Shown one piece after another: positions 1 through 64,000 of a stretch of DNA of 64,000 nucleotides. The translations under genes were made by a program, and so were the position numbers. Within the stretch, counting starts at the first letter, position 1. Each line of letters begins with the position of its first letter. This DNA comes from a phage. The notes below the pieces were generated by a model. It worked only from the letters and a program-made list of their open reading frames with translations, did not search any database and was not told the origin of the DNA. The stretch lies in the NCBI GenBank assembly GCA_018865545.1, contig GCA_018865545.1_3633.1; one strand, given 5' to 3'.

Positions 1-33
1 CTACGTGCGTTAGCCTCCCTGTGTGGTTAAATT

Positions 34-468
34 TTACTCTTCTGGTGTATCCCAATCGAGATGACTATGGAGAAACTTCCTCACGTACTCCCTTGCATCC
101 GTTTCTTGTGTGTGGTCATCTGCCCACATTTTAGCCACATTCCCAGCCACTTCGTAGAGTTCCCTCTCAAAATCTGTGAGTCCTGGGAGAATATTTACCA
201 AGAGTTTTTCACTCTCTGATATATTTTGTGGGTCAAGTGTCATGCTGGGATCAATTAATGTTTTCCAACCAGACCCAAAAAATTTCTGTATTTCAAGAGA
301 TTTCCTTGTGCAACTTACAAAATATTTTGTGGTATCTTGTCTAAGCGACCCAAAAATAAATTTACCACCGTTCCAACTCTTCCATGATATATCTATGGCA
401 CACCCTAGAGACAGGAAGTGAATATCCACTAACATGTCGAAAACTTTTAATTTATTTTGCGTGTTCAT
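34..468 (-). CDS. hypothetical protein
   Basis: 144-aa ORF, no recognisable motif. Confidence 0.35.
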   Translation of the reverse strand: MNTQNKLKVFDMLVDIHFLSLGCAIDISWKSWNGGKFIFGSLRQDTTKYFVSCTRKSLEIQKFFGSGWKTLIDPSMTLDPQNISESEKLLVNILPGLTDFERELYEVAGNVAKMWADDHTQETDAREYVRKFLHSHLDWDTPEE

Positions 469-1888
469 CTAAATTTACAGCCCTTCCGAAAGGTGGTACA
501 AATTTATTATTTCCGCGACCACAAATAACCCAAAGAATATCCCATTTGCGTCCCCAATCTTTTTTCTTGTGTCTTAAATCCTCTATATATCCGTCTGTAA
601 AAATAATAACGTCTTTTGCATCAAAAATGTTATTTTCAATATACTCAAAAGCCGATGCTGCAAGTGTCCCACCCGTATAATTTACTTTATAATCAAGCAT
701 TTCCTTGATATTATCATGTGTATAAACTTTAACCTCTCCGACTTTTGTTGACCAACAGAACAATGTCACGCGAAAAACGCGGTAAAGCTGGCATAATCCT
801 ACAATTTCTCCGAAGATTTTGTCTAAATTCGCCTTCGAAATTGATCCAGACACATCGAAGCCAATAACTATATCTATAGTATTATCGTACTCCCTTCCTG
901 GTAAAACAATATGCTGTTTTTTTCCAATAGCTCCATACTGCCGAAGTGCCTGTGTCATAGATCCAGACCTACGAGATGGTTTCCTGTATGTCAGGTTAGA
1001 CTTGATCCGAGAAAGCATACGCTGTTTGATTATCTGAAGATAATTTATGTGTGGTTTACGCATTCTTGCAATAACGTCACGCACCTCTTTCGGCCCCTCT
1101 CCTCCCGCTGCTTCCATCGCGGCCTCGATAAGACCAGATGACCACGACATATTATCATCTTTTTCTGCTTGGCTTGGCACTGGGTGAGGATCTTCATATC
1201 CTAGGATATTGCTGTCTTGATCATAATCACCTATGTGTGTGCCCATAGGTTTACCAACAGACGGTTGGCCTTTGTTTATGAGACTGTAAATCTCCTCCGC
1301 TGTCTTACCGTGGAAATTAAAATCACAGTAGCAATAAGCCATAAACCCAAACTCTTTACCTTTGTCAAAGGTTGTCTGTTTCCCCATTGGGAAGAAACAC
1401 ATCTGGCTGGAGCGTGGCCCAAGATCAGACACCACTAAATCCGTGTTAATATAATGATCTGCTGCTGTGTTGTAGGTTTTAGAATCAAATGCTTTTCCAC
1501 GGGATAAATGATCGTTAGTAATATGACGTAGCTCGTGCATAAGAATAACAACAACCTCTTTGGGTGTTTTCTTACGATAAAATACGTTCACATAGTCTTT
1601 ATAGTCATCTTTTTCTTGTTGTGTCATTGTGGGGTGATTATCCACACGCTCAAAAACCTTCTTCTTCCTTTCTTCAGGCATACCCATAATAAACTCAGGG
1701 TTGAAGTAGAGGTTTTTGTGATCAGTCGCTGCTGTTGGCAACCATTTCCAGTTAGCAACTAAGGGTAGAGAACTTAACAAAGTCCCGTAAAATGGTCTGT
1801 ACTTTAAAAGAGCTATTCGTGCCGATTGGATAACTTTTACAGCATCCTTCTCTAACTTGGCAATCATTTCATATTCGTCTTTTTGCAT
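452..1888 (-). CDS. VWA-domain protein with N-terminal HExxH metallopeptidase-like domain (MoxR-partner type)
   Basis: HELRH motif; C-terminal MIDAS-like GFDVSGS and FTDG motifs of the von Willebrand A fold. Confidence 0.7.
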   Translation of the reverse strand: MQKDEYEMIAKLEKDAVKVIQSARIALLKYRPFYGTLLSSLPLVANWKWLPTAATDHKNLYFNPEFIMGMPEERKKKVFERVDNHPTMTQQEKDDYKDYVNVFYRKKTPKEVVVILMHELRHITNDHLSRGKAFDSKTYNTAADHYINTDLVVSDLGPRSSQMCFFPMGKQTTFDKGKEFGFMAYCYCDFNFHGKTAEEIYSLINKGQPSVGKPMGTHIGDYDQDSNILGYEDPHPVPSQAEKDDNMSWSSGLIEAAMEAAGGEGPKEVRDVIARMRKPHINYLQIIKQRMLSRIKSNLTYRKPSRRSGSMTQALRQYGAIGKKQHIVLPGREYDNTIDIVIGFDVSGSISKANLDKIFGEIVGLCQLYRVFRVTLFCWSTKVGEVKVYTHDNIKEMLDYKVNYTGGTLAASAFEYIENNIFDAKDVIIFTDGYIEDLRHKKKDWGRKWDILWVICGRGNNKFVPPFGRAVNLDEHAK

Positions 1889-1899
1889 AATTATGCTCC

Positions 1900-1932
1900 A
1901 TACAAAAATAGGCTATCTTTCGACAGCCTATT
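1900..1932 (-). terminator. rho-independent terminator
   Basis: 8-bp stem AATAGGCT/AGCCTATT with 10-nt loop, U-rich tract on minus strand; between stop of 1940..2203 and start of 452..1888. Confidence 0.45.
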
Positions 1933-1939
1933 ATACTTG

Positions 1940-2203
1940 TTATTTTTTACTTGTAAATAATTCTATGGTATCAAGCGGCATAAAATTATTACCGCCAGTT
2001 AATCTGGCTCCCCATACCGGAACTTGTCCTCCAGTTGGTTGGTGTGGGAACATAAATAATACTATAGCCTCTACAGAAGTTATAACGTTTCTGGCATTTT
2101 TATAACGAACCCTATCACCAACTTTAAAATTTGGTTTCTTTCCAGATTCAATCATCTGGGCTTCTTGATCGGTAGCTGGCCTTCCAAGAATCTCTTCAAA
2201 CAT
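1940..2203 (-). CDS. hypothetical protein
   Basis: 87-aa ORF in operon-like arrangement. Confidence 0.35.
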   Translation of the reverse strand: MFEEILGRPATDQEAQMIESGKKPNFKVGDRVRYKNARNVITSVEAIVLFMFPHQPTGGQVPVWGARLTGGNNFMPLDTIELFTSKK

Positions 2204-2204
2204 A

Positions 2205-2393
2205 TTATTTTACCTCTTTATTACCGACATTCCACCAACTTACAGCAGTAGGCTCACTCAGAGCCTGTGGCCCAGATGTTCCACATTTCTGGCAGTAAAT
2301 GTAGTGAAATATTGTTTGACCAGAGCGTGATTGTTTAAGCAGAAGTGCATCATTTTTACAAAACGGACACGGTTTTGGTAGAGAATCTTTCAT
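2205..2393 (-). CDS. Lar-like restriction-alleviation zinc-finger protein
   Basis: 62 aa; CPFC...CQKCG cysteine pairs and SWWN motif resembling the Lar family. Confidence 0.5.
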   Translation of the reverse strand: MKDSLPKPCPFCKNDALLLKQSRSGQTIFHYIYCQKCGTSGPQALSEPTAVSWWNVGNKEVK

Positions 2394-3208
2394 TAAACCA
2401 CCTTGTTCAGCATAGCTGTAATTTTTGGTAAACTCATTTTCGTATTGATCATGAGTTGTGTTAATGCTGTTTCCATCTTTTCAGAAACAATAATGAAGTT
2501 GTCTTTTGCAAACCCAAGATCTAAATCCATAATGAGAATAGGTTTTGGTGTTTTTGTTAACTTCTCCCCTGTTAGAGAACAGGTGTTTCTTGAATATTTA
2601 GCCTTAAATTGTGCATAAGTAACGCTAACATTCATACCTGCTTCTGCAAATGTTTTACAGTAGTTTGCGTATGCAAGTGCAATTTCAACATCGTCAGGAA
2701 GAGATTTTTCTTTCATCTCTTCAACCTGCTCATCAATAATTACGTTCTCTGTCTCTTTCATATCTGTTTCCGTAGGTATGTATTTAAGTTTTAACTTTTC
2801 CAAGTGATCCTTTGACATATTTAACATCATTCCTTGGACGATATCCATGTCGAGTGGATCTACAATCGTTAGAGCTTTCTTTTTGTCTACAAGAAAATCT
2901 TTTAACTGGTTTGCTCTCTTACCGACTACACAAACGTTTCCACGAACATACCCTTTTTTGTCATCTATTCGTTCAACAGACGGGTAGAGGGGGTCATTAG
3001 GTGTCGCAGAAAAAGGTAGGCCTGTGTAATCACAAACACCTTTCCCAAGTAATCCGTTGCCCATCATAAACCAGTCATCTTCTGTCAGATTGAACTCTAT
3101 ACCTCTCGCTTTGGTATTCCTCTTTTTGAAAAAGAGTCGTGTTTTGAGATACCTTATCTCTTTGGTTGTAAACTCTTCATTCCAGTTCATACAGAATATC
3201 TCTGTCAC
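2393..3208 (-). CDS. hypothetical protein with degenerate HNH-like motif
   Basis: 271 aa; PSVERIDDKKGYVRGNV segment resembles nuclease-associated DNA-binding motifs; acidic C-terminal half. Confidence 0.35.
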   Translation of the reverse strand: MTEIFCMNWNEEFTTKEIRYLKTRLFFKKRNTKARGIEFNLTEDDWFMMGNGLLGKGVCDYTGLPFSATPNDPLYPSVERIDDKKGYVRGNVCVVGKRANQLKDFLVDKKKALTIVDPLDMDIVQGMMLNMSKDHLEKLKLKYIPTETDMKETENVIIDEQVEEMKEKSLPDDVEIALAYANYCKTFAEAGMNVSVTYAQFKAKYSRNTCSLTGEKLTKTPKPILIMDLDLGFAKDNFIIVSEKMETALTQLMINTKMSLPKITAMLNKVV

Positions 3209-3254
3209 TTAACTTGTGTTCGTAGTATCTCACAAATTTCCAGTTTGTCAAGTA

Positions 3255-3283
3255 TTGACTTTGATTTTTTAGTTATGTACATT
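3255..3283 (+). promoter_or_regulatory. candidate sigma70-type promoter
   Basis: TTGACT, 17-nt spacer, TACATT; in the divergent intergenic region upstream of ATG 3320. Confidence 0.25.
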
Positions 3284-3319
3284 CCTCATAACCAATGAAA
3301 ATATTTTTGGAGTTTGACC

Positions 3320-4174
3320 ATGGCAAAGATACCTGACGAAAACATTTCTTCTTATTTTGATGACTACCTGCATCACACAAAATCTATGAAAATAAATTTT
3401 AATGTATTCCGTGAAGCCATTATAAGGGAAGTTGAAAGTCGCCACCATGAACCAAACCCTTTAATAGAACTCATAAAACATGCTGTGCTTATGTGTTTTG
3501 ATACTCTGGATAGGAAATGTTACTGGAAATATTATGTTGAAGCTGACGAGCGTGCTTACATGGCAAGCGTAAACTTAACGCATGAGTTTTCAAGCTATGA
3601 TATTACTTGTGGGCAAATAACAATTTCTTTCCAAGGCTTTAATTATGGAATGTGTTTAGCAGGATCGTTGTCTGCACGAACACAAAAATTCCTGTCTGTT
3701 TTGTCCCAATTGGGGCATTGGGATGGTAATATGTTTTCCATAAAGGCTTCCTATGTCAGAACAAACCCAGATATTCTCCACATCAGGGAGATTAACTCCA
3801 GTTTTGGATCCTTTTCTCTGGCGGGTTGTTATGGAATGTTTTACCAAACAAAGATGTATGATTATGCAGGTCATGCTGCAATTAAGATAGCCAACACGCC
3901 AAACGTAGAGAATAAGAAATCGCACTACTACTTGGTGTGTAATACCCAAGAAGTAATGTACCATCGTGTTGTAGAAAAGGAGCTAAAAGAGCTTATCTTG
4001 GGGGAGATCCCTACCCAAGAGGAACGCTCAATGATAGAAATGGCTGGGTACAAAGGAGAATTTTTTCTTGATTCTCTTGTAGATTTTGATAATATTGGTA
4101 TAAAACCCTTTAACATGCAAGAGGCATATGAATGGCACAATCGAAGTCTGTCCCCAGTAACATGCAAGATTTAA
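3320..4174 (+). CDS. hypothetical protein
   Basis: ORF from ATG 3320 (track start 3314 is TTG); no motif recognised. Confidence 0.45.
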   Translation: MAKIPDENISSYFDDYLHHTKSMKINFNVFREAIIREVESRHHEPNPLIELIKHAVLMCFDTLDRKCYWKYYVEADERAYMASVNLTHEFSSYDITCGQITISFQGFNYGMCLAGSLSARTQKFLSVLSQLGHWDGNMFSIKASYVRTNPDILHIREINSSFGSFSLAGCYGMFYQTKMYDYAGHAAIKIANTPNVENKKSHYYLVCNTQEVMYHRVVEKELKELILGEIPTQEERSMIEMAGYKGEFFLDSLVDFDNIGIKPFNMQEAYEWHNRSLSPVTCKI

Positions 4175-4629
4175 GACCCCATCAGGAGTTGGCTTTAGCT
4201 ATAAAATTGGCCTCTGAAAACCATCTTAAGCAAAAAGATCGTGGTGGAATGCCCTACATTCTTCACCCATTAAGGGTGATGCATGAACTTGGTAATGATG
4301 ACTTACAGCTAATGGCAATCGGTGTCCTTCACGATATCCTTGAGGATACTAAAGTTACAGCTTACGATTTGGTAATGTTAGGGTTCACTAACAGAGTAAA
4401 AGATGCAGTTCTTCTGCTAACAAAGAAACAGAGCCTGACTGAAGAAGAGTACATTGAGGGCATCTGTACTAATTATGATGCGATTCGTGTAAAACTCGCT
4501 GATTTAAAAGACAATATGGACGTAAAACGTCTTAAATCCTTATCAGATAAGGATTTGGCAAGGTTAAAGAAATACCATGAAATGCATCTTAAACTTGCTG
4601 ATGCAAGAAAAAGATTCGAGGGGAAATAA
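4132..4629 (+). CDS. HD-domain hydrolase, small alarmone hydrolase (Rel/SpoT HD)-like
   Basis: HPLRV...LMAIGVLHDILEDT matches the HD signature of (p)ppGpp hydrolase domains; 165 aa. Confidence 0.55.
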   Translation: MAQSKSVPSNMQDLRPHQELALAIKLASENHLKQKDRGGMPYILHPLRVMHELGNDDLQLMAIGVLHDILEDTKVTAYDLVMLGFTNRVKDAVLLLTKKQSLTEEEYIEGICTNYDAIRVKLADLKDNMDVKRLKSLSDKDLARLKKYHEMHLKLADARKRFEGK

Positions 4630-4844
4630 TGAATGTTTATCAACCACATCCATTTGATCCAAAGAACAAAGCGGTGATCCACAGAGAATGGGTGGAGAGA
4701 AGGAAAACAGACTGTCCTGTTAAAGGTACAGAGGATTACAATAGGTTTTACATAGCAAAGTTTGTTGAGTATACTTTTATTAACAAAAAGGGTAAGAAAG
4801 TGCATGTTGCAGAATACCCTTTATGGATAAAATGGGAGGATTAG
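4629..4844 (+). CDS. hypothetical protein
   Basis: 71-aa ORF tightly packed with neighbours. Confidence 0.4.
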   Translation: MNVYQPHPFDPKNKAVIHREWVERRKTDCPVKGTEDYNRFYIAKFVEYTFINKKGKKVHVAEYPLWIKWED

Positions 4845-4845
4845 G

Positions 4846-5040
4846 ATGTATTGTAAACAACAATATACCCACAAAGGAACCATTAGGAAAAAGCAGTTCG
4901 GTTGGGTATGGGAAGACAAGTTAAAAGATGAAGGTGCTTATTGGGTAGCATTTGAAAGCAAGGCAAAATACCGTAAGAAAGACGGTAAACGAGTGGGTGG
5001 TGATGAATATCTTGATTTAGAATCTGTTAAGGAGTTATAA
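4846..5040 (+). CDS. hypothetical protein
   Basis: 64-aa ORF. Confidence 0.4.
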   Translation: MYCKQQYTHKGTIRKKQFGWVWEDKLKDEGAYWVAFESKAKYRKKDGKRVGGDEYLDLESVKEL

Positions 5041-5041
5041 A

Positions 5042-5398
5042 ATGGCACAGTGGAAACATCGACTTGATTTACGTGATATCTGGAAAGGTAATCCCGTAGA
5101 AGGTAAGGTAGAGCCTTGGGCAGATGATAATATTCACCTGTTTGTGGACATGCTTGTAAAAAGAGTAAAACGACTTTTACCAAAGCAAACTGATGAAGAG
5201 AATGCTGACTTCGATGGATGGTTGTATGATATTCTTGAAGAAATGCAGCATATTCTCACATATGAAGAATACTTGGAAATCTGTAGCAAAGAAGATAACC
5301 CCAACCTTATCGTGAGTCCTCTACAGCAGTTCAATCTGGCTTTGAACGAGTTCTACGACTGGTGTGATGAGAACAGAGTTTGGGTGGATAAGTGGTAA
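5042..5398 (+). CDS. hypothetical protein
   Basis: 118-aa ORF. Confidence 0.45.
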   Translation: MAQWKHRLDLRDIWKGNPVEGKVEPWADDNIHLFVDMLVKRVKRLLPKQTDEENADFDGWLYDILEEMQHILTYEEYLEICSKEDNPNLIVSPLQQFNLALNEFYDWCDENRVWVDKW

Positions 5399-5634
5399 AA
5401 CCTCTTGATTTTTCAGAGAGAGCGGAGTATTTAAAAACCGTTGTTAGAGCGAGGATGACACGACGACAATGGTTTTTAGTTTTTGGTGCAGAAAGAGTAG
5501 ACAATTTTTCTGCCAAAGACCTTGCATCAAGCATTATGAATCTGTATGCTGATATTGAATCAGCAGATATAGACAGTATCATTGAAAGTTATCTTGAGCA
5601 GAAGAACGATTTAAGGAACGAGACGAATGTCTAG
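5392..5634 (+). CDS. hypothetical protein
   Basis: 80-aa ORF overlapping neighbours by a few nt. Confidence 0.4.
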   Translation: MVKPLDFSERAEYLKTVVRARMTRRQWFLVFGAERVDNFSAKDLASSIMNLYADIESADIDSIIESYLEQKNDLRNETNV

Positions 5635-6835
5635 TAGAAATATTTTTGAAGATCATCGTGTTACACTCCGTGATATTCCAAGCCTCATGAAATTTTGTAA
5701 GAAGGCAAACAAAGCACTTATGATGTTTGGTGGTGCTGGGCTTGGTAAGAGTCAAGTCATGAAGCAAGTTGCCAATGAGATGTTTGGTGAACGAGATGAT
5801 AATCTCGTTGATTTTCGTCTTGCGGATAAAGATCCGACAGACGTAGTCGGTGTACAGATTCCTGTAACAGACGACAATGGAAAAACACGTACAGTCTATG
5901 CGCTACCAGATTTCTGGCCAGAAGACCCAGATTGGGAAGGTATTATTTTCCTTGATGAACTTTTACATGCTGATAACTACTTACAGAAAGTAGCTTTCCA
6001 AATTGTTTTGGATCATAAGATTGGTAAGTACACCTTTCCAAAAGGTGCAGTTTTTGCAGCGGCAGGGAACCGTCCTGGTGATGGTACGGCAGTGACCATG
6101 ATGGAAGCTCCTTTGGCTAACCGTTTTATTGTTGTGGAACTTGATTACGATGCCTCTGTGTGGATGCAGGATTATGCGTTGCGTAAAAATGTGCATCCAT
6201 CAGTAATTGGCTTTATCCAGGCCAATCCTGATAAACTGGAAAACTTCGAGGCCATGTATGAGATTAACAGTCCTGCATATGCCACACCACGAACTTGGGT
6301 TACTGCAAGTGATATTCTGTATGCGTATGAGGATGGTGATCTTACTTCCCGTCTTGCAATGGCTGCTTTGCAAGGGTGTATTGGTGGGCCATTAATGAAA
6401 GAGTTATGGTATTACCATACTCGCGTTGCTGATATGGTCCCCATTGAGAAAGTAATGGATGGTTCAATTAAGGAACACACTGGCTCTGATAGCTCTGATG
6501 TATTGTGGACGCTAGGATCACAAGGTTGCATCTGGCTACGTAAGGCTATGAAGAATACCAACTACACAGATGATCAGATTATTGACTTCTCAGCCAATTT
6601 CTTGCAATATCTGTATGATAACTTTGGTAAAGATGATGCTCATTCCAACCGCGATTTTGTATCATCTGTCTTCATGACGTTTATTAATGACAGTTCCACA
6701 GGGAAGGGTATTTTGTTAGATGGCCTTCGTGACAGACTGCCAGCGAAGTTACTTAAGAAGTATCCTGTCGTCATGCAGATTATTACTGAATATCACAAGA
6801 ACTTTGCAAAAGATGTAGATGCAATTTTAAATTAA
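5627..6835 (+). CDS. MoxR-like AAA+ ATPase
   Basis: Walker A GGAGLGKS, Walker B IIFLDEL, sensor AAGN. Confidence 0.75.
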   Translation: MSSRNIFEDHRVTLRDIPSLMKFCKKANKALMMFGGAGLGKSQVMKQVANEMFGERDDNLVDFRLADKDPTDVVGVQIPVTDDNGKTRTVYALPDFWPEDPDWEGIIFLDELLHADNYLQKVAFQIVLDHKIGKYTFPKGAVFAAAGNRPGDGTAVTMMEAPLANRFIVVELDYDASVWMQDYALRKNVHPSVIGFIQANPDKLENFEAMYEINSPAYATPRTWVTASDILYAYEDGDLTSRLAMAALQGCIGGPLMKELWYYHTRVADMVPIEKVMDGSIKEHTGSDSSDVLWTLGSQGCIWLRKAMKNTNYTDDQIIDFSANFLQYLYDNFGKDDAHSNRDFVSSVFMTFINDSSTGKGILLDGLRDRLPAKLLKKYPVVMQIITEYHKNFAKDVDAILN

Positions 6836-6837
6836 TA

Positions 6838-6862
6838 GCAGCAGCCTAATGGCTGCTTTTCC
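6838..6862 (+). terminator. rho-independent terminator
   Basis: stem AGCAGCC/GGCTGCT, loop TAAT, then TTTT directly after the MoxR stop. Confidence 0.55.
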
Positions 6863-6875
6863 CAGGAATACCTGA

Positions 6876-7292
6876 ATGAATGATATGTGGATAAAAACAC
6901 CAAATGGTGTTAAAGATCTTGATGTTGGTAGATGGCTTGTCGTTTTGGCAGATGGTGAGATCGGTATTTGTGAATCCTATCAAGGTTATAACAGCATTGT
7001 TCATGTCATCAATGGATCTTTCTACTTTGATTGTGAACCTGTCATTGCTTATATGCCTATGCCATCTGTCAGTAATCTTCTGAAAGAGCATTTTAAAACA
7101 GATGCTAATTTTAAGACCGCTGGAGCTAAGGTGATGGATCTTGATGATTGGAATTTCGGTGTCCTAGCGGCGATTTTTAGCCCTGAAGATGGGAATGGAT
7201 ACTGGTGTCCTAACGATAGCTATGAATCTGACGTTTCAGTATGGGATAAAAAGCCAGACTGGGCCACACATGTGGTATGGTATAATCGTTGA
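6876..7292 (+). CDS. hypothetical protein
   Basis: 138-aa ORF. Confidence 0.45.
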   Translation: MNDMWIKTPNGVKDLDVGRWLVVLADGEIGICESYQGYNSIVHVINGSFYFDCEPVIAYMPMPSVSNLLKEHFKTDANFKTAGAKVMDLDDWNFGVLAAIFSPEDGNGYWCPNDSYESDVSVWDKKPDWATHVVWYNR

Positions 7293-7468
7293 TGGCAAAA
7301 CATAAATTTAAGAAAGACCAGCTACATGAGAAATGGTGGATTGAAAGATCCGATATGGTTATGGCTGGGTACACCTATAAAAATAAGCGTGTGTTTGTTG
7401 TTTGTGCTAAAAATAAAAGCGAGGCATTGGAAAGTATGAATGCCTTCCTTGAAAGGAGTTGTGAATGA
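7292..7468 (+). CDS. hypothetical small protein
   Basis: 58-aa ORF absent from the track (<60 aa); ATGA start/stop overlaps on both sides suggest translational coupling. Confidence 0.35.
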   Translation: MAKHKFKKDQLHEKWWIERSDMVMAGYTYKNKRVFVVCAKNKSEALESMNAFLERSCE

Positions 7469-7647
7469 AGGTTAAAATGATTTCTGATTTTTCGGATGTT
7501 GATGGATATCCAAAAACAGGAGATATTCTTGAAGTAAGAGAAGAAATATTTAATGGTAGTTTTCTTGAGTGTTACTCTTGCGAATGGAATGGGAAAAGAC
7601 TGGATATCTATCCATACGAATGCGAAGAGGTATCAGACAATGCTTAA
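7465..7647 (+). CDS. hypothetical protein
   Basis: 60-aa ORF. Confidence 0.35.
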   Translation: MKVKMISDFSDVDGYPKTGDILEVREEIFNGSFLECYSCEWNGKRLDIYPYECEEVSDNA

Positions 7648-8161
7648 GTATAAAGTTGGTTGCTTAATAGAGGCAGCACTTAAAAGGGATGTTAATGTGA
7701 TAGCTCATGGTTGTAATACATTTTGCACCATGGGGTCTGGAATTGCTAAAGAAATAAAGAATACATTCCCAAAAATGTATGCTGAAGATTTAAAGACAGA
7801 GAAAGGTGATCGAACAAAACTGGGCAGTTATACTTGGGTTGTCATGAACGAAGGTAAACTGGCTGGTTTTAATCTGTACACACAATACGGTTATAATGGG
7901 CGTAGAATGGGTGTGAGGGATCTGAATTATAACGCCCTTTACGATTCCTTAGCAGCAATGCGAGATTGTTTGCAAAGGCACACAGATGGCTTTATGTCTG
8001 ATTATAAGATCGGGCTGCCAAAAATAGGTGCTGGACTAGCAGGTGGGGATTGGAAAATCATAGAAACTATGATAGAATCTGTTCTCCATGATTGTGATGT
8101 GACAATTTATGTCTTAAATGAAGAGGAGATCCCCGATGGCAAAAGAGAACATGCATCCTGA
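7640..8161 (+). CDS. macro-domain (ADP-ribose binding/hydrolase-like) protein
   Basis: VNVIAHGCNTFCTMGSGIAKEI and GLPKIGAGLAGGDW resemble the two glycine-rich macro-domain loops; start moved to ATG 7640. Confidence 0.5.
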   Translation: MLKYKVGCLIEAALKRDVNVIAHGCNTFCTMGSGIAKEIKNTFPKMYAEDLKTEKGDRTKLGSYTWVVMNEGKLAGFNLYTQYGYNGRRMGVRDLNYNALYDSLAAMRDCLQRHTDGFMSDYKIGLPKIGAGLAGGDWKIIETMIESVLHDCDVTIYVLNEEEIPDGKREHAS

Positions 8162-8321
8162 TATTGCTTACGATAAAATTGCGGAAGCAATTAAAAGTAT
8201 TGATCCAAAAATTGTAGATGTGTTAGATCGTAAAGATGCTATGAGCGCAATTTATGACGCTTGCTATGAAGTTCTGTGGCAAGATGGTATGGAAGATATC
8301 GACGAGGTGGAGGGCCAATGA
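8136..8321 (+). CDS. hypothetical protein
   Basis: start at ATG 8136 preceded by GAGGAG. Confidence 0.35.
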   Translation: MAKENMHPDIAYDKIAEAIKSIDPKIVDVLDRKDAMSAIYDACYEVLWQDGMEDIDEVEGQ

Positions 8322-8704
8322 TGGAAAGTAAATCTGTAACAGGCGTATCTAAAGATACTTATGTCTGTGGGAAGAGATACGCTGGTATCCTGTTTGGTGC
8401 TGAACCCTATTTCGGTTTTGGTTATACAAAAGATGTGCGTTGTATCTGCGGATACTTAGCAGATGACCTCAAAAAGCGTGGATTTAGCGGTTCTAATATC
8501 AGGACTTCTGTTGTCGAAAGTCTGATTATGCACGATGGGGAAATCTATGCTATTACGATGAACAGCGCCTATCGCTTAGGTAGCCTCCAATTACAACATT
8601 TTATCTCCAGTCCTGTATGGAGTCAGGAGATCACGAAACTTCTCGCCCAAGCAACTCTTGGTGTGACTTTTATTAATAAGGAAGATAGTAATGCAAGCAA
8701 CTAA
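8318..8704 (+). CDS. hypothetical protein
   Basis: start at ATG 8318 preceded by GGAGG. Confidence 0.4.
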   Translation: MMESKSVTGVSKDTYVCGKRYAGILFGAEPYFGFGYTKDVRCICGYLADDLKKRGFSGSNIRTSVVESLIMHDGEIYAITMNSAYRLGSLQLQHFISSPVWSQEITKLLAQATLGVTFINKEDSNASN

Positions 8705-9725
8705 GTACCCAAGCACTAGTCAATTTCGCAATGTTATCCGAGCGGTTAATGACCGTCTGACTTATGATGGTCGTGATGAGAATGGCAATATAAAGCGTAA
8801 GGTTGCCTCTCCAGACCAATATCTCATTCCTTATGTAGGAACAGTTAAAATTCACGGGACTAATTGCCGTGTAGTCTTTAATTCTGAAAATGAGGTTGTA
8901 TACCAGTCCAAAGAACGCGTTTTGTCTCTGGAAGAAGATAATTATGGGTTTATGGCCTTTATGGTTGAAAAAGACCCTAAAGGCCTGTTGGAGCAAGTCA
9001 AACAGATCTGCGAAGATCGTGGTATTGAATTTAAGTTCCCAGTAGAAATCGCTGGGGAATTTGCAGGGAAAGGTATCCAGAAAGGTGTTGCGGTATCTGA
9101 AATCATGCCTTTCTTTACTATTTTCCGTGTGGCAGTAGGAAAAGAGAATGACCATCGGAAATGGTTAGCTTTAAACGATATTCTTGGCATTGGATTACCA
9201 GAACAACGTATTTATAATATTTTAACTTTTGGTAAGTGGGAACTGGATATTCCTTTTAACATGCCAGAGACAGTGCAATCAGAAATTGCACAGATTACCG
9301 AAGGTGTGGAAAAAGAGTGTCCAGTAGGTAAATATTTTGGCGTATCTGGTGTTGGTGAGGGTGTGGTATGGACACCTAAAGATCGCCACTTGGCACATGT
9401 TTCTGCACTTTGGTTTAAAGTGAAAGGGCAAAAACATTCTGTTTCTAAAGTGAAAACCCTGGCTGCTGTTGATCCTGTGAAACTGCAATCTATCAAAGAT
9501 TTTGTGGAGTATGCAGTTACTGAGAACCGTTTACGACAAGGGTTGCAAGAAATTGGATTGGACATCGCATCTCTGGGGGCATTTATCGCATGGGTTAACC
9601 GCGATATCAACAAAGAAGAAGCAGATGTGTTAGAAGCCAATTCTCTTTCTATGAAAGACGTGGCAAAATTTACAACAAATAAAGCCCGTAGTTGGTACAT
9701 GGAACAACTTAACGAGGTGTCTTGA
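8691..9725 (+). CDS. RNA ligase (Rnl2-like nucleotidyltransferase)
   Basis: motif I VKIHGTN (lysine nucleotidyltransferase), EGVVW (motif IV-like), FKVKG (motif V-like). Confidence 0.7.
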   Translation: MQATKYPSTSQFRNVIRAVNDRLTYDGRDENGNIKRKVASPDQYLIPYVGTVKIHGTNCRVVFNSENEVVYQSKERVLSLEEDNYGFMAFMVEKDPKGLLEQVKQICEDRGIEFKFPVEIAGEFAGKGIQKGVAVSEIMPFFTIFRVAVGKENDHRKWLALNDILGIGLPEQRIYNILTFGKWELDIPFNMPETVQSEIAQITEGVEKECPVGKYFGVSGVGEGVVWTPKDRHLAHVSALWFKVKGQKHSVSKVKTLAAVDPVKLQSIKDFVEYAVTENRLRQGLQEIGLDIASLGAFIAWVNRDINKEEADVLEANSLSMKDVAKFTTNKARSWYMEQLNEVS

Positions 9726-9910
9726 TGGCTTTAATTGTTTCTACGACACACACAACTGTAGAACGTGGTATGTTAAAGGCAAAGTGTGACACAATTATTT
9801 TTGAAGATGAAGAACAGGGCAGAAAGTTTATTGAAGACAATAAAACATTTGTATACTCTGTTCAGAAAGCACCTATTGTTAAAGAGAAACAAAACAATGA
9901 TTACGATTAA
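9722..9910 (+). CDS. hypothetical protein
   Basis: 62-aa ORF. Confidence 0.35.
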   Translation: MMALIVSTTHTTVERGMLKAKCDTIIFEDEEQGRKFIEDNKTFVYSVQKAPIVKEKQNNDYD

Positions 9911-10241
9911 TGGTAATACAATTTCTGGAAACTATACCAATGGTAGTATCTCTATCACCACTAAGGGTGATAATGTCTATATCAATGGTGATTTAGTTCA
10001 TACCACAAACGATAAAAACATCACAGTTATTATCAAAGGTGATGCTAAAGAGGTACGTACAACATCAGGTGGTATCAATGTCTATGGAAATGTCTCTAAT
10101 GGTGTGATCTCAACATCTGGGGATATTAATGTTGAGAAAGATATCTTAGGCAATGTATCTTCGGTGTCTGGTGATGTTTGCGCAAATACAATCCATGGAA
10201 GTGTAAACACAGTGTCTGGAGATATTCGTTTCCATCGCTAA
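9897..10241 (+). CDS. small beta-solenoid-like repeat protein
   Basis: 115 aa from ATG 9897; periodic G-x-(I/V)-x-V / SGD(I/V) repeats. Confidence 0.4.
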   Translation: MITINGNTISGNYTNGSISITTKGDNVYINGDLVHTTNDKNITVIIKGDAKEVRTTSGGINVYGNVSNGVISTSGDINVEKDILGNVSSVSGDVCANTIHGSVNTVSGDIRFHR

Positions 10242-10245
10242 CAGA

Positions 10246-10270
10246 AAGCCCCTTTATGGGGCTTATTTGT
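10246..10270 (+). terminator. rho-independent terminator
   Basis: stem AAGCCCC/GGGGCTT, loop TTTAT, then ATTTGT. Confidence 0.5.
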
Positions 10271-10282
10271 CTGGAGTTAGTT

Positions 10283-10801
10283 TTGAAAATAAGATCTTTA
10301 TTATTTGCAGTTTGCTGTGCACTTTCTCTGTCTATTACCCCTGTTCTAGCCAAAGAAAGTGCAAAGAAGCCCCAAGTTCTTCACATTTGCAAGAAGAATG
10401 ATACAGAGCTTAATATTCTTGCCTGTAACTTGTATAAAGAGGGAAGAGGAGAAGGTGATTATGGAATGATGGGTGTCGCTTTTGTCACATTGAATAGAAA
10501 AGATGACAAGAATTTCCCGCATACTATCAAGAAAGTAGTTTACCAGCCGGGGCAATTCTCTTGGACATTCGGTGGGCAATCCTTTAAAGTCTATGAAAAG
10601 GATAGGTGGTTAAGAGCTAAATTTTATGCTAAAATCTTGATGAGATTGCATAAAGACCACAAAAGTTTATACAAGGCTCTTGACTACACAAAATCAGCAA
10701 CGTACTATCATGCAACTACTGTTAGGCCATCTTGGGCAAAAGTCATGGTGAAAACAGTGAAGGTTGGGAATCATATTTTTTACAAGCATCCTGACGCATA
10801 A
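10283..10801 (+). CDS. secreted SleB-like cell wall hydrolase (candidate endolysin)
   Basis: signal-peptide-like N-terminus (KIRSLLFAVCCALSLSITPVLA); KEGRGEGDYGMMGVAFVTLNR and QPGQFSW match the SleB/Hydrolase_2 signature; start placed at TTG 10283 after GGAG. Confidence 0.6.
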   Translation: MKIRSLLFAVCCALSLSITPVLAKESAKKPQVLHICKKNDTELNILACNLYKEGRGEGDYGMMGVAFVTLNRKDDKNFPHTIKKVVYQPGQFSWTFGGQSFKVYEKDRWLRAKFYAKILMRLHKDHKSLYKALDYTKSATYYHATTVRPSWAKVMVKTVKVGNHIFYKHPDA

Positions 10802-10821
10802 TTAGTTCATAGAGGTATTGA

Positions 10822-12822
10822 ATGATTATTCAAAGATCTGACAACAAAGTTCAGGTAACTGGGAACGTAGAAAGATACCAAGCATCAATTGCAATGAATC
10901 CTGAGACTTTCAGTATTCTTATCGATGGAATTTATAAAGATAAACCTTTGGCAGCAGTACGAGAGCCTCTCTTCAACGCTGTAGATGCTCATACAGAGGC
11001 AGGGTGTTCTGATAAACCCATCATCATCCACTCACCAACAGACTTGGAACCTTGGTATTCTGTTAAGGATACAGGGTTAGGTATGGATCATGAGATGGTA
11101 ACACGTACATTCATGATGATTGGTGAGTCCACAAAAAGAAACAGTAATGATCTGATTGGCGCGAAAGGTATTGGGTCAAAAGCGCCTCTTGCAGTAACAG
11201 ATATGTTCACAGTTGTTTCTGTTAAAGATGGAGTGAAAACAACATACTCTGTTCACAAAAACAGCGGAATACCAGAGGTTGTACCTTTATTCTGTTGTGA
11301 AACAACAGAGGAGAATGGTGTAGAGGTTAAATTTAACGTAAACACTTGGGAAACAGGAGCTTATCGACAGGCTATTGTAAAATGCCTTCGTTATGCCAAA
11401 TTCCCATATATTATTAACGATCCTTTTGTTAAAACTCAGATTGAAGATCGCACTTATCCTGTTCAGTATCGGTATGAGGATGAGGAGACTGGCTGGGTTC
11501 TTGAGATGTATAGTAGCATTTCAAGAAACGCTGATAGTGTTGTCATCATGGGGCAACAACCATATCTCTCTGATTATCTCTCTACTCGCAAAGAACTGCC
11601 TATGATGACGGTATCTATCCCTATTGGGGATTGTAATGTAGATCCTGGCAGGGAGTGGACAGTAGAAGGAAAGAATGACGGGGGATTTCGTGATAAACTT
11701 GAAAGTTTTGTGACGAAAGCTATCCGACTTCGCGGAGAAGAAATCACAAAAGAATTAAGCGATCTGCCAACTTTAAAGGCAGTTCTTGATCATATGAAGT
11801 TTATTGGCGGTTACTTCGCTACAAAGTACGGTGCTGCTTTTATTGCAAATAAGTTCAAGAATTATACTGATGGTTCTTACATAGATTACTGTGAAACATA
11901 TGGTGGCGAAGGCTCACGCCGTGGTAAGGATGAGCGTTATTCATACGCAGAGTTGATGAATGGTCATCCACTGGTTTACAATGATGATCACAAGTATGTG
12001 CGCTCTAAATGTAATTGGCTTGCAGAGAAGTTCGGTAAGAGATCGTTTATAACCGATGCTGATTACGCTCTGTCCTTATACAGTGATAAATTCTTTGAGG
12101 GGATGATTTTCAAGTTATCTGAACTTGAAAAACGACCAGTGCAAAAAGCAGATAAAAAGTATGGTGGCTATGGTTATTACGAACCGGGTCATAAAGTTTG
12201 GATAATCAACCAAGATGGCTCCGTAGATGTAACCCGCATTTCCCGTGCTCAGTTTGAAGATATTGAGGCGGCTATGGTCTACTGGGGTGGGCAGGTGAAA
12301 GGATTATGCCCGTTAGGATACGTTTCCAATCTTAGAACAACTTGGAGAAAGCAACCGCCAACATTTCTTAAGAATCTTGGTGTAGCTGGTAAGTTATATA
12401 TTGTGCCTTTAAACAGATCAAGTTGGCTGCCAGATGAGGCACGGGTTATAACTGAGGAGGATATTCATGCTCTTGCAAAAACTAACCTTCTTGAATATCA
12501 TTTATATCAAGAAGTGGGGAAAGATCATGAGTATCATAACATTGTTAAAGAGCTTAGCTATTTTGGTGTGATGGTAGCTAGTTTCCCAAAATGGGAGATG
12601 AAGGTAAACATACCCAGTTATTGTTCAGTTCCTGGCTACGAAGATAGTCGTGAGAAAGCATTAGGGATGATAGAGGCCAAGAAGAGAATTGGGAAAAAGC
12701 TACTACAGATTAAGAAAGATCGTTACCCATTGTTAAAATACATTAATATTAGGCATTTCAATACTCCAGAGATGCTAGAGTATCGTAAATTTATTGACAG
12801 CAAAGGAGAAAAAGGTGAGTAA
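10822..12822 (+). CDS. GHKL (Bergerat-fold) ATPase-like protein
   Basis: N-box EPLFNAVDA, G1 box DTGLGM, G2-like GAKGIGSKA; 666 aa, rest unassigned. Confidence 0.5.
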   Translation: MIIQRSDNKVQVTGNVERYQASIAMNPETFSILIDGIYKDKPLAAVREPLFNAVDAHTEAGCSDKPIIIHSPTDLEPWYSVKDTGLGMDHEMVTRTFMMIGESTKRNSNDLIGAKGIGSKAPLAVTDMFTVVSVKDGVKTTYSVHKNSGIPEVVPLFCCETTEENGVEVKFNVNTWETGAYRQAIVKCLRYAKFPYIINDPFVKTQIEDRTYPVQYRYEDEETGWVLEMYSSISRNADSVVIMGQQPYLSDYLSTRKELPMMTVSIPIGDCNVDPGREWTVEGKNDGGFRDKLESFVTKAIRLRGEEITKELSDLPTLKAVLDHMKFIGGYFATKYGAAFIANKFKNYTDGSYIDYCETYGGEGSRRGKDERYSYAELMNGHPLVYNDDHKYVRSKCNWLAEKFGKRSFITDADYALSLYSDKFFEGMIFKLSELEKRPVQKADKKYGGYGYYEPGHKVWIINQDGSVDVTRISRAQFEDIEAAMVYWGGQVKGLCPLGYVSNLRTTWRKQPPTFLKNLGVAGKLYIVPLNRSSWLPDEARVITEEDIHALAKTNLLEYHLYQEVGKDHEYHNIVKELSYFGVMVASFPKWEMKVNIPSYCSVPGYEDSREKALGMIEAKKRIGKKLLQIKKDRYPLLKYINIRHFNTPEMLEYRKFIDSKGEKGE

Positions 12823-13807
12823 TCCTTTATTCATGTCACGTCGTGAAGCTCGTGAATACGCTAAGAAAAATAATATGGTGGTTGTTGATCGTGGTCTAAA
12901 TGTTCTTAAACGCTGGACAGTTGCACCCAAGAAAGGAATGCCGACAACCAAAAAGGCTAAGGAAGATCCTGTAGGTATTATGAAGCCAGTGCATACTCTT
13001 GCACAACCAATTGTCCTTGTTACCCAAGACAATATCCATATCACTTTGTTAAATGGTGAACAATATACTCTAAATAGTAGCAGCCCCATCTTCAAAGAAG
13101 TTGGTGTTATCCTTTGGACAGGAGGAATAGATGCTGCTGTACAACGTATTTTGGAAGAGAAAGAAGCAGAAAAGAAAAAGACCATTGATTTTGGTGATAA
13201 TTTAGTATTGATAGATAGTGCTTTATATTGGCACGGTCAAAAACAGGAAAGCAGTATTGCTAAACGAATCATTAAAGATATTGAGAATGATTGCTTTGAC
13301 GAACGATATGTCAAATTCATGCAGAAGTTGCTACACAACCCGTCGTATGCTTCTGTTAAAATGCTTTATGATTTTGTAAAACATAATGATCTTGAGATCC
13401 TTGAAAACGGAAATATTAAGGCATACAAGAAAATTAAGATAACTGTAGATGGCCCACGAGATTGTCATACAGGTAAAGTTCCTAATTATAAAGGGCAAGT
13501 GATTTCCATGCCACGTAATATGGTTGAGGATAATCCCAATAGAACATGTAGCCAAGGTTTGCATGTTGCATCTATTGACTATGCCGCTACCTTTGAGAAG
13601 ACTTCAAGGGCACTTGTAGAAGTATCTGTGGATCCGGCAGATATTGTCAGTGTCCCTTATGACTATAACCAGAAAAAATGCCGTTGCTGTCGTTATGAAG
13701 TTCTGACAGGAACACCAAAACCAGCAGGTGCACCAGATATTATTGTCATTGGTGTACAGGGTAAAATTCTTGAAGAGATTTATCTACAAGAATCTAAGGA
13801 GGACTGA
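12815..13807 (+). CDS. hypothetical protein
   Basis: start at GTG 12815 after AAAGGAG (ATG 12833 is an alternative). Confidence 0.45.
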   Translation: MSNPLFMSRREAREYAKKNNMVVVDRGLNVLKRWTVAPKKGMPTTKKAKEDPVGIMKPVHTLAQPIVLVTQDNIHITLLNGEQYTLNSSSPIFKEVGVILWTGGIDAAVQRILEEKEAEKKKTIDFGDNLVLIDSALYWHGQKQESSIAKRIIKDIENDCFDERYVKFMQKLLHNPSYASVKMLYDFVKHNDLEILENGNIKAYKKIKITVDGPRDCHTGKVPNYKGQVISMPRNMVEDNPNRTCSQGLHVASIDYAATFEKTSRALVEVSVDPADIVSVPYDYNQKKCRCCRYEVLTGTPKPAGAPDIIVIGVQGKILEEIYLQESKED

Positions 13808-15111
13808 TGTCTCAATACGGGGTTGGCGTTGAAGAAGCTCTTGGCGCTATAATGTCCGGTGAAAATGTGTTTATCAGTGGTTATGCAGGTGCTGGAAAGA
13901 GCCATACCATAAAAACTATCCAATCCTTATACGCAGGTTCAGTCTTGACAGTGGCCCCTACAGGGGCTGCTGCCATTAATGTGGATGGTATGACGGCACA
14001 CAGAGCTTTCGGACTTTCATTAGGCGTGTCCACTAAAAAAGATGCAGAAGAGATAAAGGCAAAGGCTAAGAAGTTGCTTAAAAGTAAAGCACTGAAGATT
14101 CTTATTATTGAAGAGATAAGTATGTTCAGGGCAGACAAACTTTGGGAAATGGACATGAAATGTCGTCTGGCACGTAAAAAACCTAAAGAGCCTTTCGGTG
14201 GTTTGCAGGTGTGCATGTTCGGGGATTTCTTACAGAATCCACCTGTTTTGAAAGGTGAAGAAAAAGAGATCTACTACCAGTTCCACGACACAGAACTTTG
14301 TTGCTTTTCTAAAACATGGAAAGAATTGAACCCATATCCTGTATTTCTTGATAAAATATACAGGCAAAGTAGTGTTCATTTTTCAACACTTCTTAATTGC
14401 CTTCGCAAGGGAGAGCGTATTCCAGAGATTGTTGAGTTTATGAATACTTATTGCTACAACATGGGAAAACCCTTGGATGCTATAACAATAACCTCAACAA
14501 ACGCGGCAGCAGACAAAATAAACAAAAAACGTTTTGATGCAATACCTGGAATCCCAACAGTTTACAAGGCAAAAAAGACAGGGCAATTTAACCAGACACC
14601 TGTACCTGAAGAGTTATATCTGAAAGAGGGGGCGCAGGTGATGATTACTGTCAATGACCCCAGAGGTCTGGATGAACCAAGTTATGTGAATGGTTCCCGT
14701 GGGGAGATTGTTGAACTACGTAAATACAGTGTTAAAGTCCGCCTTGAGAATGGTGATATTGTTGACGTAGAACCTTATGTGTGGGAAAATGTTGAGTATA
14801 ACCCCATAAAGGTGAAAAACCCAGATGGTACAATAACTGAAGAAATTGAGAAGATTATCATTGGTGAGTACAGGGCTTTACCGATTCGTCTTGGGTGGGC
14901 TGTTACAATACACAAAGCACAAGGATTAACATTACCGGAAGTTAATGTTGACTTTGGCAATGGGACTTTTGCACCGGGCATGGCATACGTGGCTTTTAGC
15001 AGAGCAACAAGTGCAAAAGGATTAAGGTTATTACGTAGGATCAGGGATAAAGATATTATCGTTGATCAACGTCTTGTTAAGTTTTATGAAGAGACTTTCC
15101 CTGGTAAGTAG
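13807..15111 (+). CDS. Dda/Pif1-like SF1B DNA helicase
   Basis: Walker A GYAGAGKSHT, Walker B ILIIEEISM, C-terminal VTIHKAQGLT motif; 434 aa. Confidence 0.75.
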   Translation: MSQYGVGVEEALGAIMSGENVFISGYAGAGKSHTIKTIQSLYAGSVLTVAPTGAAAINVDGMTAHRAFGLSLGVSTKKDAEEIKAKAKKLLKSKALKILIIEEISMFRADKLWEMDMKCRLARKKPKEPFGGLQVCMFGDFLQNPPVLKGEEKEIYYQFHDTELCCFSKTWKELNPYPVFLDKIYRQSSVHFSTLLNCLRKGERIPEIVEFMNTYCYNMGKPLDAITITSTNAAADKINKKRFDAIPGIPTVYKAKKTGQFNQTPVPEELYLKEGAQVMITVNDPRGLDEPSYVNGSRGEIVELRKYSVKVRLENGDIVDVEPYVWENVEYNPIKVKNPDGTITEEIEKIIIGEYRALPIRLGWAVTIHKAQGLTLPEVNVDFGNGTFAPGMAYVAFSRATSAKGLRLLRRIRDKDIIVDQRLVKFYEETFPGK

Positions 15112-15121
15112 GAGATAGCTG

Positions 15122-15547
15122 ATGGCCTCATATTCAAAAAGTGAACTTTTAAAGAAATTTAAAGCTGAATTAAAGGGTTGGTGGGATAATAAAGAATCTC
15201 ATCATGGTAAAGACACCACACATATCCAGATGGCATCGGTTGATGAAATGATGGCTGCATTAGGATATGCACCTCGTTTACTACCTAACTACCCAGATGT
15301 TAAGGATGGTCGTTTTGGATATTATCGTGTTTGGGGTTCTGAAAAACACCCTTTAAACCTGTCTTTTGAAGATGCTGTGTCACTTCATAATAATTGTGTT
15401 TGTAAAGCTCGTGTTTTAGCTCCTGACGCTATCAGCTTTGCTTTACGGAGTAAAATTGTACAACAGGTGGCTGTCCAGCGTTTGAAAGGTAAAGGTGAGA
15501 AAGGTCAGATCAAATCCCAGAAGCGTTGGATTAAATTCGAGGACTAA
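15122..15547 (+). CDS. hypothetical protein
   Basis: 141-aa ORF. Confidence 0.45.
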   Translation: MASYSKSELLKKFKAELKGWWDNKESHHGKDTTHIQMASVDEMMAALGYAPRLLPNYPDVKDGRFGYYRVWGSEKHPLNLSFEDAVSLHNNCVCKARVLAPDAISFALRSKIVQQVAVQRLKGKGEKGQIKSQKRWIKFED

Positions 15548-15549
15548 TT

Positions 15550-15921
15550 ATGAAAATATCTACAAGTAAAGGTACAAGAACAGTGGCAGAAGAAACTTTC
15601 CGTCGACTTATGGAGATTTCTAAAGAACTCTCTGCAAAAGGTGAGCATCGTATGGCGTGCGATGTTGAGAATGCTGCACATATAATAAACTCCTTGGATG
15701 TTCTTATCCATCAGTCTTTGCAAGCCTGTAAAAGAATTGGTTTTGAATATGACCCGACCCTCAAAGAGGGTGAGTTTGCACAAGCGTTCTTCTGGTTGCA
15801 GGAAAAAGGTCAAGACGCATATAATTCTCGTATGGCAGACACAAAGTATCTCTTCTATAAAGGTGTGGAAGAGAAGATCACTGATCTGTTTAACTACTTT
15901 AAGGAAAATAAAGATGTTTAA
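15550..15921 (+). CDS. hypothetical protein
   Basis: 123-aa ORF. Confidence 0.45.
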   Translation: MKISTSKGTRTVAEETFRRLMEISKELSAKGEHRMACDVENAAHIINSLDVLIHQSLQACKRIGFEYDPTLKEGEFAQAFFWLQEKGQDAYNSRMADTKYLFYKGVEEKITDLFNYFKENKDV

Positions 15922-16096
15922 AGTCGAAGACTTTACAGATTTGAGTCAAGTTTCAACTGAGAAATTGTTGAAATTACGAGATGTTGCACGAGACAACTTT
16001 CTTGAAGCAAAGTTGTCTGCCGAAGAGTCGTGGCAGCGATACGAAGACATCCTAAATGAAATTAAGGAGCGAATGAATGTTGAAGAAGCTCTTTAA
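15914..16096 (+). CDS. hypothetical protein
   Basis: start at ATG 15914 overlapping the upstream stop. Confidence 0.35.
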   Translation: MFKVEDFTDLSQVSTEKLLKLRDVARDNFLEAKLSAEESWQRYEDILNEIKERMNVEEAL

Positions 16097-16403
16097 GTGG
16101 TTTTTCCCACCACACCAAAAAGCAGAAAAAGTTTTTGATTTTACTGAGTATAGGGGCAATGGCCATGATATTACACTGCGTCTCAACCAATCTGGGGAGG
16201 TTGCAGAAGCTGTGATTATCTTATCCGATGATGTAGAAAAACCGGAAGATGGTGATCTTGTTATCGTAGATCTTGATAATATTTTTGGTGATGGAAGCGG
16301 AGTGACGACATATGTGATTAGTCACATAGAGTATGTTTCTTCTGAGATCTCAAGAGCAAGTTTAGTCTTGAAGAAGGAGGATATCAATGCAGACAAAAGC
16401 TGA
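16077..16403 (+). CDS. hypothetical protein
   Basis: 108-aa ORF. Confidence 0.4.
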   Translation: MLKKLFKWFFPPHQKAEKVFDFTEYRGNGHDITLRLNQSGEVAEAVIILSDDVEKPEDGDLVIVDLDNIFGDGSGVTTYVISHIEYVSSEISRASLVLKKEDINADKS

Positions 16404-16860
16404 TATCTTAATCGGAGATATTGAGAAACTGGCAAAGAAAGCCACCAGAGGGCACTGGTGGATAGATAGCCATGGACATGCAATGGTAGCATTCCAAAAT
16501 GATAATAAAATAGAAACTGTTTTCATCACAGATCCTAAAATGGGTCCGGCAAAGAGACATGAGGGAACCGGGAATTTATCTCACTGGCAAAATGACTACG
16601 ATGCCAGTTACATTGCCACCGCAAGCCCAGATAATGTTCTGTACATTATTAATGAGCTAAGAGGAAAACGAGATGCTTATGATAAAATTAAAGAGCATCT
16701 CGACAACTTAGGCGGCTATGGCGCAGAATTGAAAAAGCGTGTAGAAGCCGAACTATATGCTAATGGTTGTCAGAGTTCTCTTGTTCACATATTAGCTTTT
16801 GTGGATGCCCTGTTAAAAGAAAATATTGAGTTAAAACAAGAGTTGGGGGAGTATGAATAG
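16387..16860 (+). CDS. hypothetical protein (shares SPxxVLxxIxEL motif with paralogues at 28092-28659)
   Basis: ASPDNVLYIINELRG resembles ATPQLVLALIEEIED and ITPHIVLALLDEIKK of the later ORFs. Confidence 0.4.
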   Translation: MQTKADILIGDIEKLAKKATRGHWWIDSHGHAMVAFQNDNKIETVFITDPKMGPAKRHEGTGNLSHWQNDYDASYIATASPDNVLYIINELRGKRDAYDKIKEHLDNLGGYGAELKKRVEAELYANGCQSSLVHILAFVDALLKENIELKQELGEYE

Positions 16861-17137
16861 CAAATCCCCTATGGTAGACATTGAGTTCGAATACGACCAT
16901 GAGGATTGCGGATTGGTGGTTGTCGAAGCTCTATTTTCTGTTCAAAAACCTGACTTCTTCAGTAAAGAAAGCGACTGGGATTACAACGGTTTTCAGGAAC
17001 TGGAATATTGCGCTGTATTCAAAAACGGTAAGCAAATCTATCTTGACATTCCAGATGATGTGCTATACCATCATTTAAGAGAATACCTAAGAGATCTAGA
17101 GATAAACGGGTGTTACAATAGAGAAGAAGGTTTCTAG
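16853..17137 (+). CDS. hypothetical protein
   Basis: 94-aa ORF. Confidence 0.4.
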   Translation: MNSKSPMVDIEFEYDHEDCGLVVVEALFSVQKPDFFSKESDWDYNGFQELEYCAVFKNGKQIYLDIPDDVLYHHLREYLRDLEINGCYNREEGF

Positions 17138-17141
17138 AATT

Positions 17142-17363
17142 ATGGTTAAAAACACTGTTAAACTCATTGAGTTCAAAATTAGCAAAACAAAAAGAGAAGA
17201 AGTAGAGAGCAAACTGGCTGAACTTCTTGATGATGGCTATGACATTGCAGGACAGCATGAAGCTGAAGGTTGGCTGGTGTATACTTTAGTGAGAAAGCAT
17301 TCCCAAGTGCAAGACATTCCATACGGTGCAGATGGAACTCCTGTCCATACAGCGTTGCATTGA
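17142..17363 (+). CDS. hypothetical protein
   Basis: 73-aa ORF. Confidence 0.4.
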   Translation: MVKNTVKLIEFKISKTKREEVESKLAELLDDGYDIAGQHEAEGWLVYTLVRKHSQVQDIPYGADGTPVHTALH

Positions 17364-17376
17364 TTTCTAGTGTACT

Positions 17377-17406
17377 CAAAAGGCCCACATTACGGGCCTG
17401 TTTTCT
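17377..17406 (+). terminator. rho-independent terminator
   Basis: stem AGGCCC/GGGCCT, 7-nt loop, then GTTTTCT. Confidence 0.5.
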
Positions 17407-17409
17407 GGT

Positions 17410-18132
17410 ATGGGAGGTGTATTGAGTGATACGGTTTTGTGCATGTTTGACGGATCAGGCATCATGGGTTACGAATGGGCAAAAAACGGGTATAAAGTAA
17501 TATGCCTTAACTATGATGATGCTGACCACGGCGGTTATGAAAGTATCCGAGTAAAACATAAAAATATAGAATACATTAATGTTTGGATAGATGACCAGTT
17601 TAACCCAACAGAGATAGGGATCTGTAAGCCAAGTATTATATTCGCATTTCCACCATGTACTGACATGGCTGTTAGTGGTGCAGCGCATTTCGCAAGAAAA
17701 GCTGCAAAAGACCCTTTATTCCAGATAAAGGCTGTAAATACAGCAAAGGTGGCAGCAAGGTTGGCAGATGAATACGACTGCCCTTACATGATAGAAAATC
17801 CTGTTAGTGTTCTATCTTCTCTGTGGCGTAAACCAGATCATTCATTTCATCCTTATGAGTACGGCGGGTATCTATCAGAGAATGATGTTCATCCGTTTTT
17901 TCCAGAATACATAAAACCCAGAGATGCCTACCCTAAGAGGACTTGTTTGTGGACAGGCAATGGTTTTAAGATGCCGGAGAAATTACCTGTCCCCGTGTTA
18001 AGAGGGTATTCTGAGCAGCACCTAAAATTGGGTGGTAAATCAAAAAAGACAAAGGTTATAAGATCGTTAACCCCAAGAGGATTTGCCAAAGCTGTATTCC
18101 TATATAATGATTTTAGGAGGGCTGGTGGATAA
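17410..18132 (+). CDS. C5-cytosine methyltransferase-like protein (compact)
   Basis: motif I-like FDGSGIMG, motif IV-like FPPCTD..SGA (PC dipeptide), motif VI-like ENP; only 240 aa. Confidence 0.45.
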   Translation: MGGVLSDTVLCMFDGSGIMGYEWAKNGYKVICLNYDDADHGGYESIRVKHKNIEYINVWIDDQFNPTEIGICKPSIIFAFPPCTDMAVSGAAHFARKAAKDPLFQIKAVNTAKVAARLADEYDCPYMIENPVSVLSSLWRKPDHSFHPYEYGGYLSENDVHPFFPEYIKPRDAYPKRTCLWTGNGFKMPEKLPVPVLRGYSEQHLKLGGKSKKTKVIRSLTPRGFAKAVFLYNDFRRAGG

Positions 18133-18274
18133 AAATGTCAAGATTCTCACAGGAACTAGTATTTCAGAATTAGAATTAAAGCTAAACACTTGGTTTAGAA
18201 AAGGTTACTGTATTTCAGGTGGTATATCTGTGTGTAATGGCTGGTATATGGCTGTAGTTACCAAACCCTTCTAA
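18125..18274 (+). CDS. hypothetical small protein
   Basis: possible GTG start after AGGAGG. Confidence 0.25.
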   Translation: MDKNVKILTGTSISELELKLNTWFRKGYCISGGISVCNGWYMAVVTKPF

Positions 18275-18283
18275 GGAGAAGAG

Positions 18284-20284
18284 ATGAAGATGACAAAATG
18301 GGGGGCTGGTGCATACTTTGAAGGTGAGAACCCAAAAGCATTCCGACCTACAAAAAGTGGTGGTAAAGTGAATTATCAGAAAAAAGAAGAAGAAACTGTA
18401 GAGTCTGTCCTAGATAGTACAAGGATCTTGGCTGTCCCCCAAATGGATATTAGTTTAGATGCAGCTAAGTACTTCAAGATCAGATCTGCAACAGATTTGA
18501 AAGACGGTACTACAGTGGTGGCAACATATCTTCCATATTATGACAAATATGGGAAATTGACAGGGTACAAAAAACGAGACTGGACTGTTCCGAAAGAGAA
18601 AAAGGGGCATTTCTCTGTTGTTGGCACAGTAAAGGCTTCCTCTCAATTTTTTGGTCAACATGAGGCCTCTATGGGATCTGGTAAAAAACAGATCTTTATT
18701 GTTGAGGGGGAAGGTGATGTAACGGCTGGCTGGCAAGCTGGGTTTGAGTATATTAAATTCCTTCATAGCAATCCTAACACGTCACGTTCAGTACGTGAGT
18801 GGGCAAACAATGCTTTAAAAGGCATCAAAGCAATTCAGGATGGGGAAGAGGTTTCTAATTGCCCGACATTACCTTTTATCGGGTTGAACTGTGGTACAGC
18901 CAATGCTGTGGATACATTCGCCCACAACGAAAAGTTTATCAGGGAATATGAAAAGATTGTCCTTGGCTTAGACAATGATGAAGCCACAGCAAGGGAAAAA
19001 GAACACAGAATTAAGAAAGGTAAGGAAGCCACAGATGATGTCGCAGGTTTTTTACTGTCTGACAACATCTATGTTGCACGATACCCAAATGAGCGCAATG
19101 ACCCAAATGGTGTTAAAGATATCCGGGATATTTACAAAAAAGGTAAATGGATGGATATCTGGAATATGTTTGCTAAAGCGCAGGATAAATATGTTCCAGA
19201 CAAATTGATTGGGTTGGAGAGAATATCTATTGAAAATCTCCGTAAAAAGAAAAAAGATGGCGTTCCGTTGCCGTGCTTTCCTCGTTTGTATGAACTAACA
19301 AGAGGCCCACGAACAGGAGAATTGTGGACACTGACAGGCCCATCTGGAGCTGGGAAATCAACTTTCTCAAGAAAGATTGAGTATGCAATTATCGAGTACC
19401 TCCGTAACATGGATATTCCCCGATTAGACGGTTGGAAAGAGAACGAGAAAATTGCAATTATTCGTCTAGAGGAGGATGAGGAGGAGTCTGTAAACAGCTT
19501 ATATGCTGAGGAGCTAAAGATTGACCCGAAAGCATTTGTTGCAGACCCAGAACAATTCCTTACCGATGAGCAGCACTTAGCTATACACCAACGATGGATT
19601 GCCGAAGATAAGGTTAAAATTTTCGATCACTTTGGTTCAATACCAACTGACCAATTACTACAAAAATTGAAACAGATGGTTTTCCTTGATGGGTGTAGAT
19701 GGATTATCTTAGATCACTTATCGATGGTGATATCAGGATTAAAATCCGATAACGAGCGAAGAGATTTAGATAACATCATGACGGAATTGGCTGCCTTCTG
19801 CAAAAAATATGACGTGTTTATCCTCAGTATCAGCCATATGAAGCGTAAAGAGATCCAGATTCCAAAAGACAAAGATGGTAATCTCTTACCGTTTTGGTAT
19901 CCTGTGCGGAAAGAGGATCTCCGTGGGTCAGCAGCACTCGAACAGTTATCATGGGTTGTATTAGGTGTTGAACCTGAAGAACTCCCTGATCGCTCTCGTG
20001 GGCGTATTCGTAGCGTTGTAATGAAAAACCGTCCACATAAAAAATTAGGTATAGCGGATACTCTGATTATGGATGATAATGGTCAGTTTTCTGATGCGTC
20101 AGGATGGGTGTGGGAAGACAATATGTTTAAACTCAACGGGGAGGTAATGCTAAGACCTAAATCAATGGTTCAAAGTTTAGAGCTTGAAACACCTGTGGGT
20201 AAAATTGCTGTTTCTGTTCCTCAACAAGAACCTGCTGTTGTTATTGAGGAACCTGAAGATTTGGACAACGACACACCATTTTGA
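18284..20284 (+). CDS. DNA primase-helicase (TOPRIM plus DnaB-like)
   Basis: TOPRIM-like IFIVEGEGD; Walker A GPSGAGKST; 666 aa. Confidence 0.7.
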   Translation: MKMTKWGAGAYFEGENPKAFRPTKSGGKVNYQKKEEETVESVLDSTRILAVPQMDISLDAAKYFKIRSATDLKDGTTVVATYLPYYDKYGKLTGYKKRDWTVPKEKKGHFSVVGTVKASSQFFGQHEASMGSGKKQIFIVEGEGDVTAGWQAGFEYIKFLHSNPNTSRSVREWANNALKGIKAIQDGEEVSNCPTLPFIGLNCGTANAVDTFAHNEKFIREYEKIVLGLDNDEATAREKEHRIKKGKEATDDVAGFLLSDNIYVARYPNERNDPNGVKDIRDIYKKGKWMDIWNMFAKAQDKYVPDKLIGLERISIENLRKKKKDGVPLPCFPRLYELTRGPRTGELWTLTGPSGAGKSTFSRKIEYAIIEYLRNMDIPRLDGWKENEKIAIIRLEEDEEESVNSLYAEELKIDPKAFVADPEQFLTDEQHLAIHQRWIAEDKVKIFDHFGSIPTDQLLQKLKQMVFLDGCRWIILDHLSMVISGLKSDNERRDLDNIMTELAAFCKKYDVFILSISHMKRKEIQIPKDKDGNLLPFWYPVRKEDLRGSAALEQLSWVVLGVEPEELPDRSRGRIRSVVMKNRPHKKLGIADTLIMDDNGQFSDASGWVWEDNMFKLNGEVMLRPKSMVQSLELETPVGKIAVSVPQQEPAVVIEEPEDLDNDTPF

Positions 20285-20478
20285 GAGAAAAAGAGGATAC
20301 GTGTAAAATATGATGAGTTAGCTATTCGTGTTGCCAAGGGGCTTGAGGGGTACATTCCCGCCAAGAGAAGCCCTTTGGCAAAGAAACATAAATCAAAAAT
20401 AGGTAGTTTTCCACATAATCTATAACCAACTAAGAGATGGGCGACGATACAGTCAAGCCCATCTTGAATAGGAGGAGT

Positions 20479-22515
20479 ATGAAAGGGCTTTTTGTCGGAG
20501 ATAACGAAGCTGACGGATTATTAGAAGAGGCAACTAAATATCACTGCACACTTTTTAAAGAATATGCTGTAAATAACTGGGTGTTGTTTCTCGATCCTGC
20601 TCACAAGGAATACCAGAGTGCAGTTAATTTTGCACGCAGCAAAGAAGGTGTTAATTTACGTATCCTTTCTTATGATGATTTTTACTCTTGGTTGCAGACC
20701 GAGCCAAGAGGGATAGCAATACATAACCTGTTCGGCTATGATTTACGTCTGTGGAAAAAACTTTCTGGGATTGAATATGACATGTTCAAAGACCCAAAAT
20801 GTATGGGGACGATAGGTAATAAACAGGTAAATCTTTACGACACTCTTTCAATGAGTCGTGTTCTTTACCCAGATCGCCCATTGCCTAATGGCTGCCCAGA
20901 TTCTGTATTGAACCCTGTAACAGGAAAACGTGACAGGGTTGGGCCACACGGCTTATTGGCATGGGGTTATCGTGTAGCAAACAAGAAAGTGCAGATTGAT
21001 GATTGGCGTAATCAGCCATTGTGGGAATATGTAAACCGTGTGTGGGAAGACGTTATCATTAACGAACTTGTGTGGAAAGCTCTTATTGATGAGTCAAATG
21101 GTACGCGATGGCCTGATGACAAGCAGTTTATGTACACTGATAAACCTCACGGGATGCACCAGATTAATTGGAAAAATGCATTACGTAGGAGAATGCTCAC
21201 AGACTATTTGATGATAGAGCAAGAAATACAAGGCGTATACTTTAATCGGGAGGAGGCAGAAAAATTAAGAGATCGCATAGATAAGATGATGCGAGAAATT
21301 GAAGAAGAGGTAGAACCACTTCTTCCAAAAAAAGAGATGACGAAATCTCAACAACCAAAATTCCCAGCTAACCCTTTTGACACAGCGGGTAATATATCTC
21401 ATCATGGGTGGAATTGGTTGGAATATAAACTTGGCTATCCTGTTAACAGGGAAGCTCTGGAGTTTAAAGCTCCACCAAAAACAGCTTTTAAGAGTAATGG
21501 GGATGTAAGTGCAGCAGGGGAGAGATATTGCATCCAGAATGGCATTGAAGATCCGGCTTTATACGGTGATTTCATTCGTTCCCAGCGAACCAAAGAGAAC
21601 ACACTCGAACCTTTACCGCCAGATCTTCTAGAGAAGGCTAAAGAAGACCTTCGAAACAGAAAAATGCCAGATTTAATGGTTCCAATGAAAATCTCTAATC
21701 AAGATGATATTAAAAAATATTTGATCAAAGATGCTGGTTGGAAACCTACACTGTGGCGTGTAAAAGATGTTACTAAGGATCAATTTAAAAAGACTCGTGA
21801 AGATTCTGAAATTGATGTACTAGTTAAGAAGTACATAGAAGAGTTGGCAGAGTCTGAGTATAAATCTCTTATTCTTGACTACCTTAATGATTCAGATGAG
21901 AAATTCAACATTTCAGAGCGTAAGTTTGACCATCGCCATGCATCTGAAAGGGGTTATTCAGAGATATTTAAGAAATTTCGGCGTAAAGCACGCCAGTTAC
22001 CGACATCTCCTCAATTAAAAGATAATTTTGGGCATCTGTGTCCAAATTTGGAGAAAATTGATGTGCATATGGCAAAACAGATTGTTAAGTGGCTATCACT
22101 TCGTAACAGGCGATCTGTTTTAGACCCAATGGATGAGGATAAGACGGATACAGGGTTATTAAATCACCCTCGTTTAGACATTGACGGAAAACTTCCAGCA
22201 CGTTTTTCTGGAATCACTAACACGGGCAGGTGCAAGCATACTGTTTGCGCAAACATGCCCAAGCCTGATCCGAAGGTTTTGTTGGGAAAAGAAATGCGGG
22301 GTCTTTGGACAGTCCCTGAAGGCTACTACCTGATGGGTTGTGATGGATCTAACTTAGAAGGTATGATTGCAGCGGCAGGGGCTTTTGAGTTTGATGGTGG
22401 TGAGTATTTACGTATCATGATGGAAGAGGATGCCCATGAACGAAACGCAAGAGCATACACAATAGCAGCAGGAAAGGAGGTAACACGCTCTGGAGGAAAG
22501 GGGGTTACGTATGGT
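20479..22515 (+). CDS. family-A DNA polymerase, exon 1 (3'-5' exonuclease to start of motif B)
   Basis: start ATG 20479 after AGGAGG; Exo I-like FVGDNEADGL; motif A-like CDGSNLEGM; ends ...RSGGKGVTYG, the first half of motif B. Confidence 0.75.
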
Positions 22516-23249
22516 TAATGATAGCCCCCTTACAAAGTAATTTGTAAGGTGCACCCATTGAATTGCTGGGAAGTCTGACCGAGTTATGTCGAAGATAATC
22601 AGCAGGTAAGCGAATGCTTCCCTCTTACAAAAGGAGGGAGAATATGAGTACATTTTGTTGTATAATCTGCGGTGAACAATGTGTTAAAACTGGTAAAAAT
22701 CAAAAAGTATGTCTCTCTGAAGGTTGTAGAAGAGAATATTCAAAGATAAAAACCAGAGAATATAGACGCAGAAAGGCCGAAAGAGAAAATAGGCTTGACA
22801 GAGTTGGCATAGGAAAAGGTGGTGGGCAGCCTCGTGGGAAATTGTCCAAATTTTATAAAAATGGCATATCGATGTTTCGTAAGTTATCCCCTGTCATAAA
22901 GGAACAGAGAAGATACTGTAATAGATGTAATAAAGATCTTCTTTATGCAGGTAAGGATGAGTGGTGCGTTCATCATATTGACCATGATAGGACGAATAAC
23001 GAAATAAGTAATTTTGAATTACTTTGTAAAAAATGCCATCAAATAGAACATAAATGTTGGGAAGCATTCGAAACTTCAACGACTAGCCGAAAGGCGTAGG
23101 GCCAAGCGGTGAGGGAAACCTCCAGTCTTTCAGACTGCCGAAGCAGTGGGCATCCTGAAAAGGATGAAGATATAGTCTGATCTGCATAGAAATATGTAGC
23201 AGTTCCTAAGAGGACGGGCATGGTGTAGCGAGCCATGTTGAACAATATG
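22516..23249 (+). mobile_element. group I self-splicing intron (IA-like) in the DNA polymerase gene
   Basis: exon 1 ends in U, intron ends in G; P-like AATTGCTGGGAAG (22561-22573), Q-like AATCAGCAGG (22597-22606), R-like TTCAACGACTAG (23075-23086), S-like GAAGATATAGTCTG (23166-23179); several GNRA-capped hairpins; HNH ORF between Q and R. Confidence 0.75.
22644..23099 (+). CDS. intron-encoded HNH homing endonuclease
   Basis: N-terminal Cys-rich zinc-finger-like region; C-terminal CVHHIDHDRTNN...CKKCH HNH motif; start ATG 22644 after AAGGAGGGAG. Confidence 0.7.
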   Translation: MSTFCCIICGEQCVKTGKNQKVCLSEGCRREYSKIKTREYRRRKAERENRLDRVGIGKGGGQPRGKLSKFYKNGISMFRKLSPVIKEQRRYCNRCNKDLLYAGKDEWCVHHIDHDRTNNEISNFELLCKKCHQIEHKCWEAFETSTTSRKA

Positions 23250-23882
23250 ATCATGTATGGAGCACAAGCTCCTAAGATAGCCGCAATGCTGGGTATCCCC
23301 CTTAATAGAGCACAGGCTGTAATAGACGCATTCTGGGATAGTAACTTCGGGTTGAAAATGCGTAGAGAGTGGTTAGAAAAATTCTGGGAGGCAAATGGGA
23401 GACGCTATATTCCAGGCATGGACGGGCGTAAAATTTGGACTCGTTCTAAACATTCTCTGCTGAATGCTTACCAACAAAACGGTGGTGCTTCATTGTTTGA
23501 CCTCATGGGAGTCCTGTTCCATTGGGAATTGGTGAAACGGGGATGGTACGACCAAGGTGTCAGGAGGGTTATCTACTACCACGATGAGATACAGGTACAA
23601 GTACCGGAAAGATTTAAATCAATAACGGAGCATTCTAACTTAGAGGCTGCACAAAGCTATGTAGACATGATGCTTGAAAAAGGCCATCGTTTCGACGGGC
23701 ATTATGTGAAAGCAGGTAAAGTTATTGTTGAACCTGATGTGTATGGGAAATACAGGATACTGCATTGCCCAGTAGGAGAGCTTGCAACAAAATGTGTAGA
23801 AAAAGCATCTAAGATAATGGGACTTCCCGTTTTAATTACAGGAGAATATCTTTGTGGATACACATGGGCAGATTCCCACTGA
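23250..23882 (+). CDS. family-A DNA polymerase, exon 2 (rest of motif B, motif C)
   Basis: begins IMYGAQAPKIA, completing motif B (K..YG..YGA...KI) when joined to exon 1; YYHDEIQV matches motif C. Confidence 0.75.
   Translation: MMYGAQAPKIAAMLGIPLNRAQAVIDAFWDSNFGLKMRREWLEKFWEANGRRYIPGMDGRKIWTRSKHSLLNAYQQNGGASLFDLMGVLFHWELVKRGWYDQGVRRVIYYHDEIQVQVPERFKSITEHSNLEAAQSYVDMMLEKGHRFDGHYVKAGKVIVEPDVYGKYRILHCPVGELATKCVEKASKIMGLPVLITGEYLCGYTWADSH
23854..23870 (+). repeat. direct repeat, copy 1 (flanks freestanding HNH gene)
   Basis: GTGGATACACATGGGCA; 14 of 17 nt identical to copy 2 at 24410-24426. Confidence 0.4.
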
Positions 23883-24492
23883 TGAAGTAGAGGAAATTTG
23901 GAAGGATATCGTAGGGTATCCTGATTATCAAGTAAGTAATTATGGAAATGTAAGATCTTTTAAATCAGGAATGTGGAAATACTTAAAAACTAAAAGTGAA
24001 AATTTATCTCCACAATGCTATCCGAGCGTGTGCTTGTACAAAAGGGGTAAAGATTCAGGGAAAAGTTTTTCAGTCCATAGACTTGTAGCGGAGGCTTTTA
24101 AAGAGCCTCCTTCTCCAGAATTGCAGAAAGAATGTAGAAAAACTGTGCTAGGAGTTCCAATTATAAACCACATAGATGGTGACAGACATAATAATAGGGT
24201 TGAAAATCTTGAGTGGTGTACCTATAGCCATAACAATACAGTGGCTTATGGTATGGGGAGAATCCAAAAATTTGGTGATGATTATCATTTATCTGTTCTT
24301 ACAAAGGAGAAAGTTTTAGAGATTGTACGGCTTATTGATTGTGGGATAACACACAAAGCTATTGCGGAACTATTCGGAGTTTCCAGAAATACAATATCTT
24401 CTTTAAATAATGGATACTCATGGTCACATGTCACAGGAAGACCTAAGAAAGTCCAGAAAAGAAGATCAAAAACAGACCCTATATCAGAGTAA
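23854..24492 (+). CDS. freestanding HNH homing endonuclease (NUMOD4-like N-terminus, HNH, C-terminal HTH)
   Basis: EEIWKDIVGYPDYQVSNYGNVRS; HIDGDRHNNRVENLEW; HTH-like ITHKAIAELFGVSRNTIS; GTG start overlaps the polymerase 3' end. Confidence 0.65.
   Translation: MDTHGQIPTDEVEEIWKDIVGYPDYQVSNYGNVRSFKSGMWKYLKTKSENLSPQCYPSVCLYKRGKDSGKSFSVHRLVAEAFKEPPSPELQKECRKTVLGVPIINHIDGDRHNNRVENLEWCTYSHNNTVAYGMGRIQKFGDDYHLSVLTKEKVLEIVRLIDCGITHKAIAELFGVSRNTISSLNNGYSWSHVTGRPKKVQKRRSKTDPISE
24410..24426 (+). repeat. direct repeat, copy 2
   Basis: ATGGATACTCATGGTCA. Confidence 0.4.
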
Positions 24493-24502
24493 GGTAAAAA
24501 TA

Positions 24503-24874
24503 ATGAAAGTAAAAGGAACCAAGACAACAACACAACTTATTGATGTTGAAGTAAACGACTCTGAAATCAAAAGAATCATAGATAGCCAAGACAAAATAAT
24601 CTTGGCAGAAGCAATTCAACAAAAACTTTTAAACAAATTCTTCAAAAGATGCCTACCTTCAATAGACGGAGAGATTATCGTAAGAAAGGACGCTAAGGCT
24701 GGCAATAGAGGAACACGGGTCTTCGTCCATGTTGATGCCGATTGGGATTACCATAATAATGTTGGTGTGGATAAAGAAATCAGGCCATTGACACACGGAG
24801 AGATTGTGCTGTATGAGAACATCCGAAAGCTACCTGAGTATATAATGTCGTTGGATGCTGAATTGGCTAATTAA
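24503..24874 (+). CDS. hypothetical protein
   Basis: start at ATG 24503. Confidence 0.4.
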   Translation: MKVKGTKTTTQLIDVEVNDSEIKRIIDSQDKIILAEAIQQKLLNKFFKRCLPSIDGEIIVRKDAKAGNRGTRVFVHVDADWDYHNNVGVDKEIRPLTHGEIVLYENIRKLPEYIMSLDAELAN

Positions 24875-24940
24875 GAACACTTGCTATAGGCAATCTGTTT
24901 GTGTATCATTTCGCTACCTGACACTTTGTGGAGAATTTCT

Positions 24941-25360
24941 ATGAGAAATGTAAAGATACATGCAATACCAAGTGACTATTTATCACCCCCTGTACAAGGG
25001 AGTTCCTTCTGTACAGACATGGTTTCTTACGATGACTACAAGAAACTGGAGGGTATGTTCATTGACGTAGCATCAGAAAATGCACTCCTAAAGAAGTTCA
25101 TTCGTGAGAGTTGTTATGTTTTTGATGGGGAACAATCTGATATCTCTGATGCATATACCCCAGCAGATCAATCACTTTTAATGCCTGGTTTGGAAGCCAC
25201 ACAGAAGTTTTCTACAGAGATGATGGCTCAAGGTGTTCATATGTACGGTATGCTCACAATCCGTATCGGAGAGCAGGAGCAAGAAGAAAGCATCATCTAT
25301 GCGGGAAAGCAAGCCCTTCTTTATGCAGAACAACTTCGTAATGGAGATTTCGAACAATGA
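24941..25360 (+). CDS. hypothetical protein
   Basis: start at ATG 24941 (track start 24899 is TTG). Confidence 0.4.
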   Translation: MRNVKIHAIPSDYLSPPVQGSSFCTDMVSYDDYKKLEGMFIDVASENALLKKFIRESCYVFDGEQSDISDAYTPADQSLLMPGLEATQKFSTEMMAQGVHMYGMLTIRIGEQEQEESIIYAGKQALLYAEQLRNGDFEQ

Positions 25361-25851
25361 ATTTTGATATTACAAAGCTACATGTCTTACTACAAAGTTT
25401 TTACCTTTCTTACGATGCTTGGGTAAAAAGAGGAGCACCAGACTCTGATATTTTCTCTCGTGACTGCGGTTTGTGTGCTAATTTATATGATTGGTGTAAT
25501 GTGAATCATTTGTCCGGCTACATGGATGACCTACTGGACATGCTGCATGATGATTTCGAAAAGGCGGGGCTAGATAAAAGATTGCCTTTCAACCAGACAA
25601 GCCCCTATAGTAGAGAAATGTTTAAAAATACTTGCCATAAGAACAAAGAACGCTTGCAATGGGTACAAGACAATATAGATTTGTTCAAGAAGGAGCAAGG
25701 AGCTTTAAGAAATAAGTATGAAACTTTGAGCGACGCTGCTAAAATGGTTGTGTATACATGGGCAAGTGCGGACAGTAAACAATTTAAAGCAAGTATGGAT
25801 AAAAGCGTCCCTGTATTACGAGATATTCTGTTCAATGAGGGGGAATCATGA
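25357..25851 (+). CDS. hypothetical protein
   Basis: 164-aa ORF. Confidence 0.45.
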   Translation: MNFDITKLHVLLQSFYLSYDAWVKRGAPDSDIFSRDCGLCANLYDWCNVNHLSGYMDDLLDMLHDDFEKAGLDKRLPFNQTSPYSREMFKNTCHKNKERLQWVQDNIDLFKKEQGALRNKYETLSDAAKMVVYTWASADSKQFKASMDKSVPVLRDILFNEGES

Positions 25852-26162
25852 AAACCTTTACAAAAGAGCAGCTACTTAAGCATGTTCGCTCTAATGTTGA
25901 CCATCTGAAAGACCTCCAACAGCGTGTTGGTGAGGCTGGAGATGAGTATAAGAAGATTTTTGACATGGTATCTCTTGATTTGGAGATTGCTAAGATCGCA
26001 TTAAATGCATTAGAAGCAAAACCGATTGGTGCTTTCCATATCGCAGAGCAGCAAGTCGATGGTACAAGCGATTATATCAAAGATGGGGAATGGCCCATTG
26101 ATAACGGAACAATTGAAGTGTACACTTCACCACTTGCTTTTACAAAGAGTAGCCGATATTAG
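25848..26162 (+). CDS. hypothetical protein
   Basis: 104-aa ORF. Confidence 0.4.
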   Translation: MKTFTKEQLLKHVRSNVDHLKDLQQRVGEAGDEYKKIFDMVSLDLEIAKIALNALEAKPIGAFHIAEQQVDGTSDYIKDGEWPIDNGTIEVYTSPLAFTKSSRY

Positions 26163-26216
26163 ATAATTTACCAAAAATGGGTTTCTTTGGCATATTTTTC
26201 ACAAATGGTTCTTATT

Positions 26217-27086
26217 ATGAAAGATAAAGTTTTTGTTCCGCCTATAAAATCGCAAGGGATTAAGACTAAACTGGTTCCGTGGATAAAGAGAATTGTTCCT
26301 AAAAACTTTAATGGGGTATGGGTCGAGCCGTTTATGGGGACTGGAGTTGTTGCCTTTAACGTTGCTCCTAAAGATGCATTATTATGTGATACAAACCCTC
26401 ATTTGATTTCTTTTTATAATGCATTGAAAAATAAAGATATAACAGGGGATCTTGTTAAGGATTTTTTATATCGTGAAGGTGAAAAACTCTTATTAAGTAA
26501 TGGTGAGTATTATTATGAAGTCAGGGAAAGGTTTAATAATTACAAGGAACCTTTAGATTTTTTATTCTTAAATAGGTCTTGTTTTAATGGTATGATTAGG
26601 TTTAATAGTAAAGGAGGGTTTAATGTTCCTTTTTGTAAAAAACCAAACAGATTTGCACAAGCATATATTACCAAGATTTCGAATCAAGTTGATAGGATTT
26701 CTGAAATAATATCAAAAGGGAACTATACATTCTTGTGTCAGTCATTTGAAAAAACTATTGGCATGGTAAATAGGGATGATGTTGTTTATTGTGATCCTCC
26801 ATATATTGGTAGGCATGTTGATTATTTTAATTCATGGGGAGAGCGTGACGAGCGTTTATTATTTGAAACGTTATCATCTTTGAATGCTACATTTATAACG
26901 TCTACGTGGCATCATAATGATTATAGGGAAAATAAGTACGTTCGTGATTTATGGTCATCTTTTAGAATATTGACGAAAGAACATTTTTATCATGTTGGAG
27001 CGTCCGAAAAAAACAGATCCCCGATGGTAGAGGCGCTAATTACAAATATCAATTACTTACCCCAGGCTGAAGCTGCGAAATGTTGA
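26217..27086 (+). CDS. Dam-like DNA N6-adenine methyltransferase
   Basis: motif [11 protein letters not shown], catalytic DPPY; local GC about 26% against about 40% for the window. Confidence 0.75.
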
Positions 27087-27104
27087 GATTAAGGTGAAAT
27101 AGTT

Positions 27105-27476
27105 ATGACCACTATTACCAAAGAACGTCTGCTGACAATCAAGCAATGGCGCGAAACATACGGACTAGGTAGCAACGTTGTACTGCCAGCAGAAGAAGCG
27201 CAAGAACTGGCTCGAATTGCTCTGGCATCGCTGGAAACAGAGCCTGTAGCATGGATGTGTGAGGACGCAGATGGTCGTGAGTATAACGCTCGCAATGAAT
27301 TTTCTGGTGGGAGGAAAGGAACCCCACTCTACACCTCTCCTAACGTGCAGGTAGTGCCGGAAGAAATGTATTGGCAGGATGCGCCAGTTGAAGGCAGCAG
27401 CAAAGCGGCTGCATACGCTACAGGCTGGAATGCCTGCCGCGCCGCTATGCTCAAAAAGAAGGGGATGAATCAATGA
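27105..27476 (+). CDS. hypothetical protein (high-GC island)
   Basis: 123-aa ORF; local GC about 50%. Confidence 0.45.
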   Translation: MTTITKERLLTIKQWRETYGLGSNVVLPAEEAQELARIALASLETEPVAWMCEDADGREYNARNEFSGGRKGTPLYTSPNVQVVPEEMYWQDAPVEGSSKAAAYATGWNACRAAMLKKKGMNQ

Positions 27477-27540
27477 CTTGGCCTGAAGCATTCACAACGG
27501 TAGGGGTTGTAATGGCTGTAGCCTTTGCAGTGTACTCAGT

Positions 27541-27756
27541 TTGTCGATGGGGGTGATGATGATAAAAGAACAACTAGGGAATGATACTCAAAAATCACGT
27601 TTTCAGCAGTGGTTGGAACAACAACATGACCAGATTGATGTGGATTGTGGTTGTGTTTCTATTGAAACATTCATGTATTGGTTACAAGTGGCGTATGAGG
27701 CAGGAGGAGATTTAAATGAGCAATGGTTATCAACCTGTCATCTCGGAAATGACTAA
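27541..27756 (+). CDS. hypothetical protein
   Basis: 71-aa ORF in high-GC island. Confidence 0.35.
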   Translation: MSMGVMMIKEQLGNDTQKSRFQQWLEQQHDQIDVDCGCVSIETFMYWLQVAYEAGGDLNEQWLSTCHLGND

Positions 27757-28102
27757 TGTTGCGCTTCCACCTTCGTCACCAAGCCTTAAAGCAGCAACCC
27801 AACAACCAGTTGCTTGGCGCTATCGTTATGTAAAACAGGGAAATCTGTGGACTGGTGACTGGAAATATGTCCCAACAAAAGAAGATTGTAACGACAGACC
27901 AAACTACGAAATTCAGGCGTTATACACCACACCTGTAACTTTAGAAGGTTTGTCTAAAGCAGTGCGCTTCTATGAACAGGTTAAGCGTGAAAATCCACCA
28001 GTCGAAACAGGGGCATGGAAAGATGCTATTGACTGGATACTCAAAGAGGCATATGATGTGGTAAATAAAACCACACAGGACTTATCGAGTTATGAAAATT
28101 GA
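27716..28102 (+). CDS. hypothetical protein
   Basis: 128-aa ORF in high-GC island. Confidence 0.4.
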   Translation: MSNGYQPVISEMTNVALPPSSPSLKAATQQPVAWRYRYVKQGNLWTGDWKYVPTKEDCNDRPNYEIQALYTTPVTLEGLSKAVRFYEQVKRENPPVETGAWKDAIDWILKEAYDVVNKTTQDLSSYEN

Positions 28103-28421
28103 TTACCAAAAATTACGTAAGCTAGCGGAGATAGCAAGAGATGGTGGTACTTATCAAGAAATAACTGACTACCGTACTATGGCCACACCTCAGCTTGTGC
28201 TGGCATTAATTGAAGAAATTGAAGATCAAGGCAAACGTATTGCAGATCTGGAGGCACGGATAGTAGATCTTCCTCAACGGTTGCAACCTGGTGCTGATGG
28301 TTATGATGATTGGTATATGCACAGCGCAGATGATGGTGAATATTTCAAAGCCGATGAGGTTATCGCGGCAATCTACGCCGCTGGCATTCGCCTCAAGGAG
28401 GCAACCAGTGAGCGGAATTAA
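28092..28421 (+). CDS. coiled-coil protein, tandem paralogue 1 (possibly Ead/Ea22-like)
   Basis: DYQKLRKLAEIARDGG and ATPQLVLALIEEIED shared with the next ORF. Confidence 0.45.
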   Translation: MKIDYQKLRKLAEIARDGGTYQEITDYRTMATPQLVLALIEEIEDQGKRIADLEARIVDLPQRLQPGADGYDDWYMHSADDGEYFKADEVIAAIYAAGIRLKEATSERN

Positions 28422-28659
28422 TTACCAAGCACTGCGTGAGGCGGCGCAGAACGCGAAAGATTTAGGTGGGATTAAGAATTACAAGCGAGGCGAGCAAGCT
28501 GTTGCCGAATTTGAGTCCTTGATAACACCACACATTGTGCTGGCGCTACTGGATGAAATTAAGAAGTTAGAAGACACAAATATTGACGCCATGTGTCAAA
28601 TTGCAGAACTCAAAACTAATGTCAAGTTATTGAAGGAAGGGGTAACTAGCCATGACTGA
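28408..28659 (+). CDS. coiled-coil protein, tandem paralogue 2
   Basis: start GTG 28408 after AAGGAGG; NYQALREAAQNAKDLGG and ITPHIVLALLDEIKK. Confidence 0.45.
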   Translation: MSGINYQALREAAQNAKDLGGIKNYKRGEQAVAEFESLITPHIVLALLDEIKKLEDTNIDAMCQIAELKTNVKLLKEGVTSHD

Positions 28660-29107
28660 GAAATCGGTGCATATTGATGAAATCAAACGTCTTGGTGCTA
28701 AATGTGCAACTCTTTTAGAAGAGAAATACCATGATAAAAAGAAAATCTCCGAACTTGCGACTCGTTGTGCAGAGCTAGTCGCTGAAAATATAGTGCTGCA
28801 CAGGGCAATTAAAGCTGTCCACAATGTTGCTGATAACTCCAGTGGGGTTGCCGATTGGCATTTGAATGGCGATATCTCTGCATGGGAAGAGGTTCTTCCT
28901 GAAATTTATGATATCAAAACCCCAGCTACCGATGCTTTCCTGGCTGAAGTACGGGCGCAGGGCGTGGAGATGCTGGCAAAAAATCATCAGAGTATCGTCA
29001 ATGCACTTAAGGGAGATTCTTTATTTTCTGATGGTGAAAACCGACATGCAGCTATTGTTTCCGCAGCCGTATATTTCGCCGCAGAGCTTCGCAAAGGGGG
29101 TGAGTAA
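28652..29107 (+). CDS. hypothetical protein (weaker relative of the paralogue pair)
   Basis: 151-aa helical ORF. Confidence 0.4.
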   Translation: MTEKSVHIDEIKRLGAKCATLLEEKYHDKKKISELATRCAELVAENIVLHRAIKAVHNVADNSSGVADWHLNGDISAWEEVLPEIYDIKTPATDAFLAEVRAQGVEMLAKNHQSIVNALKGDSLFSDGENRHAAIVSAAVYFAAELRKGGE

Positions 29108-29289
29108 TGCGTGTGGCATGTATCGGCCTGTTACCGTATCCGATTCGATTTTGGGCATCTGCGCCAATTGCAAATCCGAATATCCTGATGGCTGACAACA
29201 TCATCTCGGCACAGAAGCGCCATACCGGTATTGCAGCGGCACGACGAGCAGCCAAGAAACGCAGAAAGTCAAAACATAAGAGGAAATAA
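29107..29289 (+). CDS. hypothetical protein with basic C-terminus
   Basis: C-terminal KKRRKSKHKRK. Confidence 0.35.
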   Translation: MRVACIGLLPYPIRFWASAPIANPNILMADNIISAQKRHTGIAAARRAAKKRRKSKHKRK

Positions 29290-29453
29290 TGAAAGAAATA
29301 TTATTTGCATTCATATTTGCACTTGTAAGTGTTCCTGTGGCGATGGTTATGGCTGGTTTACCAGTTCATAAAGGGCTGCTTTTTGCGGGGCATATAGGAG
29401 CTTTTGTCATAGGTTTGCTCACTTGTCTACAGGTGGTTGCTAAAGATGTGTAA
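29289..29453 (+). CDS. small hydrophobic (membrane) protein
   Basis: 54-aa ORF absent from the track; two hydrophobic stretches. Confidence 0.3.
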   Translation: MKEILFAFIFALVSVPVAMVMAGLPVHKGLLFAGHIGAFVIGLLTCLQVVAKDV

Positions 29454-30102
29454 AAATCGTTTTTACATGATGTGCTTGCGTGAAACTGTAGGTAATAACG
29501 CCTCATTCCATTGCCATAACGGTAATGGTTACAGTTCTGATATCGATCGCGCTCATGTTTACACGCTGGAAGAAGCCCAAAAAGCCTGGAATTGTGGTCG
29601 AGATATCGATCAACCTGTTTGTGCCGATAGTGTGGATGCAATGGCTGTGTGGCACGTTGATTGCCAGTACATCCCTACAGAAAGCCTGATTGAGTCAGAT
29701 TGCACTGCGTATGTGGCCTACAAAAAAGGTAGCTGGAACGGCAACGATGTTTACTGGCTTCAACACGGTGGATTGCCAACAGATGACTTCAGTAAAGCAA
29801 CCATCTTTAGCGTCACCAACAGAAACGAACCAGGAATAGTTTGGTTGCCATTTTCCATTGCTGATTCAGCAAAGCGCAGGACGTTCAATATCAATAACTT
29901 TAACCGCAGAACAATGGCTCAGGGCGCAGGTTTGATCATGCCTGACTGGTTGAAAAAGCAGAACAGAAGAAAGAAGTCACGAACCGGGAAGGTGCGTTGG
30001 AATTGTCCGTATTGCGGAAAAATAGTCTGGCAGTACAGTCCCTATGATTTTGAAGGATGTCGTGATCACAACTGTGAAGGGTGGGTATATGGAAGATTTT
30101 AA
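29446..30102 (+). CDS. cysteine-rich hypothetical protein
   Basis: start ATG 29446; C-terminal CPYCG...CRDHNC. Confidence 0.4.
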   Translation: MCKNRFYMMCLRETVGNNASFHCHNGNGYSSDIDRAHVYTLEEAQKAWNCGRDIDQPVCADSVDAMAVWHVDCQYIPTESLIESDCTAYVAYKKGSWNGNDVYWLQHGGLPTDDFSKATIFSVTNRNEPGIVWLPFSIADSAKRRTFNINNFNRRTMAQGAGLIMPDWLKKQNRRKKSRTGKVRWNCPYCGKIVWQYSPYDFEGCRDHNCEGWVYGRF

Positions 30103-30298
30103 AATTAAACAAGGTTGTTTATACAAGTCTAAATTATCTTGGGATCCAGAGCAGAAATACCTTGTTACTGCCGTTGGTTTAAATCATGTCTTGATTACTG
30201 ACTACCCTTTGATTAAAATTAACGAGGGTTATTTAGAGCACTGTTTAACATACAAACAGTTCAAAGAAGACTTTATCTATGTTGGGGAGGTAGAATAA
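30089..30298 (+). CDS. hypothetical protein
   Basis: start ATG 30089. Confidence 0.35.
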   Translation: MEDFKIKQGCLYKSKLSWDPEQKYLVTAVGLNHVLITDYPLIKINEGYLEHCLTYKQFKEDFIYVGEVE

Positions 30299-30828
30299 TG
30301 GAACTTTCTAAATTCGCAGACTTGGTTAACCATATAGCCTCTTTACGTGGGAAACAATATCAGGATCCAGACACTAAAGTAACAATTGTTATTCATTCCC
30401 CAAGTACTGTTGGAGCAACACCTTCGGTTGATGTTCAATCTATACATGCAGGATTCGATTGGGATAGTGGACAAATAATGATTTTCCCATCTCAACCACT
30501 CACTGTGCTCTCAAAAGAGCAAGTAGAGGCCATTTGTGAAAGTGTTCATAAAGGACAATCTTGGCACGCTTTTCAAGAATACAAAAGACATAAGGAAGAA
30601 ATTGAAAAAGCACAGGCTCGTATTAAAGAGCTTGAAGAAGATCTTGGAAATATAAAACTTGTTGCTTCGGGTCTGCTCTCTGAATATCTCATGAATAAAG
30701 GTACTGATCTGGAATTTATCGCCTGTGTGACTCCATCGAAAAACACAATAGGTAATGGTGGTGTGTGGGATATGTGGCGAAAACTGGATAAGATGATTGG
30801 AGATAAAGATGAAAAATCGCAAAGCTAA
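30298..30828 (+). CDS. hypothetical protein
   Basis: 176-aa ORF. Confidence 0.45.
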   Translation: MELSKFADLVNHIASLRGKQYQDPDTKVTIVIHSPSTVGATPSVDVQSIHAGFDWDSGQIMIFPSQPLTVLSKEQVEAICESVHKGQSWHAFQEYKRHKEEIEKAQARIKELEEDLGNIKLVASGLLSEYLMNKGTDLEFIACVTPSKNTIGNGGVWDMWRKLDKMIGDKDEKSQS

Positions 30829-31018
30829 AATCCTTCTCCTGCCAAGGAAAAGGGAATCCCAAGTATTAAAAGTAAGCAATAGACGTGTTGTTTTATTTAA
30901 GTATTATGGCGCAATGGTTGCCGGAGAGAGAAAAAAGTTAAGCATAAAACAAAAGATTAAATACAGGAAACTCGAAAAAATATTTAATAATGCAATGGCA
31001 AAATTGAGGAATAACTAG
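30809..31018 (+). CDS. hypothetical basic protein
   Basis: start ATG 30809; Lys/Arg-rich. Confidence 0.35.
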   Translation: MKNRKAKILLLPRKRESQVLKVSNRRVVLFKYYGAMVAGERKKLSIKQKIKYRKLEKIFNNAMAKLRNN

Positions 31019-31312
31019 ATGACCAAAGAAATGTGGGAACATCACGAGGATTTGTTTGGTGAAAACCAAGTTATTGTTAAAGGTAGTCTTGAGAAAGAGG
31101 GAAACGGAATGGAGAGCTACTCCCCAATCTGTACCGCTGAAAACGGGAATCTAGCTTTGGCTATTGCAATGTGTCCCTTGATTGTGGATGCTCTCGAACA
31201 AGCCCTACCATATGTAAAAGCGGCAGCAAAAACTGATGGACATGCCAACGGAACTTATCAGCTTGCAGCTAACATTGTTTCTGACTGGAAGAGATATATG
31301 AATAAAGGATAG
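31019..31312 (+). CDS. hypothetical protein
   Basis: 97-aa ORF. Confidence 0.4.
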   Translation: MTKEMWEHHEDLFGENQVIVKGSLEKEGNGMESYSPICTAENGNLALAIAMCPLIVDALEQALPYVKAAAKTDGHANGTYQLAANIVSDWKRYMNKG

Positions 31313-31316
31313 AAAC

Positions 31317-31673
31317 ATGATGTCTTTTTTAGAGTGGGTCCAGGTGCATAATAACTGGTTCCCTGCTTTATCGTTTTATGTGTTGTGTTCTATTTGGGCT
31401 TTCATTTTATCGTATAAAGGGACATGGAAACACGTTGTTGTCTCTTTTGTTATGTTCGTTATTCTTGGGGCAACAACTATTAACTACTTTCTCCTTTACG
31501 AGGATGGCTACAAAGAGTACACAAAAAACTGGGAATCGTGCACAACACAAAAAGCATTGGATGAAATGTATGTCTTCGATAATGTAAAAGAGAAATGTAT
31601 GAAGCCTGTTGTTGGCTTTGTACCAACAGAGAGCGTAGATATACTGGAAATTAAAAATGGAGATTGGACATGA
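31317..31673 (+). CDS. membrane protein
   Basis: two hydrophobic segments in the N-terminal half. Confidence 0.4.
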   Translation: MMSFLEWVQVHNNWFPALSFYVLCSIWAFILSYKGTWKHVVVSFVMFVILGATTINYFLLYEDGYKEYTKNWESCTTQKALDEMYVFDNVKEKCMKPVVGFVPTESVDILEIKNGDWT

Positions 31674-31945
31674 CAAACAAAAAGTTAACAGGTGCACAAC
31701 TTGTTGAGAATCTCAAAGAGAAACTTCGCAACAACCCCTCTTTGGAAGAGGAATTGCTACTTAAATATTTCGAAGATAATGTGGATATGCTCCCTGTGGA
31801 ATATGGTTGTCCAGAGGGTTTCCACAAAGCATTTCGACAAGTGGATGTGTGTAAGAAAGGCTATCAAGATATGGTTATTTGGAGTATCCTTTCAGGAGGG
31901 GATTCGGAAAGGGTTTGGGAAGTTATAGAAGAGTTTTTCTCTTGA
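31664..31945 (+). CDS. hypothetical protein
   Basis: 93-aa ORF. Confidence 0.4.
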   Translation: MDMTNKKLTGAQLVENLKEKLRNNPSLEEELLLKYFEDNVDMLPVEYGCPEGFHKAFRQVDVCKKGYQDMVIWSILSGGDSERVWEVIEEFFS

Positions 31946-31952
31946 GGTTTTT

Positions 31953-32144
31953 ATGAGATTTTTATCTGCGTTAAGCATTCTCTTCATAGCGTTGAAGTTG
32001 TGTGAGATTATAGACTGGTCTTGGTGGTTAGTTCTTGCCCCTCTATACCTACCATGGGCAATTGTTGTCATGCCCCCTTTGATTATAGCGGTTACAGCAT
32101 TTGTCCTGTCTTTTCTCCAAGAAAAAGACAAAAAATCATCTTGA
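31953..32144 (+). CDS. small membrane protein
   Basis: 63 aa with two hydrophobic helices. Confidence 0.4.
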   Translation: MRFLSALSILFIALKLCEIIDWSWWLVLAPLYLPWAIVVMPPLIIAVTAFVLSFLQEKDKKSS

Positions 32145-32200
32145 CATACATGCATGCATAGTGTAAGATGTGATACTCAACAACCTTGTAAGGAATAGAC

Positions 32201-32542
32201 ATGCCTAAAGAAAAACAAACACCTGAAAATAAAGAGGATATCCGTTTTCTTGATCTTGATGAAGGGCAGTTTGGAACAATCGTATACTTGTCCAGCGCCA
32301 GTCACCAGATGGGAACAGTAATCGGGTCGAAAGAAATTCGAGAAGAGATGCTAAAGCTCATCCAAAGTGGTAACTATAAAACGGTAGAGGATGCAATTTC
32401 ATGGATCCGAGGACACCGCAACAATTTGTTGAAATTAAATACTGCTTCCACTTTTGCATTGAACCTGCTAAATCAAGTTGAAGATTTAGTGGTAGATAAA
32501 ATGTTGAGCGTTGGAAACGAAACTGCTGAAGGCGTTAAGTAA
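32201..32542 (+). CDS. hypothetical protein
   Basis: 113-aa ORF. Confidence 0.4.
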   Translation: MPKEKQTPENKEDIRFLDLDEGQFGTIVYLSSASHQMGTVIGSKEIREEMLKLIQSGNYKTVEDAISWIRGHRNNLLKLNTASTFALNLLNQVEDLVVDKMLSVGNETAEGVK

Positions 32543-32556
32543 TAAAAGGAGAGAGA

Positions 32557-33774
32557 ATGAGCGTAATCAATGAATTTAAGAATCCAATCAACGGAAAAGT
32601 TGATTATTTTGCGAAAGGTTTTATCAAGTATGTTAATATTCGTCCAGTGAAAAACGCTGACGCAGATGGTATCCGGCGTACCCATATCCCTGCTCGCAAC
32701 GGGCAACCAGCTAAAGTTATTGAGGCTACGCACTCAATCAGTTTCCTGATGCAAGAGGTTGACGATAATAACAACGTTATTGACCCACAGAGCCAAGGTG
32801 AGTGGATTTCTATGGGTGAGAAAAAACTTCACCCAAGCCATGCAGACAAAATTCAGGTGAAATTTGATTCTGGATACAAAGATATTGTGGCGGGGATGGT
32901 TGTTTCTTTCCCTCTCAAAATTACTAAGAGTGGGGATAAAACGTATACAAACGGCACTTTAAACGGAAAGACCTTCAGCATTCTCGATGAAAGTAAAGTT
33001 GGTCAAAGTGCTCCTCGCCAGCAATCTTCGACCCAATCACCTGCAAATGCCCAAGTTAAAGGCACTAAAATTTATGGTGAGATTGCTGCAATCGTTGGCA
33101 ATGTGGTGACAGTTAATGATGAGAAGAATGGTCAAGGAAACCTTGTCCTCACAGATGAGCAATTGGCGCAAGTTGTAGTAGGTGGTCGTGTCACTGCGAT
33201 TGTTAACCTAAGTGATGGTACGGTCTTAAGTGGATTTAAAGCCTATGGTCCTGCTGGGCAGACTAAGAAGTCATCTGGCGGCTATGATGCTTTAGGTGTT
33301 GCTTGTGGACACGGCATCAACGGTGTGAAGGAACTCATTAAAGCTGGTTTTAAGATCGAGGATCGTCTCTCTGCCGCGAAGATGGTTCACAACGCTACAG
33401 TAGCTATGAAGGCTTTTGTGGCAGAGAAAACAGGAAAAGATGTGGAATCTAATGCGGTGGGCGCTAGTGCGGGTAATGCTATCTTAGTGGCTTGTGCTTT
33501 GTATCATCAAACCGATAAACTAACAGAAGATAGTATTCTGAATGCCGCCAAAGATGTTTACCTAACACTATCAGAGCCGTTTTACGAGTTCTTATCTAAA
33601 GGTGATGGGAAGACACAACAAAAGAACAAACAGCATGCTAAGGAACCTTTGAACAGTTCCAATAGCGATATTCCGAATATGGAATCGCCAGCACCTGAAT
33701 TTGACTATGATGAAGATATCCCTTTCAGTCCTGTAGGTCTACAGTACGGTAAACATCGGGTATACATCCTGTAA
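32557..33774 (+). CDS. hypothetical protein, possibly ssDNA-binding (acidic DEDIPF-like tail)
   Basis: C-terminal FDYDEDIPF resembles the SSB acidic tip; Gly/Ala-rich middle. Confidence 0.3.
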   Translation: MSVINEFKNPINGKVDYFAKGFIKYVNIRPVKNADADGIRRTHIPARNGQPAKVIEATHSISFLMQEVDDNNNVIDPQSQGEWISMGEKKLHPSHADKIQVKFDSGYKDIVAGMVVSFPLKITKSGDKTYTNGTLNGKTFSILDESKVGQSAPRQQSSTQSPANAQVKGTKIYGEIAAIVGNVVTVNDEKNGQGNLVLTDEQLAQVVVGGRVTAIVNLSDGTVLSGFKAYGPAGQTKKSSGGYDALGVACGHGINGVKELIKAGFKIEDRLSAAKMVHNATVAMKAFVAEKTGKDVESNAVGASAGNAILVACALYHQTDKLTEDSILNAAKDVYLTLSEPFYEFLSKGDGKTQQKNKQHAKEPLNSSNSDIPNMESPAPEFDYDEDIPFSPVGLQYGKHRVYIL

Positions 33775-33787
33775 ATACCTCATAAAA

Positions 33788-33815
33788 ATGGAGGGGAGAT
33801 CCCCTCCATTTTTTG
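33788..33815. terminator. bidirectional rho-independent terminator between early (+) and late (-) blocks
   Basis: 9-bp stem ATGGAGGGG/CCCCTCCAT with AGAT loop, A-run before and T-run after. Confidence 0.6.
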
Positions 33816-33959
33816 ATTAAAGTCTAGGTGTTTATTAGGGATTTATACAACAGTGGCGATCTTATGATAATTACATACTCCTATAAAGTGTGGATTATTT
33901 GTAATAAATATTTACTTGTAAAAATAAGTGATGTCCTACAAAATTATAAAAGAGCTTTA

Positions 33960-34592
33960 TTAAACCACCGTTACTGTTTCTTTGTGGGTGGCAGAAACAT
34001 CTTTGTATGTACCTTTTAATCCACATTGTGCCTCACCAGAGGATATGCATGTAAATATCCCGCTAGGAGCCATGCTTATGATGTTAGGTGTTTCTGCAAA
34101 CCCATAGACAGAGAAGTCATCTTCTTCCATGATCTCTGGCGGGAATACATCAAAACCAACCATATTAGGGGATGGGTTGCCAGGATCAAAAGAAGGATCG
34201 CCTCTATAGACAAACCAGAACCTGTCCCCGATTGATCTATTTCCTATAGGGTCAACGTCCAATCTCAACTCTTCTACATTTCCAGTTATAACATCGGATA
34301 AAGTTATATCTCCAACTGTCTTTGCTGTCATCAATATACTGAAGTAACCTTCTGAAATAAAGGATATTTCCCCATCTTTATTAACAGAGACCGAATCCGG
34401 CGTATTAGCTTCAAAAGTTATATCATATATATCAGCCCCTTCGGGGGAAACCGCATACGCCAGCTTTTTAGAACTACCTTTTAATGCAATACCTATAGGT
34501 TGTAAAGTTATGGATTGTGCCGCTATCTTGTTAATAATTGTATTATAGAAACAAGGAATTGGATACATTAAACCTCCTAAAACAAAGGCCAC
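33960..34592 (-). CDS. hypothetical tail-associated protein
   Basis: 210-aa ORF just downstream of a tail-fibre gene. Confidence 0.35.
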   Translation of the reverse strand: MAFVLGGLMYPIPCFYNTIINKIAAQSITLQPIGIALKGSSKKLAYAVSPEGADIYDITFEANTPDSVSVNKDGEISFISEGYFSILMTAKTVGDITLSDVITGNVEELRLDVDPIGNRSIGDRFWFVYRGDPSFDPGNPSPNMVGFDVFPPEIMEEDDFSVYGFAETPNIISMAPSGIFTCISSGEAQCGLKGTYKDVSATHKETVTVV

Positions 34593-34609
34593 TGCTGTGG
34601 CCTTTTACA

Positions 34610-36364
34610 TTATGGTTGTGGTCTACGGACAATAACAGTGTCGATAACCCCACCTTCAACACCATTAAAGGTTAATTGAAGGATGGTGACTGAATTTGCT
34701 GTTGTATTAACAGTTTCACTGTTAAGGACAACATAATTAGGATCCAGAGTCACACTGTGCCCACCTGTGGCATCCTGCGTCAGATAAATCATAGCGGAGA
34801 AAGGTTGCTGTGGATCAGGCCATGCTCCGATTGTCAGATTTTTATTTACTGTGACATTATAAATGTTGGATGTGCCGCTTGGTGTCCATGTTGCTGTCGG
34901 ATCGTCAACTTCTTCCGATTGTAAAGTTAGGAAACTTACATTGGTGGAAGAAAGTTGTGTCTGGCCGTTAACAAATAACTGATTTGTCGTTACACTGCTT
35001 TGAGCAGAAAGAGATGCTACGTTTACGTTTTGTCCTGTCAAATCAAACGTAATACCAGATACAGTCCCCTTAACAATCAGGTTGTTTACTGTTGTTGTGC
35101 CAGAAGATCTATTTAAAGTCACATCGCCATCAGATATTATCTTACCAAGGGTTGAAGTTCCGTTGACAGTTAGATCACCACCTACAGACCCGTCACCAGT
35201 CGCAGTGAATCCCTCCCCTAAAGTTAATAGCCCTGTGACATTACCAGTTGTAGAGGAGAAATCTTTGAGACTGGCTTGTCCATTAACAACAAGGTTGTTA
35301 GTAACTTCTAAGCTCTCACATGTTGTACTGTTGAGATTGGTGTTACCATTGACTTGTAAATCACCACCTACAGTAATCCCTTGTGCCGTTGTTACAGAAT
35401 TAGGCGAGATATCTTCCCCATTGACAGAAAAAGAAAGTCCTGTTACAGTACCTGTAATCTTTAAGTTTTCAAGTTCTGTTATCCCAGAAACTTTAAGACG
35501 AGCTTCAGAAGGGTCTTTTTTAGAGTTACCTGTAATGTAAACATAGTCGAAGGTATTATTACCAAGACCTGTGAAAGACATTGTTGTATTGTCTGCTACT
35601 GGCACACCGTTTATGATGATGTCTGTATGTAACTGATGTGTCTGCGCTGAGTATGCTTCAAGCCTTGTTTTTATAAACGTCGGGTTAGAATCATCACTGT
35701 AGGCAAAAGATAGACTTGAATTATCTTTTGTTAAGATAAGATTCTGGAATTTTCCTGTTTGATTTTCAGCATTAACAGGCCCATTAAATGTTGACACACC
35801 GCCAACAGAAAGCGTATTAAGACTCGCTAAACCTGTTACAGTAAGATCCGCGAATGTACCGTTGCCACCCGCAATTCCAGCCAAAGCAGTAGCAATAGCT
35901 CTAGTAACGAATTGTGTTGTTGCCAGAGTTGTACTGTTACTATCCGCTGATGGTGTTGGTGCTTGAGGGTTCCCTGTAAAAATAGGGCTGTCAATAGGCG
36001 CAAATAGCTGAGACATAGATTCTGAATCGTTGTATAATCTCCAGTTAACATTATTGACTGGATTAGGAGGTAGTGTTACAGGCGAACTCTCTGTCGCACC
36101 GGGTGCATACCACCATTGGACACCTCTTTCCCCTGTATAGGCATACAACTGATTAAATACCGTCGTCTGTTGTCCAGCAACCCACGGCAGTGGAGGTGTT
36201 TTAAAGAATAAATTGTCAAGAAATGCTTTTCTGACTGTAGGTATCAGACTGCCATCCTCTGTAACTACAGTTTCAGTAGCTGCCCCATTGACAACTTTAT
36301 GAAGGCGTTCAGAATCTTCTACAACCTGATCTACCGCCTGTTCAAATTTAGTCATGTCCGCCAC
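34610..36364 (-). CDS. tail fibre protein
   Basis: PIFTGNPQAPTP...TTQFV collar motif shared with 56066..57676 and 58239..59489; long Gly/Thr/Asn-rich repeat region. Confidence 0.55.
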   Translation of the reverse strand: MADMTKFEQAVDQVVEDSERLHKVVNGAATETVVTEDGSLIPTVRKAFLDNLFFKTPPLPWVAGQQTTVFNQLYAYTGERGVQWWYAPGATESSPVTLPPNPVNNVNWRLYNDSESMSQLFAPIDSPIFTGNPQAPTPSADSNSTTLATTQFVTRAIATALAGIAGGNGTFADLTVTGLASLNTLSVGGVSTFNGPVNAENQTGKFQNLILTKDNSSLSFAYSDDSNPTFIKTRLEAYSAQTHQLHTDIIINGVPVADNTTMSFTGLGNNTFDYVYITGNSKKDPSEARLKVSGITELENLKITGTVTGLSFSVNGEDISPNSVTTAQGITVGGDLQVNGNTNLNSTTCESLEVTNNLVVNGQASLKDFSSTTGNVTGLLTLGEGFTATGDGSVGGDLTVNGTSTLGKIISDGDVTLNRSSGTTTVNNLIVKGTVSGITFDLTGQNVNVASLSAQSSVTTNQLFVNGQTQLSSTNVSFLTLQSEEVDDPTATWTPSGTSNIYNVTVNKNLTIGAWPDPQQPFSAMIYLTQDATGGHSVTLDPNYVVLNSETVNTTANSVTILQLTFNGVEGGVIDTVIVRRPQP

Positions 36365-36374
36365 AAGAATCTCC

Positions 36375-36638
36375 TTATTGGTCTGACTCTTCCCTACGTT
36401 GTGCTTCTACACCCCAGCGTAGAGATATTAACTTACTTATTAACTGCGGGGCAGCTACTGTGGGGGCATACACCCACATATACCACTCCGTTAATGTGCC
36501 TTTGAAACCCCAATCCAAAAAAACTGCTGTCATTGCAGCTAATCCGATATTGCTCCAAAATTTTGTGTGGGAGGCTTTCTCTGGATTTACTGGGGATCTG
36601 ACAAGATCTTTTAAAAATTTCAATATTGATTTTATCAT
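36375..36638 (-). CDS. small membrane protein
   Basis: 87 aa with a central hydrophobic segment. Confidence 0.35.
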   Translation of the reverse strand: MIKSILKFLKDLVRSPVNPEKASHTKFWSNIGLAAMTAVFLDWGFKGTLTEWYMWVYAPTVAAPQLISKLISLRWGVEAQRREESDQ

Positions 36639-36653
36639 AATACATTAGAATCC

Positions 36654-37127
36654 TCAATAATTTACTCCAGGAACAATTCTGGCTATAATTATGAAACCAA
36701 CAACAACAGAAGTTTTAAACAATTCTTTTATTGTACCTGTTTTGTATGCAGCGCATAATAAAAGAACTTCCATAAATGTTGGATATGATGAATTTATCGT
36801 GAAGCCTAATGCGTTCGGTAAAATAAATGGGAACTGCATAATTAAAATTTGGCAAAACAAAACAGGTAGAGATAGTGCAAGCATTAGCTTTTTTCTCCAT
36901 CCTGTCAAAACACATGCAGTAAAGAAAATCAGAGATATATCCAAAAACCAACAAAAAGTTAGGTAGAGTGATAAATCAAATGCGTAGATATGGGAACTGA
37001 ACCACCAGTACAATATATTCTCTATCAGGATATGAACCATGCCAAGTACTGACATGGTTCGGATACCTTTATCATTATCAAGAAGTAGCACTGCAAAGCA
37101 TATAAAGTACAGTGCAGAACTTATCAT
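36654..37127 (-). CDS. multi-pass membrane protein
   Basis: 157 aa with several hydrophobic helices. Confidence 0.4.
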   Translation of the reverse strand: MISSALYFICFAVLLLDNDKGIRTMSVLGMVHILIENILYWWFSSHIYAFDLSLYLTFCWFLDISLIFFTACVLTGWRKKLMLALSLPVLFCQILIMQFPFILPNALGFTINSSYPTFMEVLLLCAAYKTGTIKELFKTSVVVGFIIIARIVPGVNY

Positions 37128-37438
37128 TTCATTTGGCTCTCTATAAGAATTTTAAGCTGGTCTATAAGATCAACTCTCAAACTGCTTACATCCTCTTTTA
37201 AGTCTTTTCTAAAATCTGAAACATCATCGCGGACAGCTTTCAGTTTTTTATCAAGAATCTCATCAAGTTTTTCTTTAGTGACCATTTCTGCCTTAATTCT
37301 TATGATGTCCCTATCAAGTTCATCAAGACGTTGTTGTGTCTTTTTATAGTCTGAGTATGTTAACTTCAGAACACCAACTAAGAAAAACGTCAATACGCCC
37401 CATACGGCTTTTAAGATAGCAAATAGGTCAATAGACAT
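37124..37438 (-). CDS. membrane-anchored coiled-coil protein
   Basis: N-terminal hydrophobic helix then charged coiled-coil (QQRLDELDRDIIRIKAEM). Confidence 0.4.
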   Translation of the reverse strand: MSIDLFAILKAVWGVLTFFLVGVLKLTYSDYKKTQQRLDELDRDIIRIKAEMVTKEKLDEILDKKLKAVRDDVSDFRKDLKEDVSSLRVDLIDQLKILIESQMK

Positions 37439-37450
37439 TCCTTAGCTCCT

Positions 37451-38035
37451 TTACTCAACTGACGGTCTTATAGCCCATGTTATGTTAGGAGCATCCTCAG
37501 TTTTAATGCTTAATACCTCACAACGATAAATCTTTAATTTCTTAAGAATATCTGCCATGTGCTCTGGTAGTTTTTTACCTGTTACCTGCTCATAGTCTTC
37601 ATATGTCTGAATATATTGACTTGCCCATGCAATTTCCTTATCCTTGTGAAGTTTTGCCTCTTGTATAGATCGGAAATAGGTATAAACAAATTTGCCATCT
37701 TTTAATGCCACGTCACCGAGGTCATACTCAATGCCTTTAGGCAAATTTTCTACCGGAACAACCGCTATTTTCCAGCCGCTGAAAGGAGTGCACCCATCAA
37801 AACCTTCATAGCAAACGCAGCAAACCCTATCGTCGAGATCCAGCGAAAGAAAAGCATATTTCCCCGGCTCTGTTTGGGATTTCAATTCTTCGGCTATTTC
37901 ATAATAGTCTTTCCCCGTAGATTCTTCATAGAAAAAAGGGGCGAAAGGGTTAGCTTCCAACAATCTTTTCGTAGCTCCTGTTGCATTATCAGGAAGTGGA
38001 GAATAAGGGAAAAATGGTCCAAATATTTTGTTCAT
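37451..38035 (-). CDS. hypothetical protein
   Basis: 194-aa ORF. Confidence 0.4.
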   Translation of the reverse strand: MNKIFGPFFPYSPLPDNATGATKRLLEANPFAPFFYEESTGKDYYEIAEELKSQTEPGKYAFLSLDLDDRVCCVCYEGFDGCTPFSGWKIAVVPVENLPKGIEYDLGDVALKDGKFVYTYFRSIQEAKLHKDKEIAWASQYIQTYEDYEQVTGKKLPEHMADILKKLKIYRCEVLSIKTEDAPNITWAIRPSVE

Positions 38036-38052
38036 GCAACTCTCCTGAATGA

Positions 38053-39147
38053 TTAAACTCTACTTACGTTGTGCCAGACACCATTTACTTGTTTCTGGAT
38101 ATACGCATAGTAAACCCCACCAATGTTGTCTGCTGAGTTTTTACCAACATCTTGAGGATAGATACCTGTCATAACTGCACCCGCTGGCGCTTGCCAGTTC
38201 CAAGATACTAGGTTACTACCAGGCCAGTACCATGTGTTACCTGTTAATCTAACATCTTGAACACCGCCAGTTTGGATATTAACATTGCCGTTACCATCCG
38301 CACCTACACCATTAACAGATCTTACGATATTTCTCCCAGCAACCGTAGCAGAGTTATTATTTACAATTAACGCATTTACGTTTGCTGTTCCATTAACTCT
38401 TGCAGATGGTGTTGTTAATGAGCTTGTTGCTACAACAGTCTGACCTTGAATTTGCCCTGTAGCCGTCAAAGAGGATGTTCTTGTTGTGGTGAATGTTGCA
38501 TTTGTGCCATTAACATTTGTTCCTTGTACAGTTCCTGTGGCAACAACATTTCCTGTTACTTTACACAAAGCCGCTGAGGAGCTAATAGCATTAAGCTCCA
38601 TCATAGTGAACATCCCAGAGTTACCTGAAGGAGAGAATCGGAAACGTATAGAATCTACACCGTTTGTCCCTGCTGTTCCCGGATTATCTCCAAGAACAAA
38701 ATCCCAGTACGTCCAGTCAGAAGCCGGATTTGTAGTTGTAATATACGCAGTATCTGTTTCAGAAGGTTGAAAATTCAATCTCGGCAATGACAAAGCTCCT
38801 GTCATTGTATCTCCCGTTACATTCACGTAACGGTTGTCGGCCTCTGATCTGCTCCACACATCAAGGTTGACTCTGGATGTTTCCTTGTCAGCTAAATCAG
38901 ACAGATTTTCACTTCTTCTTAAAAATCTTGTATCTAATTCAGGAATTTGATCCCCTGTAACATATTTTATCCAACTTGTCATCATATGAAGAACATAGTT
39001 AAATTCTTCACAAGCTGGTTTTTCTCCCATATCCCAACCTTTTAACCAAAGGTCGTCAATAGGTCTTATTTTATTCTCCCCGTGAGTATTAGGGAGAATT
39101 ACATCCCCCGCTGCCCAAATCTCGATTGGTATACTTGGTGTAGCCAT
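38053..39147 (-). CDS. tail fibre protein
   Basis: GDTMTGALSL fibre motif; Gly/Thr/Asn-rich repeats. Confidence 0.55.
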   Translation of the reverse strand: MATPSIPIEIWAAGDVILPNTHGENKIRPIDDLWLKGWDMGEKPACEEFNYVLHMMTSWIKYVTGDQIPELDTRFLRRSENLSDLADKETSRVNLDVWSRSEADNRYVNVTGDTMTGALSLPRLNFQPSETDTAYITTTNPASDWTYWDFVLGDNPGTAGTNGVDSIRFRFSPSGNSGMFTMMELNAISSSAALCKVTGNVVATGTVQGTNVNGTNATFTTTRTSSLTATGQIQGQTVVATSSLTTPSARVNGTANVNALIVNNNSATVAGRNIVRSVNGVGADGNGNVNIQTGGVQDVRLTGNTWYWPGSNLVSWNWQAPAGAVMTGIYPQDVGKNSADNIGGVYYAYIQKQVNGVWHNVSRV

Positions 39148-39162
39148 AAAAGTATCTCCTTC

Positions 39163-41226
39163 TTAAACTTCTGGTGGGGTATCTTTTAAATACCCTTTCA
39201 ATGCTGTATGCCCCATATGAAAGACTGCGGATTGAGAGTTGTGCACTGTTATAGAATCATGCATTACTTGTGGATACGCCCATATGTATTGATAAATACC
39301 TGGAAACTTAAACTCATTAAGAACGATGTTCCCTATAATCATTTTCCAAAGATATTCTCTATAATTAGAATTAGGGTCAAATCCGTATAATGGTGCTAGC
39401 CCTTCGTCTGGAACAAATCCTGCCAGATAATGTATCTTATCTTCTTTAAATTTTAAGACATCTCGCGGAATGGTGATGGCCTGGAATGATTTTTCCATTT
39501 TTCCTTGAAGTAACCAGTCATAGCACTCGGAGCAATAAAAATCAAAATTCTCAGGTGTATAACTACCACTAGGGAAATTTATCTTTTCCATAATACCATT
39601 ACCAATAATGGATGGTAAAAACGGTAAAAGTGTTATTTTTGCATTAGGATAAGATTTTTTAAGATCAGCACCGAATTTTACCACTCGCTCCCCTAAGCAC
39701 TGTCTTAGAAAATCTACATACTCATCATAGGGTGTTCCGGTCTTAAAGTCATAAATTGTTCCCATGTCTTGAGCATACAATCCAGTCTCTTCATTAAAAC
39801 GAACTTTTGTAGTATAATCATAGACACAAGGTAAGTTAGTAGCTGTATTATACCACCACCAAGGTTCTCCTATCTGAATGATAACAACTTGGTTAACTTG
39901 TTCGCACGTAGCTGCTATTTTATTTATCACACTTTGGATATATTGCATACCCTCATTAATATTAGGTGATAATACCCAACTAGGAGGTGTATAGCCTGTT
40001 TCAGCCAATGCATCATTCCAATCATGCTGCACCCATTCTGCCGGACATACAGTGCTCATCAACTCAAAACTAATAGAATTGATAACCTTATAACCATTTG
40101 CTCGTGTCAGTGCGAAATAGTTATTCATCCATTGTAGGGTTGCATTATTGACAGGGACATCTTTGTTCAGTTTCCATGCGGAGCTTTCCCAAGAGAACTC
40201 GTAATAATGCGACATACCATTATAGTGGTTTATCATATCCCTGTACCCAAGTTTCAAGCAGTTGTCCACCACTCGTTCAGGTGTCAGGTTATACATGTCA
40301 TCATAGGATGTACACATACGCACATCATGTGCAGGAATTGTCAAATTATTAACTCTCATCATTGTATAGCCTGTATCAGGCTCTTTAAGAGTTATTTTCA
40401 ACATAAGGTTCTGATTTTCTTTAGGGACAACATCTTCTCCTTCTGCATACTTCTCAGATATCATAGAAAAGAAAAACTGATCCACTTGAGAGGTATCCAC
40501 TGGCACGTTCACATCAGGGCCAGATTTTAAATTTGAAAAATCAAGTTTGATTGTGGCTCTTTTATAATCCTCGCTGATATTTTCAGCATAAGCGTACAGA
40601 GGGATATAATGGGTCGCCCCATCTAAAAGTTTAAGGGTTAATGTCGGGGTCAATTTCTCATTATTGAAATCAGGCATTCCGTCGCCCAACTCTATATCGA
40701 ACCACAGTTTAGCGTTTCGAAGATCTGCGTGATCTTGAAAAGAGATCCCTTTATGATCATACTTATCTTTTGTGCTCCAAATAACCCCTGCTAAACCGCT
40801 TACAGTTCTATTAGTCATATAAGCTGTAAGTATATTACCATTAGATATTATAGAGCAACTTTCTGTGGGTTGAGAATCAATTGTCCAATATTTAGGTAGA
40901 AACATTTTCTCTTCTTTTGTTCCCCACCCCAACTCAGACATATCCTCCTTGGTGCTAATAACACATCTGGAAGCCAGCCTGTCTAGCCTTGCACCAAAAG
41001 ACGGATTACTCATTTTTAAGGTAAATTCTCTTGGTAATGAGTTTTTAGGATGTTGTTTTATCTCCACAGGTATCTGTACAGACTTTTCCCCTTTAGGAAT
41101 TGTTGCCGTACCTACTTTGGGTGTATAATCTCTTCCAGCAATAGCTGTGTTTGATATTGTTTCATAGTCAAAGCTGACAGCTACAGAGTCATCTTCTCTT
41201 CTGGCTGTGAAAATAGCCTCTGCCAT
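39163..41226 (-). CDS. tail spike/fibre protein with N-terminal Calx-beta-like domain and large globular C-terminal domain
   Basis: VSFDYETISNTAIAGRDYTPKVGTATIPKGEKSVQIPV resembles a Calx-beta repeat; Trp/Tyr-rich C-terminal domain (IGEPWWWYN). Confidence 0.45.
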   Translation of the reverse strand: MAEAIFTARREDDSVAVSFDYETISNTAIAGRDYTPKVGTATIPKGEKSVQIPVEIKQHPKNSLPREFTLKMSNPSFGARLDRLASRCVISTKEDMSELGWGTKEEKMFLPKYWTIDSQPTESCSIISNGNILTAYMTNRTVSGLAGVIWSTKDKYDHKGISFQDHADLRNAKLWFDIELGDGMPDFNNEKLTPTLTLKLLDGATHYIPLYAYAENISEDYKRATIKLDFSNLKSGPDVNVPVDTSQVDQFFFSMISEKYAEGEDVVPKENQNLMLKITLKEPDTGYTMMRVNNLTIPAHDVRMCTSYDDMYNLTPERVVDNCLKLGYRDMINHYNGMSHYYEFSWESSAWKLNKDVPVNNATLQWMNNYFALTRANGYKVINSISFELMSTVCPAEWVQHDWNDALAETGYTPPSWVLSPNINEGMQYIQSVINKIAATCEQVNQVVIIQIGEPWWWYNTATNLPCVYDYTTKVRFNEETGLYAQDMGTIYDFKTGTPYDEYVDFLRQCLGERVVKFGADLKKSYPNAKITLLPFLPSIIGNGIMEKINFPSGSYTPENFDFYCSECYDWLLQGKMEKSFQAITIPRDVLKFKEDKIHYLAGFVPDEGLAPLYGFDPNSNYREYLWKMIIGNIVLNEFKFPGIYQYIWAYPQVMHDSITVHNSQSAVFHMGHTALKGYLKDTPPEV

Positions 41227-41238
41227 ATGTGGTCTCCT

Positions 41239-41916
41239 CTACTCTGTTGCATCTACAGAAATATTGTCAACATAAATAAGGATGTCATCCGATGTTCTTG
41301 GTGGATCCGGTACGTAAACTAGATGGGCTAAACCGCCATCCCCAGTTCTTGATTTCTCTGCCACAGATCCGAATCCAAGTGCATGTTTGTCATTCTTAAA
41401 GCCAAACGCCAAACCCACAGACTCTGTTAGTCTAAGGTGAGTTGGTAACGGTAATAGGTCAAGTATCTCATCTATCGCTGCTGCTAAGTCGAAACAGCTT
41501 TTCGATACGTTTACGTCAAAACGGTAATTATCCCCTTTGTAAGTTGTAAAATTTCCAACACCAAACAGTTGATCTAATGTTTCAATAAACTCTGGTCTTG
41601 TACCGTGTCTTGCAGATCCAGCAGCCAAGATCATTATTATTGCCCTATAGGTGGCATCATCAAGCCCGTTTCTCTCAATACCAACCTGATTACCTATCTC
41701 ATCAAGATTCAGCCCTGCGGCATTCCTTAATAATCTACCTTCTGATAGCTTTACAAGCATCTCATCAATAGCTTTCAATCTTTCAAGGTATATTGTCAGA
41801 AATTTTACAAGATTCTTTTTCTCTTTCAGAAAATCACCAGGGAGATAATCAATACCTCCCTCAACGAAATCTGGCAGTGTGTGTATATGATTTACATCTT
41901 TTAAATAGTCTGCCAT
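41239..41916 (-). CDS. baseplate-associated protein
   Basis: position between baseplate and fibre genes. Confidence 0.35.
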   Translation of the reverse strand: MADYLKDVNHIHTLPDFVEGGIDYLPGDFLKEKKNLVKFLTIYLERLKAIDEMLVKLSEGRLLRNAAGLNLDEIGNQVGIERNGLDDATYRAIIMILAAGSARHGTRPEFIETLDQLFGVGNFTTYKGDNYRFDVNVSKSCFDLAAAIDEILDLLPLPTHLRLTESVGLAFGFKNDKHALGFGSVAEKSRTGDGGLAHLVYVPDPPRTSDDILIYVDNISVDATE

Positions 41917-41926
41917 AATAACATCC

Positions 41927-43420
41927 TTAAAGAACTTGCTGGAAAGTTATGTCATTTAACTCTACAGCGAAAACTTCTGTCATAGTAGCAACAATATCAT
42001 CATTAGTGTACGTACTGTCTGGCTCACCTTTGTTTTTGACATCTACTAAAAGTTGAGTAAATCTGCCTGATGAGATGGATGACCCCACAGCAGAAACAAG
42101 TTGGATATTGTACAACGTATCTGCAATGTTAAGAGGATCAACAACAGCTTTAAGGGAATCCCTGATCGTGTTCTGTTCTGTAAGGGATAGTAATTTACCT
42201 TTATATCTGACACGAATTTCAAGTTGCCTTACTTTTGCCTTGCTATGATAAATTCTTTCTACTTGGTCATCTTCTGTAGTCACATCATAGAATACATCAC
42301 CATAAGTAGCATTAGAGAGTGCTATAGTATTATAAAGTGCCTTACTGATATCTTCTGTGGCCCCACCATAGACTACTGTCTCAAACTTATACGCTGGAAC
42401 ACCGTACTCGTTTGTCACACCAGTATTGTTGGAGAAAATTTTAACCTTACTTACACCAGGCACATTTAAAACAGCAGAAACAATAGCAGGTCGTGTTGCG
42501 GCAGCGCCCGCTGATGTGGTGTTCGAAGCCCTCAGCTTATATTCTGTATCCGTCTCAACATCTGTACCATCACTAAATGCTTCCCTGTTCGTCAAGCTAA
42601 CAAAACCACTTGGTGTCGGGCTTATGTTAGTAACTGTCTCTGCTTCTCTAGATATTTCTCCTGCTTCAACAGCAATAACATCCATGGTTATTGTTCTTTG
42701 ACCAAGTAGGGGTGATGTTCTAAAGTCCACAGGAGCATTAAGACCAATCATTTTCTTATTTTGATCATAACCTATAAACATACTTCCTGAAGAAGATTCG
42801 ATAAAGATCTTATCTTCGTTCAGATAAGTTGTATTATCGACTATAAACTCTTTCATAGCCATCATAAAAGAGTTTAATTCGGTACTGTTTGGAGTTTTGT
42901 TTTTCAGAGATAGGTTCAGTGTCTTTGTTGTCCCATCATTCTGGTTAACTATCTGGATGGTGTAGTTACCAAGAACCCAATCTTGATTGGTTATTTGCTG
43001 CGCTATGATATTGCCAGCAACGGCGGTATCTTCTGTTAACACAAAATTTCCACCGTCAATACTGTATGTTGCGGCATCATAAATCATGTTATACGGCACT
43101 GTGTTATTAATTACCATTTGAACAGTACCGGACCCTTTGGTTTTTCCTCTACGGAATATGCCACGACGACCAAGAATCTCGTCAAGATATATACCTTCTG
43201 CCCCTGCTAGCGTTTGTGCTGCATAAATAGATGCAGCCAAAAGAATTAATTGATATTCCCTTTCGTTGAAAATAGTAGTGATCTTATCAACAACAGAGTT
43301 AGTTTGGGTGTTAAAGTTTTCACCAAAAGCTCTAATAAGGGATTGCTTAGTGTCTGTTATCAAGTCATCAAGGGACGGAATTGAAAAACCGTAGTCATTT
43401 AATCCAAATTGAGCAGCCAC
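41927..43420 (-). CDS. baseplate wedge (J-like) protein
   Basis: 497 aa; position after spike and hub candidates; GTG start after GAGGAGG. Confidence 0.4.
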   Translation of the reverse strand: MAAQFGLNDYGFSIPSLDDLITDTKQSLIRAFGENFNTQTNSVVDKITTIFNEREYQLILLAASIYAAQTLAGAEGIYLDEILGRRGIFRRGKTKGSGTVQMVINNTVPYNMIYDAATYSIDGGNFVLTEDTAVAGNIIAQQITNQDWVLGNYTIQIVNQNDGTTKTLNLSLKNKTPNSTELNSFMMAMKEFIVDNTTYLNEDKIFIESSSGSMFIGYDQNKKMIGLNAPVDFRTSPLLGQRTITMDVIAVEAGEISREAETVTNISPTPSGFVSLTNREAFSDGTDVETDTEYKLRASNTTSAGAAATRPAIVSAVLNVPGVSKVKIFSNNTGVTNEYGVPAYKFETVVYGGATEDISKALYNTIALSNATYGDVFYDVTTEDDQVERIYHSKAKVRQLEIRVRYKGKLLSLTEQNTIRDSLKAVVDPLNIADTLYNIQLVSAVGSSISSGRFTQLLVDVKNKGEPDSTYTNDDIVATMTEVFAVELNDITFQQVL

Positions 43421-43490
43421 GATTATGCCTCCTCTTGTAAATTATTATAAGATGTGGTTATTTTACCACAATATGTCTTAATTATAAATA

Positions 43491-43521
43491 GTAAACACAA
43501 ATAAAGGGGCATAAGCCCCTT
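43491..43521 (-). terminator. rho-independent terminator
   Basis: stem AAGGGGC/GCCCCTT with ATAA loop, U-rich tract on minus strand. Confidence 0.45.
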
Positions 43522-43525
43522 TCCA

Positions 43526-44053
43526 TTATTCATTAGTTGCCCACTTATTCCACCAAGTTGCGTCACCTGTACGAGGTAAACGGAAATTGATGAGGTAATA
43601 GAGTTTGTTAGCCCAAAGTATCCAGCCATCATCATCGCAAAGGATTGTTGTCCCTGCATCAGCTTCTGGATAATAATACTCATCCTGCCCTATAAAGGCA
43701 ATCCTAACAACCTCTTGTTCTTTGGTTGTCACTTCAAAATATGCTTGATAGCTTCTTGTCCCTGAATCCATTGTGGAATGAAAATAAGTTATTTCCAAAA
43801 CGTCCGGTTCCTGCCTTGTTACCTCTTTTATCTTATTATCAAGTACAGTCTTCATAACCTTCTTGCTAATATATGTTCGATATGGAAATCCGAATGTCTC
43901 ATCGAAATACCAGTCTCCTTGCCAGACATTAAACCTTAGCCACAAACGTTGACGAAGACTAACTTGGTTTGATTCTATCAGTTTAAGACCTTCTGAGACA
44001 TCGAGATCCCCAGTAACAGGATCCATTAATAAATCAGAATAGAGAGTTGCCAT
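43526..44053 (-). CDS. baseplate protein
   Basis: 175-aa ORF in the baseplate cluster. Confidence 0.35.
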   Translation of the reverse strand: MATLYSDLLMDPVTGDLDVSEGLKLIESNQVSLRQRLWLRFNVWQGDWYFDETFGFPYRTYISKKVMKTVLDNKIKEVTRQEPDVLEITYFHSTMDSGTRSYQAYFEVTTKEQEVVRIAFIGQDEYYYPEADAGTTILCDDDGWILWANKLYYLINFRLPRTGDATWWNKWATNE

Positions 44054-44062
44054 TTACACTCC

Positions 44063-44764
44063 TTATTTGTTAGGGACATTTGTGTCACTTTCACCAGATG
44101 GGTCTGTCCAAATATAGTGATGTGTGTGTCTTGTAAACCAGTCGTAGAAATCATTTAGATTCACACCTCTAGCTGTCACGATATTCCCATCTGGTGTAAC
44201 CTTCGCCCCATTCATCTCTATATTCCCATCAGGCTTCGCTGTCAATGTCGCAGACCCGTTGGTAAAAGACATTTTACCATCTTTATCAACAGTAAATGTT
44301 CCCACTGGGCCTTTTAATACAAAATCTCCTTCAGGGGCAAGAGAGAAATGAACTTGGTCGTTCCATAATTCCACATTGTTTGGGTCGATAACCATTGCAT
44401 TCCCATCACTGTGAACACCAATGATTGACCACCCAGGAAATAAACCGTGTGTCGTTAAGTCATTAGCATCTGACTCATTTCTCTCTGAAAAAGATAACCC
44501 GACAATATCACCTGGTTTAACAGGCAATGTAAGTCTTGCCTTACCGCCGTTTGCGCTTGGCATCGAAAGCGGCACATCGAAAACAGCAGGATATGCATCT
44601 ACTGTTCCGTCATCGAAATTAGTGGATGCTAAAGGTTGTACAGTTGCTGAGGGTATGCTATAATCAACCTCAACAACCTTCGCCCTTAATCCTGTGTGGA
44701 TGTCTCTAGCTTGTCTCGCAAACCACTGATTCAATGCTGCGTCCATTCTTTGAATTGCTGCCAT
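44063..44764 (-). CDS. central spike (gpV-like) protein
   Basis: 233 aa; beta-rich; C-terminal His cluster TRHTHHY. Confidence 0.4.
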   Translation of the reverse strand: MAAIQRMDAALNQWFARQARDIHTGLRAKVVEVDYSIPSATVQPLASTNFDDGTVDAYPAVFDVPLSMPSANGGKARLTLPVKPGDIVGLSFSERNESDANDLTTHGLFPGWSIIGVHSDGNAMVIDPNNVELWNDQVHFSLAPEGDFVLKGPVGTFTVDKDGKMSFTNGSATLTAKPDGNIEMNGAKVTPDGNIVTARGVNLNDFYDWFTRHTHHYIWTDPSGESDTNVPNK

Positions 44765-45762
44765 TATTCCTCCACAACACCACCACGGGCTTCAGCAAGG
44801 CCAATTTCGGAAATCCAATCTCCACCTTCAAGTTGCCCTTTGTGTGTCAAATATACTACTTTATAAAAACCTGTATATTTATGACTCTTCAAATAAATTG
44901 TGCTCTCAGGAATAATTGCCCCATTAAGCTCTGTGGTTACAACCAACCCAGCGTCTTCTTTTATTCTTGCTCTACTTGGTCTTGTATCCGTGCCAGGTTT
45001 AGGTTTCCTTTTTTTCTTTTTGCTTTCTTTCTCAAGTCTTCTTTTAGCAGGTTCTGGATTCTGTGGGGTTGGAGAATCATGCATCCCAGATTCTGCGCTT
45101 ATTTCAAAAACAGCGTTCTTAAATCTTTTACCTTGGGTTGTCCAGTACACAGCACCGTCTTGGACACTAAATGTGGAACCTGTATTTCTAGCTAATCTCT
45201 CAAGATTATTAGCAGCATTCCCTGTGAATGCCATTGATTGTTGAAGAGTCTTATTCCCGAATTTAACAACTTTTCCGATAGGTAATTTTAAATCAGAAAT
45301 TAAATCATTAAGAACAGTATCTAAAGGTGTTCCTTTTTTATATGATCTTGCTGTTTTAGCAGTCATAATATTTGTGGTTGCATCACCAAGGATCATTTTT
45401 GTTTGGCGAGTATTTCCATCCCATTTATCCTGAACAAACTCTACTGTCCCAGAGAATAACATTTGGTTTTCACCATCAAACCCAGCCTCCAACACTATGG
45501 CTAGAGATTCTCTCTGATTAGCATCTAGATAGCTAACGGTCTCATCACTTAAATTGTAAATTGTTACGTAACCTTTGTTGGGGTCTTTTGAGTTGTCTTT
45601 TTTAACTTCAAATTCTATATTTGCAGAACCGTACTCATTACTTACAACATAAGCATCCTTATTATTCTGATTTGTATAATCTGAAATATTCGTTGGCTTC
45701 TCTCCAATGTATACTGGTTTACCTATTGTTAGTTTATATGTTCTTGTTCTGTAAGATGGCAT
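44764..45762 (-). CDS. baseplate hub-like protein
   Basis: 332 aa; position; Lys-rich linker. Confidence 0.35.
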   Translation of the reverse strand: MPSYRTRTYKLTIGKPVYIGEKPTNISDYTNQNNKDAYVVSNEYGSANIEFEVKKDNSKDPNKGYVTIYNLSDETVSYLDANQRESLAIVLEAGFDGENQMLFSGTVEFVQDKWDGNTRQTKMILGDATTNIMTAKTARSYKKGTPLDTVLNDLISDLKLPIGKVVKFGNKTLQQSMAFTGNAANNLERLARNTGSTFSVQDGAVYWTTQGKRFKNAVFEISAESGMHDSPTPQNPEPAKRRLEKESKKKKRKPKPGTDTRPSRARIKEDAGLVVTTELNGAIIPESTIYLKSHKYTGFYKVVYLTHKGQLEGGDWISEIGLAEARGGVVEE

Positions 45763-45767
45763 AATTA

Positions 45768-46118
45768 TTACTCCTCACCTGTTAACTCCTCATCAGGAGA
45801 TGAATAAAGAAGTTGGAGATCTGCAAGAAATCCGATATTGTATCTTCCGACACGTTTTGTAGATTGTTTAAAAGAAAAAACAGACAATTGACCAGATGGT
45901 ATATTCTCAAGGTATTTGAATGGCTCAAAGATATCAAATATTGTTGTTAATTTAAAAGATATCGTAGGTGTTGAACCAACATCCCCAAAATACACCAACC
46001 AAGATTCATCCCTCTCATTCCATTGAAATCTCATCTCGTATGTTTTACTGTCCAAGACAACTCTCATTGTTTGATCAGCAAACCCATCTATATCCCAGAC
46101 AAAAGTTATTTTAGACAT
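45768..46118 (-). CDS. tail/baseplate protein
   Basis: 116-aa ORF. Confidence 0.35.
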   Translation of the reverse strand: MSKITFVWDIDGFADQTMRVVLDSKTYEMRFQWNERDESWLVYFGDVGSTPTISFKLTTIFDIFEPFKYLENIPSGQLSVFSFKQSTKRVGRYNIGFLADLQLLYSSPDEELTGEE

Positions 46119-46128
46119 CTATAGTTCC

Positions 46129-46995
46129 TTACTTACCAAACTTCATAGGGTTCCCATCCAGATCTTTAAATTCCCCAGACGGAGTAAGTGTATATGACCC
46201 AACTTTCTGTAGAGAAGTAACATCATCTAAATTATGGTGTCTGCTCTCTGACCAGTTTTTCCAGAAATCAGCTTGGTCTCCAGAGTATAATGTTTTTCTA
46301 GCCATAATATCAACTTCTTGTTGGGTAGCGGATGATTGAACAGAACCTTTCTGTTTTGTTTTCCCTGACTTCTTAGGATCTGTGTAGATGGTGGCTAAAA
46401 CAGTCTTTCCTAATGTGAATGTACGGAACTCTGTAAACTCTAATTGAAAAACTAATGCCGCGCCATCTGAATTGCTACGAGATGCCTCCATTGAAGTAAG
46501 GATATAATTATCTAAGATTCTATCCTCTGTCACAAGAGTTACAATTTGTCTTTGGTCTATGAGGCGCTCAAGCACTTCCAGAGCTTTTTCTGGTCTTTTT
46601 GAAGCAGCGGGGTTCTGATTATCGGTATCTTTATCTATGTAATTAAACTGAATAATTGAAAGTGGTGATGAGCTAACCCTTGCACTAAAAGAGAATTTCC
46701 CATCTTCTATTACACCGTGATCACTAAACTTAACCCTATCTTCAACTGCATAAGAAGTCTTATCCACAGTTCTCGTATAGGAGTGTTCTTCAACAACATC
46801 AAAAATTATAGCTAAATCGTCTGTATAATTTTTATCTTTCAGTTCAATATTACGACCACCATAATTCAAACCGCTGGCAAAAAGTGTATACTTAACACCA
46901 GAGCTTGTTTCTTGTGCATTACTTACCTTTCTTTCGACATTTGCTGTAGCTTTACCTTGCTGCGGTTTTGACTGGTTATTGGAAACTGAAGCCAT
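46129..46995 (-). CDS. tail protein
   Basis: 288-aa ORF downstream of the tape-measure region. Confidence 0.35.
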   Translation of the reverse strand: MASVSNNQSKPQQGKATANVERKVSNAQETSSGVKYTLFASGLNYGGRNIELKDKNYTDDLAIIFDVVEEHSYTRTVDKTSYAVEDRVKFSDHGVIEDGKFSFSARVSSSPLSIIQFNYIDKDTDNQNPAASKRPEKALEVLERLIDQRQIVTLVTEDRILDNYILTSMEASRSNSDGAALVFQLEFTEFRTFTLGKTVLATIYTDPKKSGKTKQKGSVQSSATQQEVDIMARKTLYSGDQADFWKNWSESRHHNLDDVTSLQKVGSYTLTPSGEFKDLDGNPMKFGK

Positions 46996-47040
46996 AAGAA
47001 CCTCACTTGTTATTGTATGATTTTATCATAAATCTTTTAT

Positions 47041-47070
47041 TAAAACAACAAAAAGGGGCAAAAGCCCCTT
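47041..47070 (-). terminator. rho-independent terminator
   Basis: stem AAGGGGC/GCCCCTT with AAAA loop, then UUUGUUGUUUUA on minus strand. Confidence 0.55.
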
Positions 47071-47074
47071 CAAA

Positions 47075-48195
47075 TTATTGAGGGACAGCAAGAATAAGAT
47101 TAATGTTATCCATATTAGCTGTCTCTATTTGCTGATCAATCATATTCCGTAATTCTCCAGCATCTATTTTAATTGTTATTTCACCACTGACAGGCTCGGT
47201 AGGAATAACCATAGGAGCTACAATTTGACCCGCAGTAGATCCGCCCGGCATCAAATTATGGGATTGAAGATAGTTGGCTTTATCCTGCATATGCCCAGCC
47301 CAAAGCGATGTCCACCAACTACTTAACATCCCTCCGGTAACAGCCATTAAGTCACCACCACCAAATGAATAAGCATTTCCAAGATCTTGTTTTTTAGCGT
47401 TCTTTTCACTATCGTTGGAATTTACGTAGTCGTATCCCATAAGGGCAGCAGCAACGTAGGGATTTCGTATAGACCACCCTAGCAGCTTACCAAAAACCCC
47501 ACTTCGTTTCCCACCACCTTTCCTATCCCACGGTCCATTACCACCGCTATTACCTCCCCCAGATTTTGGTACGTCCGGCCCACCAAAAATTTCTTTAAGA
47601 ATTTTTAATGTTCCCGTTATTCCAGCAATTTTAGCCAAGATTCTGAATACTCTAACCAAGGAAGCTGCGAAGAATAGAGCACCGAGACCCCAACCTACCC
47701 AGTTAGTCGCTTTTTGGAATGTCTCACTTTTCTTTATCCATTGTGGGATATACATGTTTAATTCTGCATTTATAAAAATGCAGACATTAGATATCGTATG
47801 TGCGATATCCATAAAGCCCTTTATGAATCCAGAAGTAAATTGTCCAACTTTCTCAGCTAACGGTCCTTTAGCATCCAACATGTGGGACAAATCATTAAAC
47901 GTCTTAGTTAATTCATCCCCAAATCCACTTTCAAATATCTTATTTTGAAAGTTCATCCATGTTTGTTGTAAACGCTGCATAGCAACACGGTTGCTTTGTT
48001 GTGCCTTGGTAAGTGCACCACCTTTTCTTGCGGCCTCGGCATAATACTTAGCGACCAAAGGAAGAATTTTTGAAGCCTTTAGCTCCCCATTCTTCATCAT
48101 ATCCATTAATTTTGCAATGTCTATAGATGAATCATTGAATGCTTCTTGTGTGGCTTTAAGGAATACATCAAGGGAACCAGGGATGCCCTCGGCTA
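47075..48195 (-). CDS. tail tape measure protein, C-terminal part (putative exon 2)
   Basis: frame is open upstream of the first ATG (48106) to 48196, directly abutting the structured intron core; Gly-rich segment; 5' limit uncertain by a few nt. Confidence 0.5.
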
Positions 48196-49014
48196 CTTAT
48201 TGTCCCCTCAGTTCGCTACACTGAGGCGGTGTGCTAAAACACCCGCCACATGTTTCCATGTGGAACAGACTATATCTTCCTCTGATTTTACAGAGGCCAA
48301 CCATTTCGGAGCGGCTTCGCCCCTACTCTCCTACACTCATCGGAGATAGTCGTTGAGCACATAACTTAAAGATTTTTTAATAAACGTCGCCAAGCATTTT
48401 TATGTTTTATCCTGTGGATAGTTGATCTTGTTACACCAAACTCATTCATTAAAGATGTTGTATCCTCAAAACGCCTGTGGTAAATCCTAATAACTTGATC
48501 TTCTGTTAATTTGCAATTAGGATTTCTTTTTCCATCTACGGAGTTTAGACCTTTTGAGAAAGCATGTTTTTGGTTCTGCGACCTAGTAACATACTCCAGA
48601 TTATCTTTGTGGTTGTTGGCCTTATTACCATCTTTATGGTTAACTTCCATTTTTGGATGTGGCGGTTCACCAATGAATGTTAATGCGACTATCCTGTGTA
48701 CAAGATACAATACACACTTTCCGTCTACCCTAAAGTAAACTCTTTTATATCCATTGTGTATTGTTTGCTCAGTTAGTTTCTTCCATGTACCTCTTTTTGT
48801 TGAAAAGATTGCACCATCTTCTCGACAAAAGTACCCGTTATGTCCAGGCACGGGTCTAATCTCTAAGTTACTTCGCTGCGGATTGTCCATTGTTACATCT
48901 CCAAACTTTTTACTATACCTGAGATAGTTATTCTCAGCCATTATTATGTTACCATAATAATTTAGTATTTGGTAGCTTTAGGAGTTCCCCGCAATTAGAT
49001 TGGTTTTACAACAG
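48196..49014 (-). mobile_element. group I intron (IA-like) with HNH ORF; minimum extent, 5' splice site unresolved
   Basis: minus-strand RNA carries R-like CAACGACUA (48347-48355), S-like GAAGAUAUAGUCUG (48266-48279), GNRA-capped P9-like hairpin, P-like AAUUGCGGGG (48987-48996); GC-rich stem-dense segment 48200-48360. Confidence 0.6.
48366..48941 (-). CDS. intron-encoded HNH homing endonuclease
   Basis: NUMOD4-like N-terminus; HNH motif EVNHKDGNKANNHKDNLEY; C-terminal HTH-like region. Confidence 0.7.
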   Translation of the reverse strand: MAENNYLRYSKKFGDVTMDNPQRSNLEIRPVPGHNGYFCREDGAIFSTKRGTWKKLTEQTIHNGYKRVYFRVDGKCVLYLVHRIVALTFIGEPPHPKMEVNHKDGNKANNHKDNLEYVTRSQNQKHAFSKGLNSVDGKRNPNCKLTEDQVIRIYHRRFEDTTSLMNEFGVTRSTIHRIKHKNAWRRLLKNL

Positions 49015-50325
49015 CTAGTATGTCAACTGTTGTTTTAATTCTTCAGCCATGATCTGACCTTTACCCATCATTTGTTGGATAGCGGTAATACCACGCTGGA
49101 ATTTTACAGGATCAACCTGAAGTGCAGTAGCATATTCTGAGAAACCTTTGAACAGTTCGTCATTTTGCGCCTTGCTCAAAACACCTTTGGCAGATATGGA
49201 CATTTGGGTATAACCTTGGGCGGCGGTTTTTAAATCCAAACCCAATCTGTAAGATTGCTCCCGAACAAACTGTATTCTTTTCGCTGCTTCTTCTGAGTCA
49301 TCAGAAACCATTAACATGGTAGCTTCCATGCCTTGAAAGAATTGTCCTGTTTTCACAACACTTGCGGCAGCATTAAAAGCTCCGTATGCAGCAGAAACAC
49401 TAATTAATGTGCTACGAAGGTTTTTCAATCCTTGATCAAGAGATAGTGTATTTGCCTTAGCTTTGCGGAGTCCTGTTTCCATTGCTGCCAATTCAGCACG
49501 GAAATTAGAAGCTCTCATAGTCTGGCTTTGCATAAATCTCTTTTCCAGATCATCATAACCTTTAATTTTAGACCTGAAATCATCACCATACTTAGCACGA
49601 AGTCTTACAGCAGCATTAGCAATTGTTGATTGTTTTGCAGCCTTTATCCTTTCTGCTCTTAACGCTTCTCTTTCTTTCTTCTTATTAGCATCTTTTTCTG
49701 CCTTAATCTCATCCGCTGTTTTTTCTTTCGGAATAGATTTATGATAGCGTTCCATAGCAGAGTTCTGGGCAGCCACAAGACTTGGATCGTGACGACTATT
49801 AGGATCCCCAACAATACCAGAGGCAGACCCTGAAGACTTTCTTGCTGCAAGTTCTTGCTGCAATCTTGCTTGACGGGCAGCAGATATTTCTGGATTTGTT
49901 CCATATCCAGAACCTGTTTTTTCCATCTGCTTCAACTTTGATTTTAATGCATTATATTCTTTTTGTTCTTCAGGTGTTCTTCTGTTTGTTAGTCTGGCTA
50001 CTGCTTGCTTTCTTCTCGCGCTCTCAACTTTGGCTATTTGTTCACGAGCACGAGCTTCCTTTTTTGCCATTGCAATAGCATGTGCCGTAGATTTTGCTTG
50101 CTCTGCACGTTCAGTTTGGTGTAATCTTTTAGCTACAAGACGAGCCTCTTGCGCAGAACGTTTATAAATTGCTGCCGGATTACTTTTATTAGAAGTGAAA
50201 GCTCTGTTAGTCTTTTCCCATTCCTTCTTCAGGGATTTTATAGCTTTCATTGCACGACCGTAACTGGTGCGATCTACAGACCACTCGACAGCATTTACGG
50301 TTTTAGTTACTATGATATTCGCCAT
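49015..50325 (-). CDS. tail tape measure protein, N-terminal part (putative exon 1)
   Basis: Ala/Lys/Glu/Arg-rich coiled-coil; directly downstream of the frameshifted chaperone pair; the last 20-30 codons may be intron-encoded. Confidence 0.5.
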   Translation of the reverse strand: MANIIVTKTVNAVEWSVDRTSYGRAMKAIKSLKKEWEKTNRAFTSNKSNPAAIYKRSAQEARLVAKRLHQTERAEQAKSTAHAIAMAKKEARAREQIAKVESARRKQAVARLTNRRTPEEQKEYNALKSKLKQMEKTGSGYGTNPEISAARQARLQQELAARKSSGSASGIVGDPNSRHDPSLVAAQNSAMERYHKSIPKEKTADEIKAEKDANKKKEREALRAERIKAAKQSTIANAAVRLRAKYGDDFRSKIKGYDDLEKRFMQSQTMRASNFRAELAAMETGLRKAKANTLSLDQGLKNLRSTLISVSAAYGAFNAAASVVKTGQFFQGMEATMLMVSDDSEEAAKRIQFVREQSYRLGLDLKTAAQGYTQMSISAKGVLSKAQNDELFKGFSEYATALQVDPVKFQRGITAIQQMMGKGQIMAEELKQQLTY

Positions 50326-50334
50326 AGATTTTCC

Positions 50335-50371
50335 TCAATAAAAAAGCCAGGTTCCGAGAAGGAACCTGGCT
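50335..50371 (-). terminator. rho-independent terminator / attenuator
   Basis: 11-bp stem AGCCAGGTTCC/GGAACCTGGCT with GAGAA loop, then UUUUUU on minus strand. Confidence 0.55.
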
Positions 50372-50376
50372 TGAGA

Positions 50377-50766
50377 TTAACCTCTTCTACCTCGGCGCGA
50401 CCTATTTGCAGCGGCGGCAGCATTGGCTGCACTTTGTTCCTCTCTCTCCTGTACGTCTTGGATAAACTCTTCAATATCAAGATATTCGTTCAGTTTAAGC
50501 AGGTAGGCCATGTCAGCAGACTCAAGTGAGGAATAAGACTCACCTTTAAAACTCTTCAGAGCACGACACCACAAATAATCGAACCAAGTCAATGAGCTAT
50601 TTTTTCTTGCATAATTCATAGCTCTCAGGACAACTTTCGAAATATTAGACGGTGTTACTCCGCTTCCTCTGCCTGATCCATCGTGTTCAGTTGATGGGTC
50701 TGACCCAGGCGTCCCAGAAGATCCTGAAGGTTTGCGAAACCGTCTTTCGTGAAAAAACAGCCGTAG
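50377..50766 (-). CDS. tail assembly chaperone, -1 frame extension (GT-like product)
   Basis: -1 frame stays open for 37 codons upstream of its first ATG, overlapping the 3' end of 50655..51122. Confidence 0.5.
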   Translation of the reverse strand, partial: LRLFFHERRFRKPSGSSGTPGSDPSTEHDGSGRGSGVTPSNISKVVLRAMNYARKNSSLTWFDYLWCRALKSFKGESYSSLESADMAYLLKLNEYLDIEEFIQDVQEREEQSAANAAAAANRSRRGRRG

Positions 50767-51122
50767 TTAACCTCCAGCACTTTTGCCACGAGTTTGATAA
50801 GGTCCATCATCTTCCCTTGGAAAATATCATCAATGTCTACCTTACCTGCCATACCATCAACAGATACATCGTCCAGAATTAAGGCAAAAAGTTCTTCAAT
50901 ATTATCTTGCTCCATCTGGTCAAATAGGTATAATACTGCTGTTGGAATAGCATCAGAAAGATTCTGCCCACCAGACATAAGTGCTCCAGAAATGGATGCC
51001 ATTGGAACAGCAATATAACGTCCTATCTTAGGAATATTTTTAAATGCTTTTGTTGGGGACCAATGTGTAATAACAAAGTTGTGACCCGCTAGGTCAATTT
51101 CAGTTGTTTGTCTGATTTTCAT
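50655..51122 (-). CDS. tail assembly chaperone (G-like)
   Basis: between tube and tape-measure genes; start ATG 51122 after AGGAG (track start 51188 is GTG). Confidence 0.5.
   Translation of the reverse strand: MKIRQTTEIDLAGHNFVITHWSPTKAFKNIPKIGRYIAVPMASISGALMSGGQNLSDAIPTAVLYLFDQMEQDNIEELFALILDDVSVDGMAGKVDIDDIFQGKMMDLIKLVAKVLEVNYGCFFTKDGFANLQDLLGRLGQTHQLNTMDQAEEAE
50751..50757 (-). other. slippery heptamer U_UUU_UUC for -1 programmed ribosomal frameshift
   Basis: TTTTTTC in the zero frame as tgU UUU UUC within the overlap of the two chaperone frames. Confidence 0.5.
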
Positions 51123-51197
51123 GCACGCTCCTGCGTCTTTAGAAGTTGAACTATCCTTACGTGTATAAAGGCCACATCCATGTGGCACACGAAATTA

Positions 51198-51671
51198 TTA
51201 AATAATACCGGAAAGTCCAGCGAGGCCGAAGCCAACAGAGGACAGAGTATCAGGACTCAACCAAGCATCCAGAATACCAATTTCCCAGTCCATCTGACCA
51301 ACTTCCGTTCCGTAAGTAAGGTCAGGCTGTTTCTGAATCCATCCAATTGTACTCAAGCCCATACCTTGAGAACCTTCCAGAAGAACAGGGAAGAAAATAA
51401 GGCCAGTTACGGATGCTTGTTTTTGCCAGTTTGCTAAATTACCATTCCATGATGCTGTATTCTGAAGAGAAACCGTCATAACACCAGATTGGTTACGGGA
51501 CAGTGCAGCAGATAGCTCACCATCAACCCCCATGTGGGGGATGATATTGTCTTCATTACGGGACACAACAATTTTCGTGTCCGCTGCGAATCCTGTTACT
51601 CTTTGAGTCATCAGATACAATTTTACTTTTTTAGGGTCATATGCATACGGCGTTAGAATAGCTGTATTCAT
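51198..51671 (-). CDS. tail tube protein
   Basis: 157 aa, immediately upstream of the chaperone pair. Confidence 0.45.
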   Translation of the reverse strand: MNTAILTPYAYDPKKVKLYLMTQRVTGFAADTKIVVSRNEDNIIPHMGVDGELSAALSRNQSGVMTVSLQNTASWNGNLANWQKQASVTGLIFFPVLLEGSQGMGLSTIGWIQKQPDLTYGTEVGQMDWEIGILDAWLSPDTLSSVGFGLAGLSGII

Positions 51672-51674
51672 TTA

Positions 51675-53087
51675 TTACACTCCTGCTGTTACTGTCTGTG
51701 CGTTACCAGAATTTGAACCTGTTTTGTCCAGCATGACAGTCATACGGATCTTGACAAAATGTAGTGGTGTGTTGTATACCAGTTCCACTTTCACGTTGTT
51801 AAGTGTACGTGCTGCCAGATCGTTAGTAGGTATGCTTCCACGCAGAGGGATTGTGATTACAGGGTCGAAGAAGACCTTGTTAACCTCATCATAACCTGTT
51901 AAAATAGCTCCGTTAGAAATACCTACGTTGATAGGGTTATTCATGATGACAGACTTCAGGTTAGGGAGGTCATCATCACTCATTTTAACAGACAGCCCCA
52001 TGTTGGATCTGCGGGACATATATCCGAAAACACTTTCTTCGGTGCGGAACTTAAGCCAGTGACCAAATCTCACAACATCTACATAATTGCCGGAAGCGCA
52101 TTTGCCTTCATAGAAGGATCCTACACCATTAATCATGCGGTAGAAGTTCAGATTCTTACCCCAGATAGTCATACGTTCCGTTGCACTCAAGGTTGGAGCA
52201 ACAACCCCGTCCATAGTCTTCAGGTGGATAGAATCCCCATAGGAAGGATCATTTGAGGCCATCGCCCCGATAATTCCTCCTTCTGGATAGGCACTGTCTG
52301 CCAGCGGATCGTACATACCAATAGAGGTGTCGTATTGCAGAGCTTTCAGTTCATCTGCGATGGAATCACTATCAGCAGTTTTAGATTTTTCATCCGCAGT
52401 TGAGTAGACATGCATCTTGTAATTTGCAGCGGCGAATGCGGCGGCACTTAAGATAGATGTTTTTGTGTGTGACTCAGTGCTGACAAAATACCAGTTCTCA
52501 TTTGCGGTCATAACCTGCGGAAGAACAGAAGAAACTGTCTCATCGGAGGTATTGGTGATGACCATATTTCCGCTGTCTTTACCAACACTAAACTTGCCAC
52601 TATCTTTTGGGGCAATTGTTACTTTAGCCTCGCTTGCTGTTGCCGTAAGTACAGTCTTCAGCGTTGTATCCGCATTAATAGCGTCAGCCAGAGATGTAGC
52701 AATTGTAGAAGGCTCTGAAGATGCATTTACATTGACAAGTATGCTCTTTTGATAAGCCCCTGTCACAAAGTTTAGAGCTACAGGTGTTTCTGGGTCTGTG
52801 TTTGTCTGGTCTGTAAAATCCACAATCGTATTGGTGAAGCCTTGGCGACCAATCATCAGATATTGTGGACGGAATGTTCCAGAAAATGCCTTAGATGCAT
52901 AATTATATGCAGGTGTTCCAACAGCAAATCCATCATCAACTAATTGACTAAGTTCGGTATAAGCACGAACTCTTTCTGGGAAGATATTATGGATCGCAAG
53001 GAACAGTGGGGTTTCAAACCCTTTTGTGTCGATTGGTTGAGTACCAAGTGTGACTGTTACATCAACCACCTTGTCATTATAAGCCAT
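51675..53087 (-). CDS. tail sheath protein
   Basis: 470 aa, immediately upstream of the tube gene. Confidence 0.45.
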   Translation of the reverse strand: MAYNDKVVDVTVTLGTQPIDTKGFETPLFLAIHNIFPERVRAYTELSQLVDDGFAVGTPAYNYASKAFSGTFRPQYLMIGRQGFTNTIVDFTDQTNTDPETPVALNFVTGAYQKSILVNVNASSEPSTIATSLADAINADTTLKTVLTATASEAKVTIAPKDSGKFSVGKDSGNMVITNTSDETVSSVLPQVMTANENWYFVSTESHTKTSILSAAAFAAANYKMHVYSTADEKSKTADSDSIADELKALQYDTSIGMYDPLADSAYPEGGIIGAMASNDPSYGDSIHLKTMDGVVAPTLSATERMTIWGKNLNFYRMINGVGSFYEGKCASGNYVDVVRFGHWLKFRTEESVFGYMSRRSNMGLSVKMSDDDLPNLKSVIMNNPINVGISNGAILTGYDEVNKVFFDPVITIPLRGSIPTNDLAARTLNNVKVELVYNTPLHFVKIRMTVMLDKTGSNSGNAQTVTAGV

Positions 53088-53213
53088 CGATTTCCTCTTT
53101 TATTTCTGTACGTACAGTTATTGACCAGCACTTATTTGTGCTGTGTTGTGGGTTATTTCTCCACATCGTGATCACCAATAAGCCAGTGCTTATCAATAAC
53201 CAAAATATTTCTT

Positions 53214-53744
53214 TTAATCCTCTTTCGGAAAATGATATGAAAGTTGCGCATTGAGGGTTTCCAAATCTTCGAAAACTCCAGTGTCTGTTTCTGCAAAGCA
53301 AACATTAAAAGTTATCAGCACTACAGCCCGAGTTTCATATTTTTGGACATTCAAAGGAACTCTCAACCGAGATATTGTTGAAGAGGAGGAATATGCAAAA
53401 GGTGAATTAGTTGGGAAATACTTATCGTATATAAAAGGTAAGTTCATAGCTTGTAAAATACGACTTAGGGCATTTGGTGCTTTACCACGATAAGCAGTCA
53501 ATGTATATACAATTTCATAGTTATGAACTGTCATCGCTCGACCATCATCAGTAAATCCATCGTCTGATTGCCAGTCAAGCTGATCTACAGCAGTAAGATC
53601 CACTAGAATAAACTCACCATCAACTTTAGGTATTTCATCTTCCCCTGCCAGCACGACTTTCCTACCAGTAACTTCTTTACAAAAAGAACCTATTGTTTTC
53701 GTCAAAGCATCGAAGATTTCATCTGTACTGATAAAATCAGTCAT
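53214..53744 (-). CDS. tail completion / head-tail joining protein
   Basis: position between head and tail modules. Confidence 0.3.
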   Translation of the reverse strand: MTDFISTDEIFDALTKTIGSFCKEVTGRKVVLAGEDEIPKVDGEFILVDLTAVDQLDWQSDDGFTDDGRAMTVHNYEIVYTLTAYRGKAPNALSRILQAMNLPFIYDKYFPTNSPFAYSSSSTISRLRVPLNVQKYETRAVVLITFNVCFAETDTGVFEDLETLNAQLSYHFPKED

Positions 53745-54178
53745 TAAATACCTCCGTTTGTCCCTTCTGGTATTGCCACCACATAAGCTCTGAACCTAGA
53801 GACACCTGTGGTCTGATACAAATCAGATTTAATAACTGTGAACCACTCCATCTCACCACGAGAGTTCATTAATAGGATCTGATCAGCCATGTTATCAGAC
53901 CCTTCAACTGGGCCTTTCAACATCACAGATGAATACACAGTAAAGGAATCATACTGCCTACCACCTTCAGGAACTAATTGGGACGTATAATCCCTAGCTG
54001 CTTTACCACTAATAGGTTGAACGACACATTCAGGTACATCAAATTCAACATACTCAATATCCAACCCACCATTTTCAAATGGATTATCTAAGTCTGTCTT
54101 TTTGAACTGTCTGTGTCTACCTTTCATGGTGACTCTGGGTATCAATTTGTTCTTGCCTATGAGTTTGTATCCCGCCAT
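53744..54178 (-). CDS. head-tail connector protein
   Basis: position. Confidence 0.3.
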   Translation of the reverse strand: MAGYKLIGKNKLIPRVTMKGRHRQFKKTDLDNPFENGGLDIEYVEFDVPECVVQPISGKAARDYTSQLVPEGGRQYDSFTVYSSVMLKGPVEGSDNMADQILLMNSRGEMEWFTVIKSDLYQTTGVSRFRAYVVAIPEGTNGGI

Positions 54179-54181
54179 AAT

Positions 54182-54658
54182 TTACGCCCCTGAACCTCTT
54201 CTGTTCGAAATTTTATAAGTTGTGGAATCTCTTAAATCCCCATAATGATACATAGCTGCGCTAAAACCTTTGACATCTGCCCATGCATCTGATACAGTAT
54301 TATGAGGGAAAAGACCAGAGTCTATTACAAACTTAATTTTTTCAGCACCTGCTTTACCAATTTTTTTCAGCATTGGGGTTGGATTATTACTTCCAGATGC
54401 TAACGTGCCGAATAACTCCTTCTGTAATTTCTCCAAATCCTTTTGAAAGGACACAGCCGCGCTAGTTATGAATGTACGGGCTGGAAGATTATTCCAGCCT
54501 TGTTCATGGATAGCTGCCAGAGTTGCAGTATTTAGTCCTGAATAGTGTGGGTCATCATAATAACCATAGGAGACTTGTTTTTTATCAAGTTGCTGTACAG
54601 AGTTATAAAAATTCTCCAAAGCACTTAAATCTTGATGAGATTTAAATTTTGTTCTCAT
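54182..54658 (-). CDS. head-tail connector protein
   Basis: position. Confidence 0.3.
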   Translation of the reverse strand: MRTKFKSHQDLSALENFYNSVQQLDKKQVSYGYYDDPHYSGLNTATLAAIHEQGWNNLPARTFITSAAVSFQKDLEKLQKELFGTLASGSNNPTPMLKKIGKAGAEKIKFVIDSGLFPHNTVSDAWADVKGFSAAMYHYGDLRDSTTYKISNRRGSGA

Positions 54659-54723
54659 AAGAACTCCCGTTAAGGTATTTTACCACATTATCCAAGCAAA
54701 ATCAATAATTAGGAATACGATTG

Positions 54724-55242
54724 TCAATAATACCTGTGTTTTGGGTATCTCCGAGGAATACCGGGAACTCCTGTTTGAGGAACTATACCGGAAACATCAA
54801 ACGGGCTTCTTGAGTTAGGATTACTCTTAACACGCCAAAACTCATCCTGTCGCACACCGCCCACAATAACCAAACCAGAGACACCATTCAGGCAGCTATT
54901 GACGTAATCAGGGTTTTGCAGTAGCCAGTCCAGAAAATCTTTCCAGTTCTGATAGGAAGATCCACCTTTTACCTGTATCGTCTCATCACCTATCTTTTCC
55001 AATCTTTCTGTGATGGATGCCTCGCCAGAATTTATCTCTTGAAGAATTAACCATCTTAATACAGCCACCATTGTGTTATAGACCACTTTCCACATGTCGC
55101 AAGGCGTGGATGATGGGTTAGGCCAGTTTGCTCTTTTTTTCTCTATCTCAAGGAATGCCATGATAACTTCATCAGGTAGTGCCTCTGGGGATATTGACCC
55201 AAGCAGGAGCCTGATGTAATCAACAATTTCTTGGTCTGTCAT
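54724..55242 (-). CDS. head completion protein
   Basis: position. Confidence 0.3.
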   Translation of the reverse strand: MTDQEIVDYIRLLLGSISPEALPDEVIMAFLEIEKKRANWPNPSSTPCDMWKVVYNTMVAVLRWLILQEINSGEASITERLEKIGDETIQVKGGSSYQNWKDFLDWLLQNPDYVNSCLNGVSGLVIVGGVRQDEFWRVKSNPNSRSPFDVSGIVPQTGVPGIPRRYPKHRYY

Positions 55243-55314
55243 CTAACTCTCCATTTTATGTTACTTGTCAGTAACTATATTATCACAAAATACAATTTTT
55301 GTCATTAAAAACGC

Positions 55315-55342
55315 TTGACACGAAAAATTCCGTAGGTAAGAT
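55315..55342 (+). promoter_or_regulatory. candidate sigma70 promoter for the secreted-protein gene
   Basis: TTGACA (55315-55320), 16-nt spacer, TAAGAT (55337-55342); GGAGG before ATG 55370. Confidence 0.4.
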
Positions 55343-55369
55343 AAACACAACAATTGCTATGGAGGATTT

Positions 55370-55774
55370 ATGAAAAATATTTTAAAAATTACAATTGGTC
55401 TGTGCGTCTGTGCTGTTATTGCAGCGGGAACTCTCCAATATGTGAAAAAGAACCCAGATATTAATGATTATAAATCTGTCGAGGCAAGTTGGTTGTCGCC
55501 AGAAGAAAAAGATGAGGCAATTAGCCGTATTGTACAATTATCTTGCGATAAGAGATTCAGAGAAGCATTTAAACCAGGCGTTATTGTTGTGTCATCAGGT
55601 TTCGAGGGTAGGATAGCAGAACAGGCGGAAGCATATCAATATTTTGATGATGTCGCAATTATCTCAGGAAAACAATCTTACACTGGAAAATACATCTGCA
55701 CTTTTTACAAAGATGGGCGGGAAGTGTATATTAATGCAAACTTGGATAAAGGAGTGCAAGGAATCCTAAAATAA
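55370..55774 (+). CDS. secreted/periplasmic protein (moron-like accessory gene)
   Basis: N-terminal signal peptide MKNILKITIGLCVCAVIAAGT; opposite strand to surrounding structural genes; own promoter and terminator. Confidence 0.55.
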   Translation: MKNILKITIGLCVCAVIAAGTLQYVKKNPDINDYKSVEASWLSPEEKDEAISRIVQLSCDKRFREAFKPGVIVVSSGFEGRIAEQAEAYQYFDDVAIISGKQSYTGKYICTFYKDGREVYINANLDKGVQGILK

Positions 55775-55796
55775 AAGACCCCGAAGGGTCTTTTTA
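55771..55796. terminator. bidirectional rho-independent terminator
   Basis: AAAAGACCC-CGAA-GGGTCTTTT between convergent genes. Confidence 0.6.
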
Positions 55797-56054
55797 TCAC
55801 GACATAATACCAGCGGCTTTCAATTTGGCAAGCAAAGCATTAAAATCGTTGACCAACGTAGAGACATCTGAAGCCACAGAATCTGCTTGTGTTTGTGCTT
55901 TCTTAACACCTCCTAATACTGATTCCGTAGCCGCTGGAAGAACATAGCTATCTGAGCCTCCAGCAACAATATCTTCGATTTTCACAGATTTTCCAGTTTT
56001 TATATCAATAAGGCTTGATGCATATACTTTACCTGCTACGCCATTTGTTGCCAT
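55797..56054 (-). CDS. fibre-related small protein
   Basis: N-terminus MATNGVAGKVYASSLIDIKTGK resembles the N-terminus of 58239..59489. Confidence 0.4.
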   Translation of the reverse strand: MATNGVAGKVYASSLIDIKTGKSVKIEDIVAGGSDSYVLPAATESVLGGVKKAQTQADSVASDVSTLVNDFNALLAKLKAAGIMS

Positions 56055-56065
56055 ATTTTCTCCTT

Positions 56066-57676
56066 TTAACTTGTGTAACTATATTGAACAACATAGTTAA
56101 ATTCATGTGAGGCTTCATCAGCACCTGCTTCGGGTATTACTCCAGCTAACCCAGAATTACCAGCCCCACGAAGAAGTTTCTTGATTTCCTTTGTCTCAGG
56201 GTCGATGGTATGCGTGGGAACTGTTGGTAGAATAAGCCATACAGCCACTGTAGGTTTCTCTGATCCGACAACCTTGGGGTATTCTGCATAGATATCGTAA
56301 TCAAGATATGTACCATCTTCCATACAAGGTAGTTCTCTCAAGCGAACATCTGTAATAACATTTGTGCTGCCAGCAGGCGCGCTATACAGGGTGACTGTTG
56401 TTTTCAAATATATAGAAGACCCAGACCTCCCTACCGCTTTATCAGCCGAAGGTGTATCTCTATAATTGAAAGAAAAATTCCCAGATGTTGCTGACAACCT
56501 CATAGACGGCTGAGGGGAAAATGGGATATTAAAGCTCGCTTGTTGACTTGAATCATCTGTCATTGTAAAAGTTAGTGTAACCTGTTGTGCGTTATCAACT
56601 TCTTTCACAACAGCATTAACAGATTTTATTGTTTGACCATCAGGTGCTTTTGGTATTCCCAAATTTAAGACCTGTGATGGTGATTGACCAGTTATTTCAA
56701 TAGTAGGTTGTGATCCACTATCTAAAACAGTAACTGTGCCAGCAGACAGTGTGTAAGCATTATCAGAGATCTGCTTTTTAACAAATTCTACGTTGGCAAT
56801 CTGGGTTCCTATTGCTGAGTCACTTGGTGTCGGGCTTTGTGGTGTACCAGTGAACACAGGGCCATCAAGATCTGCCTTAAGGGAGATAAGACGTTTTAGT
56901 CCTTCAACATCAACCTTCAGGTTTTCCCATCCGATGAGATAACCACTACCAGTTGTATGATAACGGTTGTACCAAAAATCCCCGTTAACACCGAAAAAGA
57001 ATATCCCTTTCTCTTCGTATTGTGGACCAGAACTGTTCCGTGATGTACTAATATATTTTATTTCGATAAGTCCGTTGAATACCACTCCTGGAATTATTTT
57101 ATCTTCCCCTGCCAATTGTGATACTTGGTAAACCCCTGGTGTTGCTGCTCTAACCCATGTTAAGAACTCTGATGTTCCAGAGTTGCCACTAAAATTTTTT
57201 GTACTAGTGAGTATTGCTCCAAAACCAAACGCACCAGGTATAGCGGCAACACCTTCTGTACGATCATAAAGCCATTCTTGTACTTTAGTAGGTGCAACAT
57301 ACAACCCCTCTTCACCTTCAGAAGTTAGATTTGTTAAAGTATTTCCTTCTTTAGGAGATATAGGGATATTTATTTCGGGCGCTGTTACATATAATGCCCC
57401 TTGTTTCAACTCCAACAGGTTATTTGCAGCAGGGCTAACCTTAACAGCTAACCCATTATCTCCAGCTTGGAGAGCATTATTTTCATCTTCTGCCACCACA
57501 ACAACACCTTTAAGTGGTGTTGCTTTTTCACCATTACCTGAAAGTTTTATGGTCGCGGTGTCTTCTGTGTATAATTTAAAAGATTGGCTTGGGAGTCCTG
57601 ATCCTCCAATACTATGCCCATCTGGAAGTATGACTTCAGCATTGACAACTTTATCCTTATAATCCATAACTACCAC
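56066..57676 (-). CDS. tail fibre protein
   Basis: PVFTGTPQSPTPSDSAIGTQIANVEFV collar motif; C-terminal PGAFGFGA block shared with 58239..59489. Confidence 0.5.
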   Translation of the reverse strand: MVVMDYKDKVVNAEVILPDGHSIGGSGLPSQSFKLYTEDTATIKLSGNGEKATPLKGVVVVAEDENNALQAGDNGLAVKVSPAANNLLELKQGALYVTAPEINIPISPKEGNTLTNLTSEGEEGLYVAPTKVQEWLYDRTEGVAAIPGAFGFGAILTSTKNFSGNSGTSEFLTWVRAATPGVYQVSQLAGEDKIIPGVVFNGLIEIKYISTSRNSSGPQYEEKGIFFFGVNGDFWYNRYHTTGSGYLIGWENLKVDVEGLKRLISLKADLDGPVFTGTPQSPTPSDSAIGTQIANVEFVKKQISDNAYTLSAGTVTVLDSGSQPTIEITGQSPSQVLNLGIPKAPDGQTIKSVNAVVKEVDNAQQVTLTFTMTDDSSQQASFNIPFSPQPSMRLSATSGNFSFNYRDTPSADKAVGRSGSSIYLKTTVTLYSAPAGSTNVITDVRLRELPCMEDGTYLDYDIYAEYPKVVGSEKPTVAVWLILPTVPTHTIDPETKEIKKLLRGAGNSGLAGVIPEAGADEASHEFNYVVQYSYTS

Positions 57677-58242
57677 CCAATTTTTATCCTTTGTAATTCC
57701 TCAACCGTAGAGGCTGAAAGCACTTGATCTTTCATTTCTCGTTGCTTGATGTATATTGAATCATTCTTAGTTGCCAACTCGGAAGACATAGCCACAACAA
57801 GATTTTCAAATTCAGAGTTACTCATCTCTACAGGTTTGTTATCAACATCTCTCCAAACCACAGCTTGTCTAGCCGAGGATGCTTTTTGTGCTAATAATAC
57901 TGGATAAATACGACCAAGGGTTGCATTATTGACATCATACCTTGCACCATTATAAGAAACAATAGCTGTAGAGCTTTCTTCCAGTTTTCTCCACTCTTTT
58001 ATTTCTGATAACATCTGTTGCTTTAATGCCTCGATAAATTGAGGGTTTACTACATACGGGGCAATCTCCCCAAAATTACCAGATTGTAAGGAATCCCAAA
58101 CTGCCTTTCCTGTTTCGCTACAGTCGTTGCTGGAAGCGGTGTATGGGAGATAATCAGAGAAACCCTCAAAAAGGACGAGGCAATCAACGTCACCATTAAG
58201 AAGATACTGTGGAGACTTGATAGCTTTAATATCTAGCATCAT
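57670..58242 (-). CDS. tail fibre assembly/accessory protein
   Basis: 190 aa between two fibre genes. Confidence 0.3.
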   Translation of the reverse strand: MMLDIKAIKSPQYLLNGDVDCLVLFEGFSDYLPYTASSNDCSETGKAVWDSLQSGNFGEIAPYVVNPQFIEALKQQMLSEIKEWRKLEESSTAIVSYNGARYDVNNATLGRIYPVLLAQKASSARQAVVWRDVDNKPVEMSNSEFENLVVAMSSELATKNDSIYIKQREMKDQVLSASTVEELQRIKIGW

Positions 58243-59489
58243 GCAATCCTCATAAAAAGGCCAATATAACCTGTATCAGTACCATTTCTATTGCTTGGTG
58301 AACCGGATAAGGCTATAAACGTACCTCTCTGTGTTTCAGTACTGTGTGTAACAGAAACTGGTGTACTTTGATATGCACCTGTTGCGGAAACATTGCTATA
58401 AAGCGTTATACACCCTATGCGGGAACCTGGGATAGTCTGACCACGAACAAGTTTTCTGTTTGAATCACTATCCGACTCGCCAAGATACACTCCTAACATT
58501 ATTCCTCCAACATCAGGACTCCCCCAAGAATTGCCTACCGTAGACTGCAAAGAAGAGAATTGCCCTTTTATATTCACCCAGTCACCATTGGCAAAAATAG
58601 TCAGTAAGCGATAAAGGTACAACTCCCCATTTATGCCATAAAAATAGGCATGTTTACTATTTTTTGCTGCCTGCTCTGCATTCTCTGCTGGATATGGTGA
58701 CAATACCTCAACCATACCTCTAAAAGTGATCCCTTCAATAATACGTGTACCACCTGAAGGTAAATCTTGGCGAACAAGGTAACGACCAGGTTGTGCACTT
58801 CTCAACCAAGAAACCCATTCCTCTGGCCCATTCTTCTCTTGAAAAACAACTTCTTTCTCGGCAGGGATAAACGCCCCAAAACCAAATGCCCCTGGTAAAG
58901 ATACTACCCCATCGGTGGCATCATAGATATCGTTTTGTACATCTTTTGTAGCGGCGGTTTTTATCCCCAGATAATCAAGAACCCCAGTTTTTGAGTCTTG
59001 CCCTATAATAACTCGACCAACAGCGGAGAGATTTGCCAAAGCCATTACGTTTTTGTCACTGAAATAAGCTAGTTTATTTCCAGCAGTAATCAATCCTGAC
59101 AAAGATGTCAGTATTTCACTCAATGGTTGTTTACCCGCAAGCGCGTTAGTCATGGTGGTCGCAAAGTTAGGGTCATCACCTAATGCCTTCGCCAATTCAT
59201 TGAGAGTATCTAATGTTTCAGGCGCTGAGTCAGCCAATTTTGCAATTAAACCCCTCACATATTCTACATTAGCTATTTCCTTTCCAATAGCATCATCCAA
59301 CGGTGTTGGTGCTTGAGGGTTCCCTGTAAATGAAGGGCTTTCTATTGGGGCTTTAGATGCAATAAGATCTGTTATATCTTCTGGAATATTCCCGCCACCC
59401 AGTTCATCAAAATTTATTTTCTTTCCTGTCTTCTGGTCAACCAATGCACGACCATAAATTAAACCACCAACACCTGTTGTTGCTGTCAT
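58239..59489 (-). CDS. tail fibre protein
   Basis: PSFTGNPQAPTPLDDAIGKEIANVEYV motif; PGAFGFGA block. Confidence 0.5.
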   Translation of the reverse strand: MTATTGVGGLIYGRALVDQKTGKKINFDELGGGNIPEDITDLIASKAPIESPSFTGNPQAPTPLDDAIGKEIANVEYVRGLIAKLADSAPETLDTLNELAKALGDDPNFATTMTNALAGKQPLSEILTSLSGLITAGNKLAYFSDKNVMALANLSAVGRVIIGQDSKTGVLDYLGIKTAATKDVQNDIYDATDGVVSLPGAFGFGAFIPAEKEVVFQEKNGPEEWVSWLRSAQPGRYLVRQDLPSGGTRIIEGITFRGMVEVLSPYPAENAEQAAKNSKHAYFYGINGELYLYRLLTIFANGDWVNIKGQFSSLQSTVGNSWGSPDVGGIMLGVYLGESDSDSNRKLVRGQTIPGSRIGCITLYSNVSATGAYQSTPVSVTHSTETQRGTFIALSGSPSNRNGTDTGYIGLFMRIA

Positions 59490-59516
59490 TGCTTAACTCC
59501 TTGAAAAAAAAACATT

Positions 59517-60026
59517 TTAAAATGCTTCTAATTCAGATTTAAGATCAGCAATCATCTTTTCAAAGGATTTGTTCTTAGTCAGTGTAACACCTTTAGAAAG
59601 TGCAAACTCAACTAATCTATCTTTACTACCTTTTTTATCAGCTTCATCATTCAGAGACATTGCTTCCTCTAAAATCAGGTCAATAGATAGATTTTCTTTA
59701 TCATCCTTTTTATCTTGCACTTCTACAATCTTGGCATCAACTACCTTACCCATACTATTTGGGCTAGGGATATCTTTGTTGAAGAACACGATATAAGATC
59801 CCATACGAATAGTAGAGTGCTGTGCATCAACATCAAGACCAGACATCTCAGCAAGAGCAGTGAAAAACTCAACAGTGTTTCTGAATGCTTTGTGTTGTGT
59901 TCCCACACATAAACCATTCAAAGGCAGTCTTGCAGATACCGCTGCATTCAATTGTGGTGCATATGCTCCGAAAAACTTAAACAGTTCCACTTTATTAGGG
60001 AAAATACGATAATTTTGATTTGCCAT
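59517..60026 (-). CDS. hypothetical virion protein
   Basis: 169-aa ORF downstream of capsid gene and terminator. Confidence 0.35.
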   Translation of the reverse strand: MANQNYRIFPNKVELFKFFGAYAPQLNAAVSARLPLNGLCVGTQHKAFRNTVEFFTALAEMSGLDVDAQHSTIRMGSYIVFFNKDIPSPNSMGKVVDAKIVEVQDKKDDKENLSIDLILEEAMSLNDEADKKGSKDRLVEFALSKGVTLTKNKSFEKMIADLKSELEAF

Positions 60027-60100
60027 AAAATCTCCTTTTATTCCTTAGTAAAAACCACTTGACAACACAGGATAAGTGGCTATTATTAAGGTCAGAATGT

Positions 60101-60132
60101 GAAAAAAGGGGAGGTGATAATTCACCTCCCCT
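60101..60132 (-). terminator. rho-independent terminator
   Basis: 10-bp stem GGGGAGGTGA/TCACCTCCCC with TAAT loop, then UUUUUU on minus strand. Confidence 0.6.
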
Positions 60133-60157
60133 CATTAGAGGTAGCATTTAAGCTATC

Positions 60158-61171
60158 TTATGCGAAAGTACCAGTAGAACGCACAACCAGTTCAGGACGG
60201 GTGTTAACCGTCAAGAAGGAAGTTTCAGATTCAACTTTCTCTTCACGCAGATATGCAGAAGATTTGTACCACAGATACAGTTCTTCAGCTACAGTGTTTG
60301 CTTCACGAACATCATCTGCCGGAGCATAGTGGATCTGGAACATATCATCAATACCTTGCGGCAGGATGTATGCTTCACCATCTGGGATATATCCAGAGAT
60401 GTCTTCAATGTAGGTTACGTTCTTATGAACAAACATACGGTTGTTGGCATTCTCAGAACCCATACCCAGACGACGACGCAGCGGCTCTTGGGTAGAAGAA
60501 TAATACTGGTATGCATTCATGATCAGCGGATGGGCGATCAGAGCAGAGAACCATTTACGAGAAGCCAGAACAATGATATTGTAGTTATTGCCGTTATCAC
60601 CTGCATTGTCGATGATGTATGCACGAGCGTCTTTCTCAATCAGATCAGACGGGTCAACAGCGACATCTGTGAAGTCGATATTGGCAGTATGCTGGGTAAC
60701 TCCCCACTCAGTAAAGTAGTTGTACTGTGCGGTCGGATCTTGTGGAGACCATGATTTACCCATGATTGCCTGAACCATTGCTTTTTCTTTCAGTTGTTCA
60801 TGAGAAACGCGAATACGCTTAACTACGCGAGCAACTACGTCTTCAACAGTTCTCGGAGCGTCCGTAGTGAAATATTTACGGAAGTTCTGAACATCTGCCG
60901 CAGTGATCTGACGATCCAGAGGGAAGAACGGAATGTTGAAGTTCTTGATTTGAGCTTTTTCACTACCCACATAGTTACGTTCTCCACCACGACGACGTGC
61001 AGGAATATCCGCAACAATTTCGTCAACACGCTCAACACGAGCAATTGTGGTTTCACCATGGTAAGCGGTGAACAGATCCATGTTGGTAATCAGGCGATAC
61101 TGACGTGGAACAAGTTCCAGTGCTGCGCCAAGGTTTACGATTTGAAAGTCGTTAGTCTGTACTGCTGCCAT
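60158..61171 (-). CDS. major capsid protein
   Basis: 337 aa; follows scaffold-like and decoration-like genes and precedes a strong terminator. Confidence 0.5.
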   Translation of the reverse strand: MAAVQTNDFQIVNLGAALELVPRQYRLITNMDLFTAYHGETTIARVERVDEIVADIPARRRGGERNYVGSEKAQIKNFNIPFFPLDRQITAADVQNFRKYFTTDAPRTVEDVVARVVKRIRVSHEQLKEKAMVQAIMGKSWSPQDPTAQYNYFTEWGVTQHTANIDFTDVAVDPSDLIEKDARAYIIDNAGDNGNNYNIIVLASRKWFSALIAHPLIMNAYQYYSSTQEPLRRRLGMGSENANNRMFVHKNVTYIEDISGYIPDGEAYILPQGIDDMFQIHYAPADDVREANTVAEELYLWYKSSAYLREEKVESETSFLTVNTRPELVVRSTGTFA

Positions 61172-61194
61172 TTATAAATTCTCCTTGATGCAAA

Positions 61195-61617
61195 TTAGCT
61201 GATAGCCGTTACTTTAATATCTTCAGAACCATCGTAATATTTATCGGTGATTTTCAGACCTCTTGCCTCAAGAGCTTTAATAGCAGTCTCGTCAATTCCA
61301 GTGGAACCGTCGGAGAACACAATCTTGGACTTATTCAGAGTAACGCCACGAACAGCAACAACAAAATTATATTTGGTTCCTACTTTGTACGGGGTAACTG
61401 GCTCGTAAGCAGGTACAAGATCATGGTCAACAAGAACACCATAAGCATCCGCACCACTTCCAGAAGCGACCAGAGTACCGTCTTCTTTAACAATCATACC
61501 TGCTTTCATACCTGCTGCGTACTGAATCTCCATTTCCTTGAAGCTATAGCCTTGGTCAGAAGAATCAACTTTACCCAGTACAATGTCAGAGTAGAAACCT
61601 TGAATTGGATTAGCCAT
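61195..61617 (-). CDS. head decoration-like protein
   Basis: 140 aa between scaffold and capsid genes. Confidence 0.4.
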   Translation of the reverse strand: MANPIQGFYSDIVLGKVDSSDQGYSFKEMEIQYAAGMKAGMIVKEDGTLVASGSGADAYGVLVDHDLVPAYEPVTPYKVGTKYNFVVAVRGVTLNKSKIVFSDGSTGIDETAIKALEARGLKITDKYYDGSEDIKVTAIS

Positions 61618-61635
61618 TTATTTAATCTCCTCGAA

Positions 61636-62637
61636 TTACGCGTTCATTGCAGCCGCTTCGCGTGCACGGGCGCGAGCTTTTTCTACGTTGGCTTTCAGAA
61701 TATCTTCAGCAGACTTATTAATGTCGTCTGTAGCAGCTTCAGCACCGGAACCATGTTCAGCGGTAGCAAATTCTTTTTTCACAGTCTTAACTTCTTCTTC
61801 AAGCTCCTGAATACGAGCCTGTGCTTTTTCCAGAATAGCCACCACAGGAGCATTAGCTTTCTCGATAATAAAGTTAGCCAGTGCTTCATGATCAGAGTCA
61901 GCAGCGAAAGTGAAAGTTTTTGCTTTATTCAGAGCTTCTTTCTTTTCCACTTCAACGGCAGCTTTGATGATTTCATCAGCTTTAGCAGCTTTGGCTTCAG
62001 CTTCTTCTAATTTTTTAACCAGATCTAGATATTCCTGAGATTTGGTCACATCAACATTATTAGACACTGAGGTCTCCTCTTTTTTCTTGGATTTATCAAC
62101 TACAGGTTTTGAACCTGCTTCTTTGACGACCCCAGTCACCTGGAGATCTTTATCATCACCCTCTACGAAAGTGACTCCTAATTCTGCAACACCTTTTTCA
62201 AACAATTGTTGTAATTTTAGCAACTCATATTGTTTAGCGAGATCTAATTCTTTACCTTCGTGAGCAGCTTTAGCAATTGTTATTGCTTGCACGCGTTCTT
62301 CAAGAAATTCTTGATGTTGTGCATTCCACGCCACAATAAATTCATCATCAGGGTTTTGCGCCGCATCGTATTCAAGTTCAGTTTCAAAACCAAGAAGTTT
62401 TGCCAGCAGTTCTGCATCATCATGCCACATGTAGAAGAATCTACGCAGAAATTCTTCAAAGCTCATTGTAACAGTTACTTGCTGGAGGGCTTTGATAACG
62501 TCTTTAGTAAGCTGCTCAGGTTTAAGATCAGACTTCATAAGAAGTGATACTGGTCTTAAATTAGCAGAATACCCTTGAAGCTCATGACACAGTGCAATAC
62601 CCTTCTCCTTAATGGCTTTGGCCTTTACAATTGTCAT
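61636..62637 (-). CDS. capsid scaffolding protein
   Basis: Ala/Glu/Lys-rich coiled-coil; position. Confidence 0.5.
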   Translation of the reverse strand: MTIVKAKAIKEKGIALCHELQGYSANLRPVSLLMKSDLKPEQLTKDVIKALQQVTVTMSFEEFLRRFFYMWHDDAELLAKLLGFETELEYDAAQNPDDEFIVAWNAQHQEFLEERVQAITIAKAAHEGKELDLAKQYELLKLQQLFEKGVAELGVTFVEGDDKDLQVTGVVKEAGSKPVVDKSKKKEETSVSNNVDVTKSQEYLDLVKKLEEAEAKAAKADEIIKAAVEVEKKEALNKAKTFTFAADSDHEALANFIIEKANAPVVAILEKAQARIQELEEEVKTVKKEFATAEHGSGAEAATDDINKSAEDILKANVEKARARAREAAAMNA

Positions 62638-63323
62638 TCGTCCTCTTCCTCTGTTTCATCTAGATAACCCAGACATTCGATACCGAAATCAACATCTGTT
62701 ATTTCTCCTGTTGCTGTGTCCACACGCCCAGAGCACTGGATGCTTAAACCACCAACAACATTTGCTTTTTTCAAATTCCACAAATCAGGATCATTATACT
62801 TAACCTTGGCTACCCATGTTCCTGCTTTAATTATCTGTTCCGTCCCAATGACCACAACATCCAGTTCTTCTTGAATCCAAGTTTTTTCAATAGTGAATGC
62901 ATCAGTCTCGCTAAGATGGAATAAATTTTCTTTCACCAAACCAGCAGCGAGTGCCTTATCGTAAGATTCTTTTGCCTTTACTATCGTTTCAGGAGACATC
63001 CACTCTCCATGGGCATCCTTGGTGTTTGGCTCATAAATAACCTCATAAGAGATCATTTGTTCCGCATCTTTTTGGATATTAACTACAGATGTTTCTTTAT
63101 TAAGACTCTTTTTAAGATTTAGAGATAAAACTCTCTCAGAAGCCTTTTCTACAGAAATTTCTGGAGAATGGCCTGAAGCAATCAGGCCATTAGCGATATT
63201 CAGTATCTTGCTCTTTTGAACAAGAGACAGATCAGATACTGATGAAGGAAGGTCTTTAATGCTTTTAAATTTCATTATTTCCCCATTAACAGTTATTTTA
63301 ACATCGTTCTTTTTCTTTTGCAA
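62634..63323 (-). CDS. head maturation protease or head-assembly protein
   Basis: 229 aa upstream of scaffold; acidic C-terminus. Confidence 0.3.
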   Translation of the reverse strand: MQKKKNDVKITVNGEIMKFKSIKDLPSSVSDLSLVQKSKILNIANGLIASGHSPEISVEKASERVLSLNLKKSLNKETSVVNIQKDAEQMISYEVIYEPNTKDAHGEWMSPETIVKAKESYDKALAAGLVKENLFHLSETDAFTIEKTWIQEELDVVVIGTEQIIKAGTWVAKVKYNDPDLWNLKKANVVGGLSIQCSGRVDTATGEITDVDFGIECLGYLDETEEEDE

Positions 63324-63344
63324 GTTATTTCAGAAAGTTGAGTG

Positions 63345-63914
63345 TTAATTCTCTAAATTAGAAACAGAATTATCCCTCACTGTTGATATTTTTGATGTTC
63401 CGTTACCTGTTGACCCTGGAGTCATCCCATCACCAGAACGACTTACATCCTGACCAAGAATTTGCAACAACTCTTCAAGGTCCATATCTTCTGGGATTTC
63501 TTCGTCAAAACCACCAACCTCAAGAATTTTATTAATAACTGTAGGTGTCTTAGGCAAGTACCCAACAGCACCGATACGCTGAACAAATTTAGAGAAGCCT
63601 TCCATATCAACTTCTTGAATAAGCCCAGGTTTTAATCTTGGCATATCTTCGTCAGACAATCTTATATCGTTCAAAGCAAGAAGTTGAGGTATTAAGTTCT
63701 TATTGAACGCCTCAACAATAATATCAATATCTCTCTGGACAAAATGACCATGAATAGTTTGTTTTGATTCTGAAAGATTATAAGATCCTTGCCCATCGTT
63801 ACCTAAGTTAATAAACCCCGCACCAAAACGATCAAGAATAGCCTTCTTACGAGAGTTAACAAGCTCTTGTGTGCTGTATTGTTTACCTGCGCCATCGATC
63901 CCTTTAAGGGACAT
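63345..63914 (-). CDS. head morphogenesis protein (possibly 3' part of a gene running past the window)
   Basis: 189-aa ORF at the window edge. Confidence 0.3.
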   Translation of the reverse strand: MSLKGIDGAGKQYSTQELVNSRKKAILDRFGAGFINLGNDGQGSYNLSESKQTIHGHFVQRDIDIIVEAFNKNLIPQLLALNDIRLSDEDMPRLKPGLIQEVDMEGFSKFVQRIGAVGYLPKTPTVINKILEVGGFDEEIPEDMDLEELLQILGQDVSRSGDGMTPGSTGNGTSKISTVRDNSVSNLEN

Positions 63915-64000
63915 TTCATATTGTTTACCACCTTGATTATTGAGGTCAGATGGTAAGATAAAATAGGCTTGTTCCCCAGCGTGTGCGTTTGCAGCATCTG

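What the first reader, a model, noticed from the sequence alone, without database searches (positions are those of the whole stretch)
34610..59489. Three dispersed tail-fibre genes share a collar motif and two share a C-terminal block
ORFs at 34610-36364, 56066-57676 and 58239-59489 all contain a (P)xFTGxPQxPTP...(T/N)xxF/YV motif. The last two also share a PGAFGFGA block. The N-terminus of 55797-56054 resembles that of 58239-59489. This points to modular shuffling of fibre domains and possibly several receptor specificities.
Basis: seen in the sequence. Interest (0 to 1): 0.45.

Follow-up and report, generated by a model that had tools for sequence, protein, structure and literature searches.

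The report
Mosaic fibre genes swapping motif-bounded cassettes
Three fibre genes of an rV5-like E. coli phage really do share short conserved motifs, and comparison with relatives shows these motifs are the seams at which fibre modules are exchanged: a clear new example of a long-known way phages vary their host-binding fibres.

Summary
The motif F-T-G-x-P-x-x-P-T occurs exactly three times in the six-frame translation, once in each named ORF. G-A-F-G-F-G occurs twice. Shuffled sequence gives about zero of either. All pairwise similarities are significant (E from 7e-22 to 6e-7). One correction: the shared block is not C-terminal in both genes. It lies before the collar in the 536-aa ORF and after it in the 416-aa ORF.

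The window is an Avunavirus (Vequintavirinae), a relative of phage Av-05. ORF1 is the homolog of the phiTE long tail fibre, which docks on the baseplate. ORF3 plus a DUF4376 gene is a prophage-type side-tail-fibre cassette behind a lineage-specific 33-aa anchor. ORF2 is a mosaic of at least four sources.

Modular shuffling is directly supported. Nucleotide similarity to Av-05 and to a metagenomic relative breaks off at the GAFGFG and collar codons. ORF2 alleles carry one or two blocks, with or without a collar. Three natural single-gene fusions of ORF3 and ORF2 have their junctions at these motifs.

The mechanism is a known kind. Receptor specificities and the virion attachment sites of ORF2 and ORF3 remain untested.

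The parts
34610..36364 (-). ORF1, 584 aa: long tail fibre, homolog of the phiTE LTF that docks on the baseplate wedge and sheath initiator
   Evidence: phmmer vs PDB 9cuy chain g, E=2.8e-86, aligned over residues 8-578. phrog_4549, E=2e-223. The phiTE paper PMC11972413 describes the LTF structure. 96.7% nt identity to Av-05 gene Av05_00105.
35885..36001 (-). ORF1 collar/joint motif (residues ~122-160; core FTGNPQAPT at 35954-35980)
   Evidence: Regex hit. [quoted passage not shown]
59391..59489 (-). ORF3 N-terminal anchor (~33 aa), shared with the 85-aa ORF
   Evidence: BLASTP E=6e-7. The same anchor is joined to six different distal architectures in relatives.
59115..59381 (-). ORF3 collar motif plus LDTLNELAKAL motif (C-L unit; residues ~37-125; core at 59304-59330)
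   Evidence: ~50% identity to lambdoid Stf (HK629), P2 and P1-like SJ46 fibres. Residues 55-148 match PDB 9d93 'Tail collar fibers, gp4', E=5e-12.
58599..58967 (-). ORF3 GAFGFG block (B; residues ~175-297; GAFGFG at 58875-58892)
   Evidence: BLASTP vs the ORF2 block, E=7e-22. The AF2 model is confident from about residue 205 on, with a beta-alpha-beta4 pattern.
58239..58598 (-). ORF3 C-terminal tip domain (residues ~298-416), probable receptor-binding end
57670..58242 (-). DUF4376 protein, 190 aa: probable cognate assembly chaperone or tip partner of ORF3
   Evidence: PF14301, E=3.4e-11. phrog_1141. A DUF4376 gene also directly follows the homologous Salmonella prophage fibre. It is absent where the ORF3-type tip is absent.
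57293..57667 (-). ORF2 N-terminal anchor (~125 aa)
   Evidence: ~50% identity to the N-terminus of Seunavirus fibre genes that sit beside the major capsid gene, e.g. PVP-SE1 gene 69. 84-99% conserved among 18 alleles.
56927..57292 (-). ORF2 GAFGFG block (B; GAFGFG at 57218-57235): the hypervariable cassette
   Evidence: Only 27-53% identity among 18 alleles. No nucleotide similarity to Av-05 or 19-1-2 here. 71% aa identity to jumbo phage Goslar and 70-76% to P2-like E. coli prophage fibres. AF2 pLDDT ~85.
56765..56905 (-). ORF2 collar/joint motif (residues ~258-304; core at 56828-56854)
   Evidence: It is the boundary of nucleotide similarity to Av-05 and to the L004 chimera. It is absent from the 19-1-2 allele.
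56066..56764 (-). ORF2 post-collar conserved region and C-terminal domain
   Evidence: 85-98% conserved for residues 281-400 and 61-77% beyond. Residues 386-534 are 33% identical to a protein of Serratia jumbo phage PCH45. This half is retained in all three natural fusions.
55797..56054 (-). 85-aa mini-fibre: ORF3-type anchor plus a phi29-type head-fibre C-terminal domain
   Evidence: PF11133, E=3e-17, matching profile positions 212-277 only. PDB matches to phi29 6qvk/3qc7, crAss001 7qof and 9d82 'B2 Dec Gp45'. Conserved in Av-05, 19-1-2, L004, L007 and Seunavirus.

Best explanation
The window comes from an Avunavirus, an rV5-like virulent myovirus of E. coli. It encodes several trimeric fibres.

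The shared motif SPxFTGxPxxPTP...ANxEFV is a short structural joint. It forms a turn of triple beta-helix that leads into a helical bundle, and it recurs in many enterobacterial phage fibres. The GAFGFG block is a compact alpha+beta knob of about 120 aa. It is used one to three times per fibre in a narrow group of enterobacterial phage and prophage fibres.

Both motifs are conserved and sit at domain boundaries, so they act as seams. Recombination between fibre genes, within the lineage and with other phages and prophages, exchanges, duplicates or deletes the segments between them while keeping the trimer in register.

The resulting proteins:
- ORF1 is the baseplate long tail fibre.
- ORF3 is a prophage-type side-fibre distal part, with its DUF4376 partner gene, behind a lineage-specific 33-aa anchor.
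- ORF2 has its own anchor, a hypervariable block, a collar and a separate C-terminal domain.

Shown: the homologies, the breakpoints, the copy-number variation and the natural fusions. Inferred: that recombination is guided by the motifs rather than merely tolerated there by selection, that the variable parts bind receptors, and that the fibres differ in specificity.
For: Identity of the phage: 91-97% nt identity to Av-05 and 92-94% to 18-1-2 and 19-1-2.

Motif statistics and pairwise E-values.

ORF1: it equals the phiTE LTF, and its motif lies inside the solved part.

Breakpoints:
- Window vs Av-05: similarity is lost in 56855-57224.
- Window vs 19-1-2: similarity is lost in 56697-57224.
- L004 chimera: 98% identical to the window down to 58875, the last base of ORF3's GAFGFG codons. 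Similarity resumes at 56855, one base before ORF2's FTG codons.

Allele architectures: B, BC, BB and BBC.

Variability among 18 alleles: anchor 0.84-0.99 identity, block body 0.27-0.53, post-collar region 0.85-0.98.

Fusions: P0009 (CLBC), P0115 (CLCLC) and P0140 (C) join the ORF3 anchor to ORF2's C-terminal half. In contigs L004 and L007 one gene stands where the window has three.

Census of 158 homologs: CLB 72, BCLB 16, BC 16, B 15, CLCLCLCL 5, CLBB 4, BBC 4 and others.

ORF3 and prophages: the distal part is 40-53% identical to prophage fibres that carry PF08400 or PF12571 N-termini. The fibre-plus-DUF4376 pairing is conserved in a Salmonella prophage. Parts of ORF3 match prophage fibre genes in 2048 of 5426 complete E. 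coli genomes.

Block: confidently folded in both AF2 models with the same secondary-structure pattern. The family is narrow, with 87 clusters among 1.84 billion representatives.

Literature: RBP modularity and domain exchange (PMC12143355), and multiple fibre sets in Vequintavirinae (PMC8594841, PMC11370258).
Against: - Breakpoints at conserved motifs can arise without motif-guided recombination. Similarity necessarily resumes where sequence is conserved, and selection removes recombinants that break a domain.
- Within the window the two GAFGFG regions share only an 11-nt exact run, which is short for homologous recombination.
- No close nucleotide-level donor of ORF2's cassette exists among 5426 complete E. 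coli genomes. The exchange with prophages is therefore old, or the donor is unsampled.
- The three fusions come from metagenomic assemblies. They were found in several samples or contigs, but none has been experimentally verified.
- No receptor or host-range data exist for this phage.
- There is no evidence of exchange at ORF1's collar; there the motif is simply a conserved structural element.
Confidence: 0.8

Rival explanations
1. The shared motifs reflect only common descent and structural constraint on trimeric fibres. There is no ongoing exchange. The three genes are old paralogs that keep the same joint and knob because the fold requires them.
For: The motif is ancient and widespread. It occurs in P2, lambdoid, P1-like and even mycobacteriophage proteins. 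ORF1 and ORF3 are 94-97% conserved among Avunavirus relatives, with no sign of exchange. Nucleotide identity between the window's own block copies is low.
Against: ORF2 alleles that are otherwise 85-99% identical differ wholesale in the block body (27-53% identity) and in block number and collar presence. Single-gene fusions exist in relatives. ORF2's block-plus-collar is 71% identical to a jumbo phage fibre, while its flanks have no counterpart in that phage.
Confidence: 0.1
2. The capsid-proximal genes (ORF3, ORF2 and the 85-aa ORF) are not baseplate tail fibres. They are neck- or capsid-attached fibres, or fibres that hang on another fibre. In that reading, side-tail-fibre receptor-binding modules are displayed away from the baseplate, possibly for a first reversible contact with the cell.
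For: - The genes lie between the major capsid / Inh_N genes and the head-tail adaptor gene.
- The C-terminal domain of the 85-aa protein matches capsid-attached proteins: the phi29 head fibre, the crAss001 head fibre and 'B2 Dec Gp45'.
- It shares its N-terminal anchor with ORF3.
- ORF3's L region matches a protein deposited as 'Tail collar fibers'.
- The two baseplate docking sites defined in phiTE are taken by the homologs at 38053-39147 and by ORF1.
Against: - The part of the 85-aa protein that matches head fibres is their distal tip, not their capsid-binding base.
- ORF3's distal part and its DUF4376 partner are bona fide prophage side-tail-fibre components.
- The phiTE paper reports no collar or whiskers. 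It mentions a third putative fibre candidate that it hypothesises the LTF contacts.
- Vequintavirinae are known for several lateral tail fibre sets (PMC8594841).
Confidence: 0.3
3. The 85-aa ORF and ORF2's extra modules are decaying remnants of duplicated fibre genes, not functional parts.
For: The 85-aa ORF is very short. Av-05's ORF2 homolog is split into ORFs of 545 and 115 aa. The gene downstream of ORF1 is truncated in the window.
Against: The 85-aa gene is intact and conserved in every relative examined and in Seunavirus and Klebsiella phages at 53-95% identity. It combines two recognisable domains. ORF2 is intact in the window and in 18 alleles.
Confidence: 0.05

Closest known systems
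Long tail fibre of Pectobacterium phage phiTE (PDB 9CUY chain g; Vequintavirinae, Certrevirus)
   Same: ORF1 aligns over nearly its full length (E=2.8e-86). This includes the N-terminal helical bundle, the globular domain and the collar motif region that is solved in phiTE, followed by beta-helical repeats.
   Different: ORF1 has 584 aa against 793, so fewer beta-helix repeats. Its C-terminal ~110 aa match a different PHROG, phrog_15437. The host and probably the receptor differ; phiTE is flagellotropic.
Side tail fibres of lambdoid, Mu-like and P2-like enterobacterial prophages (Stf / gpH type; Pfam PF08400 or PF12571 N-termini with PF03406 repeats)
   Same: ORF3 residues ~34-416 have the same collar, LDTL motif, block and tip order at 40-53% identity. 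They are followed by the same kind of DUF4376 gene. ORF2's block-plus-collar is 70-76% identical to P2-like prophage fibres.
   Different: ORF2 and ORF3 lack the PF08400 and PF12571 attachment domains and carry lineage-specific anchors. They are encoded in the head module of a virulent myovirus, not after the baseplate genes.
Motif-bounded recombination in tail fibre genes (T-even gp37/gp38 His-box exchange; P1/Mu/p15B/P2 fibre mosaics)
   Same: Conserved short motifs flank variable segments and coincide with exchange junctions. This comparison rests on my own knowledge of Tetart et al. 1998, Sandmeier 1994 and Haggard-Ljungquist et al. 1992, and is in line with PMC12143355 and PMC3945230.
   Different: The motifs here are the FTGxPxxPT joint and GAFGFG. 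The most variable cassette is an internal knob rather than the distal tip. No invertase-driven switching is involved.
phi29 head fibre gp8.5 (Pfam PF11133; PDB 3QC7, 6QVK) and crAss001 head fibre proteins (7QOF)
   Same: The C-terminal ~50 aa of the 85-aa ORF are about 45-55% identical to the head fibre tip.
   Different: The capsid-binding base and the helix-turn-helix stalk are missing. The N-terminus is instead the anchor shared with ORF3.
Multi-fibre adsorption apparatus of Vequintavirinae (rV5, phi92 'Swiss army knife')
   Same: Several different fibres are encoded together, including an N4 gp64-like protein (39163-41226) and a short tail fibre with a Mu/lambda-type chaperone. See PMC8594841.
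   Different: Avunavirus has a smaller set. Two of its fibres are encoded next to the capsid gene rather than in the large lateral fibre locus.

Membership tests
Vequintavirinae long tail fibre (phiTE LTF / phrog_4549), for ORF1 | N-terminal baseplate-binding region homologous to phiTE LTF residues 14-171 | tested here: met
   phmmer E=2.8e-86; ORF1 8-469 aligns to chain residues 16-498. phrog_4549, E=2e-223.
Vequintavirinae long tail fibre (phiTE LTF / phrog_4549), for ORF1 | Physical attachment to baseplate wedge 2A and the sheath initiator | not testable with these tools
   Known only from the phiTE cryo-EM structure. Inferred here from homology.
Prophage side tail fibre, lambdoid type (PF08400 phage_tail_N), for ORF3 and ORF2 | PF08400 N-terminal domain | tested here: not met
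   The Pfam scan of ORF2 and ORF3 gave no family at E<=0.01. Homologs such as P0032 do have it at residues 1-134.
P2 gpH-type fibre (PF12571 Phage_tail_fib), for ORF3 and ORF2 | PF12571 N-terminal domain | tested here: not met
   No hit. Present in homologs P0012 and P0143.
Prophage side tail fibre distal module (collar, LDTL motif, block, tip), for ORF3 | Same module order, with full-length similarity of the distal part | tested here: met
   40-53% identity over 91% of ORF3 in dozens of prophage fibres. 72 of 158 homologs have the CLB order.
Prophage side tail fibre distal module, for ORF3 | Cognate downstream DUF4376 gene | tested here: met
   PF14301 in the window and directly after the Salmonella prophage homolog.
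Pfam Collar (PF07484, T4 gp12-type tail collar domain), for the 'collar motif' | Match to PF07484 | tested here: not met
No hit in any of the three ORFs.
Pfam Phage_fiber_2 (PF03406 phage tail fibre repeat), for the 'collar motif' | Match to PF03406 over the motif | tested here: not met
   No hit in the window's ORFs. In homologs PF03406 lies upstream of the collar: P0074 215-254 with the collar at 260, and P0143 151-182 with the collar at 331.
phi29-type head fibre (PF11133), for the 85-aa ORF | C-terminal tip domain | tested here: met
   PF11133 E=3e-17 over profile positions 212-277. PDB 6qvk E=9e-10 and 3qc7 E=5e-9.
phi29-type head fibre (PF11133), for the 85-aa ORF | N-terminal capsid-binding base and helix-turn-helix stalk (profile positions 1-211) | tested here: not met
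   Only 66 of 277 profile positions are matched; the protein has 85 aa.
Tail fibre assembly chaperone (Caudo_TAP PF02413), for the DUF4376 protein | Match to PF02413 | tested here: not met
   Only PF14301 DUF4376 is matched. The separate gene 37451-38035 does match PF02413. The chaperone role of the DUF4376 protein is inferred from synteny alone.
Invertase-driven fibre switching (Mu G / P1 C segment type) | Long inverted repeats flanking alternative fibre 3' ends, plus an invertase gene | tested here: not met
   No inverted repeat longer than 30 nt (73% complementary) in 55700-59600. All the fibre genes are on one strand. An invertase was not searched for across the whole window.

The most novel reading that the evidence does not exclude
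The capsid-proximal cluster (ORF3 with its DUF4376 gene, ORF2 and the 85-aa protein) encodes fibres that dock on the neck or capsid, or on another fibre, through a dedicated 33-aa anchor. That anchor is shared with a phi29-type head-fibre tip protein. A virulent myovirus would then display interchangeable prophage-derived receptor-binding modules away from its baseplate. The internal GAFGFG knob, rather than the tip, would be the main specificity cassette.
Probability: 0.3. Interest if true: 0.6.

Novelty: new member of a known kind. Interest (0 to 1): 0.35.

Why it matters
Fibre mosaicism largely decides phage host range and is the basis of host-range engineering. This locus provides a well-delimited natural example: two short conserved seams, a hypervariable ~120-aa cassette between them, and natural fusions showing which junctions give viable fibres. 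That amounts to a ready design rule for swapping modules in Avunavirus and related coliphages. It also flags an uncurated fibre domain with no Pfam model. It leaves a testable question: where on the virion are fibres encoded beside the capsid gene attached?

Tried and rejected
- The word-indexed protein search with the block alone found nothing. The exhaustive profile search was needed instead.
- The ORF2 AF2 model was poor overall (mean pLDDT 44.6) and usable only for the block. Monomer prediction cannot fold the trimeric shaft.
- ORF2 and the DUF4376 protein have no sequence relatives in the PDB.
- I could not identify the source phage of PDB 9d93 and 9d82. The Bas63 and Douge papers are not it.
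- The PVP-SE1 proteomics paper is not held, so I could not check whether the Seunavirus homolog of ORF2 is a virion protein.
- I looked for a recent prophage donor of ORF2's cassette in 5426 E. coli genomes. The only match was 96 nt at 78% identity.
- An invertible-segment mechanism was considered and rejected. There are no suitable inverted repeats, and all the genes are on one strand.
- A diversity-generating retroelement was considered unlikely, because alleles differ by whole-segment replacement. The window was not scanned for a reverse transcriptase.


Full report
**1. What the window is**

The region is part of the structural module of a virulent myovirus of the genus Avunavirus (Vequintavirinae, rV5-like).
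- Window 55000-61500 is 92% identical over 92% of its length to Escherichia phages 18-1-2, 19-1-2, 24-2-1 and TH18, and 91% identical to Av-05.
- Window 34544-36700 is 96.7% identical to Av-05.
- Gene order on the minus strand, read in the direction of transcription, is: major capsid protein (60158-61171, PF03864), a Phage_Inh_N-type protein (59517-60026), ORF3, a DUF4376 gene, ORF2, an 85-aa ORF, adaptor, neck, sheath, tube, tape measure, baseplate, further fibres, and ORF1.

**2. Check of the observation**

The collar pattern F[TS]G.P..PT occurs exactly three times in the six-frame translation, at 35954-35980, 56828-56854 and 59304-59330. Each site lies in one of the named ORFs. Fifty shuffles gave no occurrence. 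GAFGFG occurs twice, at 57218-57235 and 58875-58892.

| Comparison | Result |
|---|---|
| ORF2 vs ORF3, block | 37% identity over 123 aa, E=7e-22 |
| ORF2 vs ORF3, collar | 53% over 47 aa, E=5e-12 |
| ORF1 vs ORF3, collar region | E=5e-9 |
| ORF1 vs ORF2, collar region | E=3e-10 |
| 85-aa ORF vs ORF3 N-terminus | E=6e-7 |

In ORF2 the block (residues 124-241) precedes the collar (258-304). In ORF3 the collar (37-83) precedes the block (175-297). The block is therefore not C-terminal in both proteins, and the module order is permuted.

**3. What each gene is**

*ORF1 (34610-36364).* It is the homolog of the long tail fibre of phage phiTE (PDB 9CUY chain g, E=2.8e-86). In phiTE, residues 14-171 were modelled. 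[quoted passage not shown] ORF1's collar motif aligns to phiTE residues ~131-169, within the last of these elements. This gives the motif a structural meaning: a joint between a beta-helical turn and a helical bundle (inference from the alignment and the paper's description).

*ORF3 (58239-59489).* It has a 33-aa N-terminus specific to this lineage. From residue ~34 to the end it matches prophage side tail fibres of Salmonella, E. coli, Citrobacter and Yersinia at 40-53% identity over 91% of its length. Those prophage proteins carry PF08400 (lambdoid) or PF12571 (P2-like) N-termini, which ORF3 lacks. The gene after ORF3 encodes a DUF4376 protein. The same pairing is found in a Salmonella Mu-like prophage. 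Where the ORF3-type tip is missing, the DUF4376 gene is missing too. This suggests a cognate chaperone or tip partner (inference from synteny).

*ORF2 (56066-57667).* It is a mosaic:
- Residues 3-129 are ~50% identical to Seunavirus fibre genes, which also sit beside the capsid gene.
- Residues 136-304 (block plus collar) are 71% identical to a fibre of jumbo phage Goslar and 70-76% identical to P2-like E. coli prophage fibres.
- Residues 386-534 resemble a protein of Serratia jumbo phage PCH45.

*The 85-aa ORF (55797-56054).* It combines the ORF3-type anchor with the C-terminal tip domain of phi29-type head fibres. PF11133 gives E=3e-17 over profile positions 212-277 only. PDB matches are 6qvk, 3qc7, 7qof and 9d82. 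It is conserved in all relatives examined.

*Other fibre-type genes without the motifs:*
- 38053-39147 is a short tail fibre whose N-terminus matches the phiTE STF (E=7.5e-35). Its Caudo_TAP chaperone gene is 37451-38035.
- 39163-41226 is an N4 gp64-like protein.
- 33960-34592 is a truncated tail protein.

**4. Evidence that the motifs are seams of exchange**

(a) *Similarity breakpoints.* blastn of the window against Av-05 loses similarity in 56855-57224, and against 19-1-2 in 56697-57224. One edge falls inside the GAFGFG codons. For Av-05, the other edge falls at the first base of the collar's FTG codons.

(b) *Module content of alleles.* ORF2 alleles differ as follows:

| Source | Order after the anchor |
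|---|---|
| Window | B-C |
| Av-05 | B-B-C |
| 19-1-2 | B-B, no collar |
| 16 further metagenomic alleles | B, BC or BBC |

(c) *Variability profile.* Across 18 alleles the anchor is 84-99% identical to the window, the block body only 27-53%, the post-collar region 85-98% and the C-terminal domain 61-77%. The hypervariable cassette is thus the internal knob between the two motifs.

(d) *Natural fusions.*
- P0009 (587 aa) is nearly identical to ORF3 up to PGAFGFG. It then has an unrelated block and continues as ORF2 from the collar on.
- At the DNA level its contig (L004) is 98% identical to the window down to 58875, the last base of ORF3's GAFGFG codons. Similarity resumes at 56855, one base before ORF2's FTG codons.
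- In that contig, and in a second one (L007, P0115), a single gene stands where the window has ORF3, the DUF4376 gene and ORF2.
- P0140 joins the ORF3 anchor to ORF2's post-collar half directly at the collar.

(e) *One anchor, many distal parts.* The same 33-aa anchor is found on six distal architectures.

(f) *Combinatorial use elsewhere.* In 158 collected homologs the three modules occur as CLB (72), BCLB (16), BC (16), B (15), CLCLCLCL (5), CLBB (4), BBC (4), CLBC, BBCLB and others.

**5. What the block is**

**6. Limits**

- Breakpoints at conserved motifs do not prove that the motifs guide recombination. Similarity must resume where sequence is conserved, and selection removes recombinants that break a domain.
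- Nucleotide identity between the window's two GAFGFG regions is short, with an 11-nt exact run.
- ORF2's cassette has no close nucleotide donor among 5426 complete E. coli genomes. By contrast, parts of ORF3 match prophage fibres in 2048 of those genomes.
- Receptor specificity was not testable.
- Where ORF2, ORF3 and the 85-aa protein attach is open. Their position in the head module, the head-fibre-type domain, the shared anchor, and the occupation of the two phiTE-defined baseplate sites by other homologs point away from the baseplate wedge. The prophage side-fibre ancestry and the phiTE paper's mention of a third putative fibre candidate point the other way.

**7. Comparison with what is known, and verdict**

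Mosaic tail fibres, with exchange between conserved motifs, have been known since the 1990s for T-even, P1, Mu, P2 and lambdoid phages (my own knowledge). They are documented at scale in recent work (PMC12143355, PMC3945230). Vequintavirinae are known for multiple fibre sets (PMC8594841, PMC11370258).

The finding is a real and well-delimited new example, not a new kind of system. Interest is moderate.

Noticed in passing
window 48193-49032 (ORF 48366-48941, minus strand): The tape-measure gene carries an 840-bp insertion relative to Av-05. It contains a 191-aa HNH_3 endonuclease ORF (PF13392, E=2.2e-13). Rfam group I intron matches below the gathering score lie at 48246-48461 (32.3 bits, E=1.1e-5) and 48835-48999. 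This is probably a group I intron with a homing endonuclease splitting the gene.
   Followed up: partly
window 33727-34592: The 210-aa ORF downstream of ORF1 is a truncated version of Av-05's 647-aa 'tail protein' (Av05_00106). About 1.4 kb of the Av-05 gene is replaced by 270 bp here, so this phage lacks the distal two-thirds of that protein.
   Followed up: partly
window 35952-35980 and 59302-59330: ORF1 and ORF3 share an exact 29-nt run across the collar codons, with all ten codons identical, although they lie 23 kb apart and have dissimilar flanks. The chance is about 8e-5 given the window's codon usage. The same 29-mer is present in the Av-05 ORF1 homolog and the 19-1-2 ORF3 homolog; Av-05's ORF3 homolog has two synonymous changes.
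   Followed up: partly
L001 5062-7030 (Av-05 genes Av05_0078 and Av05_0079): In Av-05 the ORF2 homolog is annotated as two overlapping ORFs of 545 and 115 aa. Together they match the window's single ORF2. This is either a frameshift or a sequencing error in the Av-05 record.
   Followed up: partly
window 39163-41226: The 687-aa protein combines Calx-beta, NCTSP_N and the TIM barrel of the N4 non-contractile sheath / gp64 type (PDB 9lc0 Gp64, E=3e-33). It corresponds to the ECA-targeting deacetylase-like lateral fibre that the BASEL paper discusses for Vequintavirinae (PMC8594841).
   Followed up: partly
window 55370-55774 (plus strand): A 134-aa gene on the opposite strand sits between the 85-aa fibre gene and the adaptor gene. 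It is conserved in all relatives. Annotations call it a membrane protein (phrog_11434) or, in one record, an adenosine deaminase. Its function and its reason for being there are unknown.
   Followed up: no
window 47466-47894: A stretch of ~430 bp inside the tape-measure region has no blastn similarity to Av-05, although both flanks are 93-95% identical.
   Followed up: no

Follow-up and report, generated by a model that had tools for sequence, protein, structure and literature searches.

A candidate holin-type protein encoded with two further predicted membrane proteins inside the tail-fibre operon of an rV5-like phage

Introduction

Class II holins and pinholins, such as S21 68, are small proteins with two weakly hydrophobic transmembrane domains (TMDs) in an N-in/C-in topology and a charged C-terminal tail. 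The T4 holin T has 218 residues, a single TMD and a large periplasmic domain, and its gene, t, lies immediately after the tail-fibre genes 37 and 38, far from the endolysin gene e and the spanin genes. Accessory membrane proteins are also part of the described repertoire. In P2, lysis timing is affected by LysA, a multi-pass protein of 141 residues whose gene lies between those of the endolysin K and of the spanins LysB/LysC. In Mu, the releasin gp25 (99 aa) is an N-out/C-in protein with four residues in the periplasm, a basic pair at the junction and a cytoplasmic domain of 73 residues; genes of its family, DUF2730, regularly lie no more than five genes downstream of an endolysin gene and belong to transposable phages (PMC9239132).

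Scattered lysis genes are a known trait of the subfamily Vequintavirinae, and the authors of the rV5 study have drawn a parallel with the placement of T4 t. An Rz/Rz1 spanin pair is reported to be conserved in CB7, rV5 and PVP-SE1. The holin proposals for the subfamily differ (gp129 in rV5, CB7_82 in CB7) and none is established; the CRISPRi-ART work in the rV5-like phage EdH4 targeted capsid and rII genes only. Phages resembling rV5, PVP-SE1 and phi92/phAPEC8 are common components of cocktails for biocontrol and therapy.

Here we analyze a stretch of phage DNA of 64,000 nucleotides (assembly GCA_018865545.1, contig GCA_018865545.1_3633.1), hereafter the window. A first-pass annotation of this DNA had singled out three adjacent genes, which we call A, B and C, as encoding membrane proteins that could form a holin/spanin-like lysis cassette away from the SleB-like hydrolase or could act in superinfection exclusion. 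We describe the trio, its relatives and its genomic contexts, and we weigh a lysis function, centered on C, against the alternatives.

Results

Three conserved genes are packed between tail-fibre genes

Over positions 34000-39500, the window shares 94.6-96.6% nucleotide identity with Escherichia phages 18-1-2, TH18 and Av-05. Because Av-05 is classified as Avunavirus, Vequintavirinae, this identity places the window in an rV5-like virulent myophage. Between about 3 and 34 kb the genes are on the plus strand, and elsewhere they are on the minus strand; the trio occupies 36375-37438 exactly (Table 1). An Ig-domain tail protein gene lies downstream of A-B-C, as does that of the 584-residue fibre.

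Table 1. Coordinates of the trio, the neighboring tail genes and the SleB-like hydrolase gene in the window.
Feature	Coordinates	Strand	Length, support and position
SleB-like cell-wall hydrolase	10283..10801	+	Pfam Hydrolase_2 (E 6e-21); phrog_938 endolysin
Tail fibre, 584 aa	34610..36364	-	phrog_4549 (E 2e-223)
Gene C	36375..36638	-	87 aa; phrog_1322 (E 1.5e-30); AF2 pLDDT 88
Gene B	36654..37127	-	157 aa; phrog_7451 (E 2e-72); AF2 pLDDT 80.7
Gene A	37124..37438	-	104 aa; ORF with RBS; phrog_5345 (E 9e-46)
Tail-fibre assembly protein (Caudo_TAP)	37451..38035	-	Pfam PF02413, phrog_136, synteny
Tail fibre, 364 aa	38053-39147	-	Upstream of the TAP gene and A

The packing of the three genes is operon-like. 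An AAGGAG sits 7 nt 5' of the ATG of A, the stop codon of A overlaps the start codon of B in the sequence ATGA, 15 nt separate B from C, and the start of the 584-residue fibre gene lies 10 nt past the stop codon of C, which is translationally coupled within the tail-fibre operon. A scan for consensus promoters and terminators around the trio gave no signal above background. PHROG HMM matches span each protein in full (8.7e-46 for A, 1.6e-72 for B and 1.5e-30 for C), and tblastn located homologues of A in 222 phage records, of B in 107 and of C in 375, so that the three are real genes and not chance ORFs.

The gene order TAP-A-B-C-fibre is common to Av-05, PVP-SE1 (gp44-40), phiTE (237-241) and CB7 (32-36). 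In rV5 and FV3 the order is TAP, A, fibre, C, fibre, with a fibre of 347 residues in place of B; the trio is therefore not an obligate unit, and whatever function A and C serve, B must be dispensable for it. Aeromonas phage phiA009 has, side by side, a clear homologue of A (E 1e-10, Z = 1e6), a multi-pass ORF of about 150 residues that lacks an annotation, and a homologue of C; the B profile does not pick up this multi-pass ORF at the position of B. C is the best-conserved gene of the neighborhood, with 84%, 61% and 48% identity to its counterparts in PVP-SE1, phiTE and FV3; against the same three phages, the two fibres reach 61/25/45 and 66/28/44, and the TAP 34/21/26. Both A and C are kept across hundreds of phage genomes and have evolved more slowly than the flanking fibres.

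C is a weakly hydrophobic, predicted two-helix protein whose family is not annotated as holin in any library

By hydropathy, C is weakly hydrophobic, with a maximum KD19 of 1.16 that falls below the usual TMD thresholds. Its AF2 model contains an amphipathic helix (residues 2-13) followed by a helical hairpin (residues 24-46 and 51-86). Two motifs are near-invariant in the family, SHTKFWSN ahead of the first hairpin helix and SKLISLRWG at the end of the second; the helices carry aromatic residues at either end, and the protein finishes in a charged, variable C-terminal tail. The family mean of K+R residues is 4 for the N side, 0.5 for the loop and 2.9 past helix 2, and this placement of basic residues, with few in the loop, fits an N-in/C-in topology. 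Published TMD predictions for relatives of C disagree, with none for rV5 gp29 and one for PVP-SE1 gp41, and with helices of such low hydrophobicity, membrane insertion itself is unproven. The first-pass picture of three membrane-protein genes between fibre genes therefore needs one amendment: the ORFs have the limits it gave and are conserved, and prediction yields one strong TMD in A and several in B, but C, which it had taken for a single-pass protein, is predicted as a weak hairpin.

A profile of C was searched against 1.8 billion representative proteins with a cut-off of E <= 1e-3 for the whole library, and 94 representative clusters were returned at that threshold. All 64 of the aligned family members match phrog_1322. 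DUF2644 (PF10841), a family of no assigned function, is matched weakly by 8 of the 64, all of them distant members (best E 3e-4), and precomputed DUF2644 matches exist for the members P0028, P0160, P0163 and P0190; the likeness of C to DUF2644 consists of these weak matches of distant members, and the DUF2644 HMM gave no match for window C or 21 close relatives. None of the papers searched mentions DUF2644. Among Pfam, NCBIfam and PHROG families, none named holin matches C or its relatives (64 members). A Foldseek search of the C model against the PDB provided no functional lead, and a related-locus search with a narrow alignment of C returned Vequintavirinae alone.

Three candidate relationships were rejected. 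A similarity of C to the T7 holin gp17.5 received an hhalign probability of 6.5%, a relationship to P2 Y received 0.1%, and a comparison with Mu gp24 found no relation.

Distant relatives of C often adjoin endolysin and spanin-like genes

To place the family in context, we compiled the loci of 11 distant C members and of three cultured phages; 13 contexts lie outside large myophages. In 8 of these 13, the C-like gene is located immediately past an endolysin gene, which it usually overlaps. The endolysins concerned are Amidase_3 (locus L036), Peptidase_M15_4 (L037, whose C-like protein is P0163, as well as L039 and the Pseudomonas Mu-like phage Bise), Peptidase_M15_3 (L041), VanY / Peptidase_M15_4 (L043) and GH108 + PG_binding_3 (L045 and L047). 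The endolysins of these cassettes carry neither a signal sequence nor a TMD, and a holin is therefore required. On the 3' side of the C-like gene, L045 and L047 both have a TMD-plus-helical ORF overlapped by a lipobox ORF, an arrangement that is spanin-like, and in Bise an i-spanin with an embedded proline-rich lipoprotein is encoded downstream.

No holin-like gene other than the C-like gene was found in the L045 and Bise cassettes. L047 encodes a separate three-TMD protein ahead of the endolysin, which means that its C-like protein could be an antiholin or another regulator, in the position of P2 lysA. In five of the C-like cassettes there is also, upstream, a gene for a protein whose N-terminal part is a coiled coil and whose C-terminal part holds a TMD.

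The other five of the 13 contexts (P0169, P0190, P0212, Mendera and ACP17) contain no endolysin. The P0169 gene is preceded by a homing endonuclease and followed by a TMD-plus-helical ORF, and the neighbors of P0190 and P0212 are uncharacterized; Mendera and ACP17 are considered with the exclusion alternative below.

The connection between these cassettes and the large myophages can be drawn by pairwise search. In plain tblastn, P0163 matches Vequintavirinae C proteins along their full length (1e-14, 39-42% identity), and its matches include TH18, which is 94.6% identical to the window in nucleotide sequence over the region searched. As judged from these alignments, the homology of window C to the lysis-cassette members is solid. 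Because its relatives lie beside endolysins and spanins, C is most likely of the holin type, and we propose that it is probably a holin or pinholin whose family bears that name in no library. The earlier suggestion of holin-like genes away from the SleB-like hydrolase is thereby sustained for C; for A and B it is conjecture.

A is a predicted membrane-tethered helical protein

Hydropathy and the family alignment divide A into an N-terminal MSID, a strongly hydrophobic TMD at about residues 5-25, a conserved YSDYKK and a helical domain of about 75 residues. This domain is 49% charged, and the best heptad register places hydrophobic residues at 59% of its a/d positions, values that are compatible with a coiled coil. 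The N-flank MSID has a net charge of -1 and no K/R, and the flank past the TMD has 4 K/R, including the conserved KK; under the positive-inside rule, these flanks, the first acidic and the second basic, predict an N-out/C-in protein. The other frames of A on its strand are full of stops and contain no ORF.

Pfam and NCBIfam scans of A gave no meaningful match, and PADLOC returned coiled-coil matches at chance level only (E 0.008-0.02); for B and C it returned none. Under jackhmmer, the A profile drifted into coiled-coil tail fibres, and those matches were discarded. Membership in DUF2730 (PF10805) was examined with Mu gp25 as the positive control, which scored 2.5e-13 in the scan of A homologues. 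Window A had no match at E <= 0.1, and none was found for the A-type homologues of FV3, phiTE and ukendt or for the protein at the gp25 position in L043. By hhalign, A scored 7% against Mu gp25, no better than reversed decoys, and 9% against the Bise-type protein at the gp25 position, for which the reversed decoy scored 12%. Proteins with the architecture of A nonetheless hold the gp25 position in the C-like cassettes of Bise and L043. Since membership in DUF2730 fails at the sequence level, we claim for A only that, by analogy, it may work like a releasin or an antiholin-type tether.

B is a predicted multi-pass protein with polar residues inside its helices

The AF2 model of B contains six helices (pTM 0.73), and hydropathy indicates several TMDs. 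Seven polar residues inside the helices are invariant (E36, N37, D51, D63, Q93, Q98 and E120), and the conservation of such intramembrane acidic and polar residues suggests that B has a specific membrane function. A precomputed match to Pfam PF26221, Phage_phiTE_239, is present on 28 of 28 B homologues, one of which is 92% identical to B; 'Phage_phiTE_239' is a family name and denotes no function. Scans of B with NCBIfam, PADLOC and a Pfam version that does not contain PF26221 gave no meaningful match. A Foldseek search of the B model found no fold match in the PDB (best E 1.6) and, in BFVD, only unnamed phage proteins of about 150 residues (E 0.02-0.3). A relationship of B to P2 LysA was rejected, with an hhalign probability of 0.6%.

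Other predicted lysis genes lie away from the trio

The SleB-like gene is situated just upstream of rIIA/rIIB, 26 kb from the trio and on the other strand. A terminator hairpin upstream of the gene makes the start of the long ORF unlikely, and the probable N-terminus of the protein is MKIRSLLFAVCCALSLSITPVLA/KES. This N-terminus is probably an export signal or a SAR-like segment, and the hydrolase is the putative partner enzyme of C. In Av-05, Rz/Rz1 spanins are annotated beside the terminase gene.

Discussion

We propose that the A-B-C cluster is a lysis-control module within the late tail-fibre operon, a reading to which we give roughly an even chance. C would be made late, together with the fibres, and its two helices would insert in the inner membrane as an N-in/C-in hairpin, where the protein would accumulate. 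At a critical level, C would permeabilize or depolarize the membrane, which is the action of a holin or a pinholin, and this event would activate or release the exported SleB-like hydrolase together with any soluble lysin. The Rz/Rz1 spanins encoded beside the terminase gene would then break the outer membrane. It is also possible to accommodate the other two proteins in this scheme: A, as a membrane-tethered cytoplasmic helical protein, and B, as a multi-pass protein, could tune the timing of lysis as antiholin- or releasin-like accessories. The data themselves show that the genes exist, how they are built and conserved, and that C has relatives in lysis cassettes; hole formation by C, the identity of its enzyme partner and any lysis role of A or B are points that we infer.

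The same data can be extended to a broader proposal, which we regard as doubtful. Here, C would found a widespread and unrecognized holin family (phrog_1322, DUF2644-related) that serves at least five endolysin types. The copies in large myophages (Vequintavirinae, Stephanstirmvirinae and Plateaulakevirus) would have moved into the baseplate/fibre operon, and A and B would be partners in a three-part membrane clock that couples the timing of lysis to the production of tail fibres.

An alternative that we consider unlikely is that A, B and C are membrane-associated factors for fibre or baseplate assembly, or minor virion proteins, with A tethering a chaperone/fibre complex at the inner membrane and C acting with the baseplate/fibre genes to which it is coupled. 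Gene position makes this idea attractive. A directly follows the Caudo_TAP gene in Vequintavirinae and Plateaulakevirus, and in Stephanstirmvirinae the TAP gene, too, is followed by a gene of the A architecture, which lies some 3.5 kb downstream of C; its product is a borderline relative of A (E 0.015, Z = 1e6; hhalign 36.6%, decoy 1.4%). The C gene of Phapecoctavirus and of Pseudomonas phage PsgM04F has a tail protein gene on one side and the baseplate wedge gene on the other, with overlapping stop and start codons. C was always within the baseplate/fibre module in all large myophages examined, a placement that fits an assembly role equally well, and its standing as the most conserved gene of the neighborhood can be counted on the same side. 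However, the relatives of C in small Mu-like and other phages adjoin endolysins and spanins, not fibres, and the label 'structural protein' that some GenBank records attach to C homologues has no traceable basis.

Virion composition bears on an assembly or structural role as well. Mass spectrometry of CB7 virions detected the fibres CB7_31 and CB7_36 but not CB7_32-35, which include the trio homologues CB7_33-35, although small membrane proteins are easily missed by this approach. Neither gp29 nor gp31 of rV5 carries a virion MS flag, the phiTE baseplate model of nine proteins contains none of the A, B or C kind, and genes 238-240 go unmentioned in the main text of the phiTE cryo-EM paper. The data available speak against the trio proteins being virion components, the outcome that the first-pass annotation had named as contrary to its proposal.

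A role of the trio in superinfection exclusion or immunity, in which the proteins would block DNA entry or adsorption in the manner of T4 Imm/Sp, T5 Llp or Cor, appears very unlikely to us. Small membrane proteins encoded beside receptor-binding genes occupy a common moron site, and PHROGs files phrog_1322 in the category 'moron, auxiliary metabolic gene and host takeover'. In addition, the Menderavirus and Busanvirus phages Mendera and ACP17 encode the C-like domain, fused to an extra TMD, in a stand-alone gene beside the DNA polymerase gene, and T4 imm likewise lies roughly beside the DNA polymerase gene. These observations have to be set against the behavior of the genes themselves, which are core to several virus subfamilies across many host genera and, in the window, are translationally coupled within a late structural operon, where no promoter of their own stands out from background. 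The better conservation of the trio relative to the receptor-binding fibres also speaks against receptor-specific masking, and no exclusion family is among the PADLOC and Pfam matches listed for A, B or C. An exclusion role would moreover leave the lysis-cassette contexts of the C relatives unexplained.

That A is the i-spanin of a spanin pair, as the spanin-like part of the earlier proposal would have it, is almost certainly wrong: A does have an N-terminal TMD, a long charged helical domain and a size near the small end of Rz-like proteins, but its charge bias puts the helical domain in the cytoplasm, opposite to the N-in, C-out arrangement of an i-spanin, no lipoprotein ORF is embedded in, overlaps or adjoins A, whose next gene encodes the six-helix B, an Rz/Rz1 pair is already present beside the terminase gene in Av-05, CB7, rV5 and PVP-SE1, and hhalign of A against six i-spanins gave at most 1.4%.

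A lysis function for the trio, if true, would have consequences beyond this phage. A named candidate family makes the holin question testable. It would correct 'membrane protein / moron' annotations across hundreds of genomes, flag a recurrent cassette of endolysin, C-like and spanin genes in many uncultured phages, and warn engineers who swap host range that fibre loci may carry lysis-timing genes.

Comparison with the described systems helps to define what kind of module this would be. A resembles Mu gp25 in several respects: the lengths are 104 and 99 residues, about four residues precede the N-terminal TMD, and the predicted N-out/C-in protein has a helical cytoplasmic domain of 73-78 residues with a basic pair near the junction. 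Like Mu, the phage of the window also has an exported endolysin, on the prediction that the SleB-like hydrolase is exported. Unlike DUF2730 genes, A lies 26 kb from the endolysin-like gene, in a non-transposable virulent myophage. With P2 LysA, the C-like cassette genes share a position and B shares size and multi-pass nature, although C itself is unrelated to LysA.

C would correspond to the class II holins and pinholins, with which it shares a small size, two weakly hydrophobic predicted helices rich in small residues, a predicted N-in/C-in topology and a charged tail, and, as with the pinholins, it co-occurs with a predicted exported endolysin. It differs from class II holins in that C-like genes come after the endolysin gene, not before it, and in that C has no dual-start motif. 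The T4 holin is unrelated in sequence and differs in architecture from C, which has 87 residues, a two-helix hairpin and no periplasmic domain. The likeness to T4 is one of layout: C is encoded just downstream of fibre and fibre-chaperone genes, as is T4 t, in a genome with scattered lysis genes in which rIIA/rIIB are present. We therefore put forward C as the candidate for a new holin family and the organization around it as a candidate T4-like scattered lysis layout.

The SleB-like hydrolase gene and its neighbors

The open reading frame listed for the SleB-like hydrolase spans a terminator-like hairpin (AAAGCCCC-TTTA-TGGGGCTT) that is located 3′ of the preceding gene. The true start of the hydrolase is likely the TTG at 10283, which would give MKIRSLLFAVCCALSLSITPVLA/KES as a signal-peptide or SAR-like N-terminal segment. 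The 114-aa protein encoded upstream is built from repeated GN/GD-V/I motifs that look like beta-helix or bactofilin-type repeats; a Pfam search gave no match for it at E ≤ 0.01. Elsewhere in the window, a 54-aa ORF with two apparent TMDs (KD19 maximum 2.65) is without a match in a PHROG search, and could be wrongly taken for a holin candidate or be a rival one.

Features of the window and of related loci
Feature	Location	Strand	Remarks
114-aa repeat protein	window 9897-10241	+	directly 5′ of endolysin gene
SleB-like hydrolase region	window 10243-10801	+	listed ORF start 10178
rIIA, rIIB	window 10822-13807		directly after SleB-like hydrolase gene
54-aa very hydrophobic ORF	window 29289-29453	+	early/middle strand
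Distal Ig-domain tail protein	window 33960-34592		210 aa; region 33775-34600
687-aa baseplate-module protein	window 39163-41226	-	NCTSP_N, TIM barrel and Calx-beta domains
~150-aa unannotated multi-pass membrane ORF	L011 about 3460-3920		phiA009, between genes 0081 and 0080
C-like fusion gene	L075 2863-3246		Stenotrophomonas phage Mendera
C-like fusion gene	L076 2893-3330		Acidovorax phage ACP17
Coiled-coil/C-terminal-TMD protein	L036 79-378		before endolysin
Coiled-coil/C-terminal-TMD protein	L037 319-669		before endolysin
Coiled-coil/C-terminal-TMD protein	L039 63-278		before endolysin
Coiled-coil/C-terminal-TMD protein	L041 4098-4490		before endolysin
Coiled-coil/C-terminal-TMD protein	L047 3416-3796		before endolysin

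Tail genes and gene order

The distal Ig-domain tail protein is only 210 aa long here, whereas its counterparts in Av-05 and PVP-SE1 have 647 and 604 aa, respectively; nucleotide identity to relatives begins only at ~34534, and the gene looks truncated or replaced where the two strands converge. The 687-aa protein carries the NCTSP_N and TIM-barrel domains of an N4-type 'non-contractile tail sheath' (E 6e-76) together with a Calx-beta domain, and its rV5 homologue, gp34, is a structural protein by MS evidence. These 'non-contractile' domains occur in the baseplate module of a contractile-tailed phage. At the right end (~60 kb), where the tail fibers run straight into the capsid genes, gene order differs from that of the Av-05 record NC_025830.1; this record falls about 13-25 kb short of the length of related genomes and may be rearranged or incompletely assembled.

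Membrane proteins in other phages

In Aeromonas phage phiA009, the ~150-aa ORF occupies the position of B (the 157-aa multi-pass protein), flanked by homologues of A (104 aa, one N-terminal TMD) and C (the 87-aa candidate holin-type protein), and the B profile did not match it. In the T4-like phages Mendera and ACP17, an extra N-terminal TMD is fused ahead of the C-like domain; the gene stands alone, adjoining that for DNA polymerase and on the other strand, and the Mendera copy is annotated with a terminator of its own.

FV3 gp31 matches Pfam XhlA weakly (E 0.015), as does the protein at the gp25 position in L043 (E 0.08), a locus with a C-like gene directly after the endolysin gene. In five lysis cassettes with a C-like gene, the endolysin is preceded by a small protein that has a coiled coil at its N-terminus and one TMD at its C-terminus, an arrangement shared with XhlA.

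Follow-up and report, generated by a model that had tools for sequence, protein, structure and literature searches.

Three group I introns are found in the rV5-type tape measure protein (TMP) gene of the Vibrio phage ICP1, where splicing has been verified by RT-PCR and RNA-seq, and the TMP gene has been called a frequently interrupted gene (Barth et al. 2023, PMC10448857). Introns containing HNH genes are also known from the Vequintavirinae, including those of CB7 (terL, pol, nrdA, and nrdB), which were found by RT-PCR to be spliced (PMC7344957), and from the split terL gene of TH18. The DNA-polymerase intron of the Bacillus phage SPO1 encodes a 174-aa HNH endonuclease, I-HmuI (PDB 1U3E). This protein is said, in work of Landthaler and co-workers from 2004, to be a nicking enzyme that initiates homing by gene conversion. 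The introns of phage T4 (td, nrdB, and nrdD; subgroup IA2) are located in genes of nucleotide metabolism and carry GIY-YIG or other endonucleases.

Here we describe the TMP gene of an Avunavirus-like (Av-05-like) coliphage, contained in a 64,000-nucleotide stretch of phage DNA (the window), that is very probably interrupted by an 830-nt group I intron carrying a gene for an HNH endonuclease. The insert is a real but ordinary mobile element, and it is a new example of a category that is already known. A sequence-only reading of this DNA had regarded introns in a tail structural gene as uncommon, which is overstated in view of the three verified introns of ICP1.

The split tape measure gene

All of the features described below are found on the minus strand. 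Exon 1 (49026..50325, 1300 nt) was assigned from the list of open reading frames, the match to Pfam TMP_3, and the alignment to the TMPs of phages Av-05 and 24-2-1. The intron (48196..49025, 830 nt, IA2-like) was delimited using partial Rfam matches, intron-less relatives, covariation, and folds, and is followed by exon 2 (47075..48195, 1121 nt including the stop codon), which starts UAGCCGAGGGC. The host gene was identified as TMP from the TMP_3 score of exon 1 (43.4 bits; cut-off 41), from homologues annotated as tail length tape measure protein, and from the gene order, in which TMP follows the tube and chaperone genes. The limits proposed previously were 48196 and 49110. The former is retained, and the latter is 85 nt too far, since the intron ends at 49025 and positions 49026..49110 belong to exon 1.

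Exon 1 ends in ...AAA CAA CAG U, and the predicted join CAG U|UA GCC GAG (Q L A E) fuses both reading frames without a shift. The predicted reading of the spliced exons is ...AAACAACAGT|TAGCCGAGGG, and the residues that span the junction of the predicted protein are QQLAEGIPGSLDVFLK. The exons add up to 2421 nt, an open reading frame of 806 aa. In the closest phages, Av-05 (TMP of 793 aa) and 24-2-1, the TMP is encoded by a single uninterrupted frame, and the fused protein is colinear with it and shows neither insertion nor deletion at the junction. Here EELKQQL|AEGIPGSL of the fused TMP aligns with EELKSQLSEGIPGSL of the intron-less proteins. In all of the best 60 tblastn phage records the TMP is uninterrupted at this site.

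The reading frame of unspliced exon 1 continues to QLTY, where it is ended by an in-frame stop codon (49015..49017). As had been observed before, the frame of exon 2 extends without a stop codon through the 30 codons that precede its first ATG (48106); it is closed by a TAA (48199..48197) within the last bases of the intron. This stop codon after QLTY and the 343-aa reading frame that begins at ATG 48106 could also be reconciled with an endonuclease insertion that does not splice, such that the TMP is made as two polypeptides that assemble after translation, as in the genes-in-pieces arrangement of nrdA and mobE in Aeh1; one HNH insertion of CB7 did fail to splice (PMC7344957). We consider this explanation very unlikely. 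No Shine-Dalgarno sequence was seen before ATG 48106, translation from this ATG would omit the 30 preceding codons, which encode conserved TMP sequence, and the start of the downstream reading frame varies by lineage (343, 347, and 370 aa). Moreover, the TMP works as a single molecular ruler, and the complete ribozyme core described below is conserved and covarying.

Predicted fold of the intron RNA

The predicted 5′ splice site, U 49026, is paired to G 49015 as a U·G pair in P1 (49009..49032), where CAACAGU of the exon (49032..49026) would be held by the guide GCUGUUG (49015..49009). P1 was recovered by the minimum free energy (MFE) fold, and 6 of its 7 pairs, including the U·G pair, are invariant in the window intron and its five homologous copies. 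The predicted 3′ splice site is the terminal G 48196, which is kept in 6 of 6 copies. P10 consists of 3 bp between CUA (49018..49016) and UAG of exon 2 (48195..48193), all of which are invariant in the six copies. A P2 helix is absent between P1 and P3, where the spacer is UAAAA only, and the intron is therefore labeled IA2-like rather than IA2; the td intron of T4, in contrast, has P2.

The 5′ core (48877..49003) was placed by the Rfam alignment and by compensatory changes in P5a, P5b, and P5c. It contains the 5′ strand of P3 (CCAAUC, 49003..48998), J3/4-P4 (AAUUGCGGGG, 48996..48987), P4 (UGCGGG, 48993..48988) with P4′ (UCCGCA, 48882..48877), P5 (UCC/GGA), P5a (48967..48963 with 48915..48911), the P5b hairpin with its GUAA loop (48961..48940), and the P5c hairpin (48937..48919). 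P5 has 3 bp only in the homologous register, and an alternative CUCC/GGAG pairing is possible; both pairings are invariant, and the Rfam register favors UCC/GGA beside the J5/4 CAA. P6/P6a (48357..48876) is formed by GC(GAA)GUAAC (48876..48867) with GUUAU(GU)GC (48365..48357), is invariant in the copies, and fits the Rfam P6 consensus.

The 3′ core (48196..48356) opens with J6/7-P7 (CAACGACUA, about 48355..48347), which reads UCAACGACUA and includes the first strand of P7 (48351..48347 with 48272..48268). It continues with the P7.1 and P7.2 hairpins (48346..48327 and 48323..48308, respectively), P3′ (GGUUGG, 48302..48297), P8 (48296..48279), J8/7-P7′ (GAAGAUAUAGUCUG, 48279..48266), P9 with a GAAA loop (48263..48246), P9.1 (48245..48227), and P9.2 (48226..48206). 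Compensatory changes were found in P7.1, P7.2, P8, P9, and P9.2. The R-like, S-like, and P-like segments, the two hairpins, the GAAA-capped hairpin, and the terminal G named in the sequence-only reading were all located on the minus strand.

Every helix of the group I core (the P3-P8 and P4-P6 domains and the P7 pseudoknot of the G-binding site) could be placed, and J6/7-P7 and J8/7-P7′ agree with the RF00028 consensus. The hallmarks of subgroup IA2 were found as P7.1/P7.2 between P7 and P3′ and as the P9.1/P9.2 extension. The P7.1/P7.2 insertions and the two conserved joining segments are shared with the td, nrdB, and nrdD introns of T4, and the T4-like phage record H65 gave a 73% match to the 3′ core.

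A search of the whole 64-kb window with RF00028 at the gathering threshold gave no match, and two half-matches were obtained in E-value mode only (whole-window E 2e-4). The scores of the 3′ and 5′ halves of the intron were 32.3 (local E 4e-6) and 19.8 bits, respectively, so that both halves were matched and the gathering cut-off of 50 was missed. The match is split in two because of the 520-nt open reading frame in P6a and the long P5 extension. Scores below the threshold were also obtained for two of the three TMP introns of ICP1 (28.9 and 38.9 bits), although splicing of the ICP1 TMP transcript has been shown by RT-PCR, and the terL intron of TH18 gave 34.5 bits. Folding gave z-scores of −4.2 for the 3′ half and −3.6 for the 5′ half, and thermodynamic folds independently recovered P1, P4, P5, P5b/c, and P7-P9.2.

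Among the helix cells of the six intron copies, which represent three independent lineages and whose counts therefore exceed the number of independent events, 96.8% were paired. Compensatory double changes were found in 29 of 94 pairs, compared with 2-4 when the partners were slid, and the observed values were matched by 0 of 500 shuffles. The core helices are invariant across the six copies, as is P9.1; P7.1, P7.2, and P9.2 covary. That no Rfam match reached the gathering score would be in keeping with a GC-rich intergenic spacer that resembles group I motifs by chance, an explanation we regard as next to impossible given the E-values above, the compensatory changes in 29 pairs, and the near-identical 3′ modules in the split terL gene of TH18. 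It is in effect already refuted by the covariation and by the exact restoration, in frame, of a conserved protein. The previous proposal, an HNH-encoding group I intron in the TMP gene, is supported by the in-frame fusion and by the compensatory changes in the five homologous copies.

The HNH gene, related introns, and the exon patch

The HNH homing endonuclease is predicted to be encoded at 48366..48890 (174 aa, I-HmuI-like). Its AUG (48890) sits inside P5′ with GGAG 8 nt upstream, its first nine codons traverse P5′-P4′-P6, the bulk of the frame lies inside the P6a loop, and its stop codon immediately precedes P6a′. The reading frame from 48366 to 48941 that had been noted earlier is present as the maximal frame (191 aa), but that start is not conserved. 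Translation probably begins at the conserved ATG 48890, in part because an exact match was found for the 174-aa form and none for the 191-aa form; the gene calls of the metagenome contigs are also 174 aa. In a scan for promoters and terminators, no signal relevant to expression of the endonuclease exceeded the level expected from shuffled sequence.

The protein matches Pfam HNH_3 (E 2e-13; 50 bits, cut-off 24.8) and PHROG 59 (HNH endonuclease, E 5e-45), and it is homologous to I-HmuI from end to end (residues 10-164 versus 2-164, E 3e-13). The catalytic histidine (NHKDG) and two asparagines (NN/NL, QN) align with those of I-HmuI. The residue preceding the catalytic histidine is Asn, where I-HmuI has Asp, and nuclease activity is therefore not certain. 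The SPO1 intron likewise encodes a 174-aa HNH protein; its host gene, however, is that for DNA polymerase, and the sequence identity is low. As had been stated before, the HNH protein differs from that of the window's other intron, located in the DNA polymerase gene. The two introns share just one 38-nt stretch and were rejected as close relatives.

The ICP1 introns interrupt the same conserved motif, Q(V/I)MAEELKxQLxE..P, and have a comparable P4-P5a/b/c-P6 layout that includes a GGUAAC-capped P5b. The middle intron (HNH-3 gene, gp80) has an HNH_3 endonuclease in the P6 loop that is 32% identical over the full length. In ICP1 the reading frame is wholly within P6a, whereas that of the window starts in P5′; the td and nrdB introns of T4 also have a reading frame looped out of P6a. 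The host and the phage genus differ as well. From a sequence-based reconstruction of the ICP1 exons, the three introns are at −19, −11, and +5 nt relative to the window site, and an ICP1 intron at exactly the same site was rejected. By our own reading, the insertion point in the window would be a fourth, distinct from these three.

CB7 and TH18 belong to the same phage subfamily, but none of their introns is in TMP, and papers on Basilisk-like phages and phage KASIA gave no account of TMP introns. The terL intron of TH18, annotated as a split gene and devoid of a reading frame, has a near-identical P7-P7.1 and P7′-P9.2-3′ end. The P3-P6, P7.2, and P8 parts of the Vequintavirinae introns are unlike those of the window intron, which is therefore a mosaic. 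P7.1 and P9-P9.2 are common to the window intron and a terL intron, and P7.2 is common to the window intron and a DNA-polymerase intron.

Five more metagenomic contigs, with the same split gene calls as the window, carry the same intron at the same TMP site; they form two other lineages that are 73-78% identical to the window copy. In all of the copies exon 1 ends CAACAGU and exon 2 starts UAGC. The 174-codon HNH frame is intact in the six copies and, with a dN/dS of 0.065, is under purifying selection. No full-length intron was found in annotated phage records, only core fragments common to introns of other phages. The intron is absent from Av-05, 24-2-1, TH18, and others at 94-97% nucleotide identity.

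Compared with these intron-less relatives, the exons contain a patch of substitutions around the junction (48169..49042, −16..+27 nt), in which 14 of 44 nt are mismatched; the segments −57..−17 and +28..+106 have no mismatch, and the gene is otherwise 2-3% diverged. The 19 nt upstream of the junction are identical to the exon flank of L005. This patch looks like a co-conversion tract, and part of it could instead stem from selection that favors P1/P10 pairing or resistance to the nuclease. A mobile intron is recognized by its presence and absence among close relatives together with altered exon flanks, and both were found here.

It is unlikely, but less so than the explanations above, that the intron splices and is no longer mobile, with an HNH protein that is inactive or unable to cut the diverged sites of present-day phages, so that it is passed on by vertical descent only. 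The 14 differences in 44 positions at the Av-05 and 24-2-1 sites, the Asn in place of the Asp of I-HmuI, and the lack of any annotated phage record carrying the intron are compatible with such a loss. However, the low dN/dS and the intact frames in three lineages point to a working protein, NHKDG is also found in the ICP1 homologue, and phage HNH homing enzymes tolerate many changes in their targets (PMC3943268). Recent homing is consistent with both the exon patch and the scattered occurrence of the intron among closely related phages.

Proposed mechanism and significance

We infer the following pathway for splicing catalysis, nuclease action and its target, and homing from the sequence comparisons. 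The late pre-mRNA would fold into the ribozyme, and exogenous guanosine would attack after U49026, which the guide GCUGUUG would position in P1. The freed exon 1 would then attack after the terminal G 48196, with exon 2 aligned by the 3-bp P10, and the ligated mRNA would be translated to a single 806-aa TMP. The I-HmuI-type endonuclease of 174 aa, supplied by the intron from its P6a loop, would, by analogy with I-HmuI, nick the TMP genes of co-infecting related phages that lack the intron, close to the point of insertion. Recombinational repair would copy the intron and a short exon flank into the cut genome.

Since the start codon and the Shine-Dalgarno sequence of the endonuclease lie inside P5/P4, folding of the ribozyme and translation of the endonuclease could be mutually exclusive and thus constitute a built-in switch. 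The rV5-type TMP may be a hotspot with at least four insertion points used by related IA2-like introns in Vibrio and enterobacterial phages, and modules may be swapped between introns in different genes of one genome. Taken together, a 24-nt TMP stretch (MAEELKxQLxE) that serves as a hotspot for multiple introns, exchange of modules across genes, and a switch in P5/P4 make up a tentative picture that we think is probably not correct in full.

Nothing that is known of how group I introns work is changed by these results. In annotation, gene callers break up the TMP and report separate genes for a 436-aa protein, an HNH endonuclease, and a 343-aa "hypothetical" protein; the two exons must be combined before tail length is predicted from the TMP length, as the prediction will otherwise be in error. 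The locus adds an enterobacterial case to the recently recognized targeting of the most conserved motif of the TMP by homing introns, and its shared helices point to the exchange of modules from one intron to another. The nicking endonuclease of the PhiPA3 intron cripples a co-infecting competitor phage (PMC11620839), and the TMP-targeting enzyme of an Av-05-like phage could likewise sway mixed infections or phage cocktails.

Architecture and Predicted Splice Sites of the Tape-Measure Gene

The source of the window is an Avunavirus-like myophage of the Vequintavirinae. In the tail and baseplate region, it shares 97% identity with Escherichia phage Av-05 and approximately 95% with 24-2-1, 18-1-2, and TH18; no record of the same phage was found in the annotated phage collection. 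Three consecutive ORFs lie on the minus strand: one of 436 aa (50325..49015) with a Pfam TMP_3 match, one of 191 aa (48941..48366) with an HNH_3 match, and one of 343 aa (48106..47075) without a family match. Over the corresponding region, Av-05 and 24-2-1 carry a single tail tape-measure protein (TMP) gene of 793–794 codons. The match to these phages comprises approximately 2535 bases, against 3401 bases in the window, and the TMP region of the window therefore holds an insert of approximately 830–870 bases.

The splice sites were placed using group I rules and comparison with intron-less alleles, and a single solution was obtained. Exon 1 is predicted to end at U49026 (...AAA CAA CAG U), the intron to occupy 49025..48196 of the minus strand (830 nt, final base G), and exon 2 to start at 48195 (UA GCC GAG GGC...). 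By sequence comparison alone, the junction is ambiguous by 1 nt because the intron and exon 2 both begin with U; the required terminal G and P1 U·G pair resolve this ambiguity. The joined CDS is 2421 nt and encodes 806 aa. An alignment of the fused protein to the TMPs of Av-05 and 24-2-1 has no gap at the junction (GQIMAEELKQQL/AEGIPGSLDVF versus GQIMAEELKSQLSEGIPGSLNVF). Unspliced, exon 1 reads QLTY and then a stop. The sequence-only reading had pointed out that the downstream frame is open for 30 codons above its first ATG; these are conserved TMP codons within exon 2, and no Shine-Dalgarno sequence precedes the first ATG of the 343-aa ORF.

Structure and Covariation of the Intron RNA

The helices were placed from the sequence: P1 (CAACAGU/GCUGUUG), P3 (CCAAUC/GGUUGG), P4 (UGCGGG/UCCGCA), P5 (UCC/GGA) with an extension of P5a, P5b (GUAA cap), and P5c, P6/P6a (GC(GAA)GUAAC/GUUAU(GU)GC), P7 (GACUA/UAGUC), P7.1, P7.2, P8, P9 (GAAA loop), P9.1, P9.2, and P10 (CUA/UAG). 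P2 is absent because the P1-P3 spacer is UAAAA only. The presence of P7.1/P7.2 makes the intron IA2-like. Computational folding, proposed earlier as a check, recovered the placed helices when each half was folded unconstrained (z-scores of −3.6 and −4.2). The proposed Rfam group I search succeeded in part. In E-value mode, model RF00028 aligned with the 3' half (48461..48246; 32.3 bits; E of 4e-6 local and 2e-4 whole-window) and with the P3-P4-P5-P4'-P6 part (48999..48835; 19.8 bits); the gathering score was not reached in the Rfam scan.

Two assembled read sets encode the exact 174-aa HNH protein with the same TMP surroundings. Other metagenomic contigs have proteins with 81% and 75% identity to it lying between the N- and C-terminal parts of the TMP, and a junction-pattern search returned three further viral contigs. 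The window intron and five homologous copies at the same site form three lineages with mutual identities of 73–78%. In all six, exon 1 ends with CAACAGU, exon 2 starts with UAGC, and the fusion is in frame. Pairs were counted on the alignment of these six introns, using slid partners and 500 shuffles as controls. Standard pairs fill 96.8% of the cells (29–39% with slid partners; shuffled mean of 89.2%), and 29 of 94 pairs changed on both sides (2–4 and a mean of 11.0, respectively); none of the 500 shuffles reached the observed value. The compensatory changes sit in P5a, P5b, P5c, P7.1, P7.2, P8, P9, and P9.2. Two-sided changes number zero in P3–P7, P9.1, and P10, with one one-sided change in P3, and P1 is invariant in the six copies apart from its outermost pair. 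This distribution is as would be expected for a working ribozyme, with few independent events behind it because the copies form only three lineages. The proposal of an endonuclease-bearing group I intron in the TMP gene was right in substance, given the gapless in-frame fusion, the covarying helices, and the intact HNH ORF, and the intron is well-formed and very probably active.

Two Logan contigs with the exact HNH protein (L003 and L004) both end at approximately 3566, inside a 32-nt stretch that the TMP and terL introns have in common. The assemblies probably broke at this repeat, in which case such introns fragment metagenomic phage contigs.

Endonucleases of the Window

A 174-codon ORF, beginning MDNPQRSNLEIR at AUG 48890, is intact in all six copies; one lineage lacks the upstream ATG of the window (48941), and a second has it in a different frame. 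The dN/dS between the endonucleases of the window and contig L008 is 0.065. Alignment with I-HmuI (PDB 1U3E, also 174 aa) covers residues 10–164 (E of 3e-13) and matches the catalytic His and conserved Asn residues, but the residue preceding the catalytic His is Asn here and Asp in I-HmuI. Identity to gp80 of phage ICP1 is 32%. The first nine endonuclease codons fall in P5'-J5/4-P4'-P6-P6a, and an upstream GGAG is able to pair with CUCC of P5. Because the start codons and the GGAG overlap ribozyme core helices, endonuclease translation and core folding may compete.

Another group I intron, at about 22519..23234 (limits approximate), interrupts the family-A DNA polymerase gene (20437..23882, plus strand) and has an RF00028 match at 22996..23199 (46.8 bits); this is presumably what the sequence-only reading took as its first intron. 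The HNH ORF within it (22614..23099, plus) is zinc-finger-type and, as had been claimed, differs from that of the TMP intron. A free-standing endonuclease ORF of 212 aa (23854..24492, plus; NUMOD4, HNH_3, and HTH) overlaps the 3' end of polymerase exon 2, making this locus a small homing endonuclease gene cluster.

Signs of Mobility and Relation to Known Introns

Compared with Av-05 and 24-2-1, the exons carry 14 differences at −16 to +27 of the junction and zero at −57 to −17 and +28 to +106. In the distant L005 lineage, the 19 nt preceding the junction have exactly the same sequence. The patch looks like flanking exon sequence that arrived together with the intron; it could also owe something to selection, either for P1/P10 pairing or for nuclease resistance.

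Judged by sequence identity, the intron itself is a mosaic. P7-P7.1 and P7'-P9-P9.1-P9.2-3' end are near-identical to an ORF-less terL intron of TH18, whereas P3–P6, P7.2, and P8 are unlike it. The TH18 match lies at 2501..2657 of its record (L012; terL region, 1072..4785). In both TH18 and 24-2-1, terL is in three pieces, with one ORF-less intron and one carrying an HNH gene; the terL comparison covers relatives only, and the window ends short of the expected terL position. The long P7.2 insertion in the metagenomic TMP introns of L005, L009, and L010 (alignment A1, columns 716–758) closely resembles P7.2 of the polymerase intron of the window (23100..23140, plus), which suggests that peripheral modules have been exchanged between introns of different genes. 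The 3' core (P9-P9.2) of the TMP intron is 78% identical to 55345..55454 (H61/H62) of Pseudomonas phage PhiPA3, inside a split RNA polymerase β-subunit gene. In published experiments, an intron endonuclease encoded by PhiPA3 interfered with a rival phage (PMC11620839).

The TMP gene is frequently interrupted, and RNA-seq and RT-PCR established four exons and three introns in that of ICP1, with an HNH-3 gene in the middle intron (Barth et al. 2023, PMC10448857). The ICP1 TMP is rV5-like, and Rfam returned three group I matches in it (77.9, 38.9, and 28.9 bits). We reconstructed its exons from the sequence as E1 ...GTCATGGCT, E2 GAAGAACT, E3 AAAAGGTCAACTGGGT, and E4 GAAGTAATGCCC..., which joined read MAEELKGQLGEVMP. 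On this reconstruction, which is ours and not that of the published study, the ICP1 introns would lie at −19, −11, and +5 nt of the site in the window. The three introns (L013 9192..12995, minus) seem to be separated by micro-exons of 8 and 16 nt; by these predicted junctions they are at most 24 nt apart in MAEELKGQLGE and flank the position of the window intron. HNH introns of CB7, another member of the Vequintavirinae, splice by RT-PCR in terL, DNA polymerase, nrdA, and nrdB (PMC7344957). Introns are also known in capsid and tail genes of cluster J mycobacteriophages.

The TMP intron fits a known kind and is no surprise to a specialist. Its modest interest lies in a possible hotspot shared with ICP1, in the suggested swapping of modules from one intron to another, and in an endonuclease start that overlaps the core of the ribozyme.

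Follow-up and report, generated by a model that had tools for sequence, protein, structure and literature searches.

Programmed -1 ribosomal frameshifting in tail assembly chaperone (TAC) genes is a well-known phage mechanism. The lambda pair, gpG and gpGT, was reportedly described by Levin, Hendrix and Casjens in 1993 and by Xu, Hendrix and Duda in 2004, 2013 and 2014, and the lambda shift appears to need no downstream RNA structure. A myovirus example, gpE/gpE+E' of phage P2, is said to be included in the 2004 study by Xu et al.; P2 has a contractile tail and a chaperone pair encoded between the tube and tape measure genes, with a T-rich slippery site. The lambda model has been summarised, with a G:GT ratio of ~30:1 (PMC5009743). 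The same kind of signal is described in papers on FelixO1-like phages and on Pakpunavirus. In the available excerpts of a 2025 paper, a -1 programmed frameshift with an invariant GTTTTT is proposed for the TAC genes of Vandenendeviridae (Pakpunavirus Adele) and Andersonviridae, families that its authors regard as related to Vequintavirinae (PMC12846349); an analysis of the Vequintavirinae locus itself was not found in these excerpts. Within the literature searched, we found no description of a frameshift or fusion protein in Vequintavirinae, and the paper on the rV5 genome and proteome mentions neither a frameshift nor the G and T proteins.

Here we describe a Vequintavirinae locus, contained in a 64,000-nucleotide stretch of phage DNA (the window), that most probably carries a lambda G/GT-type programmed -1 ribosomal frameshift in its tail assembly chaperone gene. 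As in lambda, the major tail/tube gene and the tape measure gene are separated by two overlapping ORFs, of which the second is read in the -1 frame, and G carries a canonical heptamer close to its 3' end. By this likeness, a low-level fusion made in a fixed ratio with G would be expected here too.

Gene order and reading frames of the chaperone locus

The window locus is 98.4-98.6% identical to the Escherichia phages Av-05, 18-1-2 and vB_EcoM_TH18 (Vequintavirinae, genus Avunavirus), and the region is 82% identical to PVP-SE1-like phages and at most 77% identical to Klebsiella, Erwinia and rV5-like members. Judged from its sequence, the source phage is an Avunavirus (Vequintavirinae) myophage of E. 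coli, belonging to the rV5 group and close to Av-05. All features discussed here lie on the minus strand, in the order sheath, tube, chaperone G, T (in the -1 frame), hairpin and tape measure gene, and the sheath-tube-G-T-tape measure synteny is common to the window and every relative examined. The tail sheath gene (51675..53087, 470 aa) matches phrog_205 (E 4e-110) and is labelled tail sheath in Av-05 and PVP-SE1. The tail tube gene (51198..51671, 157 aa) matches PF11681 (E 9.5e-8) and phrog_280, and is found between the sheath and chaperone genes in all relatives. On the other side of the locus, the 5' part of the tape measure gene (49021..50325, with the gene start at 50325) matches phrog_5255 positions 1-431 (E 2e-199) and PF20155, and is 98% identical to residues 1-435 of the Av-05 tape measure protein.

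The zero-frame ORF, G, occupies 50655..51122 with its stop codon included and encodes 155 aa. It begins at an ATG at 51122, preceded by GGAG, and ends with a TAA at 50657-50655. Its product matches the Pfam family PF21822 Phage_TAC_15 (E 1.7e-30) and phrog_3840 (E 9.7e-71), and by these assignments G is a tail assembly chaperone. An AlphaFold model of G (pLDDT 69) resembles predicted viral TACs in BFVD, the fold matches including a 212-aa 'tape measure chaperone' of Citrobacter phage Moogle. Among solved structures there is no significant match, as Foldseek on the PDB gives E >= 0.86 and phmmer returns nothing. The confidently modeled core of G stops at about residue 124, which is the position of the slip site.

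The zero frame and an open -1 frame overlap at 50655..50767, as seen by ORF reading, for 113 nt or ~37 codons. The -1 frame is open from 50767 to a stop at 50379-50377, and its upstream stop, a TAA, lies just three codons 5' of the slippery heptamer U_UUU_UUC (50751..50757). The zero-frame codons around the site are AAC TAC GGC TGT TTT TTC ACG; after a -1 slip they would continue as CAC GAA AGA CGG TTT to give ...NYGCFF-HERRF.... Past the slip site, 124 codons are open in the -1 frame versus 31 remaining in the zero frame. The first-pass annotation had placed the chaperone ORF at 50655-51122, its overlap of ~37 codons with a -1 ORF running to 50377, and U_UUU_UUC at 50751-50757 in the correct register; all three are confirmed, by the start, stop and family matches of G, by the measured 113 nt, and by the codons TGT TTT TTC. 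In E. coli, UUU and UUC are both read by one tRNA-Phe. The motif U_UU.U_UU.C is among the efficient -1 frameshift motifs in that host (PMC4066793).

The -1-frame extension, T (50377..50751, 124 aa and a stop), matches phrog_10409 (E 5e-46). It consists of a Gly/Ser-rich linker of ~30 aa for which disorder is predicted and, after it, a conserved helical domain. A PDB sequence search with T gave no significant match, and T has no Pfam family. The predicted GT product, join(51122..50751, 50751..50377), has 248 aa (27-28 kDa) and the junction peptide VLEVNYGCFFHER, and VLEVNYGCFFTK is a peptide of G. G and T were modeled separately. The confidence of the T model is moderate to low (pLDDT 61) and it was not used for fold search, and a MAFFT alignment of the artificial fusion with homologues was misaligned and discarded.

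Conservation of the slip site and of nearby elements

The locus was gathered from 24 further sources, comprising GenBank phages found by megablast and tblastn, IMG/VR contigs, and metagenomic contigs chosen because they encode distant homologues of G. Searching for related loci with G alone returned close relatives only, and tblastn of a phage collection was used instead, giving a two-frame match in 586 phage records.

T_TTT_TTC is present at the homologous codon, within the motif ...LEVN(Y/F)G.FF, in every Vequintavirinae genus sampled (Avunavirus, Seunavirus, Mydovirus, Henunavirus, Vequintavirus and Certrevirus), as seen in Av-05, PVP-SE1, 4MG, BIS47, Erwinia phage pEp_SNUABM_01, rV5-like phages, PcCB7V and SSBI34. 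Outside this subfamily, the site is kept in the Stephanstirmvirinae VEcB, muut and ZCKP1, in Aeromonas phage PhAER-3, in the Ounavirinae FelixO1 and humlepung, and in three metagenomic contigs. The heptamer and the open -1 frame are thus retained down to ~28-35% protein identity. Every relative carrying the site keeps the -1 frame free of stops from the heptamer through to where T ends, and the +1 frame is closed in 12/12 loci checked. Immediately after the site, the -1 peptide reads RFRKPSGSSG in the window, VFRIPSGDSG in Rheinheimera phage Barba5S (Barbavirus), and RFRK or RFRR in others. In Barba5S the T-run itself is lost (HYGCLTSGKSF) and G_GGA_AAG is found in register three codons on. 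One metagenomic contig, L024, has C_CCT_TTT (five T, CCCTTTTT), and another, L028, has T_TTT_TTT.

Conservation is also visible at the nucleotide level. In a megablast comparison with distant rV5-like phages, only window positions 50722-50777 matched, an island that surrounds the site and is 87-89% identical. Codons 115-131 have a synonymous-codon identity of 0.70, against 0.45 in the remainder of G (Mann-Whitney p = 5.6e-5, an optimistic value as the compared sequences are phylogenetically related). The site had been likened at first pass to the conserved G/GT-type frameshift at the tube/tape-measure position, and gene order, TAC family, register and conservation all support that assignment.

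A candidate upstream stimulator is the Shine-Dalgarno (SD)-like sequence GGAGG at 50771..50775, 13 nt 5' of the heptamer. SD-like stimulators of -1 shifting act 6-17 nt upstream (PMC4066793). Most lineages, FelixO1 and four metagenomic relatives among them, have GGAGG, GAGG or GGAG at 13-14 nt; the four without it are BIS47, PcCB7V, SSBI34 and Barba5S. GGAGG is rare in the ORFs of the window (7.2e-4 per nt), and the Glu codon within the element is GAG in 15/17 sequences, GAG being the minor Glu codon (39%). It is plausible that GGAGG stimulates slippage, though its role is uncertain because the element shares its bases with conserved Leu-Glu-Val codons and four lineages lack it.

Downstream of the heptamer, we searched for a stimulatory structure. 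The 91 nt past it fold no better than shuffled sequences (z = +0.50), RNAalifold on nine relatives gives -2.5 kcal/mol without convincing covariation, and an Rfam scan of 46900-51300 shows nothing at the slip site. At 9 nt downstream, a small GGUUU/AAACC hairpin falls within dual-coding sequence and is not counted as a supported feature. Accordingly, no supported hairpin or pseudoknot of the dnaX kind is seen 5-9 nt 3' of the heptamer. Since there is no conserved downstream structure, the efficiency of the shift may be low.

A different element is found after T, where a hairpin and T-run span 50338..50372. The 12-bp stem (50372-50344, seven G-C pairs) starts 5 nt past the T stop, before the tape measure start, and is followed by TTTTTATT. 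PVP-SE1, BIS47, Erwinia phage pEp_SNUABM_01, rV5-like phages, PcCB7V and SSBI34 all keep the hairpin, with compensatory changes in its stem; in the loci compared it is absent from Stephanstirmvirinae and FelixO1. It has the form of an intrinsic terminator, with a G+C-rich stem-loop and a T-run directly after it, 3' of a stop codon, and on this form we class it as terminator-like, lying where the chaperone genes end and before the tape measure gene. An Rfam match of the L10 leader over the hairpin (E 0.18) is taken as chance. The first-pass annotation had noted a strong hairpin at 50345-50371 after the extended frame; the hairpin is indeed present, but it follows the slip site by ~380 nt, too far for a frameshift stimulator, and was rejected as part of the signal. 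Its position after T rather than after G fits with T belonging to the chaperone cistron.

Taken together, we infer the following course of events. Most ribosomes would finish G (155 aa) at the stop at 50655, and a minority would slip by -1 on U_UUU_UUC with tRNA-Phe on UUU in the P site and on UUC in the A site. The slipped ribosomes would then read the -1 frame to 50377, producing a 248-aa GT made up of the whole folded core of G (residues 1-124), the flexible Gly/Ser-rich linker and the small helical T domain. Slippage would probably be aided by GGAGG 13 nt upstream pairing with 16S rRNA, as in dnaX, and not by downstream RNA structure. If lambda is a guide, G and GT, at a fixed ratio in which G predominates, would together cover the tape measure protein and bring in tube subunits, and the division of labor that we infer is that the G parts would bind the tape measure protein while T would recruit the tube protein. 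Neither G nor GT would be expected to stay in the virion.

Alternative explanations for the extension

The most resilient alternative, which we nonetheless consider improbable, is that G and T are two separate genes, with T made from an internal start (ATG 50619) and the heptamer a by-product of a conserved Cys-Phe-Phe. In the window, Av-05, PVP-SE1 and 4MG, an in-frame ATG does precede the conserved T domain, and a weak GAGAG stands shortly before this ATG. A joined CDS is given in none of the 17 GenBank/RefSeq records inspected (Vequintavirinae, Stephanstirmvirinae and others); T appears in all 17 either as a separate 'hypothetical protein' with an arbitrary start or not at all. No natural in-frame G-T fusions were found among homologues in a collection of 5.8 billion proteins, queried with the fusion and with T alone, where G matches are ~150-160 aa and T matches 68-130 aa long. 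Two proteins, P0011 and P0075, were considered as G-T fusions and rejected, being G with a longer tail or an N-terminal extension.

Against separate genes, the start of T is poorly conserved. ATG 50619 is replaced by an Ile or Ser codon in BIS47, Erwinia phage pEp_SNUABM_01, rV5-like phages and others, and the first ATG of the T frame lies at residue 14 at the earliest and residue 105 at the latest, often falling within or after the conserved domain (rV5-like phages, BIS47 and VEcB). Gene callers report inconsistent T starts (ATG, GTG or TTG) or leave a gap of ~300 nt, as in slur16 and muut, where T is not annotated. Meanwhile, the -1-frame peptides RFRKPSG... and ISKVV.RA are conserved from directly past the heptamer, well upstream of any start. 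A linker peptide upstream of Met 50619, such as KPSGSSGTPGSDPSTEHDGSGR, could not come from independent initiation. The linker, measured from the slip site to the conserved W(F/Y)D motif, falls into at least ten length classes, seven of them in the part past the G stop, yet every class is in frame and stop-free. The heptamer also does not behave as a by-product of its amino acids: the base at its X position stays T under Cys (TGT), Pro (CCT), Ser (AGT) and Asn (AAT), and two lineages have swapped the heptamer for another canonical one. On these comparisons, T lacks a conserved start codon and is not a free-standing gene, although some independent T initiation from ATG 50619 may occur in the window and PVP-SE1.

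Less probable again is transcriptional slippage, in which RNA polymerase adds a U within the T6 run so that some mRNAs encode G and T in frame. Cases of one-base insertion at U or A runs are reviewed by Atkins et al. (PMC5009743). The conserved T-run is a homopolymer of six T (seven in L028), and one added base would give the same protein. However, efficient slippage by bacterial RNA polymerase generally needs runs of ~8-9 nt or more, of which six T falls short. Furthermore, the run is not lengthened among relatives, the last base of the heptamer being C in 16/18 sequences, and both GGGAAAG in Barba5S and CCCTTTTT in L024 are unsuited to the polymerase but are canonical ribosomal heptamers in register. 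The conserved SD-like element upstream, at a spacing that acts on ribosomes, likewise points to the ribosome.

The heptamer by itself is weak evidence and not significant. In the window, 74 long ORFs with 18,756 codons hold 102 in-frame XXXYYYZ heptamers, a rate of 0.54% per codon, and the chance of at least one in a 37-codon overlap is ~18%. What lends the finding weight is the long -1 ORF and, more than anything, the conservation seen in relatives. This site has the longest -1 extension among the 102 heptamers (124 codons, the next being 57), and it is the only one whose -1 frame continues far beyond the zero-frame stop. A chance or relict arrangement with no functional recoding, T being non-coding or decaying, is scarcely credible: a heptamer is expected in that share of overlaps this long, but a -1 frame like this one is unique in the window, the T domain is strongly conserved (28 invariant columns across 16 sequences), and the layout persists across several phage subfamilies.

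Implications and comparison with known systems

With a programmed -1 ribosomal frameshift as the preferred reading, the T region ought to be annotated as a joined CDS for a 248-aa GT chaperone. Recoding or codon-optimizing TGT TTT TTC is predicted to abolish GT and hence tail assembly, a warning that applies to engineering because Vequintavirinae-type phages serve as therapeutic and biocontrol candidates. The locus adds an example of G/GT that is deeply conserved at the nucleotide level, with natural heptamer swaps and a candidate SD-like stimulator.

A more speculative reading, toward which we are rather doubtful, is that GGAGG and U_UUU_UUC, 13 nt apart and without downstream structure, form a bipartite cassette whose nucleotide sequence has been preserved since Vequintavirinae, Stephanstirmvirinae, Ounavirinae and related myophages last shared an ancestor. 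Lineages without the SD-like element (Mydovirus, Certrevirus and Barbavirus) or with a swapped heptamer would then have retuned their G:GT ratio. If so, they would provide a natural allelic series for SD-anti-SD control of frameshift efficiency in phage assembly.

Of the known systems, FelixO1 is similar at the level of the protein and the site. Its G is homologous to that of the window (28.7% identity by tblastn), and the 212-aa Moogle protein is a fold match. FelixO1 and humlepung both have T_TTT_TTC at ...N(Y/F)G.FF, GGAGG 13 nt upstream and an open -1 frame. The FelixO1-like phages differ in belonging to another subfamily (Ounavirinae), in having a shorter G and T, in a T domain that is barely alignable, and in lacking a terminator-like hairpin after T. 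The cases in the available excerpts of PMC12846349 are argued in the same way, from a -1 frame that all alleles leave open and from a poly-T motif conserved at the 3' end of TAC-N, and the window sequence TGTTTTTTC contains GTTTTT, the motif that these excerpts give for the TAC genes of Pakpunavirus Adele and Andersonviridae.

The E. coli dnaX site (A_AAA_AAG) resembles the present one in having an SD-like sequence upstream at a stimulatory spacing, here 13 nt and in a putative role. In contrast, dnaX has a strong downstream hairpin and its shift shortens the product, whereas here there is no downstream structure and the shift would extend it. To our knowledge, the P2 proteins are unrelated to those of the window at the sequence level. 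Lambda is a siphovirus that uses G_GGA_AAG, whereas the window comes from a myovirus with U_UUU_UUC; the two share no detectable sequence similarity, and a candidate SD-like stimulator lies upstream of the site here. The GT chaperone of the window is thus very probably an unannotated case of this well-known phage mechanism, leaving the known picture unchanged.

An insertion in the tape measure gene

About 840 nt of inserted sequence (49032-48193, minus strand) split the tape measure gene, which runs from 50325 to 47075 on the same strand. The close relative Av-05 lacks this insertion, its tape measure protein being encoded by a single open reading frame (ORF) of 793 aa. Within the insertion lies a minus-strand ORF for an HNH endonuclease (48941-48366; PF13392), and the segment 48461-48246 matches group I introns in Rfam with a sub-threshold score (32.3 bits, E = 1.4e-5). 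The whole insertion was found in no record among the 50,697 phage genomes searched. Its 3' 160 nt share 98% identity with an intron of the closest relatives, the Escherichia phages TH18 and 18-1-2, namely with the 3' end of the first intron in their terminase large-subunit gene. The insertion is probably a group I intron that encodes a homing endonuclease and has spread to a gene new to it.

Other sequence elements in the window

A perfect inverted repeat, GCCACAT..ATGTGGC, is found on the minus strand at 51186-51171, directly 3' of the tail tube gene, in the gap that separates the stop of that gene (51198) from the start of the chaperone gene (51122). The repeat was not reported by the terminator scan because its loop is too short and its T-run poor. 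It could act as a weak terminator or an RNA-stability hairpin that reduces expression of the chaperone relative to the tube.

Another in-frame heptamer, A_AAA_AAG, occurs at 36894 on the minus strand, within an ORF encoding a hydrophobic protein of 157 aa (37127-36654). At 57 codons, its -1 extension ranks second in length in the window; a shift into that frame at 36894 would yield a shorter product. This heptamer is probably incidental. A_AAA_AAG is the most efficient slippery heptamer in E. coli.

Comparison with related loci

Between 18 and 24 GenBank records labelled as Campylobacter jejuni phages match the locus exactly as the rV5-like E. coli phages do. These include MG065635, MG065644, MG065652, MG065661, MG065672 and MG065677, among others, under names such as Campylobacter phage A141, A147, C9, C11, C12 and A13b. 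The genomes are about 137-143 kb, some of the records are unannotated, and protein identity is 57.8%. The Campylobacter host labels of these records appear doubtful.

The adjacency of the -1-frame ORF (T) and the tape measure gene, otherwise universal, is broken in Barbavirus, where a 'putative DNA binding protein' gene on the opposite strand lies between the two (1426-2064 in L016, the locus of Rheinheimera phage Barba5S). A distant relative on the metagenomic contig SRR5998773_1807 (L026, 1263-1300) carries the heptamer region AAATTTTTTC followed about 8 nt 3' by a 6-bp hairpin, AGGAGG...CCTCCT. This hairpin, which has no counterpart in the window, is a possible downstream stimulator specific to that lineage.
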